Below, piece after piece: positions 1 to 64,000 of a stretch of 64,000 nt of DNA (position 1 is the stretch's first letter; every line of letters begins with the position of its first letter). Origin of the DNA: Thermoplasmata archaeon. Lineage in GTDB: Archaea > Thermoplasmatota > Thermoplasmata > Lutacidiplasmatales > UBA184. The notes beneath the pieces are model-generated. The model searched no databases, was not told the origin of the DNA, and saw only the letters and a list, made by a program, of their open reading frames with translations. The translations under genes were made by a program, and so were the position numbers. The stretch is taken from assembly GCA_035622275.1 (NCBI GenBank), contig DASPVQ010000020.1, forward strand, positions 2,494-66,493. The letters run 5' to 3'.

Positions 1-94
1 GTTCCGTGCATTGTTTCCACCTTGGGACCGGATCGACCGATCGCCCGAACCCAGGTCGGTGGTCGTATTAATAGCCAGAAACAATTCTGTGGCA

Positions 95-105
95 ATAATA
101 ATATC
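95..105 (+). promoter_or_regulatory. TATA-box-like element (aataataatat) about 27 nt upstream of ATG at 127
   Basis: Isolated AT-rich 11-mer in a ~70% GC background; spacing to the start codon fits an archaeal leaderless promoter. Confidence 0.4.
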
Positions 106-126
106 CATGGATACTATAGGATACGC

Positions 127-330
127 ATGGCAGCGCAGACCACGACCATCCAGGTCGACGTGGAAGTCCGCGACCGGCTTCGGGCGCTCGGACGGATGGG
201 CGAGAGCTACGATGACGTCATCCGACGCCTGCTCGCCTCGGCCCGAACCGGGCCGCCGGCATCGGCGGCCGTCCGAGAGGGCTCCCCGCCGCCGGCGCGC
301 GGCTGGCATCCGTTACAGGGACGCGACTGA
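127..330 (+). CDS. small ribbon-helix-helix/CopG-like protein (possible antitoxin-like DNA binder)
   Basis: Internal ATG of ORF 22..330; MAAQTTTIQVDVEVRDRLRAL...ESYDDVIRRLL resembles an RHH strand-helix-helix; strong TATA at -27. Confidence 0.35.
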   Translation: MAAQTTTIQVDVEVRDRLRALGRMGESYDDVIRRLLASARTGPPASAAVREGSPPPARGWHPLQGRD

Positions 331-366
331 ACTCCGGGGCGGGGCGCAGTCCCCCGTACGACTCGG

Positions 367-750
367 CTAGCGAACGCGTCGTCGTGCGGGGCGCGGAGCC
401 GGCGGTCCGCCCAGGCGCTGCTGCAGGGCGCCCAGCGTGCTCGCCCAGTAGGAACGGAAGGGGTCCAGCCACACTTCGACCGCCTCGAGCGGGCCGCCCG
501 TGAGCCTCAGACGGTGGACGCGACCGTCCACTTTGCGGGCCACCAGGCCGGCGTCCTCCAGGATCCGCAGGTGCTTGGAGACGGCCGGCAGGCTCATCCG
601 GTAGGGTCGGGCGAGGTCGGTCACCCGGGCCGGTCCGAGGGCGAGCCGAGCCAACAGGCTGCGTCGGGTCGGATCCGCGAGCGCGCCGAACAGTCGGTCG
701 AGCGCGAGGGCTCGATCGGCCTCCGACCTCGAACGTCCTCGGCCCCGCAT
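367..750 (-). CDS. ArsR/SmtB-family HTH transcriptional regulator
   Basis: LFGALADPTRRSLLARLA...VTDLA...MSLPAVSKHLRILEDAGLV is a canonical ArsR HTH; divergent from an SRPBCC gene (a common pairing). Confidence 0.7.
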   Translation of the reverse strand: MRGRGRSRSEADRALALDRLFGALADPTRRSLLARLALGPARVTDLARPYRMSLPAVSKHLRILEDAGLVARKVDGRVHRLRLTGGPLEAVEVWLDPFRSYWASTLGALQQRLGGPPAPRPARRRVR

Positions 751-836
751 CGGTCTCGAACGCTATATTAAACTAAACAGTTAAGTATTGCGACGGCCTC
801 CGGTCGACCGCCGAGCCACGGCGGAACGGGAGAGCC

Positions 837-1232
837 ATGTGCAGAAGCGTCCACGATGAGATCGACCTGAAGGCGACCCCCCGGCTGGCCTACCGAACGA
901 TGATGGATAGCCGCGCGCATGCGAGGTTCACCGGCGCTCCGGCGCGCATCGACCCCGTCGTAGGAGGGAAATTCTCGGCCGGAGGCTACATCTCGGGCTT
1001 CAACCTCGACCTGGTGCCCGGTAAGCGAATCGTCCAGGCCTGGCGCGGCTCGGATTGGCCGAAGGGGGCCTTCTCCTTGGTCAGCTTTGTGTTCCGACCG
1101 CGCGGCAAGGGAACGAGGCTGATCTTCGATCAACGCGGTATCCCGGACGGCATCGAGAGCGGCGTCACGCGAGCGGAGTGGACGCGCTACTACTGGGATC
1201 CGCTGCGCCGACACTTCGGCGCTCGGTCGTAG
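837..1232 (+). CDS. SRPBCC (AHSA1/Bet v1-like) family protein
   Basis: 131 aa with the Aha1-like SRPBCC pattern; paired divergently with ArsR via an AT-rich intergenic region. Confidence 0.7.
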   Translation: MCRSVHDEIDLKATPRLAYRTMMDSRAHARFTGAPARIDPVVGGKFSAGGYISGFNLDLVPGKRIVQAWRGSDWPKGAFSLVSFVFRPRGKGTRLIFDQRGIPDGIESGVTRAEWTRYYWDPLRRHFGARS

Positions 1233-1474
1233 GGCGTCGGGGTCCGGGTGCGGCTCACCGACGCGGACGCTGGCCGGAACGGCCGAAGACCTCCCCGGCT
1301 CGCGGACGCCGACGCGGGGAGTTCCTGAGGACGTTCGGCCCTCGGGGCCGGTGGGACGGCCTGCTCGCGAAGTCGGGGAGGACTCTCGCGCCCACGCGGG
1401 GGCTCAGGGTCGCGCCGCGCCCGGGGGCGGACACTGTCGCGCGATTCGACCGGCCCGGAGCGCGCTGCGGCGGC

Positions 1475-1600
1475 TCAGCCGCCAGGATCGATGTGAATGG
1501 TGTCGTGGCCCTGGTGGTTGGCCATCTCCTCCGTGTCGGAGGCCGGGAATTGGGTCCCACAGGTGTTGCACTGGATCGTGCCCGTGTTCGATCCCTGCAT
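1475..1600 (-). CDS. unlisted small ORF (41 aa; 58 aa if GTG start at 1651) MQGSNTGTIQCNTCGTQFPASDTEEMANHQGHDTIHIDPGG
   Basis: Hand-translated; high GC3 and a protein-like, non-R-rich composition; TATA-like TTGTTATAC about 27 nt upstream of the ATG; one CxxC. Confidence 0.3.
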   Translation of the reverse strand: MQGSNTGTIQCNTCGTQFPASDTEEMANHQGHDTIHIDPGG

Positions 1601-1866
1601 GCGGGGGGAAAGGTCTCCGGGTATAACAAGACCGATGGCCCCTTCGAGCACGACCCCGCTCGCATACCACCGTACGGTCGAGCCCCCGGAATTGGACCCC
1701 AGGTCGACCGTAACCGCCGGGGCCCGTCCTGCCCTGACGGCTCGCTCCTACCCAGGGGCCACGCGGACCGGGGCGAGGGCGGCCGGCAGGGACTCACGGG
1801 CGCGCCTCACCGTGGGTGCGCTCGACTTATCGGCGCGCCGGGCCGTCGCGAGCCGTAGGGAATGCG

Positions 1867-2601
1867 ATGTCGGGGGAAACGGCCGCCGTTTCGATCGACC
1901 CGTCGCTGATGGGACCCGAGGAATCGGATCCGGAAGGCAGGGCCTATCGCGGCGTCGCGATGGAAGGCTCGATCGCCCGCTGGTACGCCCGCACCCGCGG
2001 CACGCCCAGCCAGATCGCCGCATGGAGGCAGCAGGCGAAAGAGCTCGTGGCCGACCTACCGGCCGGAACCGACCTCCTCGAGGTCGCTCCGGGCCCGGGC
2101 TACTTCGCGGTCGAGCTCGCCCGCACCGGTCGGGCACGCGTCACCGCGCTCGAGATCAGTCGGACCTTTGTCCAGATCGCGAACGCCCACGCGCGCGAGG
2201 CGGGTGTGCCGGTCGCGGTCCGCCAGGGCGACGCCTCCCGGATGCCGTTCGGGGCCGCCTCGTTCGACCGGATCGTCTGCCAGGCCGCCTTCAAGAACTT
2301 CGGTCGGCCCCAAGCCGCGATCAACGAGATGCACCGCGTGCTGCGCCCCGGGGGCGTCGCGATCGTCGAGGATATGCGCCGCGACGCCCCGGACGCCGGG
2401 ATCCACGCCGAGGTCCGGGGGATGGGCCTCGGGCCGGTTCGCGCCTACTTCACCCGCCGGGCCCTCTTCTCGCTGCGGCGGCGCGCCTACACGTCCGAGG
2501 AGTTCGTCCGGTTGGCCGAGCGCAGTCCCTTCGGTAGCTGTGCCGTTCGCGTCGAGGGCATCGGCCTCGAGGTCCGGTTCGCTAAGCGCCCGGATCCGTA
2601 G
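1867..2601 (+). CDS. class I SAM-dependent methyltransferase
   Basis: LLEVAPGPGYFAVELAR (motif I) ... LRPGGVAIVED; internal ATG of ORF 1816..2601. Confidence 0.75.
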   Translation: MSGETAAVSIDPSLMGPEESDPEGRAYRGVAMEGSIARWYARTRGTPSQIAAWRQQAKELVADLPAGTDLLEVAPGPGYFAVELARTGRARVTALEISRTFVQIANAHAREAGVPVAVRQGDASRMPFGAASFDRIVCQAAFKNFGRPQAAINEMHRVLRPGGVAIVEDMRRDAPDAGIHAEVRGMGLGPVRAYFTRRALFSLRRRAYTSEEFVRLAERSPFGSCAVRVEGIGLEVRFAKRPDP

Positions 2602-2662
2602 GACCGCGCCTCCGGACCGGCCCTATGGCTACAAGAGGCGGGTCGGCGCCTCCTAGTCGCCC

Positions 2663-3088
2663 GTGGACGCGCGGACCTGTCCGTACTGCGGGCGGCCGAA
2701 CCCGCCGACCAGCCGGTTCTGCGGCGCCTGCGGCCGGCCGGTCGCCGCCGAGCCGACCGCGCGCGAAGCCGATCCCTGGTTCCTGGGCCGGTACAGTGGG
2801 CTGCGCTTCCAGGTAGATCCCGGGGATCCGCCGCCCTATCGCGACGCGCGATGGGTCCTTGTCGTCCTCGGTGTCGGTCTCGCGACGCTGGGAGCGTTCC
2901 TGCTCGCGCTCGACTCGTTGTTGACCGGTGCGCTGTCGCTGTCGGGTGGCTCGTGCTCCGGCTGCAGCGCCGCGCCCGTCGCGTTCCTGTTCCTATTCCC
3001 CGGTCTGGGACTGCTGCTCGCGGGTGCCGTCGTCGCGGGCGCCGCCCTGGTCCACGCGCTTCGGACCCGGCCGACCAACTCGAGCTAG
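2663..3088 (+). CDS. zinc-ribbon domain membrane protein
   Basis: N-terminal CPYCGRPNPPTSRFCGACG zinc ribbon followed by two hydrophobic helices. Confidence 0.55.
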   Translation: MDARTCPYCGRPNPPTSRFCGACGRPVAAEPTAREADPWFLGRYSGLRFQVDPGDPPPYRDARWVLVVLGVGLATLGAFLLALDSLLTGALSLSGGSCSGCSAAPVAFLFLFPGLGLLLAGAVVAGAALVHALRTRPTNSS

Positions 3089-3151
3089 GCGAAGGGCCGC
3101 GAGCTCTGCGCCACGCGCGCCGCTGGCTCCGGGTCATCACCGCCGTGTCTG

Positions 3152-3700
3152 TCACGTCGATCCGGGCGAGGTGGAGCGGGTCGGCCAGGTCCGCTCGATC
3201 AGGGTGTCCGCCACGGTGACCATCGCGAGCACCACAAGGGAACTCAGGACGAAGACCGGGGAGTCGTGGACGATGTAGGAGAAGATCGTGAGCGCCAGCG
3301 CCGGAGGATGGGAGAAGCGCGTGAAGGCGATGAACAGGGAGACCAGGACGACGTTGAGGACGAGCGCGAGGAGGGAGATGCCGAGGAAGAACTCGAACAG
3401 CTCCGAGCTCCCGATGACGACCAGGTACGACGCGAGGATGCTGCTCGGTGCCGCGTAGCGGCTTTTTCGATCGAAGACCACGAGGTAGGCCGTCACGGCG
3501 TACGGCGGCGCGATCAACAGGGTCCCGCTCCCCCAGATCACGGCGACGATCGCCAGGAAGAGAACGAGGAACAGGGCGTAGCAAGCCGCGGTGCTCAGGG
3601 CCACCGGGTCTCGGCCCGCGCGCTGTGGGCCCGTGCCCAGGGCGGCGGGCCGGTCCGGGGCGGGCGCCGGCATCTGCGCGAGCGAGCTCCCGCCGGTCAC
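3152..3700 (-). CDS. hypothetical polytopic membrane protein
   Basis: Four or more hydrophobic segments; coding-like composition, unlike the overlapping R/P-rich antisense ORF. Confidence 0.5.
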   Translation of the reverse strand: MTGGSSLAQMPAPAPDRPAALGTGPQRAGRDPVALSTAACYALFLVLFLAIVAVIWGSGTLLIAPPYAVTAYLVVFDRKSRYAAPSSILASYLVVIGSSELFEFFLGISLLALVLNVVLVSLFIAFTRFSHPPALALTIFSYIVHDSPVFVLSSLVVLAMVTVADTLIERTWPTRSTSPGST

Positions 3701-3784
3701 GGGAAGGTGAGCGCACCCGGACTCTTATGGGACGGCCCGTCCGCCGATCGACGCTCGCACCGTCGTCACGGCGGAGCGCGATCG

Positions 3785-5734
3785 TTACTGGGACCGGGCG
3801 CGGGCGCCGCCCGCGTCCTCGGGAAGGTGCGCCGCGCGGAGGGCCGCGCGGAATCGCGGCTCCTCGCGTAGCGAGTCGTACGCGGGGAGGCCGGCGCGCA
3901 GCCACAGACCGCTCGTCCCCTCGCGAGCCGAGCGTTCGAGGATGTCGAGTGCCGCCTCCTTCTCGCCCAGCAGCGCGTGCAGTGCGGCCGAGAAGTCGGA
4001 TCCGAGGAGCTCCTCGGGTCGAGCTTCGGTCAGTTCCTTGAGCAGCTGACGGGCCTCCTCGGGCTCGCCGAGGGGGACCAGGATCATCGCGCGAGCGAGG
4101 CGCTGGACCACGCTCCGGGGGGGCCCCGCTGCCACGAGTTCCCGCCGGGCGGCTTCTGGGTCGTTGAGGACGCTGTAGGCGACGCCGAAGCTGAGGTGGG
4201 TCCAACTCGGATCGGGGTCGGGGGTCAGCCACTTGGCCAAGCGATCGCGGGCCCCCTCGAGATCGCCGCGCAGGAGCGCGAGGTCCACGAGGAGGCGTCG
4301 TGGGGCCTGCCAGCTCGGATTGATCTCGATCGCCGCGTGGAGCTCGACCTCGGCCTCCGAGTCGCGGCCGAGCACGCGGAGCAGGGTCGAGTAGCTCAGC
4401 CGGGCGAGGGCGTTGCTGGGGTTGAGCGCGAGGGCTCGACGGAACTCCTCCTCCGCGCGTGGCCACTCGTGGTCCTGCTGCATGACGAGCTCGGCCAGCG
4501 CGGCATGCGCCTCCGAGAGGTTCGGGTCGAGCTCGAGGGCTCGCGTCACGAAGGGGCGCGCCCTGCGGAACCCCTCGCGATGCGGAAGGTAGTCGCCCGC
4601 GCCCTGTACGTAGAGGTAGCCGAGGTAGGCCTGGGCGAGCGCGAACGCGGGGTCTCGTGCGATCGCCTCCTCGAGCCACGCGATCGCTTGGCGGAACCCC
4701 TCCGGAGCGTACCCCGCCGGTTGCTGGATCGCCCGCAGGTACAGCTCGTAGGCCTGCAGATCCTTCGTCGGTGCCCGCCGGATGAACTCACGCGCCGGCT
4801 CCGACAGCTCGACGCGGATCGCCTTCGCCGTACTCTCGGCCACCTCCGTCTGGATGGCGAAGATGTCGGCGAGCTGCCGATCGTAGCTCTCGGACCAGAC
4901 GTGCTCCTGGGTCCCGACGTCGATCAGTTGGAGCGAGATCCGCAGGCGGTCGTTCGCCTTGCGAACGCTCCCTTCGAGGATCGAGGTGACGCCCAGCTCC
5001 GAGCCGATCTGGACGACCGACTTCGAGGTCGACTTGTAGGGCGTGACCGACGTGCGCGCGATGACCCGCAGCCCCCGGATCTTGGAGAGGACCGAGATCA
5101 GCTCTTCCGTGAGGCCATCGGCGAAGTACTCGTCCTTCGGATCCGGGCTGATGTTCGCGAGCGGCAACACCGCGAGGCGCGGAGGCGAGGGGGCGGCGGC
5201 CGCCGGCGCGTGCTCGTCCCCGGGAGGGACCACTCGGAACAGCTCGACCGGCTCGACCACGCCCTTGAGAGCGCGGACGCCGAGCGGCTCGATCCGGAAG
5301 CGGACCTTGTTCTTGACCTGACGGAACACGGACTCCGAGATGCACACGCCGCCGGGCTCGGCCGCGGACTCGACGCGCGCAGCGACGTTCACGGCGTCGC
5401 CGAAGATGTCGCCGCCGCGGCGCTGCACGTCCCCGAGGTGAACCCCGACGCGAACCGGGGGGAAGGCGCGCCCACCGCGCCCGGCGCGCTCCCGCAGTCG
5501 CAACTGGAAGGCGACCGCGCACTCCACCGCATCGAGCGCGCTCGGGAACTCCAGGAGGAGGCCGTCGCCCGTCGACTTCACGATCCGACCGTGGTGCTCG
5601 GCGACGAGCGGGCGGGCGAGCTTCTCTTGTTGCTGGATCAGCTCGAGCGCCCCCCGCTCGTCGGCCTGAGCCAGCTCGGTCGAGCCCACCAGGTCGGTGA
5701 AGACGATGGCCGCCAGGCGACGGGTGCCGGGCAC
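3785..5734 (-). CDS. class III adenylate/guanylate cyclase (CHD) – TolB-N-like domain – TPR repeat protein
   Basis: RRLAAIVFTDLVGST, KSTGDG, GDAVNVAARVE cyclase motifs; LAVLPLANISPDPKDEYFADGLTEELIS TolB-like segment; C-terminal TPRs; GTG start inferred from paralog alignment (V-x-G-T-RRLAA) with a TATA-like element at about -31. Confidence 0.8.
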   Translation of the reverse strand: MPGTRRLAAIVFTDLVGSTELAQADERGALELIQQQEKLARPLVAEHHGRIVKSTGDGLLLEFPSALDAVECAVAFQLRLRERAGRGGRAFPPVRVGVHLGDVQRRGGDIFGDAVNVAARVESAAEPGGVCISESVFRQVKNKVRFRIEPLGVRALKGVVEPVELFRVVPPGDEHAPAAAAPSPPRLAVLPLANISPDPKDEYFADGLTEELISVLSKIRGLRVIARTSVTPYKSTSKSVVQIGSELGVTSILEGSVRKANDRLRISLQLIDVGTQEHVWSESYDRQLADIFAIQTEVAESTAKAIRVELSEPAREFIRRAPTKDLQAYELYLRAIQQPAGYAPEGFRQAIAWLEEAIARDPAFALAQAYLGYLYVQGAGDYLPHREGFRRARPFVTRALELDPNLSEAHAALAELVMQQDHEWPRAEEEFRRALALNPSNALARLSYSTLLRVLGRDSEAEVELHAAIEINPSWQAPRRLLVDLALLRGDLEGARDRLAKWLTPDPDPSWTHLSFGVAYSVLNDPEAARRELVAAGPPRSVVQRLARAMILVPLGEPEEARQLLKELTEARPEELLGSDFSAALHALLGEKEAALDILERSAREGTSGLWLRAGLPAYDSLREEPRFRAALRAAHLPEDAGGARARSQ

Positions 5735-5799
5735 GCGCCGCCAACGGGCATGGGAGGTTAAGGATTGCAACGGCCCCCACGCGACCCGGGCCGTGGCCG

Positions 5800-6354
5800 C
5801 TACCGGCGAGAGGCGGTCTTGCGCGCGGACGCTCGAAGCTGGCGGTGGCGGAAGCAATCGACCGTGTGGTCGTTGACCATCCCGACGGCCTGCATGTGGG
5901 CGTAGACGATCGTCGAGCCCACGAAGCTGAAACCCCGCGCCCGCAGGTCGGCGCTGAACCGGTCGGATTCCGCCGAGGTCGCGGGCACCTGGCGGTAGTT
6001 CGCCCATCGATTGTGGCGGGGGCGTCCGCCCACGAACCTCCAGCAGTAGTCGTCGAAGGTGCCGAACTCTCGCTGGACCGCGAGGAAGGCCCGGGCGTTC
6101 GATACCGCCGACTCGATCTTCCTTTTGTTCCGGATGATGCCGGGGTCCCGCGCGAGGGCGCGCCGCCGCGCCGGCGAGTAGCGGGCGATCTTCGCCGGAT
6201 CGAAACCGTCGAACGCCCGGTCGTACCCGGGACGGCGGTGCAGGATCGTCGACCAGCTCAGTCCGGCCTGGGCCCCTTCGAGCAGGAGGAACTCGAAGTG
6301 CCGCCGGTCATCGTGGACGGGCGTTCCCCATTCGGTGTCGTGGTAGCGGCGCAT
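5800..6354 (-). CDS. tag: DNA-3-methyladenine glycosylase I
   Basis: YHDTEWGTP...LEGAQAGLSWSTIL...GIIRNKRKI...GFSFVGSTIVYAHMQAVGMVNDH aligns closely to E. coli Tag; internal start of ORF 5800..6543. Confidence 0.8.
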   Translation of the reverse strand: MRRYHDTEWGTPVHDDRRHFEFLLLEGAQAGLSWSTILHRRPGYDRAFDGFDPAKIARYSPARRRALARDPGIIRNKRKIESAVSNARAFLAVQREFGTFDDYCWRFVGGRPRHNRWANYRQVPATSAESDRFSADLRARGFSFVGSTIVYAHMQAVGMVNDHTVDCFRHRQLRASARKTASRR

Positions 6355-6481
6355 GACCGGATCGGCGAGCGAAGCCCACGCGCAGCGAGGCCGGCCGTCC
6401 TTGGGCACGCGTCGAGGCAGGCCGGGCGTGCGATAACGCCGCCGTCCCCGGCCCCGATGCGAGGACGAGGGCCCCCGCGCT

Positions 6482-7063
6482 TCAGGAGGCGAGCGGCTGA
6501 TCCTCGGGCTTCCCGCGCGCCCGGAAGGCACTGCGGACGCCAAGGCCCCGCCCGATCAACAGGCCGATGCTCGAGCCGTAGAGCAGATCGAAGGCGATCA
6601 GCACCGAGAGCTGGGTCACCGACACCGAGGTCGGGACCGCGAAGCTCGCCAGGGAGGCGAGCCCGAACATCGCGATCTCGGCGGCGACGCGCGCAACGAA
6701 CAGGACGAGCGAGAGCAAGGGCAGCAGGAGGGGCAGCCGATAGTAGATCCGACCGTCGCCGCGGGACTCGAAGGTCACTCGGCGACGAACGTGGGGCGCC
6801 GCGAACAGGGCGGCGCCGACGACCACGCCGGCGTAGGGCGCGATCAGGGCGAAGGCGACGTCCCCCCACACGGTCCAGGCGACGTACAGGGTCGACGCGG
6901 CGAGATACCCGAAGAGGACCATCGAGAAGCCACCGTAGCCGAAGACTCGGCCGGTGCTGTAGGGGGCGCCCTGGCTGAGCAGGTAGGTGCGGCGCGCCAT
7001 GATGAGCACGATCAAGGCGAGGAACACGATCGCGGAGGTGTCCGCGGTGGAGAGGCCGCTCAT
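6482..7063 (-). CDS. hypothetical membrane protein (about 193 aa)
   Basis: Only the C-terminal 193 codons of ORF 6482..8326 (from MSGLSTADTS) look coding; five or more TM helices. Confidence 0.5.
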   Translation of the reverse strand: MSGLSTADTSAIVFLALIVLIMARRTYLLSQGAPYSTGRVFGYGGFSMVLFGYLAASTLYVAWTVWGDVAFALIAPYAGVVVGAALFAAPHVRRRVTFESRGDGRIYYRLPLLLPLLSLVLFVARVAAEIAMFGLASLASFAVPTSVSVTQLSVLIAFDLLYGSSIGLLIGRGLGVRSAFRARGKPEDQPLAS

Positions 7064-7285
7064 CTGACCTCCCGCCGCGCCGGATCGACCGGGAGGGTTC
7101 GGATCATGCGAGGTCCGTGCATCACTGGGTTCCTCTCGCGCGGGCCGTCGGGCCGGCATCGCGACGGCGCCGCGCGAGGGGGGGACGAATCCGCATAAGC
7201 TTGGCGAGGTGTGCCCCTCCGGCCTCCTCGACCCGCCCACGGCCCGGATTGACTCGGTTTTATCGGCGAGGCGGCTGGCCCTCTC

Positions 7286-8482
7286 ATGGTCCCGACCCTG
7301 CGATCGGGGCAGCCCGAAGAGGCGGGGATGTCCTCCGCCCGTCTGCGGCGGCTCGCCGCCGTCGTTCGGCGCTGGGTCGACGGAGCGCAGGGGCGTCCGC
7401 TGGTCGTGCTCGTCGCCCGCCGAGGGATCATCGTGTGGCACGAGGCGTTCGGGAGGATGCCGGTGGCGGCCGGAGGGGACCCGACGCCCCTCGACGCCGT
7501 CTTCGAGCTGATGTCGGTGACCAAGCCCCTCACGGCCACGGCGCTGATGACGCTCGTGGACGACGGGCGCGTCGGGCTGAACCGACCCGTGGACTCCTAC
7601 ATTCCCGAGTTCGCGGGCGAGGGAAAGCATGGCGTCCGGGTGCGGGATCTGCTCACCCACACCTCGGGCCTGCGGGACCCGACGGTGCAGACGTTCGCGC
7701 GCGAGCATTCCCGCGAAATTCAGCAGCCGCCCGTGCCGGACAATGCGCACCCGGTCTGGTGGGCCGCCCTGAACAGCGGTCTCGCGGCACCGCTGGCGAC
7801 GCCGCCGGGGGTCGAGATGGCCTACTGCGGGTTCAACTTCACCCTCGCGGCGGAGATCGTGCGCCGCGTCTCGGGAATGCCACTCGACCGGTTCGCGACC
7901 GAGCGGATCTTCCGCCCCCTCGGCATGCGCGACTCTTCGTACTGTCTGGTCGACATCCCGCCGACGCGACGGGTGGGGTTCCAGCTGCCCGCAGATTACG
8001 TGCCCGACGCGTCCGACGTCGCCCGGGAGACCGAGCGCTACTGGGCCGGGAGCTGGGGGGCGCTCTCGAGTGCGCGGGACCTGGCGATCTTCGCCCAGAT
8101 GTTCCTCGACGGAGGGGAGTACCGCGACGAGCGGGTCCTCTCCTCGGCGGCGGTCCGCGCGATGGTGCGAAACCAGACCCGTGGGATCCCCGCGGTGTTC
8201 TTCGACCAGCACTTCCCGGAATCGTCTTGGGGCCTCGGATGGGGTATCGAGGCCGCCGGTCCCGGATGGAACGGCGCGCTGTGCTCGCCGACAACGTTCG
8301 GCCACATCGGCAATGGTGGAACGCACCTCTGGGCGGATCCCGCGCGGGAGCTCGTCGTGGCCTTCCTCTCCTCAACCCCGATCTTCGCGACCGACGCCGA
8401 CATCACGACGGCGAACTGGGCGCGCGACTGGCGCAACGACCTGTTCGCGGACGCGGTCGAGGCTTCGATCGAGGAAGACTGA
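7286..8482 (+). CDS. serine hydrolase, beta-lactamase/esterase (class C-like) family
   Basis: S-x-x-K (SVTK), LLTHTSGL, and a C-terminal W/HIGNGGT-type box. Confidence 0.8.
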   Translation: MVPTLRSGQPEEAGMSSARLRRLAAVVRRWVDGAQGRPLVVLVARRGIIVWHEAFGRMPVAAGGDPTPLDAVFELMSVTKPLTATALMTLVDDGRVGLNRPVDSYIPEFAGEGKHGVRVRDLLTHTSGLRDPTVQTFAREHSREIQQPPVPDNAHPVWWAALNSGLAAPLATPPGVEMAYCGFNFTLAAEIVRRVSGMPLDRFATERIFRPLGMRDSSYCLVDIPPTRRVGFQLPADYVPDASDVARETERYWAGSWGALSSARDLAIFAQMFLDGGEYRDERVLSSAAVRAMVRNQTRGIPAVFFDQHFPESSWGLGWGIEAAGPGWNGALCSPTTFGHIGNGGTHLWADPARELVVAFLSSTPIFATDADITTANWARDWRNDLFADAVEASIEED

Positions 8483-8587
8483 ACGCGCCGGCGACCGCCC
8501 GGCGCCGGTCGCGGACCCCTCCGCAGCCACGCGCCCGCCAGGGCGTGGGTAAGTACATACCTCCCGAGCGCGTCGCTCGCGCGGCCC

Positions 8588-11500
8588 TTGACGAGCGGTG
8601 ACGAACGGTCGAAGAGCGACCCGGGGCCCGGCATCCGAACTTTCCTATTCGCGGACATCCGCGGCTACACCCGCTTCATCGTCGAGCAGGGCGATGCCGC
8701 CGGGGTTCGCATGGTCGACCGGTTCGGGGCGGCGGCCCGCGAGGCCGTCGGGCCGCACCGCGGCGAGATCATCGGGCTGGCCGGCGACGAAGCCGTGGCC
8801 GTCTTCGCCTCCGCCCGCGACGCGCTCCGGTCGGCGCTCGACTTCCAGCGCCGGGTCGCGGACGCGACGGCACGCGATCCGGACGTCCCGCTCCTCGTGG
8901 GAATCGGTCTCGACACCGGCGAGGCCGTGCCGGCCGGTGGAAACTACGTCGGCGCCGCGCTGAACCTCGCCGCCCGCCTGTGCAAGCTGGCCGGACCGAG
9001 CGAGGTGCTCGCCAGCGAAGCGGTCGTCCACGTCGCGTCGAAGATCGACGGGATCGGTTACGTCGAGCGAGGGCTGGCGCAGCTCAAGGGCTTCCGGGAC
9101 CCGGTTCGGGTCTTCAAGGTCCTGGACGAGGTCCGCCCCCTCGGCCCGGCCGCCGAGACGGGTCGCCTCGAGGCGGGCCATGTTCCGCCCGAGCCACCGC
9201 CGCCGATCGGGGGCTTCCTGGGGGCGCTGCCGGCCACGGAACTGGTGGCCCGGGAGCCGGAGCTGGGCCGGGCGCTCGTCGCGGCGGACTCCGCGATCGG
9301 CGGCGCCGGGCGCTTCGTGCTCCTCGCGGGCGAGCCCGGCGTCGGCAAGACCCGCCTTGCCCAGGAGATCATGCTCACGATCCGCAACCGGCGATTCCTG
9401 GTCGCCACCGGACGTTGCTACCAGACCCACCAACCCGTGCCGTTCTACCCGTTCCTTGACGCGCTCACGAGCGCCTATCGCCTCGCCCCGCCCTCCGTCC
9501 GTGCCCTCGTCCTGGAGCGCTGGCGCCACCTCAGCCGTCTCCTGCCCGAGCTCAAGGCCGAGGTCGCTCCTCCTCTGTCCAGCACCCCGGAGGAGCAGCA
9601 GTTGTTGTTCCGCGAGGTGACGGCATTCCTCGAGGCGGTCGCGGCGGAGACACCGGTCGCGATCCTGATCGACGACCTCCACTGGGCGGACTCCGCCACG
9701 CTCGAATTGCTCCAGCACATCGCGCGCCACACGCGCGCGAGCCGGATCCTGCTCGTCGCCACCTTCCGCGACGTCGAGGTGGGTCGCCATCACCCGCTCG
9801 ATGCCGCGCTGCGTGACCTCACGCGCGAGGACCTGGTCGAGCGCATCACGGTGCGGCGCCTCGAACCGACCGGCACGGCGCGCCTGGTCGCGCTGACCCT
9901 GGGCGAATCGGACGCCTCGCCGGAGCTCGTGGAACTCCTGCACCAGCATGCCGACGGGAACCCGTTCTTCACGCAGCAGCTGCTGCGATTCCTGGTGGAA
10001 CGCGGCGACCTGTACCGCCGGGACGGCGTGTGGGTGGAACGCCCGCTCCGCCGGCTCGAGGTCCCCGATAGCGTTCGCTCGGTCATCGGTCAGCGCATGG
10101 AGCGGCTCAGCGAACCCGCGCCGCAGATCCTTCGGGAGGCGGCGGTGCTCGGGCAGACGTTCTCCTTCTCGGCCCTGGTCGGGCTGAGCGGACGCCCGGA
10201 GGCGGAGGTCGAGCGCAGCCTGGAAGAGGCCCAGGCGACCGGCCTGCTCGAGGAACGGCGACCGGATTTGTATGCGTTCGACCACGCCCTGACGCAGCAG
10301 GCCCTGTACGGGGAGCTCTCGCCGCGTCGACGTCGCGCCCTCCATCTGGCCGCCGCGGAAGCGCTCGAGCGCCTGCCGGCGGCCGAGCGGGCCCCCCGCA
10401 GCGCGGAGCTCGCGGGGCACTTCCTCGAGGCCGCGCAGGAGGAGCGGGCCATCCCCTTCGCGCTCGCGGCCGGAGACCTCGCCCGCTCGGTCTTTGCGAG
10501 CGGGCCGGCGGAGCGCCAGTACACGATCGCCCTCGAGATCGCGGAGCGGACCCATCGAGCCGACGGGGAGGCCGACGCGCTCGGACGCCGCGCGCGGCTG
10601 TACCTCGACACGTTCCGCGGCCCCCCCGGGCTCGCCGACAGCACGCGCCTGCTCGAGCTCGCGCGCCAGCGCGGGGACCGGGCCCTCGAGCTGCGGGCGC
10701 TGTTGCTGGTGTCCGAGGCGTCGTACATCGTCGCGCTCGACGCCACGACCCCCGAGCTCCTAGCCGCCTGGAGGCTCAACAGCGAGCGCGCGCAGACGCT
10801 CGCGGACGAGCTCGGCAACGAGCCCGCCAAGGTCGAAGCGCTGCTGAAGTCGCGGTGGATGGCCGACTTCTTCCCCGAGTACCGCCCCAAGGTTCAGGAA
10901 AACCTGCGCACCGCGCTGGAGGTCAGCCGGCGCCTCGGCGATCCGGATCTGACGCTGGCGAGCGAGCTCGCGCTCTGGGGACAAGGCGATCGGCTCGAGG
11001 CCGAGGCCCGGGCGACGCGCTTGGTCCGACAGCTGCGCGACCGCCGGGACTTCGGACGGCTGAACCTGCTCTACTTCTCGATGATGTGGGCCTACCTGGA
11101 ATGGGCCGAGTTCGCCAAGGCGATCGAGGCGTGCGACGCGGGCATCCGCCTCGCGGAGGAGATCGGCGTTCCGCCCGTGCAGTACCCGACGCTCCGGGCC
11201 TTCGCGCTGATCGAGCTCGGTCGCTTCGCCGAAGCCCGCGAGTCCCTGCGCCAGGAGGTGGCGGACGCCGAACATCCCTTCGGACAGGCGATGCAGCTGC
11301 TCGGGCTCGGCATGTACTTCTTCGAGCTCCGGGACTTCGGGCGCGCCGAGCAAACGTTCCGGGATCAGCTCGAGCGTGCGAAGCGGCTGCGCCGGGCCTG
11401 GATGGCGCGCTGGTCACTGGAGTACATCGCCCGCGCGCGTCTTCGCGAGGGCCGTCTCGATCCGTCGGACTGGGAGGCGCTCGAGCAGGAGATGGCCCCG

Positions 11501-11923
11501 CTGGCCAACTTCGCGTCGGATGCGGTCCGCGCCGAGGTCGCGCTCGCCCGGGGCGACACCGAAACGGCGTTGGGGGTTGCCCGCCAGGTGGCATCGAGGG
11601 CCGAGGCGGAGGAGGAGATCCGGGACCTGATGTCCGCGCGCGAGGTTGAGATCCGCGCGCTGCTCGGCCTCGGGCGCGCGCACGACGCGGCGGCGCTCGC
11701 CGAGCGGCTCGCCCGAGACCTCTCCGCTCGACAGGCCCGGTCGCGGGCGTGGCGCGCCTTCGCGCTGCGCGCTACGGCGCTCGCTGCGGCGCACGATGCG
11801 CCCGCGGCCCAGGAGGCGCGTCTCGCCGCCGGCTCGATCGTTCGGGAGCTCGCCGAGTCGATCCCAGAGGCCGAATCGAGGCGAGCGTTCTTGACGAGCC
11901 CCGAGGTTCGAGACCTGCTCTAG
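8588..11923 (+). CDS. nucleotidyl cyclase (CHD) – STAND/AAA ATPase – TPR multidomain protein
   Basis: FLFADIRGYTRF cyclase; Walker A LLAGEPGVGKTRLAQE; long C-terminal helical/TPR region; TTG start with a TATA-like element at about -33. Confidence 0.8.
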   Translation: MTSGDERSKSDPGPGIRTFLFADIRGYTRFIVEQGDAAGVRMVDRFGAAAREAVGPHRGEIIGLAGDEAVAVFASARDALRSALDFQRRVADATARDPDVPLLVGIGLDTGEAVPAGGNYVGAALNLAARLCKLAGPSEVLASEAVVHVASKIDGIGYVERGLAQLKGFRDPVRVFKVLDEVRPLGPAAETGRLEAGHVPPEPPPPIGGFLGALPATELVAREPELGRALVAADSAIGGAGRFVLLAGEPGVGKTRLAQEIMLTIRNRRFLVATGRCYQTHQPVPFYPFLDALTSAYRLAPPSVRALVLERWRHLSRLLPELKAEVAPPLSSTPEEQQLLFREVTAFLEAVAAETPVAILIDDLHWADSATLELLQHIARHTRASRILLVATFRDVEVGRHHPLDAALRDLTREDLVERITVRRLEPTGTARLVALTLGESDASPELVELLHQHADGNPFFTQQLLRFLVERGDLYRRDGVWVERPLRRLEVPDSVRSVIGQRMERLSEPAPQILREAAVLGQTFSFSALVGLSGRPEAEVERSLEEAQATGLLEERRPDLYAFDHALTQQALYGELSPRRRRALHLAAAEALERLPAAERAPRSAELAGHFLEAAQEERAIPFALAAGDLARSVFASGPAERQYTIALEIAERTHRADGEADALGRRARLYLDTFRGPPGLADSTRLLELARQRGDRALELRALLLVSEASYIVALDATTPELLAAWRLNSERAQTLADELGNEPAKVEALLKSRWMADFFPEYRPKVQENLRTALEVSRRLGDPDLTLASELALWGQGDRLEAEARATRLVRQLRDRRDFGRLNLLYFSMMWAYLEWAEFAKAIEACDAGIRLAEEIGVPPVQYPTLRAFALIELGRFAEARESLRQEVADAEHPFGQAMQLLGLGMYFFELRDFGRAEQTFRDQLERAKRLRRAWMARWSLEYIARARLREGRLDPSDWEALEQEMAPLANFASDAVRAEVALARGDTETALGVARQVASRAEAEEEIRDLMSAREVEIRALLGLGRAHDAAALAERLARDLSARQARSRAWRAFALRATALAAAHDAPAAQEARLAAGSIVRELAESIPEAESRRAFLTSPEVRDLL

Positions 11924-12369
11924 CCGCTGCCTCATCGGCCGCGACGGTGGGCCGGCCGGCATTCGGCCCGACGTTCCGAGCCAAGGCGGGACCCTCCGGG
12001 TCGCGCTCGAGCCTCGGTCACGGCGCCCCGAGGGCCGGAGCGGACGAACCGTTCCGGGACCTCCGGCGCCGGGTTAAGGCCAAGGGCCTGGTACCGCACC
12101 CGGCAGGCGGACGGAGATGCGCTACGCCGAATTTCGCGACGCCGTCCGCTCCTACCTTCGACAGCGGCCGAGCGGTTCCTTGTGGAGGTCGATGCGTTCC
12201 GACCTAGGTCTTCCGTACCGCGCGCCCTGCCCGAGCTGGACCCGCCGTCTCGAGGCGGAGATCGGTCTCGTTCGGACCCCGGGCTCGGGAGGGAAGATCT
12301 GGCGGCTCGCCGGGCGCAACGGCGGGGCGCGGCGGCGATGAGCGGAGCCTGCCGCTCCGCCCGCGTCGC

Positions 12370-13668
12370 GTGGCCGTGCGGCGGGCCGCCATTCCGGCGG
12401 ATGTCCGACGAGGGAACGTGAGCCCAGCCCCGATCGCCGTGACCTCGCGCGAGGCCCGGCGGCTTGCCCTCTCGAAGCAGCACCTCGCCGGTCCCCTGCC
12501 CCGCCGGCCGGACAGGGGGGCCATCCGTGCGGTGGTGCGCGATCTTGCCTACATCCAGTGGGATCCGGTCAACGTCGTCGCCCCGGCGCACGAGATCACG
12601 CTGTGGAACCGCATCGGCGAATTCCGGGCCTCGGACCTCGAGCACCTGCTGTGGCGGGACAAGCACCTCTTCCAAGGGTGGGGCCACTCGGCCTCGATCC
12701 TGCCGATCGAGGACTATCCCATCCACCGCTCGATCATGCGGCGCTACCCCGAGTCGCTCTCCAAGTCCTGGGGCAACTGGAGGGCGGAAGCCCGCCGGTG
12801 GATCCCCCGGCACCGCGCTCTTCGCCGGGCGGTGCTGCGCGAGCTCGCCAAGGGCCCCCGGACGACCGCCCGGTTTCCAGACCATGCGGCCACGCGGCGC
12901 TCCGGTCGGGGCTGGAGTTCCGAGAGCGACGTTTCGATCATGCTGTTCCACCTGTGGCTGGGCGGCGAAGTGATGATCGTCGGCCACGAGGGCCGAGAGA
13001 ACCTGTGGGGCTTGACGCGGACTCAACTTCCGGCGTCTGCGGATCGCCGGGAGCTGACCCCGAAGGAAGCCGAGTACCGCGCCGTGCAGCGGGCGGTCCG
13101 CTCGCTGCCCTGGATGACCCGATCGGACATCAACTTCTACTTTCCCCGGGGCCGCTACGTCGACCTCCGCTCCACGATCCAGCGGCTGCTCGACGACGGC
13201 GTGCTGGTGCGCGGGATCGTCACGGATCTCGAGGGTCGGGAGCCGCGATACCTCCACGCCGAGGATCTCGCCGTCCTCGAGACGATCGCCGACGACGGGT
13301 TCATGCCGCGAACATCGTTGCTCTCGCCGTTCGACAACCTGACGACCTGCCGGACGTGGTGCCACCGGCTGTTCGGCTTCGACTACGTGCACGAGAACTT
13401 CCTTCCGCCCGAGAAGCGAAAGTTCGGGGCGTACGTACTGCCGATCCTGCACGGCGACCGCTTCATCGGTCGGCTCGACCCCAAGATGGACCGGGAGCAC
13501 CGGCGCCTGATCATCCGCTCCGTCCATGCCGAGCCGGGGGCGGCGGACGATCCCGACGCGGGCGGACCGGCGGCGGAGGCCATTCGACGGTTGGCGCACT
13601 TTCTCGGTGCCGCCGACACCGAGATCGGCTCCCGCGTGCCCGGCGCGTGGCGTCGCGCATTGCGTTGA
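12370..13668 (+). CDS. YcaQ/AlkZ-family winged-helix DNA glycosylase (crosslink repair)
   Basis: LAYIQWDPVNVVAPAHEITLWNRIGEF...HLLW and overall 432-aa YcaQ architecture; alternative GTG start at 12418. Confidence 0.75.
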   Translation: MAVRRAAIPADVRRGNVSPAPIAVTSREARRLALSKQHLAGPLPRRPDRGAIRAVVRDLAYIQWDPVNVVAPAHEITLWNRIGEFRASDLEHLLWRDKHLFQGWGHSASILPIEDYPIHRSIMRRYPESLSKSWGNWRAEARRWIPRHRALRRAVLRELAKGPRTTARFPDHAATRRSGRGWSSESDVSIMLFHLWLGGEVMIVGHEGRENLWGLTRTQLPASADRRELTPKEAEYRAVQRAVRSLPWMTRSDINFYFPRGRYVDLRSTIQRLLDDGVLVRGIVTDLEGREPRYLHAEDLAVLETIADDGFMPRTSLLSPFDNLTTCRTWCHRLFGFDYVHENFLPPEKRKFGAYVLPILHGDRFIGRLDPKMDREHRRLIIRSVHAEPGAADDPDAGGPAAEAIRRLAHFLGAADTEIGSRVPGAWRRALR

Positions 13669-13910
13669 CCCAACAACGTCGGCCGCCGGCAGCACCGTTC
13701 CTGCCGGCGCGCTGGCCCACGCGTAGTGCCGCCCGCATCGCGCGTTCCCGCGATGCCCCGCGGCTGAGCCTCGCTGCGCGCACGCGAGCGGAGCGGACGC
13801 CCACGGGCGGTGTGCATAATGCGCGCCGGGGGCCTCGCCCCGATGTGACGGGACGCTCGCGCGCACGTTCCGACTTTGGTCCGGCGAGAGCCTCGTCCTC
13901 CGACGCGAAG

Positions 13911-14864
13911 GTGATCCGCTGGCTTCTCGAGGACGATCAGCCGGCGGTGCAGTACCGAGCGCTCGTCGATCTGCAAGGTCGGCGGGAGGAGGATCCTCTC
14001 GTCCGCAGAGCCCGGCGGAGGATCCCCCGCGTTGGCTGGGCCCACGATCAGCTTCGCCAGCAGGGCCCCGACGGATTCTGGGAGGCCCGGGCGCCGCGGA
14101 ACCTGCGGCGATGGATCGACTTCCTCTACTATCCCAAGTACCTCTCCACGAACTGGAGGGCGCTGGTGCTCTCCGATTGGGGCCTGGATGCGCGCCACCC
14201 TCAGATTCGCCGTCTCGTGAACACCATCTTCGAGTACAAGCTCCGACTCGGTTCTCCGTACAACTTCTTCCACGAGGAGGCGTGCGTTTCGGCCAACACG
14301 GCGCGGATGCTGACCCGGTTCGGCTACGCCGACGACGGCCGCGTCCGCAAGCTCTACGACTGGCTGATCGAGGATCAGCGGGCCGACGGCGGATGGAACT
14401 GCTCCCAGGGCACGCCGGGCACGCTCGATGTATGGGAGCCGCTCGCGGCGTTCGCAGCGCTGCCCAAGGCAAAGCGTTCCCCGAGAGTGACGGCCGCCGT
14501 CTCGAGGGGCGCGGAGTTCTACCTCGCGCGGCGCCTGTTCCGAGAAGGCGCCCCGTACGCCCCCTGGTTCCGGCTCCACTATCCGAACCACTACTACTAC
14601 GACATCCTGGTCGGGCTCGACCTGCTCACGCGGCTCGGCTACGGCGGCGACCCGCGGCTACGGCCCGCGCTCCGGCGGCTCGAGGACAAGCGGCGGCCCG
14701 ACGGCACCTGGTGCATCGACCGGGCGCATCCGGACGTCTCGGGCCCCAAGGCGGCGCAGTACCGCAAGGGCGTGACGCCCCTCGTGATCGAGAGGCCCGG
14801 GGCGCCGAGCAAGTGGATCACCCTGAAGGCGATGTCGGTCCTGCGGCGGGTCGCGGAGGGGTAA
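13911..14864 (+). CDS. alpha/alpha-toroid QW-repeat protein (prenyltransferase/squalene-cyclase-like fold)
   Basis: QW-like motifs (QRADGGWNC, RRPDGTWCI); paralog of 34620..35612 (WLLE...YY.YD...LG.LTRLGYG conserved); GTG start by alignment with the paralog N-terminus. Confidence 0.6.
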   Translation: MIRWLLEDDQPAVQYRALVDLQGRREEDPLVRRARRRIPRVGWAHDQLRQQGPDGFWEARAPRNLRRWIDFLYYPKYLSTNWRALVLSDWGLDARHPQIRRLVNTIFEYKLRLGSPYNFFHEEACVSANTARMLTRFGYADDGRVRKLYDWLIEDQRADGGWNCSQGTPGTLDVWEPLAAFAALPKAKRSPRVTAAVSRGAEFYLARRLFREGAPYAPWFRLHYPNHYYYDILVGLDLLTRLGYGGDPRLRPALRRLEDKRRPDGTWCIDRAHPDVSGPKAAQYRKGVTPLVIERPGAPSKWITLKAMSVLRRVAEG

Positions 14865-14912
14865 TATCGCGGCCCGCCCGGTGCCGGCGGGACGATCGGA
14901 CCGGAGCGCACC

Positions 14913-15329
14913 ATGGACGGCAGGATATCTCAGGTGACCCTCGTCGTGACCGACGCCGCGCGGTCCCTTGCCTTCTACGTCGACCAGGTGGGCTTCGAGA
15001 AGAAGACCGACGTCGCGACGCCGGCCGGCTACCGCTGGGTGACGGTGGGGCCCCGCGGACAGGACCTCGAGCTCGCGCTCTGGCAGGAGGGCTCGGCCAC
15101 GGATCCTGAGCAGCGGGCCTGGTCGAAGAACTGGGGGCCGGCGAAGGCGCCGCCCATCGTGCTACGAGTCTCCGACTGCCGGAAGGTCTACGAGGAGCTC
15201 CGCGGGCGCGGGGTCGAGTTCGTGCAGGTCCCGAAGGAGTACCCGTGGGGGATCGCGGCGACGTTCCGCGATCCGGACGGCAATCTCTTCTCGCTTAGTC
15301 AGCCGCCGGCCGGCTGGCCGCCGGCGTGA
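14913..15329 (+). CDS. VOC/glyoxalase-bleomycin resistance family protein
   Basis: ISQVTLVVTDAARSLAFYVDQVGFEKK...FRDPDGNLFSL. Confidence 0.75.
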   Translation: MDGRISQVTLVVTDAARSLAFYVDQVGFEKKTDVATPAGYRWVTVGPRGQDLELALWQEGSATDPEQRAWSKNWGPAKAPPIVLRVSDCRKVYEELRGRGVEFVQVPKEYPWGIAATFRDPDGNLFSLSQPPAGWPPA

Positions 15330-15454
15330 AGGACTCGCGGCCCGAACCCGACTCGGCACTCGAGCCGTACGGAGCCGCTCCCGATGAGGACGGAACGCCC
15401 GCTCGGACCGGGCGGAGCGTCCGCCGCCTGAAGGACCGGCGGTCGGACGATACG

Positions 15455-15464
15455 CTGTTTATCT
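15455..15464 (+). promoter_or_regulatory. TATA-like element (ctgtttatct) about 30 nt upstream of GTG 15490
   Basis: AT-rich island in a GC-rich intergenic region with conserved spacing. Confidence 0.3.
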
Positions 15465-15489
15465 GCCCCCACGGATTGGTCCGGACTCC

Positions 15490-16089
15490 GTGGTGAGCAC
15501 GATCGACCTGATGCAGTTCGTCCACGAGCTTCGCGAGGATTTCTTCGAGTGCGCCGCGAAGCTCGGCTGGGAGGAGTTCTGCAAGGACCGAGGCGTCAGC
15601 ATGCTCTCGTTCCGGGACATCTTCCTGCACCTCGCCTACGTCGAGGAGCAGCACGTGACGGAGTTCTGCGAGAATCGGCCGACTCCCTGGATGCGGGAAG
15701 TCATGAAGATCCCCCGGGACCGCTTTCGGAGCATTCCGGAGGTACGACGGCGGCTCCAGCAGGTCCGGGCCATGGGCGACTCGCGGTTCAAGGACTGGAA
15801 CACCCCCGCCGAGCTGTCGAAGCCGGCCGTGTGGGTCGCCGCCCGGAAGTACCCGATCCGGCTCAGCCGGGATTCCGCGCTGGCGCAGTGCCTGACCGAG
15901 CATCTGCTGCACTTGGGCGAGGTGGAAGCGATGCTCTGGCAGCGGGACATCGAGCCTCCCACCACGTTCTGGATCGACCGGAAGGTGCTCCGCGGGAAGT
16001 GGCCGCCTCCGAGGAGCGCGCTGGTGGGCGGTCGAACTCTCACGGCCCAGACTCCCCGGCACGCCCGCACGCACTCGGGCCCTCGCTGA
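15490..16089 (+). CDS. DinB/YfiT-like (DinB_2) family protein
   Basis: Four-helix DinB-like pattern; paralog at 32265..32804. Confidence 0.6.
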   Translation: MVSTIDLMQFVHELREDFFECAAKLGWEEFCKDRGVSMLSFRDIFLHLAYVEEQHVTEFCENRPTPWMREVMKIPRDRFRSIPEVRRRLQQVRAMGDSRFKDWNTPAELSKPAVWVAARKYPIRLSRDSALAQCLTEHLLHLGEVEAMLWQRDIEPPTTFWIDRKVLRGKWPPPRSALVGGRTLTAQTPRHARTHSGPR

Positions 16090-16600
16090 CCGGGCGCCGG
16101 CGCGGTCTCCTCCGCGGCACGGCCATCGACCGCACGCGAATCGTCTCGGTCCCGGCGAGCCGAGGCGCCGGATTTCGGCGACCGGGGGCCTCTTCCACCG
16201 TCCACGGCGTCGAACTCCCGTTACGGCGGCCGAACGGCGCTCGGCGGCCACGTTCCAGCCCTGAACGCCGACGGATTCCATCCCGCCATCTTCGATCGGT
16301 TCGGGCCGCCAGAGCGTGCCGAGCCTGGCGGTCCCGAGCGCGCTCGCGGCGGAGACATTCCGGCGCCCGAGGCCCTCGCGATGGAGTTCGGAACACGATC
16401 CGGACCACGGCGGGACGCCCGTCGAAGAGCGCCCCGGGGCGCGTCGGCTACGACCGGGCGACGCGGCCTCGGATGGGCCCACGACCGCCGCGCGGCTCCG
16501 GTACGTCGCCGGGGAAGGCGCCGCGGTCCCGGCGTGCCGGCGATCTCATCGTGAGGACCGGCGAAACGAAGATGAGGTAGGAGCCCGTGGGAACCCTCCG

Positions 16601-17092
16601 ATGGCGGTACTCACCGAGCCCATGATGGCGCTGGTCCGCCGAGAACGGCTCGGCTACGTCGCGTCGATCTCCCCCGACGGCTACCCCATGGTTTCGCCGA
16701 AGGGCTCGCTGACGGTCTGGGACGATAGCCACCTGGTCTTCGCCGATATCGAGTCTCCGAACACCGTCCGGAATCTGTCGAAGAACCCGCGAACCGAGGT
16801 GAACGTCGTGGACCCGTTCGTCCGCAAAGGCTACCGGTTCTCGGGAACGGCGACGGTGCTGCACGCAGGGGATCTCTACTTCAAGGTCCTCGAGCGCTAC
16901 AAGGCCGAGGGCGCCGACGTCCGCCGGGTCCGCTCCGTGGTCGTGATCGAGGTCGCGCGGGCGAGCCCGCTGGTCTCGCCGGCCTATACCGAGGGATTCG
17001 GCGAGGACGAGATTCGCCGGCTGTGGGAAGAGTATCGTGCCAAGTCCGACAAGAAGACCGTCCTCGACCTGACGCCCCCGACAGACTTCTAG
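16601..17092 (+). CDS. pyridoxamine 5'-phosphate oxidase-like FMN-binding protein
   Basis: LGYVASISPDGYPMVSPKG...VWDDSHLVFAD...PRTEVNVVD; internal ATG of ORF 16316..17092. Confidence 0.7.
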   Translation: MAVLTEPMMALVRRERLGYVASISPDGYPMVSPKGSLTVWDDSHLVFADIESPNTVRNLSKNPRTEVNVVDPFVRKGYRFSGTATVLHAGDLYFKVLERYKAEGADVRRVRSVVVIEVARASPLVSPAYTEGFGEDEIRRLWEEYRAKSDKKTVLDLTPPTDF

Positions 17093-17103
17093 CCGAGGTC
17101 GAC

Positions 17104-17565
17104 GTGTCGAGCCTGCTCGGCACCGGAGCGCCGGTCTTCTCGGACGCGGTCCTTCTGTTCGAGGTCGCCGCGGGGGTCGCGCTGATCGTCGGGCTGTTCC
17201 TTGTCCGGGCCGGCCACGTGCGCTTGCACGCGTACCTCCAGAGCTCGGTGGTCCTCGTCAATCTGCCGGTCGTCCTGATCTGGATGGTACCGTCGTACCT
17301 CGACTACGTCCTCCCCGGGGTACCCTCGAAGCTCGGCCAGGCGTTCTATCTGCTCCCCACGATCATGCTCGCGATCGGCGCCGCCGCCGAAGCGCTGGGG
17401 ATCTACGTGCTGCTCGTCGCAGGCACCAATCTCGTCCCCGAGCGGTTCCGGTTCCGTCGGTACAAGCTGTGGATGAGGACCGTGATCGGACTCTGGTGGC
17501 TGGTCCTCGCGATGGGACTGCTCACTTACTACATCTGGTACGTGTCGCCCACCGGCTCGTTGTAG
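17104..17565 (+). CDS. DUF420-like membrane protein
   Basis: Four TM helices with the layout typical of DUF420 proteins; GTG start in frame. Confidence 0.5.
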   Translation: MSSLLGTGAPVFSDAVLLFEVAAGVALIVGLFLVRAGHVRLHAYLQSSVVLVNLPVVLIWMVPSYLDYVLPGVPSKLGQAFYLLPTIMLAIGAAAEALGIYVLLVAGTNLVPERFRFRRYKLWMRTVIGLWWLVLAMGLLTYYIWYVSPTGSL

Positions 17566-17803
17566 GACAGCGCCCGGCCGGCCGAGCGGGTTACCCTCCG
17601 AGGGACGATCCGGTCCGTGGCCTCGTTCACTCGCGCCCCGCGCGTGGTGGGGGGACCATCCCGGGGGTGCCGGTTTCGGCGATCCACCTTGCTGCGCGGA
17701 AGGCCACGAGGATCTCTCGCCGGGACATCGTGGTCCCGAGCGCCGGCGCCGATGGTGAAGCCGGGTTGCGCCCGCGGGAGGCGAGCTCGTAGGTCGCCGC
17801 GCG

Positions 17804-18148
17804 TTACCCCGCCGGTGCGCCGCACCCGGAGCACAACCTAGCCCCGGGGGGAATCGGATACTGGTACTTCGGACACGTGACGGCCGACGCCCGCGCCGAC
17901 GAGGGACTGCGTGAGCCGGTGGCTCGTTCGAACGGATTACCGACGCCGGCGGCCCCCATGTTGGCTTCCACGTAGGCCCGCTGGGCGGGGGTGAGCTGGG
18001 CCATGCGTGCGTTGTACTGACGTTGCGCCTCGGCGATGATGTCGGCCGGAGACCCCGCGGCCCCGGGCGGCATCGGACGTGCGAGCCCGCAGCGGCCGCA
18101 GGTGGTTGCGTTCGGCGCGAGCGGGTTCCCGCAGCGGGGACAGTTCAT
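17804..18148 (-). CDS. double zinc-ribbon small protein
   Basis: MNCPRCGNPL...CGRCG and a C-terminal CPKYQ...CSGCG; the upstream part of ORF 17804..18469 is R/P-rich junk. Confidence 0.5.
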   Translation of the reverse strand: MNCPRCGNPLAPNATTCGRCGLARPMPPGAAGSPADIIAEAQRQYNARMAQLTPAQRAYVEANMGAAGVGNPFERATGSRSPSSARASAVTCPKYQYPIPPGARLCSGCGAPAG

Positions 18149-18526
18149 CGGCCCTAGCCCTCCTGGTGGGGACCGGGATGGCCAACACCGCCTTAACCCC
18201 CGTGACCTGCGCGGCCGCGTGGTGGACCGCAGGGCGACCCACCACCATCGGTTCCAATAGACCGGGCCCGTGGTCGCACCCGCGGGCACCACTCGGCCCG
18301 GTCGAACCCCCGCACTGAAGCGGTGCGCGACGAGCGGGGGCGAGACATTCCCTCTCGTGAGGGCTGGCGAAGGCGTCTCCGACGGGCTCGGCGGAGTCAG
18401 CGCACCGCTGCCCTGCCCCACCGGTCGAGGAGGCAGCGGCCGCTGCCTCCGGTCGACCGCGCTGCCCACGCGCGTCGGGCGAGAATAGATTGAATAGTTG
18501 GCTCGCGGTCCCCGAGCGGCCTGCCG

Positions 18527-21500
18527 ATGCAGCGTAGGGAGAGCCTCACCGGCGCCGCGATCGCGGTCGCCGTAGCGCTCGCGATGCTGCTGTCAGCGTC
18601 CGCGGGTCCTCTCATGGGTTCGGCCGCGGCGCCGGGCCCCTCGACGGTCTCCTCGGAGCGTGCGGACACATCCCCGCGGGCCACCCCCTCCCCTCGGGTC
18701 GGTACCGCTGCGCCGAACGCGGCGGCCGCGGGCGCCGACGGGCGGGGCGCGGTACCCTCGATCCCTCCGCTCGCCGCGCTGCATCTCGCGCCCGCGCCCG
18801 CCCAGGGTGCCGGAAGCGAGGTCCGAGCCGTCACGTATCTCGCGGCGGCCTCGCTGGCAACCTCCGCCGCGAACAGCTACGACCCTGAGGACTGGTTGGT
18901 CTCCCTCGGCGTCGCGATCGACGAGCCGCTGAACTTGGTGGGCACGATCACCAACACGACGTTCGGGCTCTGTCCCGACCATCTGATCGTGCCCGTGCCC
19001 TCCGCCCTCACCATCTGGGGAACACCGGCATCCGCCGCACTGGGTACGTCCGCGTTCTTCGAGTTCTTCCTGACCTCCTCGAACGTCCCCGCGACCACGT
19101 TGTTCGGCATCGTGGACAACGACACGGCCGAGATGATCTACTGGACGCCGAACCTGCAGATCGACGACACCACCTGCGGCACCCTCTTCGGCACGCCGTG
19201 GGGCTCGTCGACGGTCATCGATTCGCCCGCCGCGGTGACGATGGCGAACTCGGTCGGCGGGAGCGCGTTCCTCGCCTCCCACCCGGGAGCGAGCGAGCTG
19301 TGGGAGTTCGTCCCGGTCGAGCCGGCATTCGTCGCCGGCACGCTCTACAAGCAGCCCGCCGCCTGGGTGATCGAGTACGAGACGGGAGGCACCTGCGGGA
19401 TCTTCAACGCTCCCGGAGGCGGGCTCGAGTTCGAGGCAGAGATCGACGCGCTGACGGGTGCCGTTCTGTCGACTTATTCCGGCGCCTGCGGGCTCGAGCT
19501 GCCCGTCACGTTCGTCGAGACCGGGCTGCCGAGCGGGACCGTCTGGAGCGTTCAGACTCCCGACCAGACCAACTCCTCCGCGACGGACACGATCGGCTTT
19601 GCCTGGGAGAACGGGACCATAACCTACGGGATCGTCGGTGTCCCGGGGTACTCCGCGTCGCCGGCCTACGGGATGGTCGATGTGAACGGCGCGGCGATCC
19701 GCGTCACGATCGCGTTCGCTCCGGCGACCACCGAGCCGGTGACCTTCACCGAATCCGGGCTCCTCGCGAACGCTGGCTGGCTGGTCGAGCTGAACGACAC
19801 CTTCGAAGTCTCCTCGACCAACTCGATCTCGTTCTCCGAGCCCGCCGGAATCTACGCCTTCACGGTGTACGGCCCGGCGACCGGTTACCTGCTGAGCCCG
19901 ACGAACGGCAACGTGACGGTCTCCGGAGAACCGGCGTCGGTCCCGGTAGATTTCACCGCGCTCGCGTCCTACACGATCTCGTTCACCGAGACCGGTCTTC
20001 CCGCGGGGACCTGTTGGGGGGTCGAGGCGATCGGGCCGGACTTCCTCGTGTCGAGCTTCTCCACCAAGACCACCGTCAACGTCAGCGCCGGGAACGGGAC
20101 GTACGACTACCTGGGAGGCGCGTTCGCCCCCAACTACAACACGAGCGCGGCGTACCAGCACGTGACGGTCGCCGGATCCCCCGTTCCCGTGAGCGTGCCC
20201 TTCACCCCGCAGGCCCTGTACGCGGTGACGTTCACGGAGACCGGGCTCCCGAGCGGAACCCCGTGGATCGTCGGGAACAGCGAGTCGCTCCTCCTGGTGA
20301 ACTCCTCGAGCGGTTCGAGCATCGGTTTCCTCCTGCCGAACGGCTCGTTCCCCTTCGTCGTGGGACTCGTCTCGGCCTACGACCGTTCGCCGGCCAGTGG
20401 GACTCTCGCCATCGAGGGGTCCGCGATGTCGCAGATGGTCGCGTTCACGCGCAACGCCTCCGAGGCCGAGTACGGCGTGGCCTTCGTCGAGTCGAACCTC
20501 CCCGGCGGGACGGCCTGGAACGTCACGGTGGGGGTCGAAACGATCTCGACCACCACGTCCACGGTCGACTTCGAACTGATCAACGGATCGTACGCGTTCT
20601 CCGTCAGCTCGGTGCCCGGGTTCACCCGTAGTCCCTCGAGCGGCGACGTCGTGGTGGAGGGGGCGCCCGTTTCCCAATCGATCACGTTCTCCTCGACGTC
20701 GATCGTTCTCTACACCGTGACCTTCACCGAGACCGGTCTCCAGGCCGGAACCATGTGGTCGGTGATGCTCTCGATCGAGACCAACTTCTCGACGACGGCC
20801 AGCGTCACGTTCGCGGAAGGCGACGGATCGTACGCCTTCACCGTGACGAGCATCGCCGGCTACGAGGTCTCGCCCGCGACCGGAACCGTCGTCGTGGACA
20901 GCGCAGCGGCGATCGAGAGGATCACGTTCTCGCGCCTGTATTCCGCTTCGTTCCGCGAGTCGGGCCTGCCCGTCGGCACGGAATGGTCCGTCTCACTGAA
21001 CGGCTCGCTGAACTCCTCGACCATCGACCTGGTCGGCTTCAGCGTCCCGGCCGGCGACTACCCGTACTCGATCGCGTCGTTCGGCCGCTGGCTCCCGCAG
21101 CCCGCTCAGGGCAATCTGAACGTCTCGGGCCCGGGAGCGACGGTCGCGATCGCCTTCGTCTACGCCTACGAAGTCCTTTTCGATCGGCCCGGGGGAGTCC
21201 CGTCGGGGTCGGAGTGGTCGGTGATCCTGTCCGGCTCGGGCCTCCTCACGATCGCGCGCGCGCCGGCCGCGTCGCTCAGCCGGAGCTCGACGCTTCCCAC
21301 GATCTCGTTCGAGGAACCGAACGGTACCTACTCCTACACCGTGCTCGTGGCGTCCGATCCCAGCTACAGTGCGTCGGGCAGCGTCACGATCTCGGGCAAT
21401 TCGCCCGCCGTGACGCCACCCGTCCTGGCGGGTCCGGCCCCCGCGAGCAGCCCGCCGACGAACTACTGGATGTACACCGCCCTCGGAGCCATGGTCGTGG

Positions 21501-21586
21501 CGGTGATCCTCGGCATCGCCCTCGTTCTTATGCGTCGGGGGTCCCCGCCGCCCGACCCTCCGTACGACCCGGTCCGCCGTCGGTGA
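18527..21586 (+). CDS. large cell-surface glycoprotein with eight tandem ~95-aa 'FxExGLPxGTxWxV' repeats and a C-terminal TM anchor
   Basis: Signal peptide; about 20 N-x-S/T sequons; repeats begin VTFVETGLPSGTVWSV, ISFTETGLPAGTCWGV, VTFTETGLPSGTPWIV and so on; ends with a TM helix plus MRRGSPPPDPPYDPVRRR. Confidence 0.8.
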   Translation: MQRRESLTGAAIAVAVALAMLLSASAGPLMGSAAAPGPSTVSSERADTSPRATPSPRVGTAAPNAAAAGADGRGAVPSIPPLAALHLAPAPAQGAGSEVRAVTYLAAASLATSAANSYDPEDWLVSLGVAIDEPLNLVGTITNTTFGLCPDHLIVPVPSALTIWGTPASAALGTSAFFEFFLTSSNVPATTLFGIVDNDTAEMIYWTPNLQIDDTTCGTLFGTPWGSSTVIDSPAAVTMANSVGGSAFLASHPGASELWEFVPVEPAFVAGTLYKQPAAWVIEYETGGTCGIFNAPGGGLEFEAEIDALTGAVLSTYSGACGLELPVTFVETGLPSGTVWSVQTPDQTNSSATDTIGFAWENGTITYGIVGVPGYSASPAYGMVDVNGAAIRVTIAFAPATTEPVTFTESGLLANAGWLVELNDTFEVSSTNSISFSEPAGIYAFTVYGPATGYLLSPTNGNVTVSGEPASVPVDFTALASYTISFTETGLPAGTCWGVEAIGPDFLVSSFSTKTTVNVSAGNGTYDYLGGAFAPNYNTSAAYQHVTVAGSPVPVSVPFTPQALYAVTFTETGLPSGTPWIVGNSESLLLVNSSSGSSIGFLLPNGSFPFVVGLVSAYDRSPASGTLAIEGSAMSQMVAFTRNASEAEYGVAFVESNLPGGTAWNVTVGVETISTTTSTVDFELINGSYAFSVSSVPGFTRSPSSGDVVVEGAPVSQSITFSSTSIVLYTVTFTETGLQAGTMWSVMLSIETNFSTTASVTFAEGDGSYAFTVTSIAGYEVSPATGTVVVDSAAAIERITFSRLYSASFRESGLPVGTEWSVSLNGSLNSSTIDLVGFSVPAGDYPYSIASFGRWLPQPAQGNLNVSGPGATVAIAFVYAYEVLFDRPGGVPSGSEWSVILSGSGLLTIARAPAASLSRSSTLPTISFEEPNGTYSYTVLVASDPSYSASGSVTISGNSPAVTPPVLAGPAPASSPPTNYWMYTALGAMVVAVILGIALVLMRRGSPPPDPPYDPVRRR

Positions 21587-21685
21587 GCACGATCGGTGCC
21601 AGCCGGGGCGGCTCTCGGCGGCCGACGGACCTGGGCCGTGTTGGGCCCCGGTCACGTCTCGACACCTTCCGTCGGCGGGTCGGGC

Positions 21686-21697
21686 AGTTAAATTAGG
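21686..21697 (+). promoter_or_regulatory. TATA-like element (agttaaattagg) about 24 nt upstream of GTG 21716
   Basis: AT-rich element with leaderless spacing. Confidence 0.35.
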
Positions 21698-21715
21698 CGA
21701 CGGCGATTCCCGAGC

Positions 21716-23680
21716 GTGACGGGTACCCGTCGTCTCGCCGCCATCATGTTCACCGACATGGTCGGCTACACCGCCGCGACCCAGTCGGACGAGACGGGAG
21801 CGCTGCGCCGGCGCGCCGAGCAGGAGACCCTATTGCTGCCGGTCGTGGGGGAGCATGGCGGCCGCAAGGTGAAGTCCACCGGCGACGGCGTCCTGCTCGA
21901 GTTCGGTAGCGCGCTCAAGGCGACGCAGTGCGCGATCGAGATCCAGCGCCGGGTGCGGGAGCGTAACGCCCGCTCTGGCCAGACCCCGATCGAGATGCGG
22001 ATCGGCATCCATCTGGGCGACGTGGAGGTGCAGGACGGCGACATCTTCGGCGACGCCGTGAACCTCGCGGCGCGGGTCGAACCGCTGGCCGAGCCCGGCG
22101 GAGTCTGCCTCTCGGAGGAGGTCTTCTCCCAGGTCCGCAACAAGATTCCCGTCACGATGGAAAAGCTTCCCGCCCAGGACCTCAAGGGCGTCCGGTTCCC
22201 GGTCACGGTGTATCGGGTGCGGATGCCGTGGACCGCTCCCGATGGCCCGGCGAGCCCTGGCGACTCCCAGCGCCTGGCCGTGCTGCCGTTCGCGAACTTC
22301 AGCCCCGATCCCCACGACGAGTACTTCGCGGACGGGCTCACGGACGAGCTGATCACCGTGCTGGCCCAGCTGCAGAGCGTCCGCGTCGTCGCGCGCACGT
22401 CGGTCTTCCAGTACAAGGGGACCACGAAGACCGTCGCCCAGATCGGCTCCGAGCTCGACGTCGCGTCCGTGCTGGAAGGCAGCGTGCGCAAGTCGGACGG
22501 GCGCATCCGGGTGACCGCGCAGCTCATCGACGTGCGCACGCAGGATCACACCTGGGCGGAGTCCTACGACCGGAACCTCTCCGACGTTCTCGAGGTCCAG
22601 TCGGACGTGGCGAAGGAGGTCGCGAAGGCGCTCAAGGTCCGGATCCGGAGCCCCGACGCCCGGGGCCCGGAGGGCAATCGTCCGGTGCAGTCGGAGTCGT
22701 ATCTCGCGTATCTCCGGGGCCGCGCCCTGTTCCTGGAGTCCTTCTCGGAACCGAACCTCAAGGAGGCCCAGTGGCAGTTCGAACGGGCGGTGTCGCTCGA
22801 CCCCAGCAACGCCCGAGCCTACGCCGGGCTATCCGAGGCCACGCACCTCTTGGGCCTCTTCTACGGCCGCCGATCGAAGTCGGAGAACCTCCGCGCGGCG
22901 CGTCAATTCGCCGAGCGGGCCATCGAACTGGATCCGGGCCTGGCCGAGGGTCACAGCGCCCTCGGGCTGGTCCTCTACGACGACCTGGAGTGGGACGGGG
23001 CGGAGCAGGAGGCGCTGGTCGCGCTGGGGCTGAACCCGAGCTACTCGACCGCGCGCCTGTGGTATTCCCTCCTGCTCCAAGAGGAGGGCCGGGTCGACGA
23101 CGCCCTCTCCCAGATGCGAGAGGCGTACGCGTTGGATCCGCAGTCCCGGCAGATCTGCGGTCTGTACACCTTCCTGTTGCTGGTGCTCGAGAGGACCGCC
23201 GAAGTCGAGCCCGTCCTGGAGAAGCTCCGGAGCCTCGACCCGACCGGCCACGAATACCACATGTTCCGGGGCTGGACGCTCTACCTTCGGGGCGATGTCG
23301 ACGGCGCGTTCCGGGAGATCGCCCTGGGCGAGTCCTGTCCCGCCGATCGGCCCGGCGGCCGGGTCGGGGCCTCGTACGAGCGGGCCCAGCTGTACGCCCT
23401 GACCGGCCAGAAGGACCGGGCTCGCGCCCTGATCGCGGAGATTCCGCCCGCGCCCGAGCTGGCCCACCCTCTCATGGATCGGGCGATCACCTATGGGTAC
23501 TTGGGCGACCTCGACGAGTGCTTTCGGCTGCTGAACGAGCAGTACGACATCGGCCACGGAATGCCGCTCCAACGAGTCCGACTTGATCCGAGCCTCAAGG
23601 CGTTGCGCGCGGACTCTCGGTTCGCCGCGTTGCTCAAACTCACGAAGATCCCTGAGGCCTACCGCGGCACCGACCCCTGA
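21716..23680 (+). CDS. class III nucleotidyl cyclase – TolB-N-like – TPR protein
   Basis: MTGTRRLAAIMFTDMVGYT, KSTGDG, GDAVNLAARVE; LAVLPFANFSPDPHDEYFADGLTDELI; TPRs. Confidence 0.85.
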   Translation: MTGTRRLAAIMFTDMVGYTAATQSDETGALRRRAEQETLLLPVVGEHGGRKVKSTGDGVLLEFGSALKATQCAIEIQRRVRERNARSGQTPIEMRIGIHLGDVEVQDGDIFGDAVNLAARVEPLAEPGGVCLSEEVFSQVRNKIPVTMEKLPAQDLKGVRFPVTVYRVRMPWTAPDGPASPGDSQRLAVLPFANFSPDPHDEYFADGLTDELITVLAQLQSVRVVARTSVFQYKGTTKTVAQIGSELDVASVLEGSVRKSDGRIRVTAQLIDVRTQDHTWAESYDRNLSDVLEVQSDVAKEVAKALKVRIRSPDARGPEGNRPVQSESYLAYLRGRALFLESFSEPNLKEAQWQFERAVSLDPSNARAYAGLSEATHLLGLFYGRRSKSENLRAARQFAERAIELDPGLAEGHSALGLVLYDDLEWDGAEQEALVALGLNPSYSTARLWYSLLLQEEGRVDDALSQMREAYALDPQSRQICGLYTFLLLVLERTAEVEPVLEKLRSLDPTGHEYHMFRGWTLYLRGDVDGAFREIALGESCPADRPGGRVGASYERAQLYALTGQKDRARALIAEIPPAPELAHPLMDRAITYGYLGDLDECFRLLNEQYDIGHGMPLQRVRLDPSLKALRADSRFAALLKLTKIPEAYRGTDP

Positions 23681-23758
23681 GGTCCGGGTCGGACGGCGCG
23701 GGGTCCTATCGCCCGCGCCCGGGCGAGGACGCCCGACCCCGCATTCCACCCCGTCGCG

Positions 23759-24455
23759 CTAGGACCGACGGATCCGCTTCATCAGCGAGGCCGGGGTGCC
23801 GGAGAGCACCCTCGTGATCTTCGACTCCGGCACGCCAGCGCCGAGCGCGATGCGTCGGGCGAAGTTCCACGGAACGAGTTGATCCGGCGCGTGGGCGTCC
23901 GAGTCCACCACGAGCTCAGCACCGGCCTCTAGGGCCACGCGCACGACGTGCCCGTTGGTCAGCGCGTGCCCCCGGCGGGCGGAGATCTCGAGCACCACCC
24001 CGTTGGCCCTCGCGAGAGCGGCGTCGCGGGGCTCGAGCAGACCGGGGTGGGCGAGCACGTCGACCTCGCCGGATTCGAGGGCCGCGCGGTTGGTCCCCGG
24101 CGGCACGTGCTCGGCGATCGACTCTCCATGAACGATCACGATCTCGGCGCCGCTGGCCCGGGCCGCCCGGGCGGCCTCGGCGATGCGCCGGGGCGGTACC
24201 TTCGTCAGCTCCACGCCGACCACGGGCACGAACGCCCGGTCCTCCCAGGCACGGGCCTCCTGGTGGAGCCGGTCGAGGAGCGACCGGGGATCTTCGAGCG
24301 AGATGTGATCGGTGAGCGCGAGCGCGCGATGGGCGAGCGCCTCCGCCTCGTTCCACATGTCGGTCGCGGAGCTGGCGCCGTCCGAAAGGTACGAATGGGA
24401 GTGGAAGTCCGTCCGGAGCGGGGTCGAGTTCCGCGGGGACGTCGCTCGGTCCACG
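23759..24455 (-). CDS. PHP-domain (histidinol-phosphatase-like) metal-dependent phosphoesterase
   Basis: DFHSHS...DH...VHGESIAEHV...DSDAH motifs; GTG start chosen because CTAAAT lies about 25 nt upstream; the rest of ORF 23759..24940 is P/R-rich. Confidence 0.55.
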
Positions 24456-24671
24456 GCCGAGCGAGCCCGCGAGCGATTTAGCGGTTGGTGCTGACGGACC
24501 CCCGGGGCTGCGAGGGGCCACCGGACTTTCCACCGCGGACGCCGCCGGCGATCCGAACCACGGCACCCTAAGGGCGGGCCCCCATCTCCGGCACCACCTC
24601 GTCGCGGTGGGGTGGACTGGAGCCTGGCGGCCGCGCGAGCCGTCATCGACCCGGGCGCCCGATCTCCAGAA

Positions 24672-24679
24672 ACTATAAT
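24672..24679 (+). promoter_or_regulatory. TATA box (actataat) about 27 nt upstream of ATG 24703
   Basis: Only AT-rich octamer in the gap; spacing as at other genes. Confidence 0.4.
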
Positions 24680-24702
24680 CGAATCGGGGCCGTCGCGCCG
24701 AC

Positions 24703-26001
24703 ATGGCGACCAGGATCGAGGCCGATGTCCTGATTCCCGGAGCGGGAGATCCGATCCGGAACGGCTGCGTCGTGATGGAAGGGTCGAGCATCGTCTATGC
24801 CGGCCCTGTGGAGGGCTCGCCACGGGCCGGCTCGTCGGATACCACCGTCTCCGTGCCCGCGGTGCTCCCGGGCCTTTGGGATTGCCACACGCATTTCCTG
24901 GGAGTTCGCAACTTATCCACGCAGGAGCAGGTCTACACACCGTACAGCGTGGCCCTCGCCCGCACGGTCAAGGATGCCGAGAAGGCCCTGCGGGCGGGCG
25001 TCACGTCCGTGCGGGAGCTCGCGGGGACCGGGATCCACCTCCGTCGCGCGGTCGACGAAGGGACGATCCCCGGCCCGCACATCTATGCCTCGGGCACCCT
25101 CCTCAGTCCCACCGGCGGGCACGGGGACGCGCACGCGATGCCCATCGAGTTCGTCCACTACTGGGCCAACCTGCGCGAGGTCCCGGGCCCCTGCGACGGA
25201 GTCCCCGAGTGCCTGCGGGCCGTGCGCAAGGTGCTGCGGCTGGGGGCGTCCGTGGTGAAGATCTGCGCGTCCGGCGGCGTACTGAGCGACGTGGACGACC
25301 CCCGACACCAGCAGTTCTCGGACGAGGAGTTGCGGGCGATCGTCGAGGAGGCGGCCCGGGCGGAGCGCATCGTCGCGGCGCACGCGATCGGGAAGGCGGG
25401 GATCATGGCGGCGTTGAGGGCGGGCGTCAAGACGATCGAGCACGGTCACCACCTGGACGACGAGGCGGCCGATCTCATGATCGAGAAGGGGGCCATCCTG
25501 GTCCCGACCCTCTCGATCGTCGTGAACACGCTGGCGGCCGGTGAGAAGTCCGGGCTTCCCGACTTCCTGTTGCAGAAGGCGCGAGGGCTCAAGGACCAGA
25601 TCCGGGTCGCCCTGCGGTTGGCGGTCCGTCGTAAGGTCCCGATCGCGATGGGGTCGGACATCCTCGGCTCGAGCGAGGCCGCGCCGGTGTACTGGGGGGC
25701 CCACGGCCGGGAGCTGGCCCTGATGGTACACGAGATGGGCATGACGCCCTTCGAAGCGATCCGCTCGGCGACGGCGATCGCCCCGATGACGCTGGGCCCG
25801 CAGGCCCCGAAATCGGGCCAGCTCAAGGCCGGGTTTGCGGCCGACGTCATCGCCGTTGAGGAAGATCCCCTCCGGCGCATCGAGGTGCTGGGCGAGCCCG
25901 AGCGCATCCTGAAGGTCTGGAAGGACGGACAGTTGGCCGTGGACCGTTCCGTCCCGGCCGGCCCCTCGGCACGTCCGCGCTCGCGCAAGGGCCGAACGTA
26001 G
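24703..26001 (+). CDS. metal-dependent amidohydrolase (imidazolonepropionase-like superfamily)
   Basis: LWDCHTHF metal ligands, KICASGGV, AHAIG, EHG...D motifs across 432 aa. Confidence 0.8.
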   Translation: MATRIEADVLIPGAGDPIRNGCVVMEGSSIVYAGPVEGSPRAGSSDTTVSVPAVLPGLWDCHTHFLGVRNLSTQEQVYTPYSVALARTVKDAEKALRAGVTSVRELAGTGIHLRRAVDEGTIPGPHIYASGTLLSPTGGHGDAHAMPIEFVHYWANLREVPGPCDGVPECLRAVRKVLRLGASVVKICASGGVLSDVDDPRHQQFSDEELRAIVEEAARAERIVAAHAIGKAGIMAALRAGVKTIEHGHHLDDEAADLMIEKGAILVPTLSIVVNTLAAGEKSGLPDFLLQKARGLKDQIRVALRLAVRRKVPIAMGSDILGSSEAAPVYWGAHGRELALMVHEMGMTPFEAIRSATAIAPMTLGPQAPKSGQLKAGFAADVIAVEEDPLRRIEVLGEPERILKVWKDGQLAVDRSVPAGPSARPRSRKGRT

Positions 26002-26030
26002 GAACCGGGTCCTTCCGCGTCGAGCCCTGC

Positions 26031-26603
26031 ATGGACGGCTATCGCGGGACCACCCTGCGACGCGTGATCTGGTCCCGGGACCTCGAAGCCGTCCGGCCAC
26101 TGTTCGTGAACTACCGCCGCTGGCTCGCGGACCACCAGGATCCGGCGCGCTCGGCGAGATCGCGGGTCGCCGCCGGTCTCGCCGAGATCGACCGGCAGAT
26201 TTCCCAGCTTCCCGGAGAGTTCGAGCCGCCGCGGGGGGACGTCATCCTTGCCGCTGCCGAGAACGATATCGTGGCCCTGGGCGCGCTCCGGGAGCTAGCG
26301 CCGAAGCTGGGGGAGATCAAGCGCATCCACGTACGCGCGGACCATCGGGGACCGGAATTCGGCCCGATCCTCACGCGCGCGCTGCTCGAGCGCGCCGGGG
26401 AACTCGGTTGGGAGCGCGTTCGCGTCGACACCCTGCCCACGATGGAGGCCGCGATCCAGTTCTATCAGGACCTCGGTTTCCGCGCCATCGACGCCTACTG
26501 GCCACATCCGGCGGCCGGGGCGTTGTTCTTCGAGTGCCACCTGGCTCGGCGCCGCCGCCGACCGACCGCGCCGTCGGCTCACGCGCGGGGCGATTCCACT
26601 TGA
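26031..26603 (+). CDS. GNAT family N-acetyltransferase
   Basis: IHVRADHRGPEFGPILTRALLERAGELGWERV...FYQDLGF. Confidence 0.65.
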   Translation: MDGYRGTTLRRVIWSRDLEAVRPLFVNYRRWLADHQDPARSARSRVAAGLAEIDRQISQLPGEFEPPRGDVILAAAENDIVALGALRELAPKLGEIKRIHVRADHRGPEFGPILTRALLERAGELGWERVRVDTLPTMEAAIQFYQDLGFRAIDAYWPHPAAGALFFECHLARRRRRPTAPSAHARGDST

Positions 26604-26706
26604 CCGGCTCCGAAGACGACAAACCGGCCGGAGGCCGTGCCCGCCGCCCCGGTCGGCCGCGGGAACGATCGGACCCCTCCCGCGGGCCGCCGCCTCCGGC
26701 CCCTCG

Positions 26707-27117
26707 TCAGGCGAACTCGCCGACCGGCCGCAGGAACCGAAGCACGTACCCATCCGGGTCGTTCACCATGAACGCGGTGCCGTACGGCCGCTTCGACAGG
26801 CGGGATTCGATCGTGAATTTGGCCTTCCGTGCCTTCGCGTAGATCCTCTCGACCGCGCGCAACTCCACCGTCACGATGACCCCGGCGCCGAGGGGAGTGC
26901 TGACCCAGCGGGCGTAGTCGTCGTCGCGTCCCCGCATGCGATCCTCGGGGATCCGCCCCAGCGCGATCACGGCGTCTCCGATGCCGACGCCCGCGTAGGT
27001 CCGCTTGCCATCGTCGCCCTTCCACTCCCAGCGGAGGTCGAACCCCAACTGCTCGTAGAAGCGCACCGACCGGTCCACGTCTCGAACGTTGAACATGGCG
27101 CTCATTTCGGCCTTCAT
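26707..27117 (-). CDS. VOC/glyoxalase family protein
   Basis: FNVRDVDRSVRFYEQLGF...FMVNDPDGYVLRF; internal ATG (MKAEMSAMF). Confidence 0.7.
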   Translation of the reverse strand: MKAEMSAMFNVRDVDRSVRFYEQLGFDLRWEWKGDDGKRTYAGVGIGDAVIALGRIPEDRMRGRDDDYARWVSTPLGAGVIVTVELRAVERIYAKARKAKFTIESRLSKRPYGTAFMVNDPDGYVLRFLRPVGEFA

Positions 27118-27244
27118 AGCGTGTCCTCGAGCCGCCAACCCCGACGGCGTCATGTCGTTTCCACCCGCGCCCGCCGGACGGCGCCCGCCCTCGCGCGCAC
27201 CGGCCGCGCCGTCACCCACCCGGCGGCGGCAGGACCGACGCCGC

Positions 27245-27949
27245 TCACCGAGGAGGAGGTTGCCGGCCGACGCGACGGACCAGTCGTGCCGTGTACCCCG
27301 ACAGGGCCGCGAGCGGCCGGTTCGAGCGCTTCACCTGGGCCGTGAGACGGACCGCACGGGGCCGGTGTTCGATCCGGTCCACCACGAACCTCGACTCGAG
27401 CGGCTCGACCACCTCGCCCACGGAGAGCCGGTGCGGTGGCCCCCACGATCCCGATTCCTCCCGGCCCACCCAGAACAGGATCAGCACCCCGCCGGGGCGC
27501 AACACGCGGGCGAGTCCCTGCGCGTACTCCGCTCGCGTCCTCGGCGGCAGAGTCTGAAAGCATCCGACGTCGATGGCGCCACGGAACGAGCGACCCGGCA
27601 GCGCGCTCGCCAGGATGTCGTCGACGACGAACCGGACGTTCCGCCCGCTCGGCGTCCCTCGGGCCGCGGCGGCCGAGATGGCGCCGGGCGCGAGGTCGAT
27701 CCCGGTCACGCGAAACCCTCGCGATGCCATCCATAGGGCGTTCGTGCCGAGCCCGCATCCGACATCGAGCACGGGCCCGGGACCTACCAGGTCTCCTCGC
27801 TCCACCGCCCGCACGAGCGGCGGGTACGGTGCTCGGGTGAACCAGGGTAGATGTTGCAGTGGCGAGTTCGCATACAGGCGGGTCCACATCGCCCGATCCG
27901 CCGCGGGCATGCCGACCCGGGGGCGGGGGGCGCTCCGTCGCTGGACCAT
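27245..27949 (-). CDS. class I SAM-dependent methyltransferase (TPMT/TehB-like), paralog A
   Basis: VLDVGCGLGTNALWMASRGFRVTGIDLAPGAI...LRPGGVLILFWVGREE; start set by alignment with paralog 58380..59075 and AGCTATTCAT about 29 nt upstream. Confidence 0.7.
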   Translation of the reverse strand: MVQRRSAPRPRVGMPAADRAMWTRLYANSPLQHLPWFTRAPYPPLVRAVERGDLVGPGPVLDVGCGLGTNALWMASRGFRVTGIDLAPGAISAAAARGTPSGRNVRFVVDDILASALPGRSFRGAIDVGCFQTLPPRTRAEYAQGLARVLRPGGVLILFWVGREESGSWGPPHRLSVGEVVEPLESRFVVDRIEHRPRAVRLTAQVKRSNRPLAALSGYTARLVRRVGRQPPPR

Positions 27950-28535
27950 CGTCGTCGGCCAGCCGTGGGCCGCATGAATAGCTGATCGATGTGGACCACC
28001 GTGCTCCGGGGGACCGCACGTGCGAGGGAACGCCTCTCGCACCGCGCTCGGGGTGGTGACCGGGTACTCGCGTCGGGCCGGGGGCGCCGATAAGACCGAC
28101 TCGAGCAGGGGCGGTCTTATCGGCGCCCGGCGGTCGAGATCCGGTTCGAGCCCACCGGGAATCTCCGGCGTGTGCCCAACGAGATCTCGGACGGGCGTGG
28201 GTCGTGCGCTCCCGAGCTCGAGTGTTTTGCCGACCTTCCCGGCCCGGGCTCCGAGTCCGCGGACCCGCGGCCGGAAGGCTTGACGGTCGCCTTCACGGGA
28301 AGCGGCGACGCTCACGCCGCGACGCGATCGGGCGGGAGCCGGAAGCGAGGGAGACCACGTCAGCGCGCGCACGCCCCGCCCGGCCCCGGTCGTGAGCGCC
28401 GGCACGCCGGAGGGCGCGCCCGACGGGGCGCTCCCATTTCCCCAGGGAATCGCGGGTACGCGTGCGTCCTACTTTCGTTCCCCTATCCTCTCTTAACCGT
28501 CTCGGGATGTCGGGACTGCCTCTCCGAGTCGGAAG

Positions 28536-29645
28536 ATGCCGCAAGCCCCGTCCCCGCTGCACCGTGACGCCGCTCGGAACATCGTCACCAAGTACCTCAA
28601 GATCCGACCCGGAGAGAACGTGATCGTCGAGTCCTGGGACCACACGATGCCGATCGCAGCCGCGATGGTCGACGAGGCCCGCCGCGCGGGCGCCCGGACC
28701 CTTCATATCCACGAGGACGAAGATGCCTGGTGGCGCGCGATCGATCGGAAGCAAAGCAAACTCCTCGGGAACACGAGCGTGCCGGAGTGGGCGGCGCTGA
28801 AGGCTGCGGACGTGTACGTACACTTCTGGGGTCCGGCCGACACCGACCGCCTGGACGTGATACCCGAGAAGACCTTCGACCATGCCCTGGACTGGTTCGA
28901 GCCGTGGTATGACGTGGCCCGGCGTTCGGGTCTTCGCGGCGCGCGAGTCGCCGTTGGATTCGCGACCGAAGGACGGGCCCGCCAGTGGGGCCTGGACCGC
29001 GCGCGATGGGAGGACAGCATGCTGCGCGCGTGCCTCACGGACCCCGTGGAGACGGCCGAGAGCGCGTCTCGTCTAATCGCGGCGCTCGCCCGCGGAAAGA
29101 GGGTGCGCATCACCCACTCGAATGGGACGGACCTTGAAGTGGGCCTCGCCGGGAAGGCTCCGCGGTTGCACGACGGCACACCCCACCCCCGGGACAAGCG
29201 TTACGGACCGAGCGACATGCTCGCGCAGATCCCCGCCGGACGCGTCGAGGTGGCGCTCGATTCCAAGACGGCGGACGGACGTATCCACGCGAACCGGCGG
29301 ACCAACATCTGGTGGAGATGGGACTCCGGGGGAACGCTCGAGTTCTCGGACGGCCGGCTCACGTCGTACTCCTTCGAGGAAGGGGCGAAGGACTTCAGCA
29401 CCCTGTTCGAGAGAGGCACCCCGGGCAAGGACCGCACCGGCGCCCTCACGATCGGATTGAACCCGGCCGTCGATGATGTTCCCATCCTCGAGAGCGTCGA
29501 GCGGGGCAACGTTTCCCTCTCGATCGGACGGAACGGGCACCTCCACGGCACGAACCGCTCGAACTTCATGAGCTGGGTCACGCTCGCTGGCGCCGATATC
29601 TCGGTCGATGGGGCCCCGCTCGTGCGCGCGGGAAGACCGGTCTAG
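28536..29645 (+). CDS. M29-family aminopeptidase (AmpS/aminopeptidase T-like)
   Basis: N-terminal NIVTKYLKIRPGENVIVESWD...EARRAGA pattern and length match thermophilic metalloprotease M29. Confidence 0.65.
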   Translation: MPQAPSPLHRDAARNIVTKYLKIRPGENVIVESWDHTMPIAAAMVDEARRAGARTLHIHEDEDAWWRAIDRKQSKLLGNTSVPEWAALKAADVYVHFWGPADTDRLDVIPEKTFDHALDWFEPWYDVARRSGLRGARVAVGFATEGRARQWGLDRARWEDSMLRACLTDPVETAESASRLIAALARGKRVRITHSNGTDLEVGLAGKAPRLHDGTPHPRDKRYGPSDMLAQIPAGRVEVALDSKTADGRIHANRRTNIWWRWDSGGTLEFSDGRLTSYSFEEGAKDFSTLFERGTPGKDRTGALTIGLNPAVDDVPILESVERGNVSLSIGRNGHLHGTNRSNFMSWVTLAGADISVDGAPLVRAGRPV

Positions 29646-29913
29646 CCGCGGCCGGGCGTCGCCGTCGCTCGACGCCGAGCGTTCGCGGGGCGATCCTCCG
29701 GAGGCAGCGCCAACTCCGCGACCACGCTCCTCCGGTCGCATCGGCCTCGGCTCGTCCCGCAGCCGCTTATCCGAGCGCTGGGCAAGCCGCCGTCGTGATC
29801 GTGAGCCCGAGAAGCCCTCCGGAGATGCCCGCGTGCCAGACGTAGAAGCCGTCGCGACCGCTCCGCTTGATCGTGGGCTTTGGAGAAGAGTCTGGCGGCT
29901 CCACGACGCCGGG

Positions 29914-30471
29914 TTAGCGAGGCGGTGGGGCGGAAGAGGCGGATGGCCCGACCGCCGCCCCCGACGGGGGTACCACGACGAGGCCGAGGCGGTGTTGAAT
30001 CTCTCCCGCCAGCCATTCGAAGTTCGCGTAGGCCCGGGAGAACCCGTACTCGGCCCGGATCCTCTTCGCGTACGGGGCGAAGACCTCCCAGTCCCGGATG
30101 ATGACGCCCTGCATGATGTCCGACAGCAGGGCGAGGTCGATGAACTGGTGCTTGGCCATGACCGCGATGAGGTCGTAGATCTGGGCGAAGTTGCGGACCT
30201 CAAAGCCCTCGGGGGAGCCAAAGGCGTCCTTCCAGTCCGTTTCCGCGAAGTGATGCAAGATGCGGTGCATCTCCGAGCGGCGGCGCGGGAACGACTCGTC
30301 GGTGATCCGCTCGAGGATCGAGAGGGTCACGTCGGAACGCTGCTGCCGCAGGGTCGCCTCGAGCAACCGGGCGTTCTGCCGAAGTTGAAGCACGACGAAT
30401 CCGACACCGACGATGACGGCGAGCGAGCTCACCGCGGCGAGCCACGTGACGACATCCGAGACCGAGACCAT
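29914..30471 (-). CDS. membrane-anchored hypothetical protein (N-terminal TM plus ~140-aa helical domain; possibly DUF4760-like)
   Basis: Single N-terminal TM then a soluble helical domain; coding-like composition. Confidence 0.45.
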   Translation of the reverse strand: MVSVSDVVTWLAAVSSLAVIVGVGFVVLQLRQNARLLEATLRQQRSDVTLSILERITDESFPRRRSEMHRILHHFAETDWKDAFGSPEGFEVRNFAQIYDLIAVMAKHQFIDLALLSDIMQGVIIRDWEVFAPYAKRIRAEYGFSRAYANFEWLAGEIQHRLGLVVVPPSGAAVGPSASSAPPPR

Positions 30472-30784
30472 GCTACCGACCTCGGTTCCACACTCGGCAG
30501 GGGGTTCTTGAGCCGTGCGTCTCGCGGCTCACCCCGGTCAACGCAGGCGCGATTTCCGGTCGCCTGGGCACACCGGCAGTTGCCGGCCACCTGCGTCCGA
30601 TCGGAACCGAGCCACCTGGGGTGCAAGGGCCACACATCTCGGCGAAGGACTTGGGTGGCTCGGCGACATCCATACGCGATCGACGGACCGTACGCTGCTC
30701 CCGCGCGAGTCGGGGATGGGGGACGCCACGCGCAAGGTCGAGTGCAATGAGCGATGTTCACTGGACCGGCGCTTCGCCGCGAGG

Positions 30785-31189
30785 CTACATCCCGGCCGGA
30801 ACCTGAAACACCATCCAGAGATTCCCTTCCGGATCCTTGAAAAAGGCCGAGGTTCCGTACGGAGTCGACACGACCGGCCCTTCGACCTTCGAGCCGGGCC
30901 CCATGGACTCACCTCGCTGGAAGCTCACGCCGCGGCGTTGAAGCGATTTCACGTACCGTTTCGCGTTCTTGACGATCAGGGTCATGTAGGATAGGCTCCG
31001 CTTCTCACGCTTGTCCGGCGAAACGAGCCAGACGTTGTGATCGGCGATGCTCATCGCCGTCCAGGAGTTCCTCATTTCGCCGGTGCCGCGCATGGTCACA
31101 CGGCCGCCGAGCTGCTTCGTGTAAAACCGAATCGCTCGGCTCATGTTCCGGATCGGAATCAGGGTCACAAATTCCACGGACTTCGCCAT
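30785..31189 (-). CDS. VOC/glyoxalase family protein
   Basis: FVTLIPIRNMSRAIRFYTKQLGG...FFKDPEGNLWMV. Confidence 0.7.
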   Translation of the reverse strand: MAKSVEFVTLIPIRNMSRAIRFYTKQLGGRVTMRGTGEMRNSWTAMSIADHNVWLVSPDKREKRSLSYMTLIVKNAKRYVKSLQRRGVSFQRGESMGPGSKVEGPVVSTPYGTSAFFKDPEGNLWMVFQVPAGM

Positions 31190-31519
31190 CGTTCTGCGCC
31201 TAGGCTCGGGCCATGCCGGCCTGTCGGATATTCTTTGTCTTGGCGGTGGGTGATCCGGCGCAGGAGAGAGCGACCCGCTTGTCGTCGGTCGGGGATGGGC
31301 GAGCCGGCGGGACTGGGTCCCCCTACCTCTCGTTGTCCGCGCGAAACCCCGGAGTTCGCTCCCGCCCGATAGAATCCCGTTGCCCGGCCTTCGCTCCCCC
31401 CCGCGGGCATTTCGGAGCCTCCGCCGTCAACCTGCGTGCTCCGTCGGGTCCTTCGAGCCCGATCGATCGTGCATGTCGCCGGACGACCCCGACTCGATTC
31501 CCGCCGGGGGTGATCCGCG

Positions 31520-32029
31520 TTAGCGACCTCTTCGTCGTCGGGATCCCGGTCGAGCGCTCACGGCGCCGCGTCGGGATCGTGCGCTCCCCCCGCGAGCGCT
31601 CTTGCGGCTCGACCTAGGGTGCATCCACGGGACGTACGAGATCCCCACCACCAGTCCCTCCTTCGTTTGCAGCCGCGTCACGGTCTGGCCCCACGCGTCG
31701 GTCCGTGGCCGATGAAGGAGACGATATCCTTTCGACTCGAGCTCCGCCGCGGCCTCGGTGACGGCCGCAGGGCTGTCCAACTCGAATTCGATGAACATCT
31801 GAGGGATCGGGCGATCCTCCGGCCAGCTCTCGCGGCCGAAACATGCTTTGGCCGCTTCGGAGAGGGGCCACACTCCAAAATATCTGCTACCGTCCAACCG
31901 GTCGCTGTGCAAGAAGTTCGTTCCTTTGGATCGTTCCAAGGGCAGACCGATCGAGTCGACGAAGAGCGCGCTTCCCTCGGAGAGGCTCTCCGCGATCACA
32001 CCGACCGCGCCGATGAACTGCGGCTTCAT
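31520..32029 (-). CDS. VOC-like (glyoxalase fold) protein
   Basis: QFIGAVGVIAESLSEGSALFVDSIGL...; paired beta-alpha-beta-beta-beta pattern; start at MKPQF. Confidence 0.5.
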   Translation of the reverse strand: MKPQFIGAVGVIAESLSEGSALFVDSIGLPLERSKGTNFLHSDRLDGSRYFGVWPLSEAAKACFGRESWPEDRPIPQMFIEFELDSPAAVTEAAAELESKGYRLLHRPRTDAWGQTVTRLQTKEGLVVGISYVPWMHPRSSRKSARGGSARSRRGAVSARPGSRRRRGR

Positions 32030-32264
32030 GTCTGGTGGTCGGGTCTCGTAGTTGAGCGCGTACAAAAGGGGTGCTCGGGGCCGTTGGAGGCACTCCGGGC
32101 CATCCTGTCGCTCCCGGCTGGATGGGGTGGGGCATCCGGGCGCGGCCCAACGCGACCGGACCCAACCCGCGATCGGGTTCGATCGCCTGGTTCCATTTGG
32201 AACCCTCCCGCGTGCTCGCCGTCGCGAACAGGGATAAGCCGACCGGTATTCGCGGACGAGGTGG

Positions 32265-32804
32265 GTGTTCCCCGTGGTTTCGGAGCTGGAAACGATCCGT
32301 GGCTGGTTTGACTACATCGCGGAAGCGCGTCGCGGGTATCTCGAAGCTTTCTCGCGGCTCCCGGCGACCGAGCTGTCTCGCGACCGCGGCGCGTCGTACC
32401 CGACGCTCCTCGACATCTTCGGCCATTCTCAAGGTGCGCTCTACTTCTGGATGAAGGACTGCGCGCGCTTCGAGTTTCCCGCCCAGCAACCCGACTCCAG
32501 CAACCCGCCGAGCCTCGCAGACGTGCGGAAGGACGAGCAGTACATCCAAGCCCAGATCCGGCGCGTGATGTCGGAGCTGACCGAGGCCGACCTGACGCGT
32601 ACGGTCCATCGGGAGAAGGACGTCGGATCGTCGCACGACTGCGACATACCGATCCGGGATGTGCTGTGGCATCTCGTTGAGGAAGAGCTCCAGCACCGGG
32701 GCGAGATCAACGCGCTGCTCTGGCAGATAGACGTGGAGGCACCGGTGTACTCTTGGATCGACCGAGCGCACGCGCTGGATCGGATCGGACACCCGACTTC
32801 GTAG
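32265..32804 (+). CDS. DinB/YfiT-like family protein
   Basis: Paralog of 15490..16089 (LLDIFGH...ALYFW vs FRDIFLHLAYV). Confidence 0.6.
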   Translation: MFPVVSELETIRGWFDYIAEARRGYLEAFSRLPATELSRDRGASYPTLLDIFGHSQGALYFWMKDCARFEFPAQQPDSSNPPSLADVRKDEQYIQAQIRRVMSELTEADLTRTVHREKDVGSSHDCDIPIRDVLWHLVEEELQHRGEINALLWQIDVEAPVYSWIDRAHALDRIGHPTS

Positions 32805-33042
32805 CGGACCCACGGCGTCGACACGTTGCCGGCGTTCCCGGATCCTTCCCCTGACGTGGTTGGGCGCCGCTCCCACTCCCCCGGTGGGTAGCGAAGGCGG
32901 TGCGGGGGACACTCGGCTGTCCGCTCGAGTGCCGACGTCACTCGACCTCCCGGAGTCGCCAGATGCCCGCGGATGTTCCGGCCACTCTCTCGGGACGGGG
33001 ATCGGCTCGAGCTAGTCTTTTCAGCGATTGGCCCGCTCGAAC

Positions 33043-33492
33043 TCAGCCGTCATACCTCGAGCGAAGGTCGTGCCCGTTCTCCAGGACCGACTTCAGATTC
33101 AACGCGAAGTACGTCCACCCCCACTCGGCACCGCCGTAGAGGTCCGCCCACTCCTCGAGGCGGGGAAAACCGGCATGTCCAATCCGAAACAGGGATCCGT
33201 CGTCCTTGGCCTCGACCGACAGCGAGAACACGGTCCCACGGAGCGTCACCCCCGGCCACGTCCACGAAAGTGAGACTCTTTCGCCATCGCGGAACTCGAC
33301 GACGGTGCCGGTATGCGTTGGACCGCCGGTCCATGAGAGCGAGTATCGGCCCCCCTTCTTGGGCGATAGCGTCGCCTCGTCACAGAGCCACCGCGTCAAC
33401 ATGCGGGGATCGGAGATGGCGCGAAAAACCACGTCGGGAGGCGCTCGGATGAAGTACTGGTGGTCCACCGCTCGTTCACCTTTGCTCGTCAT
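33043..33492 (-). CDS. SRPBCC (AHSA1-like) family protein
   Basis: HQYFIRAPPDVVFRAISDPRMLTRWL...; 149 aa. Confidence 0.7.
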   Translation of the reverse strand: MTSKGERAVDHQYFIRAPPDVVFRAISDPRMLTRWLCDEATLSPKKGGRYSLSWTGGPTHTGTVVEFRDGERVSLSWTWPGVTLRGTVFSLSVEAKDDGSLFRIGHAGFPRLEEWADLYGGAEWGWTYFALNLKSVLENGHDLRSRYDG

Positions 33493-33797
33493 GTTCCCCC
33501 GATCCCGCTAGCCTGACGAATCCCCAGGATTTAATCCGGAAGGGGAACGAAAGTGGGACAGTCGGGACGCGTCCGCTGGCCCGAAAATTCTCGAGGAGCG
33601 CTCATAAGAACCCGGTATTCTTTCATTCCCCTACCGACTCATATCTCGCCGGCTCGATCTCCCGCGCAGCCCAGAGGGTGAGGAACCTGAGATGCAGGCA
33701 GTTCTGAGCACGATGCGGACGACGCAAGGCCCCCGCAACAATTCTGCCACAACCCGATCGCGGACGCCCGTCGGGACGACGCTCTAGAGGAGGGAAC

Positions 33798-34391
33798 GTG
33801 GCGCGAAAAGTCACCGCCAGCCTCTACATGACGCTGGACGGCCGGGGCGCGTTCCCGAAGTACCCGGGTTGGGACCGGCAAACGACGGAGGCGAACGAGA
33901 TGTGGCGCGAGATGTGGTTGAATCGGTTCGACGACGTCACCACCGTGATCATGGGACGGAGGTCGTACCTGGGTCACCGGCGGGTCTGGACGGAGAAGGC
34001 GAGAAAACCCAGCGACCCGAAGTACCTGGTCGATTACTCGCGGTGGCTGGACCACGTGGACAAGGTCTGCCTTTCGCGGACGTTGAAGTCGCCGGGCTGG
34101 CAGAACGCCCGGATCATGAAGGGCGACCTTTCCAAGATCGTGGCGAAGCTGAAGCGGGAGAAAGGCGGTAACATCATCGCCGAAGGCGGCCCACAGCTGA
34201 TCCTCGAGTTCCTGCGACGGGGTCTCGCGGACGACTACTGGGCGGTGGTACAGCCCGTGGTCTACGGCAAGGGTCCGGAGTACTGGGGTCCGATGAAGAA
34301 GCAAGCGACCCTCAAGCTCCTCTCCTCGATCACGATGGAAGACGGCGAGCTCCTCCTGCACTACGAGACCGTTCGGGGGTTCCGCGCCTAG
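33798..34391 (+). CDS. dihydrofolate reductase-like (RibD_C/YwjB) family protein
   Basis: ASLYMTLDGRGAFP...GRRSY...GGNIIAEGGPQL; GTG start with GGAGG 8 nt upstream. Confidence 0.7.
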   Translation: MARKVTASLYMTLDGRGAFPKYPGWDRQTTEANEMWREMWLNRFDDVTTVIMGRRSYLGHRRVWTEKARKPSDPKYLVDYSRWLDHVDKVCLSRTLKSPGWQNARIMKGDLSKIVAKLKREKGGNIIAEGGPQLILEFLRRGLADDYWAVVQPVVYGKGPEYWGPMKKQATLKLLSSITMEDGELLLHYETVRGFRA

Positions 34392-34619
34392 CCCAGCACA
34401 CGGTGGTGGGCCACCGCGGTCCCTCCACCGGTTCGAGGCTCTCTCCCGGGTCTCCGCCCGGGGTCGAAGCGGTTCCCGTGGCGCGCTTCCGCCGTCGGGC
34501 GGAGTGTCCGAGTCGTTCCGGCCCGATTCCGACCTCGTCACGATGACCACGATTTCCGGAGTGGACCTCCGCCCTCAGCGGCGTCGTTCGAACGGCCCGG
34601 ATCGCGCGGCACGTCGGGG

Positions 34620-35612
34620 TCAGCTTGGCCGGGAGGGTGCCTCAGATGCGCGCGCGAGCACCGTGAGGGCCCGCAGCGTGATCATCTTGCTTGGTTCCCC
34701 GGCCTTCTCGAACGTAAGCGGCGTCGGCCGCTTCGTCGGATGCTGTGCGAACCACTTTGCGCCGTCGGCGTCCGGGTCCGTCTGGGGCGGGCCGATCGCC
34801 CAGCGTCCGTCGAGTCGCTGCTGCTTTCGTAGAAAATCCAGCGCGTAGCGGAGTCTCGGATCGCTCCCGTAGCCGAGGTTTGTGAGGCATTCCAGACCGA
34901 CCAAGAGGTCGTAGTAGTAGTGGACCGGCCAGTGGAAGCGGAACCAGGGCGCGTACGGCTCGCCTTGCCGATGCAGCTCACGCTCCAGGAAGAACTCGGC
35001 CCCGCGCTCGACGCATCGCTGCATCGCGGGGGTCCACTTCGACCGCGGGTACGCTGCAAAGGCGGCGAGGCCCTCCCAGGCGTCGAGCGTACGACCCGCC
35101 GAGACGCCGTCGCGGTCCATCCGGCAGGACCATCCTCCCTTCGGATGCGCCACCCTCACCAGCCAGTCCAGCGTTTTGCGGACCCGCGGATCGTCGCCGT
35201 AGCCGAGCTGGATCAGGGCTCGGGCCATGTTGGCGGTGTAGCAGAAGTGCCCCTTTCCCTGGCCGAACCCTCCCACTCCACCGCCCTGGAGGGGCGAGCT
35301 CCCCATCCAGAACTCGCAGGAGACCTCGATCTCCGGGATGTCCCGCGTCGCCCCGAGATCGGCGAGAGCGAGCATGCTCCAGTTGGTCCCGAGAAATCTA
35401 GGCTCGAGCCAGTTGTGGTCCCGCTCCCACCATCCGGCCGGATTCCGCCGGGAAAGGATCTCCCTCACCCAGGGATCCGTCCGCAGATTCTCTCGAGATT
35501 CCCGGACGCCGGAGACGGAGCCGGACTTGCCAAGAAGACGGGTGAGGGTAAGATACCGCATCGACGGCTGCTGCGGCTCGAGCAGCCAGTCGAGGACCTC
35601 GTCCGCCCGCAC
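34620..35612 (-). CDS. alpha/alpha-toroid QW-repeat protein, paralog of 13911..14864
   Basis: HPKGGWSC, QQRLDGRWAI QW motifs; conserved YYYD..VGLE.LT.LGYG region. Confidence 0.6.
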   Translation of the reverse strand: MRADEVLDWLLEPQQPSMRYLTLTRLLGKSGSVSGVRESRENLRTDPWVREILSRRNPAGWWERDHNWLEPRFLGTNWSMLALADLGATRDIPEIEVSCEFWMGSSPLQGGGVGGFGQGKGHFCYTANMARALIQLGYGDDPRVRKTLDWLVRVAHPKGGWSCRMDRDGVSAGRTLDAWEGLAAFAAYPRSKWTPAMQRCVERGAEFFLERELHRQGEPYAPWFRFHWPVHYYYDLLVGLECLTNLGYGSDPRLRYALDFLRKQQRLDGRWAIGPPQTDPDADGAKWFAQHPTKRPTPLTFEKAGEPSKMITLRALTVLARASEAPSRPS

Positions 35613-35737
35613 GCTCCGCCGGACCCCGTCACCCCTCTTAACCTCGGTCGGAGCGGCGCGATCCGCCGGCGCTGAATCTCGAACGGCGGAAGGGGCGGAG
35701 CGACGCGACGCGGCCGGATCTCCAGCGCTACGGCACC

Positions 35738-37354
35738 TTGAAGGAGCTCGGGCCCAGCACGGCTAAGAGAGCCGACGCGTCACCCGCGCGAGCGGGTGTG
35801 GTTTCCATGGACTCGACGACGAACGACGCTGCCTGGGAGCGCCGGGGCCGTTCCTGGTGGTCCCACGTGCGCGTCCTCGCTGACGATCAGATGGAGGGCC
35901 GTGAGACCGGCTCCCCGGGATACGAACGAGCGGCGGCGTACGTCACGGAGCAGTTTCGGATCGCGGGACTCGAGCCTGCGGGCGTAGAGGGGTACCGTCA
36001 GCCGGTCGACCTTGCGGTCTCCACGTTGGATCAGGGCGCGAGTTCGTTGACCATCGTTCGCGACGGGGCGACCCGGTCCGTACGCATCCCAGAGGAGGCT
36101 CAGTTCATCGTCACGTCGGCCACGGTGTCGGACATCGAGGCCGACGCAGTCTTCGTGGGATATGCGCTCGAGATCCCGGAGCACGGCTACAGCGATCTGG
36201 CCGGACTGGACCTACGCGAGAAGATCGCCGTGTTCGTCCTGGGCGGGCCCGCGGACCTGCCCGGGCCCGTCCGAGCTCACCACCAATCCCGGTCGGAGGT
36301 CTATCGGGCGCTGAGGAGGGCCGGGGCCGCCGGCTTCGTCCTGGTGCAGAATCCGAGCGTGCCCGAGGCTCCATGGTCCCGGTTCGCGAGCGGGCAGCTC
36401 TTTCCCCGGATGGAGCTGCTGGGCTCCGACCGAGGAGAGCGGCGTCCCCTTCCGTTGACGGCCGCGTTCGACCACGAGCATCTGGACCTCCTTTTCGAGG
36501 GGAGCGGGCACCGCGCGTCCGAGGTGCTGGCGAGCCTGGGGAAACCTGGCCCGCTGCCGCGCTTTCCCCTTGCGGTACGATTGCGCGCGCATGTCGAAGT
36601 TCGACGCTCGACGGCGCGGTGCACCAACGTCGTCGGCGTCCTGCCGGGGAGCGACCCGACCCTGCGCCACGAGTACGTCGTGGGAACCGCCCATCTCGAC
36701 CACCTCGGGATCGGCGAGCCGATCCACGGTGACTCGATCTACAGCGGAGCCATGGACAACGCCTCCGGCGTCGCCGCCCTGATCGAGATCGCGCGTGCGA
36801 TGAAGGACGCCGCGGAGCGTCCCCGGCGATCGATCCTGTTCGCCGCGGTGACGGCCGAAGAGCAGGGTCTCCTCGGCTCGGAGCACTTCGCGAACCATCC
36901 CACCGTCTCGGGGCCGATCGTCGCGGACCTGAACATGGACATGTTCCTCCCGCTATTTCCCCTCCGGTTCGTCGAGGTACAGGGTCTCGACGAGTCGACG
37001 CTCGGCCCGACGCTTCGGGCCGCCGCGCACCAGGTGGGCGTGACGGCCGATGCCGAGTACCTTCCCGATCGCAAACTGTTCATTCGCAGCGACCAGTACA
37101 GCTTCGTGAAGACCGGGGTTCCCGCCCTGATGGTGTCCATCGGCTACGCCCGGGGCTCGCCCGAGGAACAGGCGGTGGTCGCGTTCCTGCGCGATCGCTA
37201 CCACGCGCCCGCGGACGACGCCGACCAGCCCGTGAACCTCACGGCGGCCGCACAGTTCACCGACCTCCTGCGTCGCGTGATCCTGCAGGTCGCGAACGAC
37301 CCCGGGCGCCCTCAGTGGAATCCGGATAGCTTCTTCCGGAGGTTCGCTCGGTAG
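35738..37354 (+). CDS. M28-family zinc aminopeptidase with PA domain
   Basis: HLDHLG...GAMDNASGVAALIEIARAM...EEQGLLGS. Confidence 0.75.
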   Translation: MKELGPSTAKRADASPARAGVVSMDSTTNDAAWERRGRSWWSHVRVLADDQMEGRETGSPGYERAAAYVTEQFRIAGLEPAGVEGYRQPVDLAVSTLDQGASSLTIVRDGATRSVRIPEEAQFIVTSATVSDIEADAVFVGYALEIPEHGYSDLAGLDLREKIAVFVLGGPADLPGPVRAHHQSRSEVYRALRRAGAAGFVLVQNPSVPEAPWSRFASGQLFPRMELLGSDRGERRPLPLTAAFDHEHLDLLFEGSGHRASEVLASLGKPGPLPRFPLAVRLRAHVEVRRSTARCTNVVGVLPGSDPTLRHEYVVGTAHLDHLGIGEPIHGDSIYSGAMDNASGVAALIEIARAMKDAAERPRRSILFAAVTAEEQGLLGSEHFANHPTVSGPIVADLNMDMFLPLFPLRFVEVQGLDESTLGPTLRAAAHQVGVTADAEYLPDRKLFIRSDQYSFVKTGVPALMVSIGYARGSPEEQAVVAFLRDRYHAPADDADQPVNLTAAAQFTDLLRRVILQVANDPGRPQWNPDSFFRRFAR

Positions 37355-37458
37355 GGCGCTGCCAGCGCGCGGCGGAGCGTTGATCCCACCCGGCTCGCCG
37401 CCCCCGCGGACCGAGAGGGGGAGTCGTGCGCCCATCGGGGTCGGCTCGACCCCGGCCC

Positions 37459-38895
37459 TCACTTCGGAAGCGCGAACCGATAGACGCTGACCGGGTTGCT
37501 CACGTTCTTCAGCCGCGTCTGGGCCAGCTCGTCCATCTTGACCGGGACCTTGTTCCACACCTGGTCGTAGACCTGCTGCGTCGCGCAGATCCCGCCGGGC
37601 TCGGCCATCGGCTCGATCCGCGAGGCGATGTTCACCGCGTCCCCGAGGATATCGCCGCCGACCGAGACCAGGTCCCCCACGTGCAGACCGATCCGCAGCT
37701 GGATCGGATCTCGACGACGCCCTTCGTTCCGCTTGCGCAATCGGCGCTGGATCTCGATCGCGCACTTCGCGGCATCGAGCGCGCTCGAGAACTCGAGGAG
37801 GAAGGCGTCCCCCATGGTCTTGATCTCGCGCCCCTTGTGGCGGGGGTACGCCGCGCGCACCAGGAGTCGATGCTCCTCCAGGAGCTTGAGCGCGCGCGCC
37901 TCGTCCTTTTGCGCCAGCGTCGTGAAGCCGACCATGTCGGTGAACATGATGGCGGCGAGACGGCGCTCCGTGATCGGTCGGTCGTGAGCTTCGGTCGTGA
38001 CGAGCACGTCCTGGACCCGTCCCGAGGGCCGGCGAACACTCAGGCGGACCTTCGGCTCGGCTTCGGGGCCGGAGAGCGCCTTGCCGAGCCGCTCGCTCCA
38101 GTCGCTGACGTTCTCGGACATGTTCGTCCCGTTGCCGACCCGAAGCCCGTCGAGCGCGACCACCGAATCCCCTCGGTCCAAGCCCGCCCGTAGCGCCATG
38201 CTGGCCGGGCGGGCCGGACTCAGCATCCCGATACCGGCGGTGGGCGGCACCTTGGGGTCCATCGCGGCCCGCCAGAGATCCATCAGCATCGCGGTGCCGT
38301 GGGTCCCGCACATGCAGATGCCGAGCCCACACGAGGGACACACGCACCGACATTCGAGTCCCTCCCGGCTCAGCTCCCACACGGTCACGTCCGACACCAG
38401 CGTGTGCAGGATCTCGACGCTCTGAGCGTAGTCCTTCAGGCACTCTTCGGCGATGTCGGCGGAGTTGCCCTCGTCCATGCCGCCCCAGTAGCTGTCGCAC
38501 TGGCGGTGCGCGACGACGTGGAGGACCGAGTAGCCGAACGTGGCCTCGGCGATGAGCGAATACAGCACCTGGAGCGCTACCGTCGGGGCCAGCTTGTCGC
38601 TCAGGGCCACCGGGACCACCGGCGGAGAACCCACGCGGACGGTCGTCCTCGGATCGGGACCCCCGATGCCCAGCATCCGGACCCTCCAGCCTTCGAGGTG
38701 GTCTGCGGCCATGGTCTTGAGACGGCCGAGCAGCGCCGTGGCCCCCGCGTGCTCCTTCAGGGACTTCGAGATCGGTCCGAGCGCTTCGAGGATCTGTCCC
38801 TCGACCGCGACCATGTGCGAGATGTAGTCGATCTCTCGCGCCCGATGCGGCCCGGAGTACAGTCCGGGCCCATGCGGCCGGTCGGTCCGCGACAT
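37459..38895 (-). CDS. multidomain sensor nucleotidyl cyclase: N-terminal helical domain – Cys cluster (CRCVCPSCGLGICMCG) – PDZ-like – CHD cyclase
   Basis: C-terminal RRLAAIMFTDMVGFT, KTMGDAFLLEF, GDAVNIASRIE; eight-Cys cluster; PDZ-like GDSVVALDGLRV; ATG MSRTDRP chosen. Confidence 0.7.
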   Translation of the reverse strand: MSRTDRPHGPGLYSGPHRAREIDYISHMVAVEGQILEALGPISKSLKEHAGATALLGRLKTMAADHLEGWRVRMLGIGGPDPRTTVRVGSPPVVPVALSDKLAPTVALQVLYSLIAEATFGYSVLHVVAHRQCDSYWGGMDEGNSADIAEECLKDYAQSVEILHTLVSDVTVWELSREGLECRCVCPSCGLGICMCGTHGTAMLMDLWRAAMDPKVPPTAGIGMLSPARPASMALRAGLDRGDSVVALDGLRVGNGTNMSENVSDWSERLGKALSGPEAEPKVRLSVRRPSGRVQDVLVTTEAHDRPITERRLAAIMFTDMVGFTTLAQKDEARALKLLEEHRLLVRAAYPRHKGREIKTMGDAFLLEFSSALDAAKCAIEIQRRLRKRNEGRRRDPIQLRIGLHVGDLVSVGGDILGDAVNIASRIEPMAEPGGICATQQVYDQVWNKVPVKMDELAQTRLKNVSNPVSVYRFALPK

Positions 38896-39008
38896 ACCAG
38901 AGCCTTGGACGGACGCGGAACGGCCCTCGCGGGGATGAATCTTTCTGCCGCAGGTAGGTCGACGGGGCCCGGCCGGCAGGACGATGCGCCGACGGCCATC
39001 GCCGGCCG

Positions 39009-39785
39009 CTAGCGCGAACCCGCGAACTCCTTCACGACGCGCAGCAGGCTCTCGGGAGCCTCCAGCTGGGGCAGATGGCCGGCCTCCTCGATGATCTCGA
39101 GTCGGGCATTCGGGATCGACGACGCGAAGGCTTCTCCGTGCTGCCGTGGGATCATTCGGTCCGCGGCGCCCCACACCACCAGTGTCGGGAGGTGGATGGC
39201 GGGAAGGCGGCCGAGCAGCGTCGGATCGGCCATGGACGGCCCGCCGTAGAGCTTCAGGGCGGCCCGATTGCCGGCGACCGCCGCCCGCTGCGGATCCGAC
39301 ATCTTGCTGGGATCGATCCGGAATCTCTGCGGATCCCGATAGCTCATCTGACCGATCTGATCGAGCGAGAGGGAGAACACGTCCGGGGCGGGATGCGCGT
39401 CGATCGTGAGTCCGCCGGCATCCACAAGAACGAGACGCCCAAGTCGCGAGCCGCCGCGGAGCGCGAGTTCTGCCGCGATCCACCCGCCGATCGAGTTTCC
39501 AACCAGGACGACATCGCGGAGTTCGAGCTGATCCATCCAGGCGAGGTACAGCTCGGCGAGCCCCGCCACGCTACGGAGGTGCTCCGGACGCGGTGTTCCG
39601 TTGAATCCGGGGTGCACCGGCACGATCGCCCGAGCGCCGCCGCTCCCTCCCAGCATCTCGGCGAAACGGTGGGTAGAGGCGGGCCCGGCACCCCCATGCA
39701 GGATCACGAACGGGCGGCCCGAACCCCACTCACTCGCCGTCACGACGACGTCTCCGTTCGGCGTCGGCACGTTCACCGGCTCCAT
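39009..39785 (-). CDS. alpha/beta hydrolase fold protein
   Basis: VILHGGAG...VLVGNSIGG nucleophile elbow G-x-S-x-G, D and H later. Confidence 0.75.
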   Translation of the reverse strand: MEPVNVPTPNGDVVVTASEWGSGRPFVILHGGAGPASTHRFAEMLGGSGGARAIVPVHPGFNGTPRPEHLRSVAGLAELYLAWMDQLELRDVVLVGNSIGGWIAAELALRGGSRLGRLVLVDAGGLTIDAHPAPDVFSLSLDQIGQMSYRDPQRFRIDPSKMSDPQRAAVAGNRAALKLYGGPSMADPTLLGRLPAIHLPTLVVWGAADRMIPRQHGEAFASSIPNARLEIIEEAGHLPQLEAPESLLRVVKEFAGSR

Positions 39786-40100
39786 AGCCGGCGACCCATC
39801 GCTCTCGGGGAGTTAATCCCGTAGTAGCGGAACGTCACCGATCTCGACCGGCACCAGCTACTGGCCTCGCTCGCGACACGGGACGCGGCCGCGGGGTGCG
39901 GCCGGTGCGATGGAGATCGCCATCGCGCGGAGTCTTACGCCGCCGCGAAGACGAATTCCGCCTCCGACACCGCTGGGTCCGACGGCCGCTGCGCGCGATG
40001 CCCGCGTGTCTCTCGCTCGGAGGCACGGGGCGCCCGTCTCGTACCGCCCGGCCCGTCGACGTCTAAAGGGCCCGAGGGCTCCGGTCGGCCGAGGCGAGAA

Positions 40101-40511
40101 ATGTCCGATGTGATCCAGGGTATGGAGGCGGTGTCCGTGCACATTACCGACATCCAGCGTGCACGGAAGTTTTACTCGGAGGTCCTGGGGCTCCGCGAGG
40201 TCTCCTTCCTTCCGTCCGCCTCCCGGGCCGCCTACGAGATCCCAGGGACCACGACCCTGCTGACGATGCACACCATGGGGGAAGGCGAAGGGGGCCGGGA
40301 GCCAGGCACCGTGTCGGGCATCGTGTTCTCGCATCGGGATCCGCGGGCGGCGTGCGCCGAGATCCGGAGTCGTGGGGGGTCGATCGTCGACGAGCCGCAT
40401 ACGTTCCCGGCCGCGATCGGAACCGTGACCTTGGGAGTCTTCGCGGATCCGGACGGGAACCAGTTCGTGATCCGGCACGTCGAGGCCGCTCCGAAACCGG
40501 TCCAGGGGTAG
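40101..40511 (+). CDS. VOC/glyoxalase family protein
   Basis: VHITDIQRARKFYSEVLGL...FADPDGNQFVI. Confidence 0.7.
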   Translation: MSDVIQGMEAVSVHITDIQRARKFYSEVLGLREVSFLPSASRAAYEIPGTTTLLTMHTMGEGEGGREPGTVSGIVFSHRDPRAACAEIRSRGGSIVDEPHTFPAAIGTVTLGVFADPDGNQFVIRHVEAAPKPVQG

Positions 40512-40517
40512 CGCGCG

Positions 40518-41141
40518 TCAGGGGGCGGAGACCCCCACGTTGCGCAGCAACCGCGCGTTGTCGGCCTTGCTCGCCCACGGGGCGCGGAGGTATCGGCGGA
40601 GGTAGGAATCGGGCACTCCGAGACGGCGAGCCTCGGCGACCGAGAAGGAGTAGGCTTCGATCTCGGTCGGCCGGTCGACGTACGCGATGCGGGCCCGGGG
40701 CCAGATCGCTCGGCCCTGCCTCCGTTGCAGGATGTGGAGAAACTCGTGGATGATGTCGAGGTACACATCCATCCTCGGGCTGTTCCGGAGGTGCGACTGC
40801 CCGATCACGATCACGTCGTCGGTCGTCTCGACCATCCGGAATCCGGCCGCCCGGATCTCCGCGGGAGTCCGGGGGGGTGCGACGTACATGTAGCCGGGCC
40901 CCGGCATCACCTCGGCCCACGTCTCGCGCGCGGCTTGGAGGATCCGGGCGTCGTCCCCCGGGTACTTGTGGAAGGGAACGGTGCGTTCGAGGCCCTCGAA
41001 GACATCCAGGAGGGGGTGCCGGCCGGCGGTCGCGTCGGCCTGCGGGAGGAACTCGTCCGGGACGGGGTATCGCTCCTTGAACTGACCGGGCCGAATCTCG
41101 GGGATCCGTATCCGTCGAGCAGGAAGTTCGGACTCGGGCAT
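40518..41141 (-). CDS. hypothetical protein with HExxH zinc-metallopeptidase motif (IIHEFLHIL ... EIEAY)
   Basis: HEFLH followed about 30 aa later by a conserved Glu, a gluzincin-like signature; family not recognised. Confidence 0.45.
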   Translation of the reverse strand: MPESELPARRIRIPEIRPGQFKERYPVPDEFLPQADATAGRHPLLDVFEGLERTVPFHKYPGDDARILQAARETWAEVMPGPGYMYVAPPRTPAEIRAAGFRMVETTDDVIVIGQSHLRNSPRMDVYLDIIHEFLHILQRRQGRAIWPRARIAYVDRPTEIEAYSFSVAEARRLGVPDSYLRRYLRAPWASKADNARLLRNVGVSAP

Positions 41142-41303
41142 CCAGGCTCCACGCAGCGTGGCCGCAGGAGGCCGGATGCGAGCTGCAGTATTCGAGGGTT
41201 GCCTCTTGCCAGCCCACGCGGCGACCGCTCTCTCGGTCCTCGGTCGTTACGACCTGCGCCTCCGGGCCCCGAGCCAGCGGCTGGGCCCGCCAAGCTCCGG
41301 CGA

Positions 41304-41786
41304 CTAGCTCGACGCGCGTGCGAGGCGCTTCCAGTTTCGGAACACGTATCGGTGGACCTGCTTTACTCCCAGGAACAGCTCCGCTCGTCGCAGAGAGCTC
41401 AACTCGCGTTTCGGCACGAGTTCGGTCGTCCGGGTCACCGCGGCGCCCCCGTTCTCCGTCGCCAATTCGAAGGTATCGCGCAGATCGGAGACCTCGGTGA
41501 TCAGTGCCAGGTCGCTGCTCACCATGCGGAACGACAACCTCCGCTCGGGCACCCACTCCAGGATGCGCTGGCGGACCACGCCGCGATCCGAGACGCACTC
41601 GCGCTCGCGCCCGACGCCTCCCGGTCCGGCCGGGAGTCGGCATTCGATCGGCCGCGGCACGCCCAGCCGGAAGAGAAAGCTCGTGGAACCGTCCATCCGC
41701 GAGCTGCACAGCAGCGGCCACACCTCGCTCGGTGGCACGGGAAAGCGACTTCGAGTTCGAACGACGAGCGCCTTGGCCGCCATGTA
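41304..41786 (-). CDS. SRPBCC (polyketide-cyclase/START-like) family protein
   Basis: Bet v1-like beta-alpha pattern; internal ATG (MAAKALV). Confidence 0.45.
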   Translation of the reverse strand, partial: YMAAKALVVRTRSRFPVPPSEVWPLLCSSRMDGSTSFLFRLGVPRPIECRLPAGPGGVGRERECVSDRGVVRQRILEWVPERRLSFRMVSSDLALITEVSDLRDTFELATENGGAAVTRTTELVPKRELSSLRRAELFLGVKQVHRYVFRNWKRLARASS

Positions 41787-41962
41787 CCTCCGACCATGTC
41801 CGGGAGTTGTGATAACGCTGGCCGCGGTCCGCCACGATCCGCGCGCGACGCTCGAGGCCACGGCAGTTGCCATCGAGGCGCAACCGGTCGTGGGCCGCTC
41901 GAAACGAACGCGGGTGCCAGGCCGCCCGACCAGGACGGCAGGAGCATCATGAGCACGCCCCC

Positions 41963-42214
41963 CTACGAGCCCGAGGATCGCCCGACATAGAAGCCTCCCC
42001 TGACCCAGACGCTGGCCGCGCCGACCACGACAGAAACGGTCCCGCTGGTCCCTCGGATCTCCGGGACCACTCGGTAGACGCTCGCGAAAACGATCGGCAC
42101 GGCGCCGGCGAGGAGGGAGATTGTAGCGACGACCTCGGCGGGAGCGAAGTCGAAGAGAAACTCAACCGCGAGCCAGGAGAGCACGATTCCCTCGATGACC
42201 AACAGGGTTCCCAA
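41963..42214 (-). CDS. small membrane protein (83 aa)
   Basis: Two hydrophobic helices. Confidence 0.3.
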   Translation of the reverse strand: MGTLLVIEGIVLSWLAVEFLFDFAPAEVVATISLLAGAVPIVFASVYRVVPEIRGTSGTVSVVVGAASVWVRGGFYVGRSSGS

Positions 42215-42456
42215 GCGTGGTCAGCACGATGGGCTCGCTTCGGCCGCGGCTCCACTCGGCCGTGGCCGTCGCGAGGGTGGGAGCTCGCGACCGGTCGAAG
42301 TATCGATTCCCCGTCGGCCGGCGACGCCCGCGCGAAGACTACGCCAAGCCCCCGCTCCGGCCAACCCGTGGCGATCACCCGGGAGGAAATCCCCCAGCGC
42401 GTTTCCGACGGGGGTGTTCTGCCGAGGGACGGGCGGCGAATTCCAGGAGTTTCGTT

Positions 42457-42942
42457 TCAGCGAACGCCGCGATTGGCCGACCGACTCATCGCTCGACGCT
42501 GGGTCGTGATGATCACGACGCTGACCACCCAAAGCCCGGCCGCGAGCAGCCCGATGTCGTCGATCTGCAGGGTGAACAGGATGAGCGCCGGCTCCAGGAA
42601 CAGCAGGACGATACCGCCGGCGAAACAGGCATCCGCGCGAGACAGCAGGGGCGCGGAGCCGGGCTGCTTGCGCTCCAGCGCTTCGATGAGGAAGTAGTAG
42701 TAGCTGCCGGCGATCCCCAGCAGGAAAATGCTGATCACTACGACGGCAAGGGTGACTCGAAAGAGCAGGGCATCCGGACCCCCCGAGGAGAAGCGCCCGT
42801 AGAGAAAGATGAGCAGGAAGGTCAGGATCGCGACCCCCGTCCCCCCCAGGCTGATCGTCGCTTGGCGATTCTCGTTCGCGTACTCGAATCGAAGGGTCGC
42901 GGGCGCCGCTGCGGTGGCCAGTACGTCGGGGGGAGGTTCCAT
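42457..42942 (-). CDS. hypothetical membrane protein (four TM)
   Basis: Hydrophobic helices with Y/F-rich loops; coding-like composition. Confidence 0.5.
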   Translation of the reverse strand: MEPPPDVLATAAAPATLRFEYANENRQATISLGGTGVAILTFLLIFLYGRFSSGGPDALLFRVTLAVVVISIFLLGIAGSYYYFLIEALERKQPGSAPLLSRADACFAGGIVLLFLEPALILFTLQIDDIGLLAAGLWVVSVVIITTQRRAMSRSANRGVR

Positions 42943-43271
42943 CGGCTCGGTGGGGAGGACTCGGGACGGTGCTCTTCAACGTGCCGTTCGCGCTCGCAAG
43001 CGTCCGCCCCGAGCCGCGCCACCCCGCGCGCCCTGATGGCGCGACGGTCCGCAGCGGCTCCTCGGCCCGGTCCGGAACCTCGCTAGCCCGCGTCGGTTCG
43101 GCCGACTCACGCGCCGGCGCCTGCGTGGATCGGCCTGCCGTTCGTCGCGACCGACGGCGCGATTTGGCTGGTTCGCTGCCCGTGCGATAGAGCGGGTCCT
43201 AGAACCGACGAGGTCGCGGAGCCGCCGTCGCCGAACGTCGCGCCGTGCAGCGTAAAGCTGTTTCTCCGGCA

Positions 43272-43280
43272 CGTTAACTA
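43272..43280 (+). promoter_or_regulatory. TATA-like element (cgttaacta) about 28 nt upstream of ATG 43304
   Basis: AT-rich island with leaderless spacing. Confidence 0.35.
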
Positions 43281-43303
43281 CCGGGTCGCTCTCGCAACCC
43301 ACG

Positions 43304-45898
43304 ATGGGTGCGCTCCGTTGGCCGCTCCTGGTGCTGGTAGCCGCGATTGCTGCGATCATGGTCGTGCCCTCTCCGGCGGGCCTCGCCTCGCCGGCTGCCC
43401 CCCGAGGGGCTACGCTCGCCGCGTTACCGAGCTCTTCGGCCGCCGGGCCAGTCGCGGCGGAGCCGGCGCATCCGGCGGCGCCGGCGCCCGCCACGGCCCA
43501 AGTCCGAGCGCAAGATATCGAAGCGCGCATGACATCGTCCCTGGCCCGCGACGGCATCCCGGCAGCTGAACAGCTCCTCCCGAACCTCATGTCTCAGACG
43601 AGCGTGAAGGACGGGCAGATCGTACCGGCGCCCGCGACAGTGCCTTCGCCGATGGGAGTCGCGGATTACGGCATCCAGGAGGTGGGCGGCGTGAACGTTC
43701 CGACGCTGAACTTCTATCAGAGCATCGCGGGGCGATTCACGATGAACGAGATCGGCCTGAACTACCCCAACAGTGCCGGCCCGGATGAGTTCTCCCTGCA
43801 ACTCAACACGGTGGCCTCCAACGTCACGCTCTTCGGCAATTCGAGCTACCAGTTCTGGACGCAGAACGTCGTCTACTACTTCCAGAGTACGCACAGCCTG
43901 CATCTCTTGGACGCGATCGTCAACTTCACCAACAGCGACTTCAACTTCTCACCGAACACAATCATCGAGGGAAACGGGTTCTACTATCCCGGGTTCGGCT
44001 ACTTCTATCCGTACGGACCCGATCTGACGGTGCCCGAGCCATTCACGATCAACTTCTACAACAACCTGACCGTACAGGACGGCGACTCGGCGATCTACTT
44101 CAACTACTCCGTCAGCTCGCCGGACGGAATCCAGTCGGGGTCCTTCGACCTGGTGGTGTTCAACTCTCAGCCGCTCAGCGGGCCGGCGATCACCTCGGTG
44201 TCGCCGTTGTTCGAGATCAACGGCTATCAGCTCACCGGGACCGGCTTCATCCCCTACGACGCCGAGATGATTCTCGGAGGGGACGGGGGCGGCTCGACGG
44301 CGTCGATCTTCGACATCAACGCCGAGGTCCAACTGTTCCTCGAGGCGGCCGGCGCGAGCAGTTACAGCCCGATCCCAGCGGGATACTCGTTTGGCAGCGA
44401 GACCGGAGAGACCGTGTCCGGAGTTGCCGAATGGGCGTCCGGCGGCCCGGACCCCGTGGTCCATCTCGGGCCGGGTCCCGCGAACCTCGGTCCGCTGTTC
44501 GGGGTCCTCGGTGCTCCACCGACCGGCTATGTCACGCAGACGCTCAACGTCCAGCCGACGAACGCGTTCATCTTCGGCTCGCTCGGCAGCACCTTCAACG
44601 CGAACACGGCCGCGTGGGGTCCGGTGCCGACGTCCGGACGGGCGACCTATCTGCTGCCCCCGGGGACCTACAGCTACGACGTGATGCTGAGCGATCACGA
44701 TCCGGTGCTCGTGACCATCTCGGGGTCCGGATCGGCGGTGATCCGCCTGCGGACGGACTGGTCGCAAGGGGTCTACACGCCGCTCTGGGCCTTCGATAAC
44801 GCGCAGCTGGCGGCAATCTCGCTCCCCGGAGGCTCCGGCTCGCAGCGGAACCCCTACCTCCTCGACAACAACGGCGTCGCGCAGCTCGACCCGCTGTTCA
44901 GCACCTTCAACGACTACATCTTCTGGCAGTTCCCCGGCGTCTTCCTCTCGGGCACCACGGCCTACGTCGCGCTGTACCAGGCGCCGTCGTTCACCGCGCC
45001 GCTCTCGCTGTCGTGGGAGGTCGCCTACAGCTACAGCGCTTACCTCCCGCCGACGACTCAGCTGACGATCTACCTGTACGCCACCGACCACGCGTCCGTG
45101 GTCGACTGCTCGGACATCGGCGGTTGGTGGTTCGTCTCGGACGTCGGCGAGTCGGAGGCGAACCTGGTGCTCTGGAACGCTACCGACACGCTGGTCGCGG
45201 GGAACACGTTCCAGGACTCGAGCATCTCCATGTTCACCTTTGGCGGCGCCGGCAACGTGCTGTGGGGCAACGTCTTCGAGACCTACCTCGATCCGGCCGC
45301 GCCGTACCCGGGGTTCATCCTCAACTACGGCATCCCCCAGGCCCTCCAGGAGTGGGAATCGGGGGACCTGATCTACAACAACGCGTTCGACACTCCCCAG
45401 ACCGCGGTGAGCCCGCCCTACAGCATCTACTCCTTCTACGGTGTCCCTGAGACCTGGACGGACAGCTGGGACGTCATCCCCCAGCCCGCGTTCCTGCTGT
45501 CGTACGTCAACGGCTGGCGGCTCACCGGGAGCATCCTCGGCCTCCCGTACGTGGCCGGCAACTTCTGGTCGAACTACGGCTCGGGCGCGGACCCGTACGG
45601 CGAGCTCCCCTACAACGACAGCGGGGCGATCGCCTACGGCGGGGATTACTTCCCCGTCGTCCCCTACCCGCTCTACGACATCGTGTTCATCGAACACGGG
45701 CTCCCCCATGGGACCGAGTGGTCGGTGACCATGAACGGCTTTACGCAGTCGACGACCGGGCGCACGCTCGTCTTCGAGGATCCGACGGGATCGTATCCGT
45801 TCGCGGTCGCCACGACCTCGAGCTACACGCCGACCCCGGCCTCGGGGGTGGTCGTCCTGACGAGCCACAGCGTCGTCGTGGTCGTGTACTGGAGCTGA
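43304..45898 (+). CDS. large secreted N-glycosylation-sequon-rich protein with a beta-helix-like central region and one C-terminal 'GLPxGTxW' repeat (thermopsin-like?)
   Basis: Signal peptide; many NxS/T; parallel beta-helix-like turns (LVAGNTFQDS, NVLWGNVFE); C-terminus YDIVFIEHGLPHGTEWSVTMNG matches the repeat of 18527..21586. Confidence 0.75.
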   Translation: MGALRWPLLVLVAAIAAIMVVPSPAGLASPAAPRGATLAALPSSSAAGPVAAEPAHPAAPAPATAQVRAQDIEARMTSSLARDGIPAAEQLLPNLMSQTSVKDGQIVPAPATVPSPMGVADYGIQEVGGVNVPTLNFYQSIAGRFTMNEIGLNYPNSAGPDEFSLQLNTVASNVTLFGNSSYQFWTQNVVYYFQSTHSLHLLDAIVNFTNSDFNFSPNTIIEGNGFYYPGFGYFYPYGPDLTVPEPFTINFYNNLTVQDGDSAIYFNYSVSSPDGIQSGSFDLVVFNSQPLSGPAITSVSPLFEINGYQLTGTGFIPYDAEMILGGDGGGSTASIFDINAEVQLFLEAAGASSYSPIPAGYSFGSETGETVSGVAEWASGGPDPVVHLGPGPANLGPLFGVLGAPPTGYVTQTLNVQPTNAFIFGSLGSTFNANTAAWGPVPTSGRATYLLPPGTYSYDVMLSDHDPVLVTISGSGSAVIRLRTDWSQGVYTPLWAFDNAQLAAISLPGGSGSQRNPYLLDNNGVAQLDPLFSTFNDYIFWQFPGVFLSGTTAYVALYQAPSFTAPLSLSWEVAYSYSAYLPPTTQLTIYLYATDHASVVDCSDIGGWWFVSDVGESEANLVLWNATDTLVAGNTFQDSSISMFTFGGAGNVLWGNVFETYLDPAAPYPGFILNYGIPQALQEWESGDLIYNNAFDTPQTAVSPPYSIYSFYGVPETWTDSWDVIPQPAFLLSYVNGWRLTGSILGLPYVAGNFWSNYGSGADPYGELPYNDSGAIAYGGDYFPVVPYPLYDIVFIEHGLPHGTEWSVTMNGFTQSTTGRTLVFEDPTGSYPFAVATTSSYTPTPASGVVVLTSHSVVVVVYWS

Positions 45899-45956
45899 CG
45901 GACGGCCAGCGCCGAGGGTCGGCCCCGGGGTCGACGGGTGAGGGCGGGGGGACGCG

Positions 45957-46538
45957 GTGCGCCGAGTGGTCCTTCAACTGCATACGACCCTCGACGGCCT
46001 CGCGGACAGCCGCCAGGGGTTCGTTCCCATCCAGGACCGAACGTACTGGAAGGCGCTGGATCGGGCCCTCGCGCAGACCGCTGCCTCGAGCGTCGACGCC
46101 CTGTTGATGGGCCGGGGAACTTACCGGCAGTTCGCCGCGTTCTGGCCCCAGGTGGCCACGGACCCGAACGCGCCCAAGGACTGGAAGGAACAGGCACGCC
46201 GTCTTCACGAGATCCCGAAGATCGTGTTTTCGAGGTCGCTGGCGAAGGCGGACTGGAACCGCTCGAGGATCGTGCGCGGCGACGTGGGGCGAGAGATCGC
46301 GCGGCTCCAACGGCAACCGGGCCAGAACCTGCTCGTTCCTGGTGGCGTGGAGTTCCCGAGGTCCCTCATCGAGCGGGATCTCATCGACGAGTACCTTCTC
46401 TCGGTGGTACCGGTTATCGTCGGCGAGGGTCGGAACCGACTGTTCGGCCGCCTCGCCGGTCCGCGCAACCTCGAGCACGTACGAACCTGGACGTTCGATA
46501 ACGGCGTGGTCCTGCACCAGTACCGACGGGCTCGCTGA
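45957..46538 (+). CDS. dihydrofolate reductase-like (RibD_C) family protein
   Basis: LQLHTTLDG...GRGTY...LLVPGGVEF; paralog of 33798..34391. Confidence 0.7.
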   Translation: MRRVVLQLHTTLDGLADSRQGFVPIQDRTYWKALDRALAQTAASSVDALLMGRGTYRQFAAFWPQVATDPNAPKDWKEQARRLHEIPKIVFSRSLAKADWNRSRIVRGDVGREIARLQRQPGQNLLVPGGVEFPRSLIERDLIDEYLLSVVPVIVGEGRNRLFGRLAGPRNLEHVRTWTFDNGVVLHQYRRAR

Positions 46539-46782
46539 GTGCGGCCCGCGGGTCCCGGCGGGCGGACAGGGCACGGAGACGCGTTCTCGTCGCGCGCGGC
46601 GGCGACTCCTATCGGAGTGGGGCCCCGCCGGTGAGGCCGAGGATCCGTCGCGGGAACGAGATCGGCCAGTATCGTCGGCAACGCGTCGAGCTTTCGCGCG
46701 CCCCCCTTCCGACGGGCGCCAGGGAACGCCCGGCGAGCTCCGTGTCACCGGTCAGGGGAGTTGCGGTCGGAGGATCCGACCG

Positions 46783-47490
46783 TCACCCGGGGCTCGCACC
46801 CCCCAGCGCGCGCGCGGCGGCCGGGAGGTCCCGCAGTCGGACTGCGGCGCCGACTCGCCACGGGCTCGACGAGGGGGATTTCTCGCAGATCAGCGCGCCC
46901 TCCTCCCAACGCTCGAGGCTCGGCGCGCGGACCTCGAAGGAATGGTCGAACGCCCACTGCCCGCGCCCGGGCCGAGTGGTGATCCCGAAGAACGGCAGCA
47001 GGCCGCCCTTCACCATCGCCTGGAGGAACGGCGCCACCTCTTCGGGCGTGCTGGGATAGTACCGCCGGACCAGATCGACGTTGGCGATCCCGAGGGCCCG
47101 CGCCGCGCTCTTGCCCTGCTGGTAGCCGATCAGCTCCTGGGTGACGTCGGGGAGCCGGAGAAAGTCCGCGAGCAGCGACGACTGCCGTTCCCCGGCGCTC
47201 AAGAGCGAGGTGAGGGCCATGTTGGCGATCGCCTCGTGCGGCTGGAGCTCCATCGGATCGCCCACGAGGTAGGCGCGCTCCTTGGCGATCCACCCGAGGT
47301 CGACGGGGGTCGGGGCGCCCTCGGCTCCGCCCGGCGCGACCACCTGCACCCAGAACGGCTCGGGGTCGTTCGCCCGCACCATGGCGAACAGGAGCCGGTT
47401 GACCACGGCCCGGTGCTCGCCCCACAGGACGGTCGCGCCCGGAGGGCGGCTCAGCTCGGTAAAATCCAGCGGGCTGGGCTCCAGCAGCAC
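46783..47490 (-). CDS. hypothetical protein (235 aa)
   Basis: Protein-like composition; GTG start with GTATATAG about 30 nt upstream (revcomp of 47521..47528). Confidence 0.45.
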   Translation of the reverse strand: MLLEPSPLDFTELSRPPGATVLWGEHRAVVNRLLFAMVRANDPEPFWVQVVAPGGAEGAPTPVDLGWIAKERAYLVGDPMELQPHEAIANMALTSLLSAGERQSSLLADFLRLPDVTQELIGYQQGKSAARALGIANVDLVRRYYPSTPEEVAPFLQAMVKGGLLPFFGITTRPGRGQWAFDHSFEVRAPSLERWEEGALICEKSPSSSPWRVGAAVRLRDLPAAARALGGASPG

Positions 47491-47520
47491 CGGCGTTCGC
47501 TCCTCTACCGGTGACCCGCC

Positions 47521-47528
47521 CTATATAC
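47521..47528 (-). promoter_or_regulatory. TATA box (ctatatac on + strand) upstream of the minus-strand gene starting at 47490
   Basis: Distinct AT-rich octamer with spacing of about 30 nt. Confidence 0.35.
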
Positions 47529-47611
47529 TCATGGAGCGGCGCGCACGGGCCTCGCCTCGGCCGGCCGGAGGCCGGTCGTCCCGCCGGGCCCCGGTCCGCC
47601 GAAGCGCCGGC

Positions 47612-49564
47612 TCACTTGGTCGTGGGGTCGGGCAGGTAGTACCGCGACAGGAGCTCGAGGAACCTCAGGTCCCTCCTCGCCCCGGCGAACAGTGGAGAGA
47701 GGCGGATTCGCGCGAGCTGCAGCGTGTGCTCCTTGACGGCGAGGTGCATGCACTCGAAGAACCGGTCCAGGTCCCCGAGCGCGTAGTAGATGAACCCGAT
47801 GGAGTTGTGCGAGCGCGCGCTGCCCTGGTACCGCGCCTCGCTCATCCGGGCGATCACCTTCATGGCGGTGGCCCGGTCGCCCTGGACCCCGGCGAGGTAG
47901 CCTCGGCAGAGCAGCGCGTTGTCGCTCGTGGGCGCGATGCGCTCGAGCTCCCGGACGCTGCGCTCCGCCTGCTCGAGATCCCCGGTGTAGATGTAGTACT
48001 CCACGAGCCCGCGATAGGCGTTGATCGGACTCTGCTCCGCATGCCTCTTCCAGTGCGCGAGGGCGTCGTCGAGGCGACCCGAGGAGAAGTACGCGTCGCC
48101 GAGCCGGCGGATCGTCTCCGTCGAGAGGGGGTCGAGGTGGTAGGCTTCCTCCGCCTGGAGGATGTAGGACTCTCGTACGCCGAAGGTCGCCGCCATCGCC
48201 GTGAGGATCGAGTGACCCTGGGCCAGGTTCGGGTTCAGCTCGAGGGCCCGTCGCACCTCCCGGTTCAGCACGTCGGACGGCTCGTCGGCCATGAAGGCGA
48301 GCTCGCCCCGCGCGGCGTGCGCCTCGGCGAGGTCGGGGTCGACAGCGCAGGCCTTCTCGGCGGCCGCCCGGCCGAGCTTGATGGCTTCCATCCAGGGCGT
48401 GAACCCCTCGGCGCCGAGGCCGATGTAGGCGCGGGCGAGGCCGGCGTACGCCCGGGCGAAGGTCGGGTCGGTCCGGATCGACTTCTGGAAGAACGCCACC
48501 GACTGCCGCAGCGAGTCCTCGTCCTGGTGCCACATCAGCGCCGTTCCCTGGAGGTAGTCCAGGTAGGCCTCCGTCGCGGTCGGCTTCTCGAGGGTGGGAA
48601 CCGGGGCTCGGGCCTTCTCCAGGCTGCGGGGCAGCGAGGTGGCGACCTTCGTCGCGATGTCGCTCTGGACCGCGAAGATGTCGTTGAGGTCGTCATCGTA
48701 CTTCGATGTCCACAGGTGCTCCTCGGTCCCGACATCGATGACCTGGACGGTGACCCGGATCCGGTTCGCGGCGCGCCGGACGCTGCCCTCGACGATCGTG
48801 CCGACCCCGAGCTCCTTGCCGATCGTCGCGACCGACTTGTCGGTCTTCTTGTAGCCGATCACGGACGTCCGGGCGATCACCTTGAGGCCCGGGACGAGCG
48901 AGAGGTTCGCGATCAGCTCCTCCGTCATCCCGTCCGCGAAGTACTCGTCGCTGGGGTCCGGGCTGATGTTCGCGAAGGGCAGCACCGCGAGCCGGCTGGG
49001 ATCCGGAGGGCTCGAGTCCTCGGCCGCGGCGGGGTGACCATTGTCGCTCCACGGCAGCACCACCCGGTAGACGTCGATCGGCGACTGGAGCCCCTTGAGC
49101 TCCTGGGCGGGGAGCTTAGAGAACTTGTCCGGCACCTTGGTGCGGACCTGGTCGTAGACGGCCCCCGAGACGCAGATGCCGCCCGGTTCTGCGAGCGGTT
49201 CGAGGCGGGCCGCGATGTTCACCGCATCGCCGAGGATGTCCGCGCCGTTGCGCACGACGTCGCCGAGATGGACCCCGATCCGGATCCGGATCGGGGCGTG
49301 ACCGCCCTCGGAGTTCTGTTCGAAGAGGCGACGCTGGATGTTGACCGCGCACTGCACGGCCCGCAGGGCGCTGTCGAACTCGACGAGGAACCCATCGCCC
49401 GTGGACTTGATCTCGTGCCCCTGGTGGAGCGCCAAGAGCGGGCGGACCAGCTCGGCTTGCTGTCGTAACGAGTCGAGCGCCCGGCCCTCGTTGGCCTGCG
49501 TGGACGCGGTGTAGCCCACGGTGTCGGTGAACATTACGGCCGCGAGACGGCGCCCGGTCGCCAC
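47612..49564 (-). CDS. class III nucleotidyl cyclase – TolB-N-like – TPR protein
   Basis: VATGRRLAAVMFTDTVGYT (GTG start by homology with MTGTRRLAAIMFTD of 21716); KSTGDG; GDAVNIAARLE; LAVLPFANISPDPSDEYFADGMTEELI; TPRs; CTTATCTC about 25 nt upstream. Confidence 0.8.
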   Translation of the reverse strand: MATGRRLAAVMFTDTVGYTASTQANEGRALDSLRQQAELVRPLLALHQGHEIKSTGDGFLVEFDSALRAVQCAVNIQRRLFEQNSEGGHAPIRIRIGVHLGDVVRNGADILGDAVNIAARLEPLAEPGGICVSGAVYDQVRTKVPDKFSKLPAQELKGLQSPIDVYRVVLPWSDNGHPAAAEDSSPPDPSRLAVLPFANISPDPSDEYFADGMTEELIANLSLVPGLKVIARTSVIGYKKTDKSVATIGKELGVGTIVEGSVRRAANRIRVTVQVIDVGTEEHLWTSKYDDDLNDIFAVQSDIATKVATSLPRSLEKARAPVPTLEKPTATEAYLDYLQGTALMWHQDEDSLRQSVAFFQKSIRTDPTFARAYAGLARAYIGLGAEGFTPWMEAIKLGRAAAEKACAVDPDLAEAHAARGELAFMADEPSDVLNREVRRALELNPNLAQGHSILTAMAATFGVRESYILQAEEAYHLDPLSTETIRRLGDAYFSSGRLDDALAHWKRHAEQSPINAYRGLVEYYIYTGDLEQAERSVRELERIAPTSDNALLCRGYLAGVQGDRATAMKVIARMSEARYQGSARSHNSIGFIYYALGDLDRFFECMHLAVKEHTLQLARIRLSPLFAGARRDLRFLELLSRYYLPDPTTK

Positions 49565-49729
49565 GTGAATTGGATGACATCCATGAGATAAGGGTGCGGT
49601 CATCGCTCGCCGCCGCCCCTCGCCCGAGCGAGGGCGGCCGCCGGGCCGCGGAGGGCGGTCCGAGCGCTCGGCCGCGCCGGCGCGAACAAGTAGGTCCGTG
49701 CGGTATACGGTTCGCGGAGGCGCGCGACG

Positions 49730-50191
49730 ATGGTGTATGTGAAGGACGAAGGGAGCCTGTTCGACGCGCCGATCGACTTCGTCTGGAAGTACATCTTCGG
49801 CGGAGCGGACCACGATTCGGCCCACACGACGACCCGGAGCCCGACGTTCGGCAAGGTGTCGGAGATCACCTTCACGTATGGCTCGGAGCGGCACCTACGT
49901 GGCGTGTGGGCGCCGGATAAGCTGCGCATCTCCATGTTCCCGCCGGTGGCCGTCGCGACCGAATGGCTGGAGGGGGTCCTGGCGGACTCGAAGCTGGTGT
50001 ACGTGTACTCGCCCGCGGGCGACCAGACTCGCATCGATGTCTACGGTGACTTCCGGTCGAAGACGCTGCCCGCATCCGAGGTCGAGGCCGCCGCCCGCGA
50101 GTTCCTCGAGACGGAATTCCGGGACGACGCCTCCGCGATCCGAAGAGCGTACGCCAAGGAAATGGGTTCCACCGGGACACGCGACGGGTGA
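49730..50191 (+). CDS. small SRPBCC-like protein, paralog A
   Basis: MVYVKDEGSLFDAPIDFVWKYIFGG...; divergent from cyclase 47612..49564; paralog at 63410..63850. Confidence 0.55.
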   Translation: MVYVKDEGSLFDAPIDFVWKYIFGGADHDSAHTTTRSPTFGKVSEITFTYGSERHLRGVWAPDKLRISMFPPVAVATEWLEGVLADSKLVYVYSPAGDQTRIDVYGDFRSKTLPASEVEAAAREFLETEFRDDASAIRRAYAKEMGSTGTRDG

Positions 50192-50587
50192 CCGGCGTCG
50201 GGCCGCGCCCACGCCGCGGCCAGCCCTCCGAGAGTCGGCAGCTCGCGGGAGCGAAGGCGACCGGCCGCTCGGCCGGACTCGGCGGGTGGGACTTCTTGGC
50301 CATCCGCCTCCCCAGGATCGGGTTCGCCGACACCGCGGAGGGTCCCTCCCGGCGCGGCTCCGACGCGGTCGGGCAGCGCCGCTAGGAACCGCCGCACGGC
50401 CCCTCACGCCGCGGCGACCGGGCGAGTAGCGCCTGATCTCGCCAGGTGGTTTGGCGCCACGCCGTAACCTAGCGGTTGAACTCGTCGACCTTGTCGCCGC
50501 CGGGCAAAGGACCGAGCGCGGAGGGACGGGTCACGCGCGCCCCCGACCGTTATCTTCCGACGGCGCTGCGCCAGGCAGGGCGGGCGA

Positions 50588-51046
50588 GTGACGGACGCGA
50601 AGGGAAGCATCCTGCACCAGCAGGCGCTCACGGTGATGGGGTTCTTCACGGGCCTCGTCCTGACCTCTCTGGTCCTGATCCTCGACTCGCCCGGTCCGTT
50701 CCATGCGCCGATCGGCGACCTTTCGGGCCAGCAGTACTTCGAGCTCGTGACCACGTACGTGGCGGCCGTGGGCGCCCTTAGCAGCGTCGGGATGATCGCG
50801 TTCCTCGAGGTAGCGGGCGGTCTCGCTCCAACCTTCAGCTTCGTCGACCGCCTCGCCACGAGCCTATTCTTTCTCAGCGTCTTCGGTTTCATGGGGATCC
50901 TCCCGCTCCTCCTGGCCCCGTTCACTCACGCGGGCGCCGCGGCGATCCTCGCCCTCGAAGCCGTGTTGCTCGCGGTCTACTTCGTCGGCCGCGTGATCGC
51001 GCGCGACCGACGTGGCGTCCCCGACCAGGGACCCGTGGGCCGGTAG
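50588..51046 (+). CDS. hypothetical membrane protein (four TM)
   Basis: GTG start; four hydrophobic helices. Confidence 0.45.
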   Translation: MTDAKGSILHQQALTVMGFFTGLVLTSLVLILDSPGPFHAPIGDLSGQQYFELVTTYVAAVGALSSVGMIAFLEVAGGLAPTFSFVDRLATSLFFLSVFGFMGILPLLLAPFTHAGAAAILALEAVLLAVYFVGRVIARDRRGVPDQGPVGR

Positions 51047-51117
51047 GTGGCCTCGGGAGGAACTCCCTCGGCCGATGGGTCCATACGACCGAGCTCCCGT
51101 AGCTCCAACGGGTTCTC

Positions 51118-52152
51118 GTGCGGAATCTCTGGCCCATCTTTTTCCTGGCGGCCCTGACGCCATGCGTCGAGTTCTTGACCGGCTCCACTTCGTTCCTGGG
51201 GCTGTTCGCCGCACTGCCGATGTCGGCGATCCCCTTCGTCGCGATCACGCTGCCCGGTTACATTTTCCCCGTCCTGCTGATCCGGGACGCGCTCGTCGCG
51301 TGGTCCAAGGGATGGGCCTCGTTGCTCGGCCTCGGCATCGCCTACGGGGCCGTGAACGAAGGCCTCCTCGCCAAGACCTACTTCGTAGTGAACCCGCTCT
51401 CCCCGCCGCTCGGACCCGGGGGTGGGCTGGGCCGGTGGCTTGGCGTGAACTGGCCTTGGGTGACCGAGATCTCGCTCTTCCACATGGTCGTCAGCATCTC
51501 GGTGCCGGTCGTGCTCGGCTTCCTGATCTTCCCCGAGACCCGCGCGGTGCGTTTCTTGAGCCGCGGCGCGATCCGGTGGATGATTGCCTTCCTGCTCGTA
51601 GAGATCACCGCGATCATCGCGCTCCAGTCGATCGTGGGCGACTATCGCAGTCTGCTGCCCCTTTACCCGCTCCCGATCGCGGTCGTCCTGGGCGGGATCT
51701 ATCTCGCGCGCCGGATGCCGCGGCCCGATTCGCGCCGGACTCTCGAGGGAGGCTTCGGCCGCCCCGTGCCCCTCGGGCTGGCGGGGCTGGGGTTCTTTGT
51801 GGTCATGTTCCTCCCGATCCTCGGATTCTTCCCCATCGCGTTCGTCGCGACCCCGGTGCTCGCGGACGGACTCTACCGACTGGGCGCGGCCTCGGGGGTG
51901 GTCGCAGCGGTCTATCCGCTCGCTTGCGCCGGCCTCGCGATGCGTTTCTTCTCGCGGTACACCCTCGGGGACGTCCAGCTGCTCGCGCTTGTCACCGGTG
52001 TGATGATCGTGCCGATGGCCCACGCAGTCTCGACGCTCGACTTCGCGGTAGGCGCCCCGGTCGCGGCCGCGCTCTACCTGGCGGCGATCCTGCTCGCGCG
52101 AAGCCGGATCCTGAAGCGCGCGGAGTCGCCGACGACTTCCGCGGCGGTCTGA
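51118..52152 (+). CDS. hypothetical polytopic membrane protein (about 9–10 TM)
   Basis: 344 aa, extensively hydrophobic, with protein-like loop composition. Confidence 0.6.
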   Translation: MRNLWPIFFLAALTPCVEFLTGSTSFLGLFAALPMSAIPFVAITLPGYIFPVLLIRDALVAWSKGWASLLGLGIAYGAVNEGLLAKTYFVVNPLSPPLGPGGGLGRWLGVNWPWVTEISLFHMVVSISVPVVLGFLIFPETRAVRFLSRGAIRWMIAFLLVEITAIIALQSIVGDYRSLLPLYPLPIAVVLGGIYLARRMPRPDSRRTLEGGFGRPVPLGLAGLGFFVVMFLPILGFFPIAFVATPVLADGLYRLGAASGVVAAVYPLACAGLAMRFFSRYTLGDVQLLALVTGVMIVPMAHAVSTLDFAVGAPVAAALYLAAILLARSRILKRAESPTTSAAV

Positions 52153-52158
52153 AGGACC

Positions 52159-52596
52159 TCAGCCCCGCAGATAGGTCTGGTCCTCGGCGTCGATCGTCTC
52201 GAGGACGCGCTTGAGGACAGTGCCTTGCGGCAGGAAAAACGGCACGACCGTGATCCGCAGCTCCCCACGGGACTGGATCCGGGTACCTCCCGCGGCCTCC
52301 GAGTAGGTGTTCTCCATCCAGGAGCCGAGTGCATAGGGTCCCGTCCCCGCCACGATCTCCCATCGAAGCATATCCGGCGGTCGCGCGGTGTATCGCCACT
52401 GGGACGACAGCAGCCGTCCCCGGGCGTCGATCGAGCGCTCGAGCGTCGTGGACGCGCCGGTCTGTCCGATCGTTCGTTGCTGTCGGATGAGGGGGTGGAT
52501 GCGCGAGATTCGCGTGTCGTCCGTGTGGTCGCGCAGCAGTTGCCAGACGCGATCTCGGGGGAACGGAAACACTTCGTCGTGCTCGTATCGAACCAT
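52159..52596 (-). CDS. SRPBCC (polyketide cyclase/dehydrase-like) family protein
   Basis: MVRYEHDEVFPFPRDRVWQLLRDH...; internal ATG. Confidence 0.55.
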   Translation of the reverse strand: MVRYEHDEVFPFPRDRVWQLLRDHTDDTRISRIHPLIRQQRTIGQTGASTTLERSIDARGRLLSSQWRYTARPPDMLRWEIVAGTGPYALGSWMENTYSEAAGGTRIQSRGELRITVVPFFLPQGTVLKRVLETIDAEDQTYLRG

Positions 52597-52695
52597 GCGC
52601 CCGACCGGCGAGATCCGGAGCGTACATAATGAACGCACGCTCGCGCGGCAACCGATCCGGGCAAGGCCGGTCACCGACGAGTTGGGACCGATCGA

Positions 52696-53160
52696 CTACC
52701 GTCGCACGACGAACTCGACCCGACACTGGGCCCAGGCTCTCCGGTTCGTCCAAGGGCTACCGAGGTACACCTCGCGGACCGCCCCCACGGATCGAATCGT
52801 GCCGTCCTTTCGACGGGCGCGGGTCCAATCGATCAGCCCGTGGTAGACGAGGCGCGGCGAGATCCGCTCGGGGTCGAACGTGACGGTAGCTACCCACTCG
52901 GACGGCAGGGTTCGCAGACGGATCCGCCCGTCGGAGGCGGGGTGTCCCCCGATCTCGAGACACGCCTCCCAGCGGTGGCGGCCGCGGTCGACGAAGATCC
53001 AGCGGCCGGTGCGCAGATGGTGGTGCGCTGCCCAGCGGACGAGCTCCGCGAACTCGGTCCGAAGATTGTCCTCCTTCCACCGCCCGATCCGGACGATCGA
53101 AGCGACGCGGCGGCGGCGAGCTCGCGCCAGAGAGAAATCCACCCGACAGGACCTCTTCAT
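52696..53160 (-). CDS. hypothetical small protein (possibly GyrI-like effector-binding fold)
   Basis: Weak; divergent from the HTH_10 regulator with start codons sharing a CATG. Confidence 0.3.
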   Translation of the reverse strand: MKRSCRVDFSLARARRRRVASIVRIGRWKEDNLRTEFAELVRWAAHHHLRTGRWIFVDRGRHRWEACLEIGGHPASDGRIRLRTLPSEWVATVTFDPERISPRLVYHGLIDWTRARRKDGTIRSVGAVREVYLGSPWTNRRAWAQCRVEFVVRR

Positions 53161-54037
53161 GGGGTCGCGGACCGTGGAGGCATGCCCGGCGCGGGAGATA
53201 GGCTTGGAGCCGTCCGTGGGCGGCTGCACGCAGTTATCCGCGGACGACGATCGCGCTGTCGTGGCCGTCGTGGACGCTCGCGTCCGGGTGCATCACCCCT
53301 GTCCGTACTGCGACCTCTCCGGGGAGTTCCCGCGCACGCTCCTGCTGCTATGGTGCGACAACCGTCGCGATGTCTTCGTCGCGTCCTCTCCTGACGAGGG
53401 AGAGCTACGTCGCGTGGTGCGGGCGTTTCGGGCCTCCTTTCGTGCCCGAACGCTGCTCGAGAGCGGCAAGGACGCCGTGGTGAGCCTGGCAGAGTTCGAG
53501 TGGGCCGACCCGCCCTCGGTGACCGGCATCGCCCGGAAATCCGGGGTCTGGGTCCTGCACCCGGTCGTCTACTTCGGAGGCACCGAGACCTACCGGCTCG
53601 TCTCTCCCTCGAGTTCGCGCCTGAACGCGTTCCTGCAGCGGGTGCGGCGGCTCGGCGACCTCGAACTCCTCTCGGTCTCCACCCGGGCCGACATCGGTGA
53701 TGTGCGGGACCTACCGGCGGCCGCGGTGCACTTCTTCGAGGGTCTCACGGACCGACAAGCTCGGTCGCTGGTCGCCGCGTTCGAGGGCGGTCTGTTCGAT
53801 GTGCCCGCCCGGTCGAGTTGGGACGCGGTCGCCCGGAACGAGGGCCTGTCGTGGTCCACTTTCGGAGAGCACCTGCGAAAAGCCCAGCTCCGACTGCTGG
53901 CCAACAGCTACTCGGCCCTGAAGGCGCGCAGCGGTCGTGCGGAGACCCCGGTCCTGCTGCCGCGGATCGGGTCCCGTCGCCCGAGTCGTAGAGCCCCGTT
54001 GCGGGGAACGCGCTCGACCGGAGCCCCGGACGGCTAG
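53159..54037 (+). CDS. HTH_10 (bacterio-opsin activator-type) family transcriptional regulator
   Basis: C-terminal LTDRQARSLVAAFEGGLFDVPARSSWDAVARNEGLSWSTFGEHLRKAQLRLL is a near-consensus HTH_10 motif, a largely archaeal family. Confidence 0.55.
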   Translation: MGSRTVEACPAREIGLEPSVGGCTQLSADDDRAVVAVVDARVRVHHPCPYCDLSGEFPRTLLLLWCDNRRDVFVASSPDEGELRRVVRAFRASFRARTLLESGKDAVVSLAEFEWADPPSVTGIARKSGVWVLHPVVYFGGTETYRLVSPSSSRLNAFLQRVRRLGDLELLSVSTRADIGDVRDLPAAAVHFFEGLTDRQARSLVAAFEGGLFDVPARSSWDAVARNEGLSWSTFGEHLRKAQLRLLANSYSALKARSGRAETPVLLPRIGSRRPSRRAPLRGTRSTGAPDG

Positions 54038-54756
54038 GAGACGGATCGACGGGATCCGGCTCGGCGGGCGCCGAACAGACCCAGCCCTTCGCGCCGGCTG
54101 GGTTCGGAGTTCCCCCGTCGCGCCCAACGGGCCAGCGCGGGGCACAGATTCCCTCCCGGGCCGTGATCGATGATCACGACGGCGTGCGGACCGAGGAGGG
54201 GATCGAGCCGCTCCAGCTCGCGAAACGTGGCGCCGCATTCGTGGGGGACATCGTACACGAAGAGACCGATGCTCGGTAGCTGCTCGGCCAGCAGCGGAAG
54301 CACGTCCGCCTTGTCGCCGAGGCGCAGGTCCCAGCCCCGGCGAAGCCGGGGGGGAACGGCCCATCCGGTCGCCCGCCCTGGCGGCAGGCTCCACGAGAAG
54401 CGGGTCCGCTTCCGGTGCGCGCGGGACGGGGCTTCGTGCGAGGGCAGATCGACGGAATGGAGGCGGCCGGAGCCGTTGCGTTCGAGGGCGCCCAGCAGGT
54501 AGGCCGACGACACTCCGGAGGAGACACCGACCTCCACCACGTGGTCCGGCTGCATCAGCCGCACGAGCGCGTAGAGCTCCAGCGGGGCGTCAATCTCGAT
54601 GTAGGACTCCCGGCCCTCGCGTGCGTGCTGGCGGGCGAGGTAGGAGTAGATTCGCGTTTCGTTCCGGGCCTCCGCGATGGCAGAGTCTGCCTCCGCTGCG
54701 GATCTATCGGAAAGTCGCGCGACCCATCCGCCGTCGGGATCTATCTCGGGCTGCAT
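54034..54756 (-). CDS. class I SAM-dependent methyltransferase (O-MT/FkbM-like)
   Basis: VVEVGVSSGVSSAYLL motif I; acidic DVPH, VIIDHG. Confidence 0.65.
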   Translation of the reverse strand: MQPEIDPDGGWVARLSDRSAAEADSAIAEARNETRIYSYLARQHAREGRESYIEIDAPLELYALVRLMQPDHVVEVGVSSGVSSAYLLGALERNGSGRLHSVDLPSHEAPSRAHRKRTRFSWSLPPGRATGWAVPPRLRRGWDLRLGDKADVLPLLAEQLPSIGLFVYDVPHECGATFRELERLDPLLGPHAVVIIDHGPGGNLCPALARWARRGNSEPSRREGLGLFGARRAGSRRSVS

Positions 54757-54769
54757 GGCCGGAGCATCC

Positions 54770-55213
54770 TCACGGCCCCTCGAGGTCGGACAGGTCGCCG
54801 ATCCACTCCCTCGCGGTCTCGATCCCGGGGCGGGCGGACCGTATGCGCGCGAAGGCCGCGTCGAGCGTTATCCCCTCCGTCCGATGCAGGTACCACGCCG
54901 CCGCCAGCGGCGACCGGCGAATGCCGTGCCCGCAGAAGACGAGCACCGGGCGCCGATCGGAGCGCGCCGCGCCGATCGCGACCGCGAGTCGGTCGAGGTT
55001 CCGAAGGATCGCGCGGTCCGACGCGGCATCGTAGATCGGGATGTGCTCAGTGGACGACAGGTCCTCGGGCGCCTCGTCGAGCACACAGAACTTCACGCCC
55101 GGGAATCCGCTGGCGTCCTTTCGGCCACCCACGAACAGGCCAGGACCTACCTCCGACGGACCGGATCGCTTCGCGCTGGGCTTCGCCGTGGCCGATGTCT
55201 TCGCTGACCCCAT
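54770..55213 (-). CDS. dual-specificity protein phosphatase (CX5R)
   Basis: VLVFCGHGIRRSPLAAAWYL contains the C-x5-R P-loop; 14 nt upstream of the methyltransferase on the same strand. Confidence 0.7.
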   Translation of the reverse strand: MGSAKTSATAKPSAKRSGPSEVGPGLFVGGRKDASGFPGVKFCVLDEAPEDLSSTEHIPIYDAASDRAILRNLDRLAVAIGAARSDRRPVLVFCGHGIRRSPLAAAWYLHRTEGITLDAAFARIRSARPGIETAREWIGDLSDLEGP

Positions 55214-55286
55214 GAGACCACCGGTGCTCAGGATGGTGCCGAGGCGCTTGTCTCTTGAGCCGCCCCCGGGCGGTCAGTGCGCGACG

Positions 55287-55301
55287 GTCACGGTCCGTGA
55301 C
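55287..55301. promoter_or_regulatory. perfect inverted repeat gtcacggTccgtgac upstream of the phosphatase–methyltransferase gene pair
   Basis: Seven-nt arms with a one-nt spacer, about 75–90 nt upstream of the start at 55213, in an unusually long (419 nt) GC-rich gap. Confidence 0.25.
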
Positions 55302-55631
55302 GTTGGCGGGGGCGATTCCCGCCAAGGGGCGAGCATGCCTTTGGCGGAGCCCACCTGCTCCGGCCCCCATCGAATCAGGCGGAGTGTCAAAGCACTTCGG
55401 GCCGTCCTCCCGATGCGGCTGGCGGAGCATCTTGATCCGCCCACCGCACGACGGCGAGCCCGGCCGGACACGAACGGCCGCATCCGGCCGATCAGGATCG
55501 TCCGCCCGCGGAGGCCGGTCGCGAGCGAAGCTCGGACCATGAGGACTCCGGTCGGGTCGCGAGCCGCGGGTCCGGGGTCGCCGGCCCCGATCGACCCCGG
55601 ACCCACCGCGGTGCCCCGATGGCGCGGACCG

Positions 55632-56369
55632 TCACTTCCAGCGAGTGAGGATCGTCTCGCGGTCGAAGAGACGCCGTCCCAAGGAAAACAACAGCAGCCC
55701 GATCACGGCGAGGATCCCCGCGAGGAGAAGCGAGTTCCGGGCGTCGAGCGGGAAGACCTGGATCTCGGCCGCGACGTAAAGGATGATGAGGGGAAGGAAC
55801 AGGACCCCCGACATCTGCTGGGCCGATCGTACGTCCTGGACCCGGGACGAGATCGCGACCGACCCCTCGATCGCCACAATGGCGACCAGCGGCGCGAGGA
55901 CGAAGACCTGGGCCACGATCGTGAGGTTGGGATAGTAGTAGTACCCCAGGGGACCGCGGGTGATCGCGTCGATGAGCCCCATGTACGCGGCCGCGCCGGC
56001 CCAGATCGCGATCATCGACGGCAGCCACGCGGCCAGGACCTTTCCGAGGAGGATCTCCCCGTCCGTGCTCGGTGTGGCCAGCAGCGGCTCGAGACTTTTC
56101 TCGACCTTCTCGCCGACGATGCTGTAGGCGGAGATCGACGTCGGCAGCATCGCCCCACCGATCACGAACCAAAAGCTGAACGCGTCCACGAACGAGATGA
56201 TGGTCGCCGAACCCACCGGCGGGCTCTGGACCGCGATGACGTGGACGAGCGCCGGAAACCCGAGCGCCACGCCCACGGGCAGGGCGATAAGCGCGGCGAA
56301 GATCGACCGTCGTCGCCGAATGAGCGTGAGGTCGTGTCGGGTGATCGCCCAGGCCTGGGACAGTCTCAT
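55632..56369 (-). CDS. ABC-2 family transporter permease
   Basis: Six TM helices; 4-nt ATGA overlap with the upstream ATPase. Confidence 0.75.
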   Translation of the reverse strand: MRLSQAWAITRHDLTLIRRRRSIFAALIALPVGVALGFPALVHVIAVQSPPVGSATIISFVDAFSFWFVIGGAMLPTSISAYSIVGEKVEKSLEPLLATPSTDGEILLGKVLAAWLPSMIAIWAGAAAYMGLIDAITRGPLGYYYYPNLTIVAQVFVLAPLVAIVAIEGSVAISSRVQDVRSAQQMSGVLFLPLIILYVAAEIQVFPLDARNSLLLAGILAVIGLLLFSLGRRLFDRETILTRWK

Positions 56370-57298
56370 GTGGCGGGCTCCGACTCGCGGACCAGCCGGA
56401 GGTAGACGTCCTCGAGCGACGCCGATACCTGGGTGAGCTCGATCAGGTTGCCCCCGGCCGCGACCACGGTCTGCGCGAGCACCGGGTTCTCCGAGTCCGG
56501 GTCCTGGACCGACAGGATCATCGTGTCGCCGTCCACCTCGAGAGCGCGGCCGGGGAATCGAGCGCGCACGGCCGCGAGGATCGCTTCGGACAGCGGCGCC
56601 ATGCGAACCTTCGTGCGGCCCCCCCAGATCTGGGACTTGAGCTCGGAAGGGGACCCCACGCTCAGGAGCTGCGTGCGCAGGATCCCGACACGGTCGCAGA
56701 TCCGCTCCGCCTCGTCCAGGTGGTGGGTGTTGAGGAAGATCGTGCGCCGCTCCTTCTTCAGTTCGAGGATGAAGTCGCGGACGGTCTTCGCGGCCTCCGG
56801 GTCGAGGTTCGCGGTGGGCTCATCGAGAAACAGGAGCCGGGGGTCGTGCACCAGGGCGCGGGCGATCGCCACCTTCTGCTTCATCCCCTTCGAGAAGGTC
56901 GCCACGGGGGCGTCTCGCCGCTCCCACAGCTCGAGCATCCGCAGCAGGCGCTCGATGTTCTCCCGCATCCGGCCCGGATCGACGCGGTAGAGTCGGGCGA
57001 AGTACGAGAGGTTCTCGTAGGCGCTCATGCCCTCGTAGAGGCCGACGTTCTCCGTCAGCAGACCGATCTGCGAGCGAAGTCGGAGTTCGTCGGCCGGATC
57101 CCCGAGGGAGCATCCGGCGACCTGGCCCGAGCCGCGGGTCTTCGAGATGAGGCTGGACAGCATCCGGACCGTGGTCGTCTTGCCCGCCCCGTTCGGTCCG
57201 AGAAAGCCAAAGACCTCCCCTTCGTGGATGTCGAGGTTCAGGTTCTCGACGGCCGTCACGCTCCCGAACTGCTTGGTGAGTCCTTCGGTGTGGATCAC
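56366..57298 (-). CDS. ABC transporter ATP-binding protein
   Basis: Walker A GPNGAGKTT, signature FSKGMKQKVAIARAL, Walker B LLFLDEPT. Confidence 0.85.
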   Translation of the reverse strand: MIHTEGLTKQFGSVTAVENLNLDIHEGEVFGFLGPNGAGKTTTVRMLSSLISKTRGSGQVAGCSLGDPADELRLRSQIGLLTENVGLYEGMSAYENLSYFARLYRVDPGRMRENIERLLRMLELWERRDAPVATFSKGMKQKVAIARALVHDPRLLFLDEPTANLDPEAAKTVRDFILELKKERRTIFLNTHHLDEAERICDRVGILRTQLLSVGSPSELKSQIWGGRTKVRMAPLSEAILAAVRARFPGRALEVDGDTMILSVQDPDSENPVLAQTVVAAGGNLIELTQVSASLEDVYLRLVRESEPAT

Positions 57299-57522
57299 GA
57301 CGCCCGCCTCGAACGGTCGACTCCCCTGACCCCCTAAATCTCTTCGTGGCGCCGCCTTGCGCCCGGCCCCGGTACGACCACTGCGCCCGAGTCCTTACGG
57401 GGCAGGGCCGTTCGCCGGTCGATGTCGGAGAACCGTGCGTCGCGCCCCCCCGGGACGGCCGCAGGGTCAACTCCGATCTCCGCCGGGCACCTGAAGGGAG
57501 GAGGCGGGGAGGCCCGTCCTCG

Positions 57523-58164
57523 TCAACTCCGCGCCTTGACCGGGCCGGACGGCGTCGGCCGGCCGGGTCGCGGTGACATCGACGACGCGGGGGTTGACCC
57601 ACGACGTCCGGTTCGCCGGCCGAGTTTCTTCCTGCGAACGTCGCGCCTGCGAGGCACGTCTGCCAACGCCGCCGCTTCCGGGAGGGACGCCGCGTACTCG
57701 ATGAGCCGCATCCCACCCCAGTTCCGGTACCGGCCGGTGCGCCGGAAGCCCTGGCGCTCGTAGAATCGCATCGCGCGTCGGAGCGGCGGGGTGGTTTCGA
57801 GCGTGACGCGGTGACACCCCCGACGATGGGCGAAGCGCAGCGCGGCGCGCAAGAGACGGTTCGCCACCCCCGTCCCCTGCCGTTCGCGAGGGACCGCCAT
57901 GCCCCGGAGGCGGGCGTGGGACGCGGCGCTCAGGCGGACCGACACGGTGCCGAGAATCCGCGAGTGGGTGTCCGTCGCGACGAGCACGTGCTGAACCCTC
58001 AGGCGGCGGGCGAGGCGGCGCGCGTCCAGCACGGTGGCCGAGAACGCCACCGCGGTGTAGCGACGACGATAGGGCGCGAACGCATCGCGGAGGCAGGCGA
58101 GGATCGGGGCGACGTCGGATAACCGCGCGCCACGAATTCTGATGCGCCGCGCTTCTCGTGCCAT
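57523..58164 (-). CDS. GNAT family N-acetyltransferase
   Basis: RGMAVPRERQGTGVANRLLRAAL...FYERQGF. Confidence 0.6.
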   Translation of the reverse strand: MAREARRIRIRGARLSDVAPILACLRDAFAPYRRRYTAVAFSATVLDARRLARRLRVQHVLVATDTHSRILGTVSVRLSAASHARLRGMAVPRERQGTGVANRLLRAALRFAHRRGCHRVTLETTPPLRRAMRFYERQGFRRTGRYRNWGGMRLIEYAASLPEAAALADVPRRRDVRRKKLGRRTGRRGSTPASSMSPRPGRPTPSGPVKARS

Positions 58165-58379
58165 GCCAGCTCCGACACGCGTCCACCGGCGATATGGATG
58201 TCCCCTGCCCCGACGCCGACCCGGTCGGGGGGTTCACCCCCTTCGGGCGAGCCAACGCAACGCGGCCGACATGCATCGACCCGACGACCGGAAGCCTGCG
58301 CGATTCGCGCGAACCCGAGACCGCCGGCGGTCAAACTCATTATCTCAAGGTCCTGCGAGGTCATCCGCGGAGAATCGGC

Positions 58380-59075
58380 ATGGATCCCAAGCGGTCGAAG
58401 CACCGGCCGAGTGTGCGTACCGGTCTCTCTCGGACCGAGCGCGCGGCCTGGGCCCAGACCTACGCGCGGACCCGCTACTCGAGGCTGCCCTGGTTCTCCG
58501 TCCGGCCATCGCCGCTGCTCGTTCGCGCCGTCCGGGAGCGCTGGCTCACGACCTCGCGCCGCGTGCTCGACGTCGGTTGCGGTGCTGGAACGAACGTGCT
58601 GTGGTTGGCGCAGCGGGGATTTCGGGCGTTCGGGGTCGACATCGCCCCGGGGGCGATCGCCGCGGCCCGCTCGCGGGGTGAGGCCGCCGGTGTGCGGGCG
58701 AGTTTCCAGGTCGGGGAGGCGACCCGCCTACCGTTCCCTCGTGCGCACTTCGGAGCGACGATCGACTTCGGCTGCTTCCACTCCCTTCCGCTCCGTCTTC
58801 GGGCGCGCTACGCAGCGGAAATCGCGCGCGTCCTGCGTCCGGGCGGCACGTTCGTGCTGGCGTGGATCGGGAGAGAGGAGACCCGATCGTACGGGCCACC
58901 CCATCGTCCCTCGCTGAACGAGGTGACGCGCGTCTTCGAGCCTCGGTTCGTCTTTTCGTCCGTCCAGCACCACCCACCGGAGGCGCAGGGCGCCTGGAGG
59001 ACGCCGGGGGGTTCCCTCGCGCTCTATGCGGCTCGTCTCGTGCGGCGAACGGCTCCGCAGCCGCGCCCCCGGTGA
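58380..59075 (+). CDS. class I SAM-dependent methyltransferase (TPMT/TehB-like), paralog B
   Basis: VLDVGCGAGTNVLWLAQRGFRAFGVDIAPGAI...LRPGGTFVLAWIGREE; about 50% identical to 27245..27949 over the full length. Confidence 0.7.
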   Translation: MDPKRSKHRPSVRTGLSRTERAAWAQTYARTRYSRLPWFSVRPSPLLVRAVRERWLTTSRRVLDVGCGAGTNVLWLAQRGFRAFGVDIAPGAIAAARSRGEAAGVRASFQVGEATRLPFPRAHFGATIDFGCFHSLPLRLRARYAAEIARVLRPGGTFVLAWIGREETRSYGPPHRPSLNEVTRVFEPRFVFSSVQHHPPEAQGAWRTPGGSLALYAARLVRRTAPQPRPR

Positions 59076-59160
59076 CCGCTGCGACCCCCTCCTCGCGGTC
59101 CGCCATCGCCCCGCGCGAAGGCCCGGCGCTCGCCGCGGCGGCGCCCGATCCCGGCTCGCT

Positions 59161-59691
59161 TCAGGATCGGTCCGGTCGGATCCGGCGCGACTGCTGCGCG
59201 GTGCTCACGCTCAGCGCAACGATCAGGACGCCGGACCACGACGCGGCCGGGACCTGGAGCTGCACGTGCAGCGTCTGATTCGCTCCGGCCCCGACCGTGA
59301 TCGGCGCGTTTGACGAGGTCACCAGAAAGCCGCTGCTCGCCGTGGGGCTCGAGAAGGTGCAGGTGCCGTACGCGGCCTGGTTCACGAGCCCGTCGGTGAC
59401 GTTGATGGAGCTCCCGAGCGGCGCGTCGGTGCCCGCCGCGATCGACAGCGTCGGGTCACCCGAGCAGAGCGACCCGGTCAGGTCCCACTCGATGGAGTTG
59501 ATGACCACGCGATCGGGCCCCGTCCCGGGGCTCGAGGCCGGGGCGGCTGGGCTGAACACCCCGATCGCATAGAGGAAGCTCACGACCACCAGCACGGCCA
59601 CGACGGCCACGATGACGCCCAGGACGGGGCGCGGACGATCGGACGGCGCGCGGCTCGACCTCAGGACGGTCGCATCAGACTCCTCGGGCAT
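59161..59691 (-). CDS. N-terminally anchored secreted/surface protein with N-x-S/T sequons
   Basis: Internal ATG (MPEESD...) then a TM helix VIVAVVAVLVVVSFLYAIGV; S/T-rich ectodomain. Confidence 0.45.
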   Translation of the reverse strand: MPEESDATVLRSSRAPSDRPRPVLGVIVAVVAVLVVVSFLYAIGVFSPAAPASSPGTGPDRVVINSIEWDLTGSLCSGDPTLSIAAGTDAPLGSSINVTDGLVNQAAYGTCTFSSPTASSGFLVTSSNAPITVGAGANQTLHVQLQVPAASWSGVLIVALSVSTAQQSRRIRPDRS

Positions 59692-59828
59692 CCGGGCTCG
59701 GGCCCCCGAGGCGAGGGTCCGTATTAGGGTCAGGGCCTCCCCGGAGTCGATGCTGTGGTGCCCGACCGTCGGCCATCGTACGCGACGCCCTCGCACGCTC
59801 CGCCACGGGGGCCCGCTGTTTTCGCAAG

Positions 59829-59838
59829 TTACAAATAT
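59829..59838 (+). promoter_or_regulatory. TATA-like element (ttacaaatat) about 28 nt upstream of ATG 59862
   Basis: AT-rich island with leaderless spacing. Confidence 0.35.
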
Positions 59839-59861
59839 CGTGGCTTGAGAATTCATTCCTC

Positions 59862-60581
59862 ATGGCGCAAGTCCTCACGGACCCCGCGAGTCTCCCGGTC
59901 GGATGCCACGCGCTCGGCATCTACTCCGACGCGAGCGAGCAGGAGAGCCATGCGGTCCGATTCCTCTCGGGAGCCCCGGCCGGAACCCCGGCCGTCTACT
60001 TCGTCCACGACCCGAAGATCGCCGAGCAGTACAACGCACGCCTGGCCCACGACGTCCCCGACCGTGCCGGCAGCGTGGTGTCCCTGGGTCACGAGCAGGT
60101 CGAGCCCGACCACGGTAAGCTGCGTCCCGCCAAGGAGGTTCGCGAGTACATTTCCCATCACCCGCAAGGGATGACGGCGGGCGGGGACACGCTATCGATG
60201 TACCTCGCTCCGGACACGGCCGACGCCCACCTCGAGTACGAGAGCTGGTTCGATGACCAGCCCCGCGACGCCTCTCGATTCATCTGTCCGTACGATATCC
60301 GGAGCATCCCGATCGACGCGGCGCCCGAGATCCTGAGCGACCTCGGCCGTCACCACTCCCACGTGGTCCTGTCGTCCTCGCCGGAGCCGGCCGTGCGGCT
60401 GCTCCAGCTGTTCATCTTTGGGACCCGGGCCGACGTGCCGGACCGGCTCGGAGCGGACCTGCGGTGGGCGCAGGAGAAAGAGTACCTCCGGCCGGCGGGT
60501 GCTCGCGATTCGCTCGAGCTCACCGACGCCGGACGCGAGATCGTCCGCGAGTGGTCGGATCGGACCACCGTCGACTGGTAG
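59862..60581 (+). CDS. MEDS-domain protein (methanogen/methylotroph DcmR-like sensory domain)
   Basis: HALGIYSDASEQESHAVRFL...AVYFVHD...SRFICPYDI...HVVL pattern matches MEDS. Confidence 0.55.
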   Translation: MAQVLTDPASLPVGCHALGIYSDASEQESHAVRFLSGAPAGTPAVYFVHDPKIAEQYNARLAHDVPDRAGSVVSLGHEQVEPDHGKLRPAKEVREYISHHPQGMTAGGDTLSMYLAPDTADAHLEYESWFDDQPRDASRFICPYDIRSIPIDAAPEILSDLGRHHSHVVLSSSPEPAVRLLQLFIFGTRADVPDRLGADLRWAQEKEYLRPAGARDSLELTDAGREIVREWSDRTTVDW

Positions 60582-60969
60582 CCCGGCGAGCCTCGAGCCG
60601 TCCGGTCGGTGGGCCGCCAGCGCGGCCGCGCCCGAGCCTCCGGCGGGGACTCCCGACGTGGCGATCGAACCGCACTCGCCCGTTCCGAAACTCGACTCCT
60701 TCCAGCCGCAGGCGAAGACGCTGCTCCGTGCCGTCGACGCCCGATAGCGCGATCCTTCCTCCCGCCGCGACGACCCGGTGCCACGGCAGGCCGTCGAACC
60801 GGTGGAGCGCCCAGACCGTCAGGCGAGCCCCGCCGGGGAACCCGGCGGCTGCGGCGGCTTGCCCATAGGTGATGACACGCCCGCGGGGGACGGAGGCGAT
60901 CACGGACGCGATCCGTGCCAGTGCCGCGGCTCGACGCGCCGGCTCGTGACGCGGACGTCGGGCCACCAC
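60520..60969 (-). CDS. alkyltransferase-like (ATL) protein: MGMT fold with Trp replacing the active-site Cys (PWHRVV)
   Basis: VITYGQAAAAAG...GGARLTVWALHRFDGLPWHRVV is the Ogt/Ada C-domain with PCHR changed to PWHR; the 3' end overlaps the MEDS gene convergently by about 62 nt. Confidence 0.65.
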   Translation of the reverse strand: MVARRPRHEPARRAAALARIASVIASVPRGRVITYGQAAAAAGFPGGARLTVWALHRFDGLPWHRVVAAGGRIALSGVDGTEQRLRLRLEGVEFRNGRVRFDRHVGSPRRRLGRGRAGGPPTGRLEARRATSRRWSDPTTRGRSRVRRR

Positions 60970-61128
60970 GGGCGCACCTCGGCCTCACCGAGGGGTCGCG
61001 GGGATTAAAGGACCGGAAGCCGATCGATCGCATCGCGCCGCCCGCGTCGGGCCGATCCGGGCGGATCGAGGAAGGAGCTGGCCGTCAAGGCCCCGGTCGC
61101 GCCGCCACTCGGTGTCGGTAGGGAGCCG

Positions 61129-62205
61129 TCAGGTGCAGCCCAGCTCGGTCGAAGCGGCCGCGCCCTCGATCACGTGGATGCAGTACTGTTCGATCGTCCA
61201 GTCGTAGCTGAAGTCGGCGTTTCCCAGGGCGCCGTCCTCCGAGCCGAGGTTGGCCTCGTCCCAGTGGAACGCACCGAAACCGTCCGTCGGCCCGGTCCAG
61301 CAGGAGGTGCCGGGCATCAGGGACTCGACCTCGGAGAGCACCGCGCTCAGGTTGACCCCGAGCTCCCCCGCGGCGAGCCCGTGCGTCGCCTGGCCCCCGT
61401 AGGAGAAGTCGAAGCTGATGTTCGCGTTGGAGCTGTTGTCCGCGCCGTGGCAGTAGTATCCGACGTCCCACGGCTCGAGCGCCAGCGTCGAGTTCACGAG
61501 GGTGGGGGTCTCCCAGTGGATCCACTGGAACGGGTAGCTGATGTTGTGGGCAAGGAACAGCTCGACCTCCACGAACGGACCGACCTCGAAGACCGGCGGC
61601 AGGCTCTCGGTGAGGAACTCGTCGAGCGATAGGTCGTAGCCGTCGACGTCGGCGGTCGCGGGAGCGGAGAAGGAGTAGTGCGTCGTGAACCAGACGTTTT
61701 CGCCCGTAACCGCGCCCACGGTCTGCGGCAGTTCCCAGCTCGAGCTCTGGTTCGTGTAGGTCGAATCGGCGCCCAGCCAGGCGTTCACGCCGTAGGTGAT
61801 CTGGGGATAGGAGAACCAGCCCCCCGCGGATCCGACGTGGCTCCAGTTCGCGTAGGCGTACATCTCTCCCGATTCCGCGCCGTAGCACATCCCGACGTGC
61901 CCGATCGTTCCGCTCGGGACGTTGTAGGTATTGGCCTGGAGCACGCCTTCCTGGAGGGGAAGCGTCGGACGCGGGACGCCCGGGGTCCCGGTGATGCACG
62001 CGGACTGGGTCCCCGGCGACGGCAGTAGCGGGATCTCGCCGTTCGGAGTGGGGACACCGGTGCCCCGGTTCGCGGGCTTACCGGCGGGGAGCAGAACGGC
62101 GACCGCGACGATGACCAGGACGGCGGTGGCCACGGCCGCCGCGGCGATCCGCCACCGAGCTCGGAGCGGCCGGGGGATCCCGCCGGACTCGGAGGTCCCG
62201 GTCAT
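61129..62205 (-). CDS. N-anchored secreted glycoprotein-like protein (W/Y-rich, six Cys, many sequons)
   Basis: TM anchor IAAAAVATAVLVIVAVAVLL; NWS, NQS, NIS, NST, NSS, NIS, NLS sequons; possible beta-sandwich or GH-like fold, unassigned. Confidence 0.5.
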   Translation of the reverse strand: MTGTSESGGIPRPLRARWRIAAAAVATAVLVIVAVAVLLPAGKPANRGTGVPTPNGEIPLLPSPGTQSACITGTPGVPRPTLPLQEGVLQANTYNVPSGTIGHVGMCYGAESGEMYAYANWSHVGSAGGWFSYPQITYGVNAWLGADSTYTNQSSSWELPQTVGAVTGENVWFTTHYSFSAPATADVDGYDLSLDEFLTESLPPVFEVGPFVEVELFLAHNISYPFQWIHWETPTLVNSTLALEPWDVGYYCHGADNSSNANISFDFSYGGQATHGLAAGELGVNLSAVLSEVESLMPGTSCWTGPTDGFGAFHWDEANLGSEDGALGNADFSYDWTIEQYCIHVIEGAAASTELGCT

Positions 62206-62407
62206 GGACGAACGAGCGGTGTCGCCGGGTCTTGATGGTTGTGACCCGCGAGGGACGATCCACCGAGTGCGAGGCGCAGGGGAGTTCACGGTCGGCCCCG
62301 CTCGTCGTGCGCTGGGCCCTTAGGGTCTATGGCCGGACGGAGGCGCGCGCCCGCGGAGCGCAAACGGTCAACTACTCGCGCCCGCTGTCGGACCGTTGAG
62401 GTCCTCC

Positions 62408-62638
62408 ATGAAGTGCGAGGGATGTGGAGCGGAGCTAGCGGCCGGCGCGAAGACGTGCGCGGCGTGCGGTCGACCGACCTCGTTCGGTCAACGGGCCGAG
62501 GCGGAGACCGAGCACGTGGCGGAGAAGACCGGCGAGGTCGCGGGCAAGGTAGGTCGAGGCATCGTCGGCGGAGTGAAGGGGCTCGCCTCCGGGGCCAAGA
62601 AGGGCTTCAAGGGATCGGAAGAGGAGAAGAAGCCGTAG
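62408..62638 (+). CDS. zinc-ribbon small protein
   Basis: MKCEGCGAEL...CAACG then a Gly/Lys-rich tail. Confidence 0.4.
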   Translation: MKCEGCGAELAAGAKTCAACGRPTSFGQRAEAETEHVAEKTGEVAGKVGRGIVGGVKGLASGAKKGFKGSEEEKKP

Positions 62639-62797
62639 CGCGGCGTCGTGGTCGCTCCGGCCACCTCGGGGCCGCCAGGCCCTGGCATCGCGGCGCGCGC
62701 CCTCCCGGGCCGGCCCGCCGTGGCGCTTGCACCGGAGCCGGCCGCATTGGGGGGCGGTGTCCGACCCTCCGGCCCCGGGTCCTCGTCGGAACGCGGC

Positions 62798-63229
62798 CTA
62801 GGCGGGAATGAACGTCAGGATCCAGATCAATAGGATCAGCGCGATCAGGAACGTGGCGGAGTTACGCCACTGGGCCGCGCGCACGACGCGAGACTGTCCA
62901 TCCGACAGCTCCCCGGCCGGCATACCGATGACATAGCGCAGCCTGATCCCCGCACCGGTGGCCACGGCAGCCAGGCCGAGCGTCCAGAGGATCCGTGTGA
63001 CGAGCACCGCGTCGTACAGGATACCGACGTTCGGGGTCGTGGACGGGTTCAGCCCGATGACACCGACGAGCGTGCCCACGAAGACCAGCAGGAGACCGAG
63101 CGCCTTGGCGCCGAAGGCGAGCATCGACCAGTCGAGCGGTCTCGGCGACGCGCGGGTCGTCGGCGGGAGGGAGGCCCAGCCCGGCGGTGGGGGCGGTGGG
63201 GTCGAGGTCGTCGGTTGCGCAGCGGACAC
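62798..63229 (-). CDS. hypothetical membrane protein
   Basis: Pro-rich N-terminus then three hydrophobic helices. Confidence 0.35.
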   Translation of the reverse strand: MSAAQPTTSTPPPPPPGWASLPPTTRASPRPLDWSMLAFGAKALGLLLVFVGTLVGVIGLNPSTTPNVGILYDAVLVTRILWTLGLAAVATGAGIRLRYVIGMPAGELSDGQSRVVRAAQWRNSATFLIALILLIWILTFIPA

Positions 63230-63409
63230 GAGGGAGCCTCAGCCCGAGGCCGTTAAAACCGTTACAACCCGGTCGTGGCAGGGTCGAACTGGCTCGCCGG
63301 ACCGCCGCCCGGCTGCGCCGCAGGGTCCGGCCGGAGACGCCATCGCGTTCCGCGAGAGCACGGCGCAAAGCGGGATGTAGCGCGCGGGGCTCGGCGCGTC
63401 GGGGTCGCG

Positions 63410-63850
63410 ATGGTCTACATCGAGGACACGGGATCGCTGATCGACGCGCCGATCGACTTCATCTGGGAGTACCTCGGTTCGGAAGGGCACGGGGCGGCGC
63501 ACTCCGGCAGCGCACGGAACTTCCGGGTGCGCGAGACGATCGGCTCGACCGCCGTCGTTGTCGCCGAACGGCGGCTACACGGCCGCTGGTCGACGTTCGT
63601 GAGCCGGTCGACGGACTTCCCTCCCTTCTGTGTCTGCAACGAGGAGATCGAGGGGGACTTTGCCGGAACGAAGTTCGTCCTGCTGTACCGGCCCGAAGGC
63701 AACGTGACCCGCGTCGACGTGTTCGGGGACGTCCGGTCCAGCGTCTTCGACGGCGCCGAGGCGAAGCGTATCTTCCTCGGCTTCCTGCAGTCAGCCTACG
63801 AGGACGACACCCGCGCCATCCGGGACCTGAGGGCCCGCCGAGCGAAGTAG
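63410..63850 (+). CDS. small SRPBCC-like protein, paralog B
   Basis: MVYIEDTGSLIDAPIDFIWEYLGSEG... aligns with 49730..50191 end to end (shared C-terminal ...DD.RAIR..RA.. too). Confidence 0.55.
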   Translation: MVYIEDTGSLIDAPIDFIWEYLGSEGHGAAHSGSARNFRVRETIGSTAVVVAERRLHGRWSTFVSRSTDFPPFCVCNEEIEGDFAGTKFVLLYRPEGNVTRVDVFGDVRSSVFDGAEAKRIFLGFLQSAYEDDTRAIRDLRARRAK

Positions 63851-64000
63851 GCGGGAGGCGCCCCCCTGCGGGAGCCGACCCCGACCCCCGGACGCATGCC
63901 GGTCGAAGGGAAGGCGTCCCGAGCAGGGTCTCCGTTGGGAATGCTTGATAGGTCGGCGCGGCTGACCCGCGCGAGCGGCGATGCGCGATCCGTGGGCGCG

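Follow-up and report, generated by a model that had tools for sequence, protein, structure and literature searches.

What do five class III nucleotidyl cyclase domains do within 64 kb of a single archaeal genome, and how did they come to lie there? Judging our best explanation as a whole, we consider it likely that this 64-kb stretch of DNA (hereafter the window) carries five independent class III nucleotidyl cyclase genes in a soil Thermoplasmata archaeon. The kind of enzyme is already known, and no archaeal member of these families has been biochemically characterized. The set matters because, according to a 2023 review describing archaeal cAMP enzymology as uncharacterized (PMC10249747), the cAMP-making enzymes of archaea still await characterization; the initial annotation had likewise remarked that class III cyclases are barely characterized in archaea. 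New here are an undescribed cassette in one of the five proteins and the presence of cNMP-binding proteins beside cyclases of these families in related loci.

Five cyclase genes in three architectures

Searching the six-frame translation of the window with a profile of the five cyclase homology domains (CHDs) recovered exactly five copies and no others, all where the initial annotation had placed them, and domain annotation by Pfam agrees (Table 1). PF00211 scored 45–61 bits in A, B, C and E, above the cut-off of 21.9. In A, B and C the TPR matches are also far over threshold and the middle module is TolB-N-like, which bears out the cyclase–TolB-like–TPR architecture proposed for them. Public gene calls agree with these boundaries for A, B, D and E. 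The N-terminus that A, B and C were said to share is conserved, but it is merely the first CHD strand (consensus RRLAAIMFTD), which is found across the whole family and is internal in E. Since none of the five contains a hydrophobic run of at least 15 residues, they are probably cytosolic, soluble proteins.

Table 1. Cyclase genes of the window and their predicted parts
Feature	Nucleotides	Strand	Residues	Supporting matches and remarks	Public gene call
Cyclase A	3785..5734	(-)	649 aa	PF00211 52 bits; several TPR families	649 aa, same coordinates
A, CHD	5225-5734		1-170
A, TolB-N-like	4775-5188		~183-320
A, TPR	3788-4702		~345-649
Cyclase D	8588..11923	(+)	1111 aa	AAA_16 96 bits; NACHT 29 bits	1111 aa
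D, divergent CHD	8633-9130		16-181
D, STAND/AAA_16 ATPase	9239-9757		218-390
D, C-terminal part			~650 aa	helical, weakly TPR-like
Cyclase B	21716..23680	(+)	654 aa		654 aa (HXW67314.1)
B, CHD	21716-22225		1-170
B, TolB-N-like	22268-22645		185-310
B, TPR	22733-23677		~340-654
Cyclase E	37459..38895	(-)	478 aa		478 aa
E, ferritin-like four-helix bundle	38365-38850		16-177
E, Cys6His cluster	38299-38352		182-199
E, PDZ-like	37996-38238		~220-300
E, CHD	37462-37968		310-478
Cyclase C	47612..49564	(-)	650 aa	PF00211 51 bits; TPR families; canonical catalytic residues
C, CHD	49055-49564		1-170
C, TolB-N-like	48605-48997		~190-320
C, TPR	47615-48517		~350-650

Catalytic residues and closest known cyclases

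We mapped the catalytic positions onto K101, D157, A164 and R168 of Ma1120 as defined in PMC4215837. In this alignment, A, B, C and E possess the full adenylyl-cyclase set, namely two metal-binding Asp, the adenine-specifying Lys/Asp pair, and the Asn, two Arg and Lys that contact the transition state and phosphates (in A, these residues are D14, K53, D57, R95, D109, N116, R120 and K157). Across the family, both metal Asp, both Arg and the Asn occur in 97/97 aligned members, the Lys in 88/97 and the Asp in 90/97. The archaeal members all have Lys/Asp at the substrate positions save one with Asn/Asp, and the bacterial relatives of A, B and C have Glu/His there. As initially annotated, none of the five proteins has lost the metal-binding Asp pair or the transition-state Asn/Arg, while the substrate-specifying residues divide the set, with adenine-type Lys/Asp in A, B, C and E but Gly/Asn in D. 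Judging by these residues, A, B, C and E are most likely homodimeric adenylyl cyclases that would form 3',5'-cAMP and pyrophosphate from ATP.

The closest characterized or solved catalytic domains are those of the mycobacterial Rv1900c (LipJ) and Rv1264 and of Ma1120, which have the same residue set and a short dimerization-arm region. Searches with B and D matched Ma1120 (9e-16 for B; 1.3e-14 for D), Rv1900c (1e-14) and Rv1264 (~1e-4 to 1e-7), and all five proteins match the NCBIfam LipJ model. These three enzymes are class IIIc in the Linder–Schultz scheme, and a homodimeric mechanism like that of the mycobacterial cyclases is expected for those of the window. Differences lie at the Ma1120 Ala164 position, which is the canonical Asn in A, B, C and E, and in the regulatory partners: an alpha/beta hydrolase or pH-sensing N-terminal domain in the mycobacterial enzymes, with their bacterial hosts, as against TolB-like plus TPR, STAND ATPase or ferritin-like/Cys/PDZ partners in the archaeal window. 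The best solved match to the CHD of B is PDB 3mr7, a structural-genomics entry for an 'adenylate/guanylate cyclase/hydrolase' of Ruegeria (Silicibacter) pomeroyi (3.8e-36 over 164 residues), with the GDIFGDAVN-ARxE motif in both; that protein is bacterial and functionally uncharacterized, and its catalytic domain alone was solved.

Probable input modules attached to the cyclases

The catalytic domains of the window appear to be attached to differing cytosolic inputs. In A, B and C, the C-terminal TolB-N-like module and TPR array presumably bind a ligand or partner and set the activity of the cyclase dimer. The same supermodule serves in the sensor region of CadC and HilA, where it lies behind a DNA-binding domain, whereas the output in A, B and C is an N-terminal cyclase rather than a winged-helix DNA-binding domain; moreover, they have no transmembrane segment and the module is cytosolic, unlike the periplasmic module of CadC.

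D had been read as a CHD fused to a STAND ATPase and TPR. The cyclase and ATPase parts of this reading stand: the N-terminus alone scores 21.1 bits against PF00211, just below the cut-off of 21.9, over model positions 10–179 of 183, its CHD matches the solved cyclases given above, and the Walker A (at 248) and Walker B (at 358) motifs are intact. The TPR part is weaker, as all C-terminal TPR calls are sub-threshold. Homologs of D form a conserved family of ~1,110 aa, with the nearest named relatives in Dormibacterota, Chloroflexota and also Thaumarchaeota, and NCBI labels D only as 'AAA family ATPase' (HXW67305.1). It keeps the metal, Asn and remaining Arg residues but deviates at G63, G105 and N119 (for Lys, Arg and Asp), of which two are substrate positions and one contacts phosphate. 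These three deviations had been overlooked in the initial annotation. Because the Lys/Asp pair and one phosphate-contacting Arg are absent, its product and activity level are uncertain, and D may be weakly active, of other specificity, or non-catalytic. If D works like other STAND proteins, a ligand would trigger its oligomerization and so bring its cyclase domains together. D resembles the Rv0386-type proteins and the cyclase/ATPase portion of the TIGR03903 TOMM kinase/cyclase fusions in combining an N-terminal cyclase, an AAA_16/STAND ATPase and helical repeats, but is without their C-terminal LuxR HTH or kinase domain. The substrate pair of Rv0386 is reportedly Gln/Asn; D likewise has Asn for Asp at the second position, but differs in having Gly rather than Gln at the first and in the absence of the phosphate-contacting Arg.

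The assignment of a PDZ domain, a Cys cluster and a CHD to E held up. The cluster (C182, C184, C186, C189, C194, C196 and H199) is invariant across 41 homologs, and the PDZ domain agrees with the predicted fold and scores above the cut-off of 27 bits in homologs, though only 16.6 bits in E. Missed at first were the initial ~180 residues, which fold and conservation identify as a ferritin-like four-helix bundle; no Pfam model covers either this bundle or the Cys cluster of E. Unlike the four-helix bundles of Ferritin-like, Dps and bacterioferritin proteins, that of E has no canonical ExxH diiron motifs, and position 64 is Ala in E and Glu in at least 90% of homologs. The cassette of ferritin-like bundle, Cys6His cluster and PDZ is undescribed. 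Other proteins consist of it alone or join it to LuxR/GerE DNA-binding outputs, as would be expected if it were a sensory input; the cassette most likely senses a metal or redox state, with metal binding presumed. Among the length classes seen, only the family of E joins it to a cyclase, and this output sets the family apart from the uncharacterized bundle–Cys–PDZ(–LuxR) proteins.

Paralogy, copy number and provenance

Pairwise, A, B and C share about 40–46% protein identity and ~67% DNA identity, and the longest exact DNA match among them spans 28 nt (B and E have a 37-nt match, coding for the conserved strand RLAAIMFTDMVG). At the 42–46% protein identity found when assembly duplication was checked, they are therefore real paralogs rather than near-identical duplicates. 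Each has relatives in other genomes at 50–54% identity, against 40–43% for its paralogs in the window; the best relatives of C are from Thermoplasmata (L019, 54%) and Nitrososphaerales (L057 and L069, 52%). In a bootstrapped, unrooted neighbor-joining tree, a clade made up solely of Thermoplasmata contains A and B, each in its own 100%-supported subclade (A with L013, L014 and L016), C falls in a 100%-supported mixed-phylum clade with Nitrososphaerales, Bathyarchaeia sequences also group with C, and 11/13 bacterial sequences form their own clade. The cyclase genes lie 2.9–13.8 kb apart, on differing strands, with unrelated genes between them. The local expansion initially proposed is thus contradicted: A and B appear to be separate old Thermoplasmata subfamilies, and the five genes look like old paralogs or xenologs in an accessory-gene region rather than a recent local amplification. 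Three genes of one architecture do lie within 46 kb, and tandem arrays of the family are known in relatives' loci, but given these identities, clades and spacings, a recent lineage-specific duplication of the three within the region is very unlikely.

The density of cyclases, described at first as extreme for any genome, proved less exceptional. Among 80 related loci, 18 have at least two family cyclases, five have at least three and two have four within 22 kb or less, with 3–4 copies within 10–22 kb in related archaeal loci; the density of extra copies in the window is ~2.2 times the mean in the flanks of related loci. Soil Thermoplasmata, Nitrososphaerales and Bathyarchaeia carry these families in multiple copies.

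The source of the sequence is a metagenome-assembled genome (MAG) of an uncultured soil archaeon. Its G+C of 70% and the frequency of such architectures in soil bacteria might suggest that the contig is bacterial and mis-binned, with an ordinary bacterial cyclase repertoire. This is highly improbable: NCBI places E, B and D (HXW67329.1, HXW67314.1 and HXW67305.1) on one 247-kb contig of a Thermoplasmata archaeon MAG, and this contig also carries thermopsin and HTH_10 genes. The non-cyclase neighbors find their best matches, at 55–88% identity, in locally syntenic Thermoplasmata loci, including one from a 990-kb contig (L010), and many independent archaeal MAGs supply the nearest members of the family. 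The archaeal lineage recognized in the initial annotation is thus upheld. Third-position G+C is 0.86–0.90 in A–D and 0.79 in the extended ORF of E, within the range of the neighbors (0.79–0.93), and so gives no sign of recent import, acquisition from bacteria having been raised as a possibility in the initial annotation.

Alternative roles

It is unlikely, if not negligibly so, that some or all of these domains are not adenylyl cyclases in vivo, yielding instead cGMP or other cNMPs or serving as non-catalytic dimerization or scaffold modules. D with its Gly63, Asn119 and Gly105 is the foremost candidate, the bacterial relatives of A, B and C have Glu/His at the substrate positions, and Ma1120 is active despite non-canonical residues, with plastic specificity (PMC4215837). 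Against this, the complete canonical set of A, B, C and E is kept in essentially all archaeal family members, and cNMP-binding proteins with an intact FGE...R[ST]A cassette adjoin family cyclases. A role in anti-phage defence, with A, B, C and E as Pycsar-like generators and D as an Avs-like STAND sensor whose cyclase effector depletes ATP or signals abortive infection, seems decidedly improbable. All five give weak PADLOC PycC matches (1e-6 to 1e-10), D has the effector–NTPase–repeat layout typical of defence STAND proteins, and the region is rich in accessory genes. However, the PycC matches reflect the shared catalytic fold and are far weaker than those to signaling cyclases, D matches no Avs or other STAND-defence model, and, apart from the cNMP-binding proteins, no neighbor, such as an effector gene, recurs beside the cyclases across loci. 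The Lys/Asp pair indicates a purine (adenine) rather than the Pycsar pyrimidines, large sensor domains are attached, and conserved, multi-copy families of stable length fit housekeeping signaling better than defence islands. Least credible of all is a place in a RiPP cluster as a TIGR04510 'peptide modification system cyclase' or TIGR03903 'TOMM kinase/cyclase'. The partial NCBIfam matches (TIGR04510, 40–76 bits in A, B and C; TIGR03903, 180 bits and 6.5e-53 in D) fall far under the curated cut-offs (400 and 706 bits, respectively), a kinase domain is missing from D, and the neighborhood contains no RiPP precursor, cyclodehydratase or radical-SAM genes.

Candidate cNMP readers

Neither the window nor 11.5 kb of additional flank encodes a cNMP-binding, GAF or phosphodiesterase protein. 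In related loci of Thermoplasmata, Nitrososphaerales and Bathyarchaeia, stand-alone cNMP-binding proteins adjoin family cyclases (6/80 loci, a raw count), and where a single-domain protein of this kind lies beside the cyclase it is a candidate reader. The PF00027 ORFs concerned score 65–77 bits: in L046 the ORF is immediately upstream of the cyclase on the same strand, in L076 it is 4 bp downstream, again on the same strand, and others lie near cyclases in L054 and L055 (two each), L065 and L034.

Five predicted soluble class III cyclases

The window has a G+C content of about 70% throughout, and genes were therefore called by third-position G+C. We built a profile of the cyclase homology domain (CHD) from the candidate cyclase domains and ran it over all six frames, which returned exactly five copies, with none elsewhere in the window or in 11.5 kb of additional contig. 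The five cyclase domains of the initial annotation were thereby recovered where it had placed them, and public gene calls for A, B, D and E agree with its coordinates. Three of the proteins (A, B and C) combine the CHD with a TolB-like module and TPRs, D combines it with a STAND ATPase, and E has a sensor cassette N-terminal to it. PF00211 matched above its curated threshold of 21.9 bits in A (52 bits), B (45), C (51) and E (61); the D domain scored 21.1 bits, 0.8 bit under the cut-off, in an alignment spanning the whole model. The N-terminal domain of D also matched the solved cyclases Ma1120 (1.3e-14), Rv1900c and Rv1264, and this mycobacterial group provides the closest characterised catalytic domains to the window cyclases. 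A sequence scan of the five proteins found no hydrophobic stretch that could form a membrane helix. B has a GTG start, and its public gene calls are of 644 aa (ATG-truncated) and 654 aa (NCBI). Scans of the window for tRNAs and Rfam families gave no match.

The NCBI entries HXW67329.1 (E), HXW67314.1 (B) and HXW67305.1 (D) match the window proteins exactly and come from a single 247-kb contig, assigned to a 'Thermoplasmata archaeon' MAG. The names given by NCBI to B ('tetratricopeptide repeat protein') and D ('AAA family ATPase') expose an under-annotation: as these cyclase domains go unseen in public annotation, too few cyclases are counted in such genomes.

Coordinates of the cyclases, the cNMP-binding proteins near related cyclases and other genes of the region (window positions unless a related locus, L0xx, is named; L083 is the extended contig of the window)
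Feature	Position	Strand	Remarks
Cyclase A	3785-5734	-	CHD profile; 649 aa public gene call
Cyclase D	8588-11923	+	CHD profile; 1111 aa public gene call
1019-aa ORF directly upstream of B	18527-21586	+	Third-position G+C 0.90; publicly called gene
Cyclase B	21716-23680	+	CHD profile; 654 aa in NCBI
Cyclase E	37459-38895	-	CHD profile; 478 aa public gene call
E sensor cassette	38251-38895	-	E residues 1-215; without Pfam model
Thermopsin-family protease, 864 aa	43304-45898	+	PF05317, 163 bits; family model 256 positions
Cyclase C	47612-49564	-	CHD profile
Pentapeptide-repeat protein, 1094 aa	L083:14824-18108	-	PF00805; ~4.8 kb past window 3' end
cNMP-binding protein	L046:3532-3990	+	PF00027; immediately upstream of cyclase, same strand
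cNMP-binding protein	L076:9109-9654	+	PF00027; 4 bp downstream of cyclase
cNMP-binding protein	L054:9310-9750	-	PF00027
cNMP-binding protein	L054:16951-17502	+	PF00027
cNMP-binding protein	L055:14642-15127	+	PF00027
cNMP-binding protein	L055:~1841-2308	-	PF00027
cNMP-binding protein	L065:~3670-4098	-	PF00027
cNMP-binding protein	L034:4204-4575	+	PF00027

Catalytic residues and predicted substrate

Residues were mapped with Ma1120 as the literature anchor and carried over by alignment; in this enzyme the substrate is specified by K101 and D157, the transition-state Asn position is 164 and the Arg is R168 (PMC4215837). The metal-binding Asp pair (D14/D57 in A, B and C, D320/D363 in E and D23/D67 in D) and the transition-state Asn/Arg (N116/R120, N422/R426 and N126/R130, respectively) are present throughout, so the statement of the initial annotation that they are intact in all five is literally correct. 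At the substrate-specifying positions the picture is divided: A, B and C (K53/D109) and E (K359/D415) have the adenylyl Lys/Asp pair, whereas D has G63/N119 and departs from it. In D, Gly63, Asn119 and Gly105 replace Lys, Asp and Arg, with the Asp pair, Asn, Arg and Lys retained; as judged from the alignment its substrate pocket is atypical. It recalls that of Rv0386, which has a Gln/Asn substrate pair. A, B, C and E also carry the RIGIH-motif Arg and a C-terminal Lys, which we take, by analogy with mammalian cyclase structures, to be phosphate contacts.

An alignment of 97 members of the cyclase–TolB-like–TPR family showed the catalytic residues of A, B, C and E to be conserved in essentially all, and the metal-binding Asp residues in 97/97. 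Archaeal members all have Lys/Asp at the substrate positions, the one exception being Asn/Asp. Glu/His is confined to relatives from Bacteroidota and Ignavibacteria, which may be guanylyl or otherwise divergent cyclases; at the bacterial loci L042, L059, L061, L064 and L077, Lys/Asp is replaced by Glu/His (in one case by Glu/Tyr and in one by Asp/Gln). A, B, C and E are hence predicted adenylyl cyclases and D a predicted cyclase with an atypical pocket, and the five genes most likely encode functional, separately regulated soluble cyclases.

Domain architectures and the sensor cassette of E

The cyclase–TolB-like–TPR architecture that had been proposed for A, B and C is supported by PF00211, by the TolB N-terminal-like α/β fold of the middle module, which is superposable on the TolB N-terminal domain, and by TPR profiles: TPR_19, TPR_17, TPR_11 and TPR_14 score above their cut-offs in all three, where the TPR arrays are rich. 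NCBIfam profiles for CadC and HilA match the TolB-like module along with the TPR region, which marks the two together as a recurring sensor/regulatory supermodule; unlike in CadC and HilA, this unit is partnered in A, B and C by a cyclase in place of a DNA-binding domain. Across 60 homologs, 23 residues of the TolB-like module never vary, a degree of conservation that speaks for a specific binding function. More than 7,000 relatives of the three-part architecture are found in a large protein collection, and JGI labels the architecture 'TolB-like protein/class 3 adenylate cyclase/PilF'. Five related proteins of 814–825 aa (P0003, P0011, P0024, P0026 and P0027) are variants with an N-terminal extension of ~170 aa; P0003 aligned to 53% of the length of E, past the CHD, and the comparison suggests for these longer variants a PDZ-containing extension common to the family of E.

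In D, AAA_16 scored 96 bits (cut-off 32.6) and NACHT 28.8 bits (cut-off 26.7), and both the Walker A (GEPGVGKT, residue 248) and the Walker B (AILIDD, residue 358) motifs are intact. Its TPR profiles are sub-threshold, the best being TPR_8 with 20 bits against 25.7. D belongs to a conserved family of proteins of ~1,110 aa, whose named members include those from Dormibacterota, Chloroflexota and Thaumarchaeota.

In E, the initial annotation had noted a PDZ domain and a Cys cluster; the latter proved to be invariant (C-x-C-x-C-P-x-C-x4-C-x-C-x2-H), and is preceded by a ferritin-like four-helix bundle that the annotation had missed. The conserved residues of the bundle, invariant Glu and His among them, are E32, H66, H126-x3-H130, D134, D147 and E174. 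A search of the bundle for the canonical E...ExxH...E...ExxH diiron ligands found no ExxH pairs, and more distant homologs of the cassette lack H126 and H130; E is thus ferritin-like by fold and is not classed as a diiron protein. Residue 64 (window 38704-38706), beside the invariant His66 in helix 2, is Ala in E and Glu in at least 90% of 41 homologs, and this replacement could affect a metal site. The putative PDZ domain, which follows the cluster, scores 16.6 bits in E itself against a cut-off of 27; homologs of E have precomputed PF17820/PF13180 matches, cassette relatives reach 34–55 bits, and the predicted secondary structure of the region in E is compatible with a PDZ.

Full-length relatives of E number only ~44 among 5.8 billion proteins. 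With this rare cassette alone as query, an exhaustive search of 1.84 billion proteins recovered 170 representative clusters, most consisting of the cassette and PDZ (~270 aa) and some showing a fusion to a LuxR/GerE HTH (~389 aa). One of the clusters is from Heimdallarchaeota LC_3, in which two hypothetical proteins have the cassette; P0356, P0360, P0380, P0399 and P0407 are among the cassette proteins. The joining of one input cassette to different outputs marks it as a sensory module, and the His/Glu-lined bundle and six-Cys cluster suggest that what it senses is metal or redox state. The cassette is undescribed, and would be the one new component among five cyclases of otherwise known kind.

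Old, multi-copy families, with no support for a local expansion

The initial annotation had interpreted the five cyclases as a local expansion, extreme for any genome, and had named near-identical assembly duplicates as what would speak against it. A, B and C share 42–46% protein identity and ~67% DNA identity, which rules out an assembly artefact. Each of them is also more similar to proteins of other genomes (50–54% identity) than to its paralogs in the window (40–43%). In an unrooted neighbor-joining tree of 97 full-length family members (100 bootstraps), A and B fall into two separate 100%-supported subclades within a clade restricted to Thermoplasmata (bootstrap 90), which indicates that they probably derive from an old duplication inside this lineage. 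C groups with Thermoplasmata and Nitrososphaerales sequences in a clade of 100% support, which is itself nested among Nitrososphaerales and Bathyarchaeia (bootstrap 76); this position suggests that the gene was exchanged between archaeal phyla. The five genes are moreover dispersed on both strands, 2.9–13.8 kb apart, with unrelated accessory genes between them. Gene conversion between B and E, for which a 37-nt exact word might speak, was likewise rejected: the word codes for the invariant RLAAIMFTDMVG strand, and third-position G+C in this genome is ~90%. The phylogeny therefore speaks against recent lineage-specific duplication at this locus.

A family scan with B as query, using one genome per GTDB species, gave at least 585 relatives. 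The best 80 of these comprise 13 bacterial and 67 archaeal loci, the latter from soil Thermoplasmata, Nitrososphaerales/Thaumarchaeota, Bathyarchaeia and two unclassified archaeal MAGs. Among the best 80, two or more family cyclases occur at 18 loci and three or more at five, and two Nitrososphaerales loci (L024 and L054) have four within 22 kb or less. The density of extra copies in the window (0.65 per 10 kb) is high, but only ~2.2 times the average in the flanks of related loci (0.29). Thus, the observation made in the initial annotation stands, while its interpretation holds only in part, neither the local expansion nor the extremity being upheld; the five cyclases are members of old families, which soil archaea carry in multiple copies. 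Two loci from unclassified 'bacterium' MAGs (L020 and L060) pair with Nitrososphaerales sequences (bootstrap 88–100%), which reflects either a transfer across domains or MAGs that were mis-binned or misclassified.

Candidate readers and a possible archaeal cAMP system

In bacteria, fusions of class III cyclases to TPR, STAND or other sensors are well known. Detections of cAMP in archaea go back decades. A 2023 review states that no archaeal protein making, degrading or binding cAMP has been characterised, and that the CYTH proteins considered as archaeal 'class IV' candidates are not cyclases (PMC10249747). The remark of the initial annotation that class III cyclases are barely characterised in archaea agrees with this review and with our literature search, which covered part of the journals: it returned nothing on those of Thermoplasmatota, no assayed archaeal member, and only passing mentions bearing on the three-part architecture or a characterised archaeal enzyme. 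Such mentions, in two comparative-genomics papers, concern Nitrososphaeraceae and sponge Thaumarchaeota (PMC13577086, PMC9289680), including cultured Nitrososphaeraceae reported to have class III cyclases (PMC13577086).

Neither the window nor 11.5 kb of extra flank encodes a cNMP-binding, GAF or phosphodiesterase protein. We clustered every ORF lying up to 4 kb from a family cyclase at the 80 related loci, which revealed no widespread conserved operon partner, the largest neighbor clusters spanning only five loci. One of these largest clusters is a small stand-alone protein (~130–180 aa) consisting of a PF00027 cNMP-binding domain (65–77 bits against 27.5) with the FGE...R[ST]A phosphate-binding cassette. 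Such proteins lie near cyclases in Thermoplasmata (L046, L076 and L065), Nitrososphaerales (L054 and L055) and Bathyarchaeia (L034), and are candidate archaeal cAMP readers. This adjacency, seen in only 6/80 loci, gives contextual support to the product of the cyclase family being a cyclic nucleotide read by these archaea.

We also considered whether the cyclases serve in defense or in peptide modification. The Pycsar system consists of a cyclase gene and an adjacent effector gene and has pyrimidine specificity. Homology to PycC is all that could be adduced for a defense role (Pycsar or Avs), and these matches are weak and generic; cNMP-binding proteins apart, there is no recurring neighbor, and the Lys/Asp pair is of the purine type. 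A role in RiPP systems would draw on partial NCBIfam matches, which fall far under the cut-offs: 40–76 bits against 400 for the TIGR04510 peptide-modification-system cyclase, and 180 against 706 for the TIGR03903 TOMM kinase-cyclase. Neither role is supported. We give an even chance to a cAMP second-messenger system in soil archaea of at least two phyla, namely Thermoplasmatota and Thermoproteota, the latter including Nitrososphaerales and Bathyarchaeia. Its writers would be class III adenylyl cyclases, present in several copies and equipped with diverse cytosolic sensors; its readers would be single-domain CAP-type cNMP-binding proteins, encoded beside some of the cyclases. E would act in it as a metal- or redox-sensing adenylyl cyclase with the ferritin-like/Cys6His/PDZ cassette as input, the same cassette being presumably wired in other organisms to LuxR-type transcription factors.

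Such a system, if real, would fill the vacant roles of 'writer' and 'reader' in archaeal cAMP signaling. Across the window and the 80 loci, soil Thermoplasmata, Nitrososphaerales and Bathyarchaeia encode many class III cyclases with a complete adenylyl active site, and since some adjoin cNMP-binding genes, clonable candidates for both roles are at hand. Who writes and reads cAMP in archaea thus becomes a directly testable question. The enzymes are of a well-known kind, and their value lies in where they are found and in what becomes testable rather than in a new mechanism.

Surroundings of the cyclases

The window comes from ENA ERZ27251333 (contig k141_564301). Its archaeal assignment is well supported: it encodes a thermopsin and an HTH_10 regulator, its non-cyclase genes find their best matches (55–88% identity) in Thermoplasmata loci, and gene order is shared with L010 near the ortholog of B and with L048 over a three-gene run. 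The thermopsin is far longer than the PF05317 model, and has homologs of ~34% identity in the Thermoplasmata loci L046 and L075. The 1019-aa ORF preceding B has a strong coding signal and no Pfam match. Small accessory or detoxification-type genes are dense (e.g., window 14913-15329, 26707-27219, 30785-31189 and 40101-40511); the region encodes four glyoxalase/VOC-fold proteins, several SRPBCC proteins (AHSA1/Polyketide_cyc2), two TPMT-like and other methyltransferases, two RibD_C proteins, DinB, GNAT, ArsR and MEDS. The window looks like a flexible genome region. Within it, the stretch 30001-34000, which is without a cyclase, has a G+C of ~0.645 compared to 0.68–0.73 elsewhere in the window, and could be a more recently acquired segment.

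Follow-up and report, generated by a model that had tools for sequence, protein, structure and literature searches.

The window analysed here is a stretch of 64,000 nucleotides from an uncultured Thermoplasmata archaeon, and the gene of interest is an open reading frame on its forward strand encoding 1019 amino acids (Table 1). As a preliminary description of this DNA had claimed, this is a real gene: its GC3 is typical for coding sequence within a window of 70% GC, and an identical product is present at NCBI, where it is labelled 'hypothetical protein VEL82_05515 [Thermoplasmata archaeon]'. Upstream lies an AT-rich, TATA-like box (AATAGATTGAATAGTT) in which 13 of 16 nucleotides are A or T, the highest number in any 16-mer of the preceding 500 nt in this 70% GC genome. 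The box ends 28 nt before the ATG and is a candidate archaeal promoter, which would imply a leaderless or short-leader mRNA. Neighbouring genes include a zinc-ribbon protein, an adenylate cyclase with TPR repeats, DUF420 and PNPOx; since these are unrelated, operon context was dropped as a hint to function.

Hydropathy reveals only two hydrophobic segments in the protein, one at aa 7–22 (signal-like, with A-S-A at 24–26) and the other at aa 980–1002. Cleavage is predicted after A-S-A by the -3/-1 rule, while the positive-inside rule would place the C-terminal tail on the cytoplasmic side. The hydropathy of the C-terminal helix is 2.66, a value of 2.5 being attained in 16 of 500 shuffles, and a transmembrane helix with an R/K cluster at the C-terminus is shared by 89 of the 120 top-ranking homologues. 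No archaeosortase sorting signal (PGF-CTERM and relatives) was matched by NCBIfam in the whole protein, and an F-L-G-L-P-x-x-E-G-Y motif found in about one third of the homologues is missing. The region described earlier as a 320-aa N-domain does precede the repeats, but comprises three parts: the signal peptide (aa 1–26), a linker (aa 27–94) that is not conserved across the homologue alignment, and a folded head of ~230 aa (aa 95–326).

Table 1. Features of the gene and of its predicted product (positions are those of the window; aa, residues of the protein).
Feature	Position	Strand	Basis
AT-rich TATA-like box (AATAGATTGAATAGTT)	18484..18499	+	top A/T 16-mer upstream
CDS, 1019 aa plus stop	18527..21586	+	GC3 0.90; 1019/1019 identity with HXW67313.1
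Predicted signal peptide, aa 1-26 (MQRRES / LTGAAIAVAVALAMLL / SASA)	18527..18604	+	hydropathy window maximum 2.1
Low-complexity Ala/Pro/Ser-rich linker, aa 27-94	18605..18808	+	read from sequence
Head, aa 95-326	18809..19504	+	homologue alignment; AF2 pLDDT 82.8, pTM 0.82
Repeat 1, aa 327-404	19505..19738	+	profile domain E 8.8e-26
Repeat 2, aa 405-483	19739..19975	+	profile domain E 6.6e-25
Repeat 3, aa 484-566	19976..20224	+	profile domain E 9e-19
Repeat 4, aa 567-650	20225..20476	+	profile domain E 1.7e-24
Repeat 5, aa 651-730	20477..20716	+	profile domain E 1.6e-25; AF2 pLDDT 96.7
Repeat 6, aa 731-806	20717..20944	+	profile domain E 1.4e-25; AF2-modelled
Repeat 7, aa 807-883	20945..21175	+	profile domain E 2.3e-24
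Repeat 8, aa 884-965	21176..21421	+	profile domain E 4.3e-16, profile positions 7-68
Pro/Ser/Ala-rich membrane-proximal linker, aa 966-979	21422..21463	+	read from sequence
Predicted C-terminal transmembrane helix, aa 980-1002 (YWMYTALGAMVVAVILGIALVLM)	21464..21532	+	hydropathy maximum 2.66
Short basic Pro-rich tail, aa 1003-1019 (RRGSPPPDPPYDPVRRR), putatively cytoplasmic	21533..21583	+	read from sequence

The protein contains 19 N-x-S/T sequons, whereas shuffled sequences average 7.43 +/- 2.39 and never attain 19 in 20,000 trials; the excess first described (about 20 sequons, roughly twice expectation) is thus confirmed. Together with the hydropathy profile, this upholds the layout proposed for a surface glycoprotein, namely signal peptide, head, beta-rich repeats, C-terminal transmembrane helix and basic tail. 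Within the repeats 65% of Asn residues belong to sequons, and an NG[ST] sequon at the turn between strands beta4 and beta5 is present in 83% of 808 family repeats. The protein is therefore probably heavily glycosylated, to judge from its sequons, although NG[ST] may be conserved as a structural beta-turn and not as a glycosylation site.

All eight tandem repeats were recovered by a family profile built from 1198 repeat instances (domain E-values 4e-16 to 9e-26), and each carries both the start motif [VI][TS]F[TV]E[ST]GLPxGTxWxV and the second half GYxxSPxxGxVxVxG...F originally reported. The repeat length of ~95 aa given with them was wrong, the unit being 76–84 aa here with a median period of 79 aa across the family, whose signature is F-T-E-[ST]-G-L-P-x-G-T-x-W ... 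N-G-[ST]-Y ... G-Y-x-x-x-P-x-S-G-x-V-x-V-x-G. Protein identity between the copies is 29–46%. Repeat 2 has a degenerate GLLANAGW motif at a position that is degenerate in orthologues too, and repeat 8, with a 13-residue insertion, is the most divergent copy. Orthologues sharing the head have seven or eight repeats; those at 38–44% identity also have eight, in partly matching order, and repeats 1, 2, 4, 5 and 6 each have their best partner at the equal position in P0003.

Short-read assemblies can in general collapse tandem repeats, and the number of copies could in principle reflect a collapsed or expanded array or a chimaeric ORF. However this is extremely improbable, because the copies are so dissimilar and because independent assemblies agree. 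Tandem Repeats Finder detected no array in the DNA of the gene, in which the longest exact word to be repeated is 17 nt, and the identical 1019-aa product is encoded on contigs from NCBI (247 kb), ENA (115 kb) and Logan (7.2 kb), with a near-identical version of equal length (at least one substitution, S109T) on a JGI contig; the eight repeats of the orthologues argue in the same direction. The count of eight, which had been flagged for checking, therefore holds.

Periscope repeats are near-identical in DNA and vary in number between strains. No near-identical DNA repeats of variable copy number were found here, the repeats being old and divergent and their number conserved in orthologues, which sets the protein apart from the Periscope proteins, surface proteins in which a row of tandem stalk repeats determines the length (PMC9704523).

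Archaeal proteins with the repeat number in the hundreds, most of them belonging to Thermoplasmata, and there are 6–20 copies per protein. A search of GTDB genomes for related loci using the whole protein found none, and a back-translated pattern of the repeat motif gave matches in GTDB genomes where the whole-protein query had given none. The repeat is thus novel, as had been proposed, only insofar as it falls outside every curated family; in public archaeal sequence it is abundant. The heads preceding repeat arrays vary and include thermopsin (PF05317), YncE/NHL propellers, a kumamolisin pro-domain and an ice-binding domain. Thermopsin and stalk repeat are combined in single proteins (P0067 and P0102), and another gene in the window (43301–45898), 22 kb away, encodes a thermopsin (E 1.3e-47) that ends in one copy of the repeat; these three verify the likeness to repeats in thermopsin-like proteins that the preliminary description had mentioned. 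The 1019-aa protein itself contains no thermopsin domain (PF05317, peptidase A5) according to Pfam. Within this lineage the stalk module serves as a generic display device, for in paralogous proteins it carries proteases (thermopsin, sedolisin-like), beta-propellers and other heads. Because the module is common in Thermoplasmata, the protein counts as an ordinary representative of a family that is poorly described, and nothing in its mechanism is unusual.

An AF2 model of the tandem pair formed by repeats 5 and 6 (pLDDT 96.7) displays eight strands per repeat, and as modelled each repeat is an eight-strand beta-sandwich of prealbumin/CnaB-like fold, in agreement with the Ig-like beta-sandwich that had been expected. 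Foldseek likewise relates the model to the CnaB/transthyretin-like fold, its best PDB matches (E 4e-6 to 1e-3 and probability ~1.0 across the top range, at 9–16% sequence identity) being stalk domains: SdrD B1-B2 (E 4e-6), streptococcal and Lactobacillus pilins, B. anthracis TIE, and NOMO of the BOS complex. No Pfam or NCBIfam family scored above threshold in the whole protein, in any single repeat, in the N-terminal 326 aa or in 44 tandems from the family, and sequence searches of the PDB with the whole protein and the repeat profile matched no chain, SlaB included. Weak Pfam echoes in the repeat family include prealbumin-like SpaA_2, DUF5979, CarboxypepD_reg and NOMO1-like, and among the 44 tandems the matches to beta-sandwich families are scattered and sub-threshold, each in no more than two members. 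PKD, PEGA, Big, fn3 and CarboxypepD_reg were all absent by hmmscan from the whole protein (E<=1) and from every single repeat (E<=10). The repeat had been left unassigned, with a confident match to PKD, PEGA or Big named as evidence to the contrary; that position stands because there is no such match.

The best structural matches are thus the stalks of Gram-positive MSCRAMMs and pilins (the SdrD B repeats, and the CnaB domains of SpaA, Spy0128 and PitA), which follow the same logic as the window protein: a functional head at the N-terminus, then beta-sandwich modules in tandem, then an anchor at the C-terminus. On this evidence the repeats might be CnaA/CnaB-type domains (DUF7619/CLIPPER-like) cross-linked by isopeptide bonds, of the kind that bacterial pilins and adhesins contain, the more so as NCBI calls the pure-repeat fragments P0268 and P0283 'DUF7619 domain-containing protein' and PMC12617251 presents DUF7619 as a domain with an isopeptide bond. 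However PF24595 (DUF7619) was not found by Pfam-A hmmscan in the window protein, in either fragment or in the 44 tandem pairs (although the Pfam copy searched may not hold the model), and DUF7619 is ~130 aa long (L7WFS8 residues 653–784), well beyond the unit observed here. Furthermore, the whole protein has only two Lys residues, at 275 in the head and 514 in repeat 3, and Lys is not conserved at any column of the repeat; a Lys-Asp/Glu-Asn triad therefore cannot exist, and the combination of Lys, Asn/Asp and catalytic Glu/Asp was not found in the repeats. Isopeptide and ester cross-links in the repeats were both ruled out, there being no conserved Lys, Gln or His. We consider cross-linked domains very improbable and largely refuted. 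The protein also differs from MSCRAMMs and pilins in its low sequence identity and lack of Pfam CnaB or SdrD_B matches, in its shorter module (~78 aa compared to ~90–130 aa), in its anchorage by a transmembrane helix rather than LPXTG and sortase, and in being archaeal with N-glycosylation sequons.

The model of the head consists of two alpha+beta lobes, each with one helix and a six-strand sheet. It has four Cys residues (149, 217, 290 and 321), the homologue alignment shows conserved Cys, and there appears to be one disulfide per lobe. A profile search with the head returned 474 cluster representatives at E<=1e-3, many family members being stand-alone membrane proteins of ~290 aa; the head is an autonomous family, separate from the stalk repeat. 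No significant structural or sequence relative was found among PDB and Pfam entries. The best Foldseek match is 4exr (E 0.02, target-normalised TM-score 0.50), the sole PDB sequence match is 9vy3, a 'Propeptide, PepSY and peptidase M4' chain (E 0.55), and PF03413 (PepSY) scores 17.2 bits (E ~0.007) over aa 279–317, compared to a gathering score of 24 bits. A binding role for the head is therefore conjecture, and since it has no characterised relative no ligand can be inferred.

Three independent weak signals (the PF03413 match, the PepSY propeptide chain and the helix-plus-sheet lobes) point to a different role, in which the head would be a PepSY-type inhibitor or chaperone and the protein, tethered at the surface, would not be an adhesin but would regulate the acid proteases that the organism itself secretes (thermopsins, sedolisins). 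As in PepSY/BLIP-like domains (PF03413), for which a passage in PMC2954215 proposes an inhibitory role, each lobe is a helix on an antiparallel sheet, and lobe 2 ends in an F-x-A-E-I-D-x-x-T-G-A-V hairpin that resembles the PepSY signature. In P0135 the head and a sedolisin-like protease form one polypeptide, and the thermopsin gene noted above lies in the same window. However every one of these signals falls below curated thresholds, and the lobes, at ~110 aa, are larger than PepSY, each apparently with a disulfide. Moreover, most head-bearing proteins have no protease domain, and the stand-alone head paralogues occupy a housekeeping neighbourhood where they adjoin a peptidase-A24-like gene, not secreted proteases. 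We regard a role in protease regulation as distinctly unlikely.

Among known archaeal proteins, SSO1175/SsMTP-1, M164_1049 and Saci1846 of the Sulfolobales are alike in being archaeal, surface-exposed proteins of the thermopsin family with a signal peptide and repeats, the comparison being one of descriptions only. SSO1175 has two internal repeats of ~79 aa (V297-N375 and V446-N523), is N-glycosylated and occurs in the cell-surface fraction (PMC3958906), and Saci1846 has Ig-like domains (PMC12207459, PMC6712394); Saci1846 and M164_1049 have a predicted C-terminal transmembrane helix and SSO1175 a C-terminal TM/GPI-type signal (PMC12207459, PMC6712394, PMC3958906). In P0067, P0102 and the second window gene the stalk repeat is fused to thermopsin domains. 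Unlike its members, however, the protein has an unrelated two-lobed alpha+beta head in place of thermopsin, and eight repeats rather than two or three.

The joint deletion of Saci1846 and SlaB removes the S-layer (PMC12207459, PMC6712394), and the window protein could similarly be an S-layer component, in line with the S-layer association first proposed for it, either a lattice subunit or a membrane stalk anchoring an outer lattice as SlaB/Saci1846 do with SlaA in Sulfolobus. It has the same layout of signal peptide, Ig-like domains and C-terminal helix, its many sequons are typical for archaeal S-layer proteins, and SlaB (8qox_B) appears among the Foldseek matches, though only at rank 50 with E 1.5e-2. 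Yet no S-layer family in Pfam or NCBIfam matches the protein, SlaB is not among the sequence matches of the repeat profile, and no candidate canopy protein was found near the gene. A stalk repeat common to many paralogues with unrelated heads is better explained as a general display stalk than as a dedicated lattice part, and a passage in the preprint 10.1101/2021.04.28.441871, citing Golyshina et al. 2016, restricts S-layers within the Thermoplasmatales to the Picrophilaceae. An S-layer-anchoring role like that of Saci1846 is not indicated, and membership of an S-layer in either form seems unlikely.

In overall plan the protein resembles the fibrillar adhesins of Monzon and Bateman, which are defined by tandem stalk domains (PMC12617251). 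At the level of sequence and model, the window protein shares with them a signal peptide, tandem stalk, tip domain and surface anchor in an elongated monomeric surface protein, and differs from the class in that its stalk and tip domains lie outside curated families. Archaeal examples often have no recognisable co-occurring Pfam domains (PMC12617251), and the window protein fits this.

We therefore propose, as the probable explanation, that the product of the gene is a type-I membrane glycoprotein functioning in the manner of a fibrillar adhesin or of a stalked receptor at the surface, a role suggested by its architecture. The chain would be exported by means of its Sec-type signal peptide and retained in the cytoplasmic membrane by the lone C-terminal helix and basic tail. 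The eight ~78-aa beta-sandwich modules, joined by linkers of 0–4 residues, would form a stalk of fixed length, roughly 25–30 nm if each Ig-like module spans ~3.5–4 nm, with N-glycans on its exposed loops. This stalk would hold the two-lobed, disulfide-containing and weakly PepSY-like head off the membrane, where it may bind a partner.

A broader proposal, which we put forward tentatively and think possible but doubtful, is that the ~78-aa module is a distinct, uncurated archaeal family serving as the universal display stalk of Thermoplasmata. In each genome, dozens of paralogues that act as enzymes or binders at the surface would then share this glycan-bearing stalk, every module having one N-glycan at its conserved beta-turn, and in this largely wall-less lineage the stalks might jointly form a glycocalyx in place of a cell wall or S-layer. 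A second uncharacterised family would be that of the head, whose conserved stand-alone paralogues lie beside the peptidase-A24-like gene.

Most Thermoplasmata are uncultured, and many of their cultured relatives have no cell wall, so that it is surface proteins that decide contact with substrates, with partners such as DPANN episymbionts, and with viruses. Two domain definitions are gained here, the stalk repeat and the head, both of which are missed by current Pfam and NCBIfam models, and their curation would allow hundreds of large surface proteins of archaea to lose the label 'hypothetical protein'. In addition, the NG[ST] turn conserved in the repeat provides a concrete, testable target for studies of archaeal N-glycosylation.

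The 1019-aa reading frame reported in the preliminary description is present and shows the third-position GC (0.90) of the other credible genes in this 70% GC window. Its product matches HXW67313.1 ("hypothetical protein VEL82_05515 [Thermoplasmata archaeon]"; contig of 247 kb) at 100% identity, and GenBank already lists this exact protein, as hypothetical. Hydropathy reveals only two hydrophobic segments, one at each terminus (Table). The TATA-like box upstream, a similar one of which also precedes the next gene, is consistent with archaeal leaderless transcription. The neighbouring genes encode a divergent 114-aa double zinc-ribbon protein, DUF420, PNPOx, an adenylate cyclase with TPR repeats and an amidohydrolase; all are unrelated, and none offers an operon-level clue to the function of the glycoprotein. 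The small divergent protein carries two CxxC...CxxC motifs with faint DZR/Zn_ribbon matches, and some members of the glycoprotein family (P0135, P0026, P0053) likewise have a zinc ribbon, located beyond the TM helix in their cytoplasmic tail. The 64-kb window holds two paralogous adenylate/guanylate-cyclase and TPR proteins and a large STAND ATPase, a density of signalling proteins unusual for an archaeal genome segment.

Features of the glycoprotein and of related genes (window coordinates unless residues or a locus from another source are named)
Feature	Location	Strand	Details
Glycoprotein gene	18527-21586	+	1019 aa
TATA-like AT-rich box	18484-18499		ends 28 nt before ATG of glycoprotein gene
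Signal-peptide-like N-terminus			MQRRES / LTGAAIAVAVALAMLL / SASA (hydropathy)
Low-complexity Ala/Pro/Ser linker	residues 27-94
Head domain	aa 95-326
C-terminal hydrophobic helix	aa 980-1002		followed by RRGSPPPDPPYDPVRRR (hydropathy)
Zinc-ribbon gene	about 18100-18445	-	within ORF 17804-18469; called as 114-aa gene in L121 9278-9622
Cyclase/TPR gene	3785-6307	-
Cyclase/TPR gene, paralogue	21716-23680	+
STAND ATPase gene	8483-11923	+	AAA_16/NACHT-type
Thermopsin-family gene	43301-45898	+	PF05317, E 1.3e-47
Single repeat in thermopsin gene	about 45683-45895	+	E 5e-20
Repeat locus, Caldivirga sp. UBA161	L105 2794-6900
Repeat locus, Thaumarchaeota MAG	L095 2222-5209
Repeat locus, Thermoprotei MAG	L071 127-4539
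Stand-alone head paralogue	L123 1547-3503		~270-310 aa
Stand-alone head paralogue	L124 4854-6822		~270-310 aa

Regular-expression scanning and alignment confirm eight motif-bearing tandem units, starting at aa 327, 405, 484, 567, 651, 731, 807 and 884, although each spans 76–84 aa rather than the ~95 aa first proposed; the median period across 120 homologues is 79 aa. A profile seeded with these units and extended iteratively through the homologues (1198 instances) detects every one of the eight, at domain E-values of 4e-16 to 9e-26. The possibility that the copy number is an assembly artefact can be rejected: pairwise protein identity among the repeats is 29–46%, Tandem Repeats Finder reports no DNA-level array, the longest exact DNA word common to copies is 17 nt, and the same product is called on ENA (115 kb), Logan (7.2 kb) and NCBI contigs, with unchanged neighbours on the former two. 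No feature of the array would allow an assembler to collapse copies, and the count of eight, which had been flagged for checking, is upheld. A JGI version is of equal length and near-identical, with at least one substitution (S109T). Orthologues with the same head have 7–8 repeats, and repeats 1, 2, 4, 5 and 6 find their best partner in the closest orthologue (P0003) at the same position. The divergence of the copies, the identical product in other assemblies and the repeat number and order in orthologues thus indicate that the array is old and of fixed length.

The repeat is covered by no model in Pfam-A or NCBIfam, whether the query is the whole protein, single repeats at E<=10 or 44 tandem pairs from the family, and the PDB contains no sequence relative. 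Structure prediction, suggested in the preliminary description, gave a beta-strand module: the AlphaFold2 model of repeats 5–6 (44-row alignment, pLDDT 96.7) has eight beta strands per repeat and a short linker between repeats. Within the PDB, Foldseek matches it best to domains from the stalks of surface proteins, all at 9–16% identity, namely SdrD B1-B2 (E 4.2e-6), streptococcal and Lactobacillus pilins, B. anthracis TIE, SpyCEP and NOMO transthyretin-like domains, with SlaB appearing only at E 1.5e-2. Isopeptide-linked CnaA/CnaB domains, and isopeptide cross-links generally, are excluded since the whole protein contains only two Lys, neither at a conserved position. Two fragments consisting only of the repeat (P0268, P0283) are named "DUF7619 domain-containing protein" by NCBI. 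DUF7619 (PF24595) is described in PMC12617251 as CnaA-like, about 130 aa long and containing an isopeptide bond of the Lys-Asp-Asn type. We have not filed the repeat there, because neither these fragments nor the window protein has a Pfam match to PF24595 (a model which may be missing from the Pfam copy searched), the unit measures 78 aa and it lacks the triad. Distant kinship with DUF7619 is possible, and the mismatch between NCBI and Pfam could reflect another model version, another cut-off or the absence of the model. Profile positions 3, 5, 8 and 14 of the repeat correspond in repeat 6, for example, to aa 733, 735, 738 and 744. Position 5, the Glu of F-T-E-x-G-L, is nearly invariant, and the repeat contains no conserved basic partner for it; this Glu might be structural, bind metal or contact the next module.

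The excess of N-x-S/T sequons claimed from the sequence is borne out, with 19 present compared to 7.43 +/- 2.39 after shuffling (0 of 20,000 shuffles reach 19). Seventeen of the 19 lie within repeats, where 65% of Asn residues are in sequons, and the excess is partly positional: 83% of 808 family repeats carry an NG[ST] sequon at profile column 35 (family mean 2.7 sequons per repeat). This site is kept in five of the eight window repeats (N362, N523, N605, N686, N932), N825 being a sixth NG[ST] sequon at another position, and should be exposed, as the model places it at the turn between strands 4 and 5. Its conservation would fit N-glycosylation, by analogy with the Sulfolobus surface protein SSO1175, for which N-glycosylation is reported as shown in work cited in PMC6712394 and PMC3958906; alternatively, the site may be conserved for structural reasons, as an Asn-Gly beta-turn.

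The full-length query retrieves 677 proteins at E<=1e-3 among 8000 candidates scored, almost all of them, where source names are given, hypothetical proteins of "Thermoplasmata archaeon". The best 120 of the 677 contain 6–20 repeats each, and in 89 of them the repeats precede a TM helix with an R/K cluster. In about a third of these 120 (P0002, P0003, P0007, P0017, P0021, P0028, P0031, P0033, P0036, P0039 and others) a conserved F-L-G-L-P-x-x-[ED]-G-Y motif lies exactly at the start of the helix, and with the R/K cluster behind it this makes a tripartite layout resembling archaeosortase/exosortase-type sorting signals; the motif is absent from the window protein, and P0002 gave only a sub-threshold GG_III-CTERM match (E 0.11). 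Searching GTDB species genomes with a back-translated F-T-E-[ST]-G-L-P-x-G-T-x-W pattern matched at least 120 stretches. All 120 matches listed contain true repeats by profile, at loci of 34% to 73% GC, and 105 bear the label Thermoplasmata, Thermoplasmatota or Thermoplasmatales (including Cuniculiplasma), the others being from Micrarchaeota, Bathyarchaeia, Nanoarchaeota, Thaumarchaeota, Thermoprotei, Caldivirga, Methanobacteriota and a few "bacterium"/Poribacteria bins. Large surface proteins from crenarchaeal and thaumarchaeal genomes of low GC contain 3–5 copies with the motif intact, and the repeat is therefore not confined to Thermoplasmata. Internal ~79-aa repeats behind thermopsin domains were noted for Sulfolobus in 2014 as generic "RPT" repeats. 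The occurrence of similar repeats in thermopsin-like proteins, tentatively mentioned in the preliminary description, is confirmed within the window itself, where a thermopsin-family protein with a signal-like N-terminus ends in exactly one copy. As no TM anchor follows, this protein is probably secreted rather than tethered.

In the 120 best homologues the domains preceding the repeats vary widely, and include thermopsin (PF05317), YncE/NHL/lactonase propellers, a kumamolisin pro-domain, an ice-binding domain or none. This bears on whether the protein might anchor an S-layer in the manner of SlaB/Saci1846, which it resembles in architecture. Such a role is plausible, but no Pfam or NCBIfam matches support it, and it is disfavoured because the stalk serves many unrelated heads and S-layers are reported to be rare in Thermoplasmatales (preprint 10.1101/2021.04.28.441871).

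The head of the window protein aligns with 13 homologues at 30–47% identity, and the alignment has Trp, Gly and Cys positions that do not vary. Its AF2 model (pLDDT 82.8, pTM 0.82) is bilobed, and in either lobe a long helix packs against a sheet of six strands. The four Cys (149, 217, 290, 321) may form a disulfide in each lobe, the predicted pairs being C149-C217 and C290-C321. Searching 1.84 billion cluster representatives with a profile yielded 474 relatives at E<=1e-3, of which 221 reach E<=1e-10. Many of the relatives are stand-alone proteins of ~270–440 aa with an N-terminal membrane segment; in some the head is interleaved with stalk repeats or a sedolisin-like protease. On two different Thermoplasmata-type contigs a stand-alone paralogue divergently adjoins an Arc_PepC_II/peptidase-A24-like (prepilin-peptidase-type) gene in a conserved neighbourhood (MeaB/B12-binding, with ribosomal protein S6e and eIF2-gamma on the longer contig, L124). 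Paralogues of this kind carry a membrane segment at the N-terminus, and those whose sequences were inspected terminate in A-[AR]-K-A-I. The head's only similarity signals, all weak, point to PepSY-like modules: Pfam PepSY scores 17.2 bits, below the 24-bit cut-off, a "Propeptide, PepSY and peptidase M4" chain in the PDB matches the terminal hairpin at E 0.55, and Foldseek returns 4exr at E 0.02. They make a PepSY-type protease regulator a weak candidate.

The evidence best supports a type-I membrane glycoprotein of fibrillar-adhesin-like build, in which an anchor would carry a fixed stalk of eight modules, roughly 25–30 nm long if each Ig-like module contributes ~3.5–4 nm, and a putative binding head. 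Surface proteins with tandem beta-sandwich stalk repeats are a kind already known, and the novelty is descriptive, lying in clean definitions of two uncurated families, the stalk repeat and the head, and in their wide use across Thermoplasmata, where the stalk module is a display device common to the lineage.

Follow-up and report, generated by a model that had tools for sequence, protein, structure and literature searches.

One gene of the window, which is the whole 64,000-nucleotide (64-kb) stretch of Thermoplasmata DNA analysed here, encodes a putative soluble sensor adenylate cyclase in which a ferritin-like helix bundle, a knot of six cysteines (Cys6) and a PDZ domain precede a class III cyclase homology domain (CHD). 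Comparison with homologs supports the view that the bundle, the Cys6 knot and the PDZ domain (residues 16-300) would form one conserved evolutionary unit, and the window protein probably acts as a cAMP switch under metal or redox control. Searches of the literature on ferritin-like, PDZ, cysteine-rich and LuxR combinations, on DUF1059 and on archaeal class III cyclases returned no description of this architecture.

The gene, its locus and the cyclase domain

The gene occupies positions 37459..38895 of the minus strand, begins with ATG and codes for 478 aa followed by a stop codon at 37459-37461; the open reading frame and its translation agreed with the sequence-only reading. The deduced protein is identical to a database entry (P0001) named 'adenylate/guanylate cyclase domain-containing protein [Thermoplasmata archaeon]', and its 44 homologs share 32-81% identity with it. 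No transmembrane segment was detected in the window protein, the highest 19-residue Kyte-Doolittle mean being 1.43 against a usual cut-off of about 1.6. The flanking genes were also as first described: an M28 peptidase gene (35738-37354, plus strand) is the downstream neighbour, and an alpha/beta hydrolase gene (39009-39785, minus strand), separate from the cyclase gene, immediately precedes it on the same strand with a gap of 113 bp. Both were rejected as partners of the system since their adjacency is not kept at the homologs. Among the loci of cyclase-fused homologs that were compared, neither a conserved gene neighbourhood nor any metal- or redox-homeostasis gene was found.

The C-terminal part of the protein, residues 311-478 (37462..37965, minus strand), was assigned to the CHD from its Pfam match, its PDB relatives and its catalytic residues, and the earlier identification of a C-terminal class III cyclase was thereby confirmed. 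Pfam Guanylate_cyc (PF00211) matched residues 314-446 with an E value of 1.1e-16 and a score of 61.4 bits against a cut-off of 21.9, and the nearest solved CHDs were 3mr7, Ma1120 and Rv1900c, with E values from 8e-33 (3mr7, the best) to 7e-14. The catalytic residues, assigned by motif, are D320 and D363 for the metal, K359 and D415 for adenine, and N422 and R426 for the transition state; D320 is found in FTD, K359 and D363 in KTMGD, and D415, N422 and R426 in GDILGDAVNIASR. Their spacings (K+4=D, D+7=N and N+4=R) are those of the canonical class III pattern. The six residues correspond to the catalytic rule formulated for class III cyclases (PMC4626032), and all of them were unchanged in 38/38 cyclase-fused homologs, the mean identity of the CHD among the fused homologs being 80%. 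The Lys/Asp pair (K359/D415) is predicted to specify ATP as the substrate, and the CHD should form a head-to-tail homodimer converting ATP to cAMP, a prediction that is well supported. Class IIIc is defined by a 7-residue arm between beta4 and beta5 (PMC4626032); the dimerisation arm of the window protein has about 7 residues (DLVSVGG) between HVGD and GDILGD, its limits being approximate as they were placed without a structural alignment. Four further cyclase genes are located in the same 64 kb, and the CHD is 50-55% identical to those of three CHD-TPR paralogs encoded there.

Since the closest CHDs come from hydrolase-cyclase fusions, we considered whether the hydrolase and the cyclase represent a split LipJ. 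The window protein does resemble Rv1900c/LipJ, Ma1120 and 3mr7 in its catalytic domain, and an alpha/beta hydrolase gene is nearby; unlike in LipJ, however, the hydrolase is a gene of its own whose adjacency is not conserved, and the LipJ model NF058673 aligned with the CHD only, scoring 73.8 bits against a cut-off of 800. The split LipJ was therefore rejected.

Class III cyclases are typical of bacteria, and tRNA and Rfam scans of the 64-kb window gave no match, leaving it without a tRNA or rRNA as a taxonomic anchor, both of which would be in keeping with bacterial contamination of an archaeal MAG through mis-binning. Against such an origin, at least six Thermoplasmata MAGs with different names, from the two naming series JOPF and SMAG_U, encode the fused form and no bacterium among the species-representative genomes does, and the window also codes for a thermopsin and an HTH_10 protein, both of archaeal-type families. 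A decaying pseudogene is hard to reconcile with an intact frame and with the invariance of the catalytic residues in the 38 homologs. We regard the whole explanation, contaminant or pseudogene, as extremely improbable.

The three parts of the N-terminal module

The helical N-terminal domain noted in the sequence-only reading was recovered in the AlphaFold model as four long helices (residues 16-46, 50-76, 104-131 and 145-177; pLDDT about 90), arranged as an up-down-down-up four-helix bundle with a long B-C crossover. AlphaFold, Foldseek and a family profile together indicated that residues 16-177 (38365..38850, minus strand) are of the DUF892/YciE-YciF type. The model of residues 16-215 had a pLDDT of 87 and a pTM of 0.83, all 50 Foldseek matches listed were ferritin-like proteins, and the best superposition was with 3hiu (TMt 0.89, rmsd 2.7 Å). 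A 33-sequence family profile (A6) searched against the PDB matched 3hiu over the full length (E 5.6e-4), followed by YciE 3ogh (0.017) and YcfI 2gyq (0.034), and a narrow nine-sequence profile (A3) gave no ferritin-like match in the PDB. Pfam DUF892 (PF05974) was matched by 7/150 family members, the best at 6.3e-7, and the N-terminal domain of the window protein alone matched nothing in Pfam at E ≤ 10. The domain is a divergent DUF892 ferritin-like bundle from which half of the di-iron ligands have gone.

The conserved polar core of the bundle is composed of E32, H/Q66, Y122, R131, D134, H152 (Cys in the window protein), Y156 and E174. E32 is kept in 127/132 representatives, position 66 is His in 69 and Gln in 50 of 134, and position 152, occupied by Cys in the window protein, is Leu in many Thermoplasmata homologs. 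Alignment with 3hiu revealed that the full di-iron ligand set is absent, the helix-C Glu corresponding to A118 and the helix-D Glu to Y156, while E32 and H/Q66 are retained. The bundle has the fold of the DUF892/YciE-YciF proteins (3hiu, 3ogh, 2gyq, 4ERU), shows full-length profile similarity to them and keeps their Glu on helix A, Gln/His on helix B and Tyr on helix C, but differs from them in the replacement of two di-iron carboxylates (by Ala and Tyr) and in the addition of the Cys6 knot, a fifth helix and the PDZ domain. DUF892 proteins are moreover free-standing stress proteins, whereas the bundle of the window protein is part of a predicted signalling protein.

YciF, a DUF892 protein, binds iron and has a ferroxidase activity dependent on Q54, E113 and E143 (bioRxiv 10.1101/2023.01.20.524870), and this homology raises the alternative that sensing falls to the bundle itself, whose remodelled core (E32, H/Q66, Y122, H152 and Y156) would bind iron, another metal, O2 or a small molecule, the Cys knot serving as a structural element or an electron relay. 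The two retained ligand positions, and conserved His and Tyr residues lying at about equal height in the bundle by an estimate from helix register, agree with it. The loss of the canonical di-iron site, the variability of position 152 and the alternation of His and Gln at position 66 do not, and the bundle is less conserved among the fused homologs than the Cys segment (mean identity 57% vs 88%); we consider a sensing bundle quite unlikely.

The Cys6 knot follows at residues 178-200 (38296..38364, minus strand) with the conserved pattern G-L-E-C182-x-C184-x-C186-P-S-C189-x2-G192-x-C194-x-C196. The sequence-only reading had proposed a cluster of eight Cys; the cluster is real, but ECRCVCPSCGLGICMCGTHG contains six (C182, C184, C186, C189, C194 and C196), and eight are reached only by adding C133 and C152 of the helical domain. 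The spacing also had to be corrected, from one with x5 to C-x-C-x-C-x2-C-x4-C-x-C. Far from being poorly conserved among homologs, the cluster is among the most conserved features of the family. All six Cys were unchanged in 45 homologs and kept by 121/150 distant representatives; each was found in 92-99% of the distant representatives having a residue at that position, the first five being near-invariant, and in homologs with as little as about 20-25% overall identity the six Cys in their fixed spacing, together with P187 and G192, were still conserved to more than 90%. This conservation would favour a metal centre over a simple disulfide. A search of the PDB with the Cys-knot peptide produced chance-level matches and no relative of the Cys motif among solved structures. 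Between the knot and the PDZ domain lies a fifth helix (residues 201-215; 38251..38295, minus strand), which spans residues 196-212 in both models and carries a conserved W208, present in 94/130 representatives.

Residues 220-300 (37996..38238, minus strand) were assigned to a PDZ domain of the bacterial HtrA/PDZ_2 type from profile matches of homologs and from column conservation. The earlier suggestion of a PDZ-like segment was borne out through homologs only: P0042 matched PDZ_2 with 54.7 bits (E 1.2e-14) and P0039 matched PDZ_6 with 31.5 bits, while the PDZ_6 match of the window protein itself reached 16.6 bits against a cut-off of 27 (E 0.0068). About 108/150 family representatives matched the PDZ models (PF17820/PF13180), and the segment appeared as a beta/alpha domain in the full-length model with a pLDDT of 80-90. 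The G221-Φ-x-Φ loop, the site for the terminal carboxylate of the ligand in PDZ domains, is kept together with a predicted peptide groove, with G221 in 107/130 representatives and hydrophobic residues at 222 and 225. The conserved signature S-x-A-x-x-A-G-L-x-x-G-D is represented by S232, A234, A237-G238-L239 and G242-D243, and 11 residues (259-269) are inserted in this lineage alone. With a mean identity of 47% among the fused homologs, against 88% for the Cys segment, the PDZ domain is the less conserved of these two parts of the module. The linker to the cyclase (residues 301-310; 37966..37995, minus strand) had a pLDDT below 50 at residues 304-310 and, unlike the PDZ-HTH linker of the LuxR-fused relatives, contains no Cys. 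The arrangement of the domains in the full-length model was uncertain (pTM 0.57), and its last 40 residues were poorly modelled.

Distribution of the module and its output domains

A profile search (E ≤ 1e-3) found the bundle, the Cys6 knot and the PDZ domain together in 318 cluster representatives (50% identity clusters), nearly all with about 260-290 aa, from Chloroflexota, Proteobacteria, Actinomycetota, Gemmatimonadota, Heimdallarchaeota and Thermoplasmata. As the three parts constitute one module, the PDZ domain belongs to the input and is not an independent add-on. The N-terminal region gave no match to a known sensor family in Pfam and NCBIfam, well-known sensor domains fused to cyclases included, and these databases hold no family for the module. 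Its commonest form is a stand-alone protein of about 276 aa, present in bacteria and in one Heimdallarchaeota MAG; a stand-alone copy also occurs in one Thermoplasmata MAG (L028), and in one bacterium two stand-alone paralogs adjoin a cyclase-TPR gene. The 476-aa representative P0088 was considered as another architecture and rejected, for it has no further domain and resembles a frameshifted call.

About 60 proteins from Chloroflexota and Gemmatimonadota carry the module followed by a LuxR-type HTH, an arrangement confirmed in more than 50 clusters. These relatives, annotated as 'LuxR C-terminal-related transcriptional regulator' in MAGs of Dehalococcoidia, SAR202 and Gemmatimonadota, share 22-27% identity with the window protein in the family alignment and have the same module in the same order and then an output domain; they differ in having a GerE HTH as the output, often Gly in place of the sixth Cys, and an invariant Cys in the linker. 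A DUF1059 gene adjoins all three LuxR-fused relatives that were looked up, and a gene for a cNMP-binding protein, a possible signalling context, comes after one homolog (L001); neither gene was present in the window or at the other Thermoplasmata loci examined. The combination with a cyclase, which the sequence-only reading had not recognised, is rare. Among the 150 representatives listed, Pfam identified GerE (LuxR HTH) in 13 and a cyclase in one, and a scan of species-representative genomes found the cyclase fusion only in Thermoplasmata MAGs.

Depending on the lineage, the same input module was therefore found by itself, joined to a GerE HTH or joined to a CHD, the arrangement by which a one-component system is recognised. 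A domain fused to two unrelated outputs bears the mark of an input domain, and the second output of the module, the LuxR HTH, strengthens its interpretation as a sensor. The comparison also supports the view that the module would be older than the fusion, and that bacteria linked it to the LuxR-type HTH and Thermoplasmata, independently, to a CHD that had expanded locally.

All cyclase-fused proteins (46/46) and nearly all stand-alone ones (213/215) have the sixth Cys, C196, which only 19/62 LuxR fusions retain, while the Cys of the PDZ-HTH linker, C290 in P0074, was invariant in 54/54 aligned LuxR fusions, 15/54 of which had both residues. Such a pattern fits a putative need for six ligands and a centre situated beside the output linker, although the loss of C196 in the presence of the linker Cys may reflect just one or two evolutionary events and is weak as evidence of covariation.

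These distributions bear on two alternatives. The N-terminal module could lack any sensing role and act only as a dimeriser or scaffold, the cyclase being constitutive or regulated by transcription. Ferritin-like bundles often oligomerise; YciF forms oligomers (bioRxiv 10.1101/2023.01.20.524870), and class III cyclases require dimerisation (PMC4626032). A mere scaffold, however, accounts poorly for the more than 50 clusters in which the module is fused to a DNA-binding output and the linker Cys is invariant, for hundreds of stand-alone forms and for the extreme conservation of the six Cys, and appears improbable. The second alternative holds that the Cys6 knot is a mere structural zinc staple and that the PDZ domain is the real input, binding a partner protein or misfolded proteins by their C-terminus or an internal peptide, as in DegS and RseP, and so relieving or imposing inhibition of the cyclase. 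The HtrA/PDZ_2-type domain keeps its carboxylate-binding loop and signature and directly precedes the CHD over a 10-residue linker; most family members have no output domain and must consequently work via protein contacts, and the two paralogs beside the cyclase-TPR gene would accord with this. A single structural zinc nevertheless needs four ligands, not the six near-invariant ones found here, the PDZ domain is less conserved than the Cys segment (47% vs 88%) and no conserved partner gene was found beside the cyclase-fused genes compared. PDZ-driven control is unlikely in our judgement, though it deserves more weight than a sensing bundle or a scaffold.

A putative thiolate-gated switch and archaeal cAMP

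The reading that we prefer, with a confidence that stops somewhat short of even, is a cytoplasmic one-component sensor adenylate cyclase gated by a multi-metal thiolate centre. Metal would be bound by the six thiolates as Zn2Cys6, Cu(I)4Cys6 or an Fe-S cluster, and the resulting centre would pin helix 5 and the PDZ domain onto the bundle near the output linker. The PDZ domain would be released or repositioned when the thiolates are oxidised or when metal is gained, lost or exchanged, and its movement could alter the pairing of the two cyclase domains and so switch the synthesis of cAMP.

A comparable device is known in the AC-YHS protein of Mycobacterium phlei, a class IIIc cyclase turned on by copper through a Cys-rich YHS domain with an 8-residue linker (PMC4626032). 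The window protein is likewise a soluble single-CHD cyclase with the six catalytic residues and a small Cys-containing domain, and both have a linker of about 8-10 residues to the CHD. The sensor of AC-YHS, however, is C-terminal, measures about 50 aa, is unrelated in sequence and has one Asp and three Cys, and its metal switches the enzyme, whereas that of the window protein is N-terminal, has about 290 aa in three parts with six Cys, and its metal response is only putative. Other Cys-rich switches include the CxC...CxxC zinc centre of Hsp33, the CxCx4CxC of CopY, the fungal Zn2Cys6 and the Cu4Cys6 clusters of copper fists. The Cys6 knot, with CxC and CxxC elements in 15 residues and six thiolates, resembles these in motif type only, and the PDB peptide search detected no sequence or structural relationship to any of them.

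According to a 2023 review, cAMP has been detected in archaea but no archaeal protein making, degrading or binding it had been identified, and the archaeal 'class IV' cyclase candidates proved to be triphosphatases (PMC10249747). Several Thermoplasmata MAGs with a catalytically complete class III cyclase of the fused type, and the four additional cyclase genes in the 64 kb, offer a testable candidate for an archaeal cAMP synthase. More broadly, and with less assurance than we attach to the thiolate-gated cyclase itself, the bundle-Cys6-PDZ module may be a previously unrecognised, widespread cytoplasmic sensor whose six-thiolate centre would read metal or redox state and signal via the adjacent linker; the Thermoplasmata protein would in that case be the first cAMP synthase under signal control to be identifiable in Archaea, and would belong to an expansion of class III cyclases specific to its lineage, a proposal we put forward as possible rather than probable. 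Hundreds of protein clusters contain this undescribed input module, which is attached to two kinds of signalling output. Within the family, the cyclase fusion is the easiest to assay, with cAMP as a direct read-out, and its signal, once worked out, would annotate the whole family.

Cyclase gene and its surroundings

The gene studied extends on the minus strand from an ATG at position 38895 to a stop codon at 37459-37461 and encodes a protein of 478 amino acids, identical to a database entry annotated as 'adenylate/guanylate cyclase domain-containing protein [Thermoplasmata archaeon]' on a 247-kb contig. No stretch of the protein reached transmembrane level in a hydrophobicity scan, indicating that it is soluble. 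Pfam analysis (residues 314-446, E 1.1e-16) bore out the assignment of its C-terminal part to the class III cyclases made in the sequence-only reading. A homolog search of the kind that reading had suggested, run with residues 1-305, retrieved 45 proteins. In 38 of them every domain of the cyclase is present (39-81% identity across the query); the other seven (273-296 amino acids) end after the PDZ segment. The metal ligands D320 and D363, the adenine-recognition residues K359 and D415 and the transition-state residues N422 and R426 have canonical spacing and are invariant in 38/38 homologs; as judged from sequence, the cyclase homology domain (CHD) is catalytically complete. The nearest solved domains are 3mr7, Ma1120 and Rv1900c. 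The arm between HVGD and GDILGD measures approximately 7 residues, with boundaries taken from sequence and not from a structural alignment, and class IIIc enzymes have a 7-residue arm (PMC4626032).

Four further class III cyclase genes were identified in the window, at 3788-6007 (-), 21716-23677 (+), 47615-49894 (-) and 8588-11920 (+). Three encode CHD-TPR proteins, in which the CHD shares 50-55% identity with that of the sensor cyclase, and the fourth encodes a CHD-AAA_16/NACHT protein (28% identity). The cyclase genes in the window are a lineage-specific expansion in this Thermoplasmata metagenome-assembled genome (MAG). Because of the 50-55% identity to three genes of the same window, the fusion most likely arose within this lineage, when a local cyclase paralog was joined to a stand-alone module. 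Taxonomic anchors in the window were limited to two archaeal-type families, a thermopsin-family peptidase (43304-45895, plus strand, E 1.3e-47) and an HTH_10 protein of the bacterio-opsin-activator type (52880-54034, plus strand), whose presence fits the archaeal MAG labels; tRNA and Rfam scans of the window gave no matches.

The cyclase gene was indeed found between an alpha/beta hydrolase gene (113 bp upstream, same strand) and a convergent M28 peptidase gene downstream, as originally described. The M28 peptidase gene adjoins a gene at 34623-35612 (-) whose 330-amino-acid product contains a repeat of the squalene-hopene-cyclase C-terminal type (E 1.9e-7). Two TPMT/TehB-like methyltransferase genes lie at 27248-28405 (-) and 58158-59072 (+), and another is divergent and upstream of the homolog P0004 (locus L005, 5113-5754); this family includes enzymes that methylate thiols or compounds of selenium or tellurium. 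Comparison of the neighbourhoods of the cyclase-fused homologs revealed no conservation. At L005 the homolog adjoins two cyclase-TPR genes, at L002 a hydrolase-cyclase fusion gene is nearby, and at L001 (377-kb contig) a gene for a 145-amino-acid cNMP-binding protein, a candidate cAMP receptor, lies at 9669-10106, 240 bp downstream of the homolog P0023. No homolog of this protein was found in the window.

Cys knot, helical bundle and PDZ segment

The Cys-rich peptide is present, but it contains six Cys (182, 184, 186, 189, 194 and 196; C-x-C-x-C-x2-C-x4-C-x-C) and not the eight first reported; two more, 133 and 152, are inside the helical domain. All six, together with P187 and G192, are invariant across the 45 homologs. 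A profile of the N-domain and knot run against 1.84 billion cluster representatives gave 318 matches at E ≤ 1e-3 (184 at ≤ 1e-10), and 121 of the best 150 (20-38% identity with the window protein) carry all six Cys, those lacking some being mostly fragments. Poor conservation of the cluster, the outcome which the sequence-only reading held would speak against it, was thus clearly not observed, and within the module conservation is highest in the knot.

The N-domain of the window protein had no Pfam match even at E 10 and none in NCBIfam. An AlphaFold model of residues 16-215 (108 sequences; pLDDT 87, pTM 0.83) consisted of four long helices, a Cys-bearing loop and a fifth helix. All 50 Foldseek matches listed from the PDB were ferritin-like (DPS-like proteins, bacterioferritins, 'thioferritin'), with weak E-values (best 4.5e-3), and the top superposition of the bundle was with 3hiu (TMt 0.89, rmsd 2.7 Å). 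Pfam DUF892 was matched by 7/150 family members (best 6.3e-7), and a 33-sequence family profile matched 3hiu (E 5.6e-4, full length), YciE (0.017) and YcfI (0.034); homology to the DUF892 proteins is confirmed by this sequence evidence. In the alignment E32 corresponds to the helix-A Glu, H/Q66 to the helix-B Gln and Y122 to the conserved Tyr, while the helix-C and helix-D Glu positions are occupied by A118 and Y156. Since iron binding and ferroxidase activity of Salmonella YciF require Q54, E113 and E143 (bioRxiv 10.1101/2023.01.20.524870), the canonical di-iron site is degenerate in this family. Another polar set is kept (E32 96%, Y122 95%, R131 90%, H152 83%, Y156 77%, E174 87%), position 152 being Cys in the window protein, and a rival explanation places the ligand site in this remodelled ferritin-like core. 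Mean identity among the 38 fused homologs is 57% in the bundle, 80% in the CHD and 47% in the PDZ.

The PDZ-like segment holds for the family, its relatives passing Pfam thresholds, although the window protein itself is sub-threshold (residues 228-259, 16.6 bits against a cut-off of 27). PDZ models were matched by approximately 108/150 representatives, the homologous segment of P0042 matched PDZ_2 at 1.2e-14, and the HtrA-type G-Φ-x-Φ loop and S-x-A-x-x-A-G-L-x-x-G-D signature are conserved. An 11-residue insertion, MSENVSDWSER (residues 259-269; 38068-38100, minus strand), lengthens the PDZ helix and probably accounts for the low score; it is confined to the closest Thermoplasmata homologs, nearly all other family members lacking it. 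On a rival view, the PDZ could be the actual receptor and the knot structural only.

Forms of the module and the sixth Cys

The bundle, Cys knot, helix 5 and PDZ are invariably found as a set, arranged in one fixed order. Most members are stand-alone proteins of approximately 276 amino acids, labelled only 'PDZ domain-containing protein' or 'hypothetical', from MAGs of Gammaproteobacteria, Chloroflexota, Actinomycetota, Thermodesulfobacteriota and Heimdallarchaeota LC_3, and one is from a Thermoplasmata MAG. More than 50 clusters from Dehalococcoidia, SAR202, other Chloroflexi and Gemmatimonadota carry an added LuxR/GerE HTH (approximately 385-394 amino acids). The cyclase-fused form had one representative among the 150 listed and, in a scan of species-representative genomes, was found in Thermoplasmata MAGs only (L007-L013, two MAG naming series). 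Fusion of one module to two unrelated signalling outputs is characteristic of input domains, and the module is best read as one; a rival view is that it is a scaffold without sensing. In one bacterial population (L030 4001-7970; L031-L034 alike) two stand-alone paralogs of 277 and 266 amino acids on opposite strands and a cyclase-TPR gene form a back-to-back arrangement, with genes for GerE and HDOD proteins nearby, which may be an unfused counterpart of the Thermoplasmata fusion.

In several Chloroflexota lineages a gene of DUF1059, like the module an uncharacterised family, directly adjoins the stand-alone or LuxR-fused module (L018 5680-5853, L023 5652-5825, L024 6824-6997, L025 6791-6964, L041 7139-7315, L043 6317-6493, L045 6348-6524). 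The 58-amino-acid product, MxKTYTCRDVGxDCDWK...H-x4-H, has two Cys and two His (C-x6-C...H-x4-H), and at one paired locus it is merely 37-43% identical to the others. DUF1059 may be a regulated target or partner of the module; it was absent from the 64-kb window.

Over all sequences gathered, C196 is kept in 46/46 cyclase-fused, 213/215 stand-alone and 19/62 LuxR-fused proteins, and one of the two stand-alone exceptions shares its Cys motif with a LuxR-type protein truncated by the end of its contig. In LuxR-fused proteins position 196 is usually Gly (38/54 aligned), and the linker between PDZ and HTH carries an invariant Cys (54/54 aligned; C290 in P0074, for example), in many within D-(D/E)-C-(V/I)-Q. 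Both Cys are retained in 15/54, and some LuxR fusions have CPCC, with an additional Cys at the S188 position. The simplest reading of these sequences is that the Cys centre would require six thiolates, a number that favours several metal ions over a single Zn or a disulfide, and that the output-domain linker would be near enough to the centre to donate one. As a caveat, the loss of C196 in LuxR fusions may represent one or two evolutionary events only, and the 15/54 with both Cys also weaken this reading.

A putative metal switch

Our main reading, a tentative one to which we give slightly less than even odds, is that a multi-metal Cys centre switches the cyclase via PDZ movement. The knot would carry a multi-metal thiolate centre that anchors both helix 5 and the PDZ on the bundle, beside the output linker; thiolate oxidation or altered metal occupancy would then shift the PDZ and change cyclase-domain pairing. 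The nearest experimental precedent is the class IIIc cyclase of M. phlei, which is copper-activated via a Cys-rich YHS domain with an 8-residue linker (PMC4626032).

In the literature searched, the bundle-Cys6-PDZ-cyclase architecture was described nowhere. One more class III cyclase architecture is in itself unsurprising, 1369 having been present in InterPro by 2015 (PMC4626032). The interest is raised by the archaeal host, no cAMP-synthesising enzyme having been identified in archaea (PMC10249747), by the hint that covariation gives on module-output coupling, and by the input module itself, which is widespread and undescribed.
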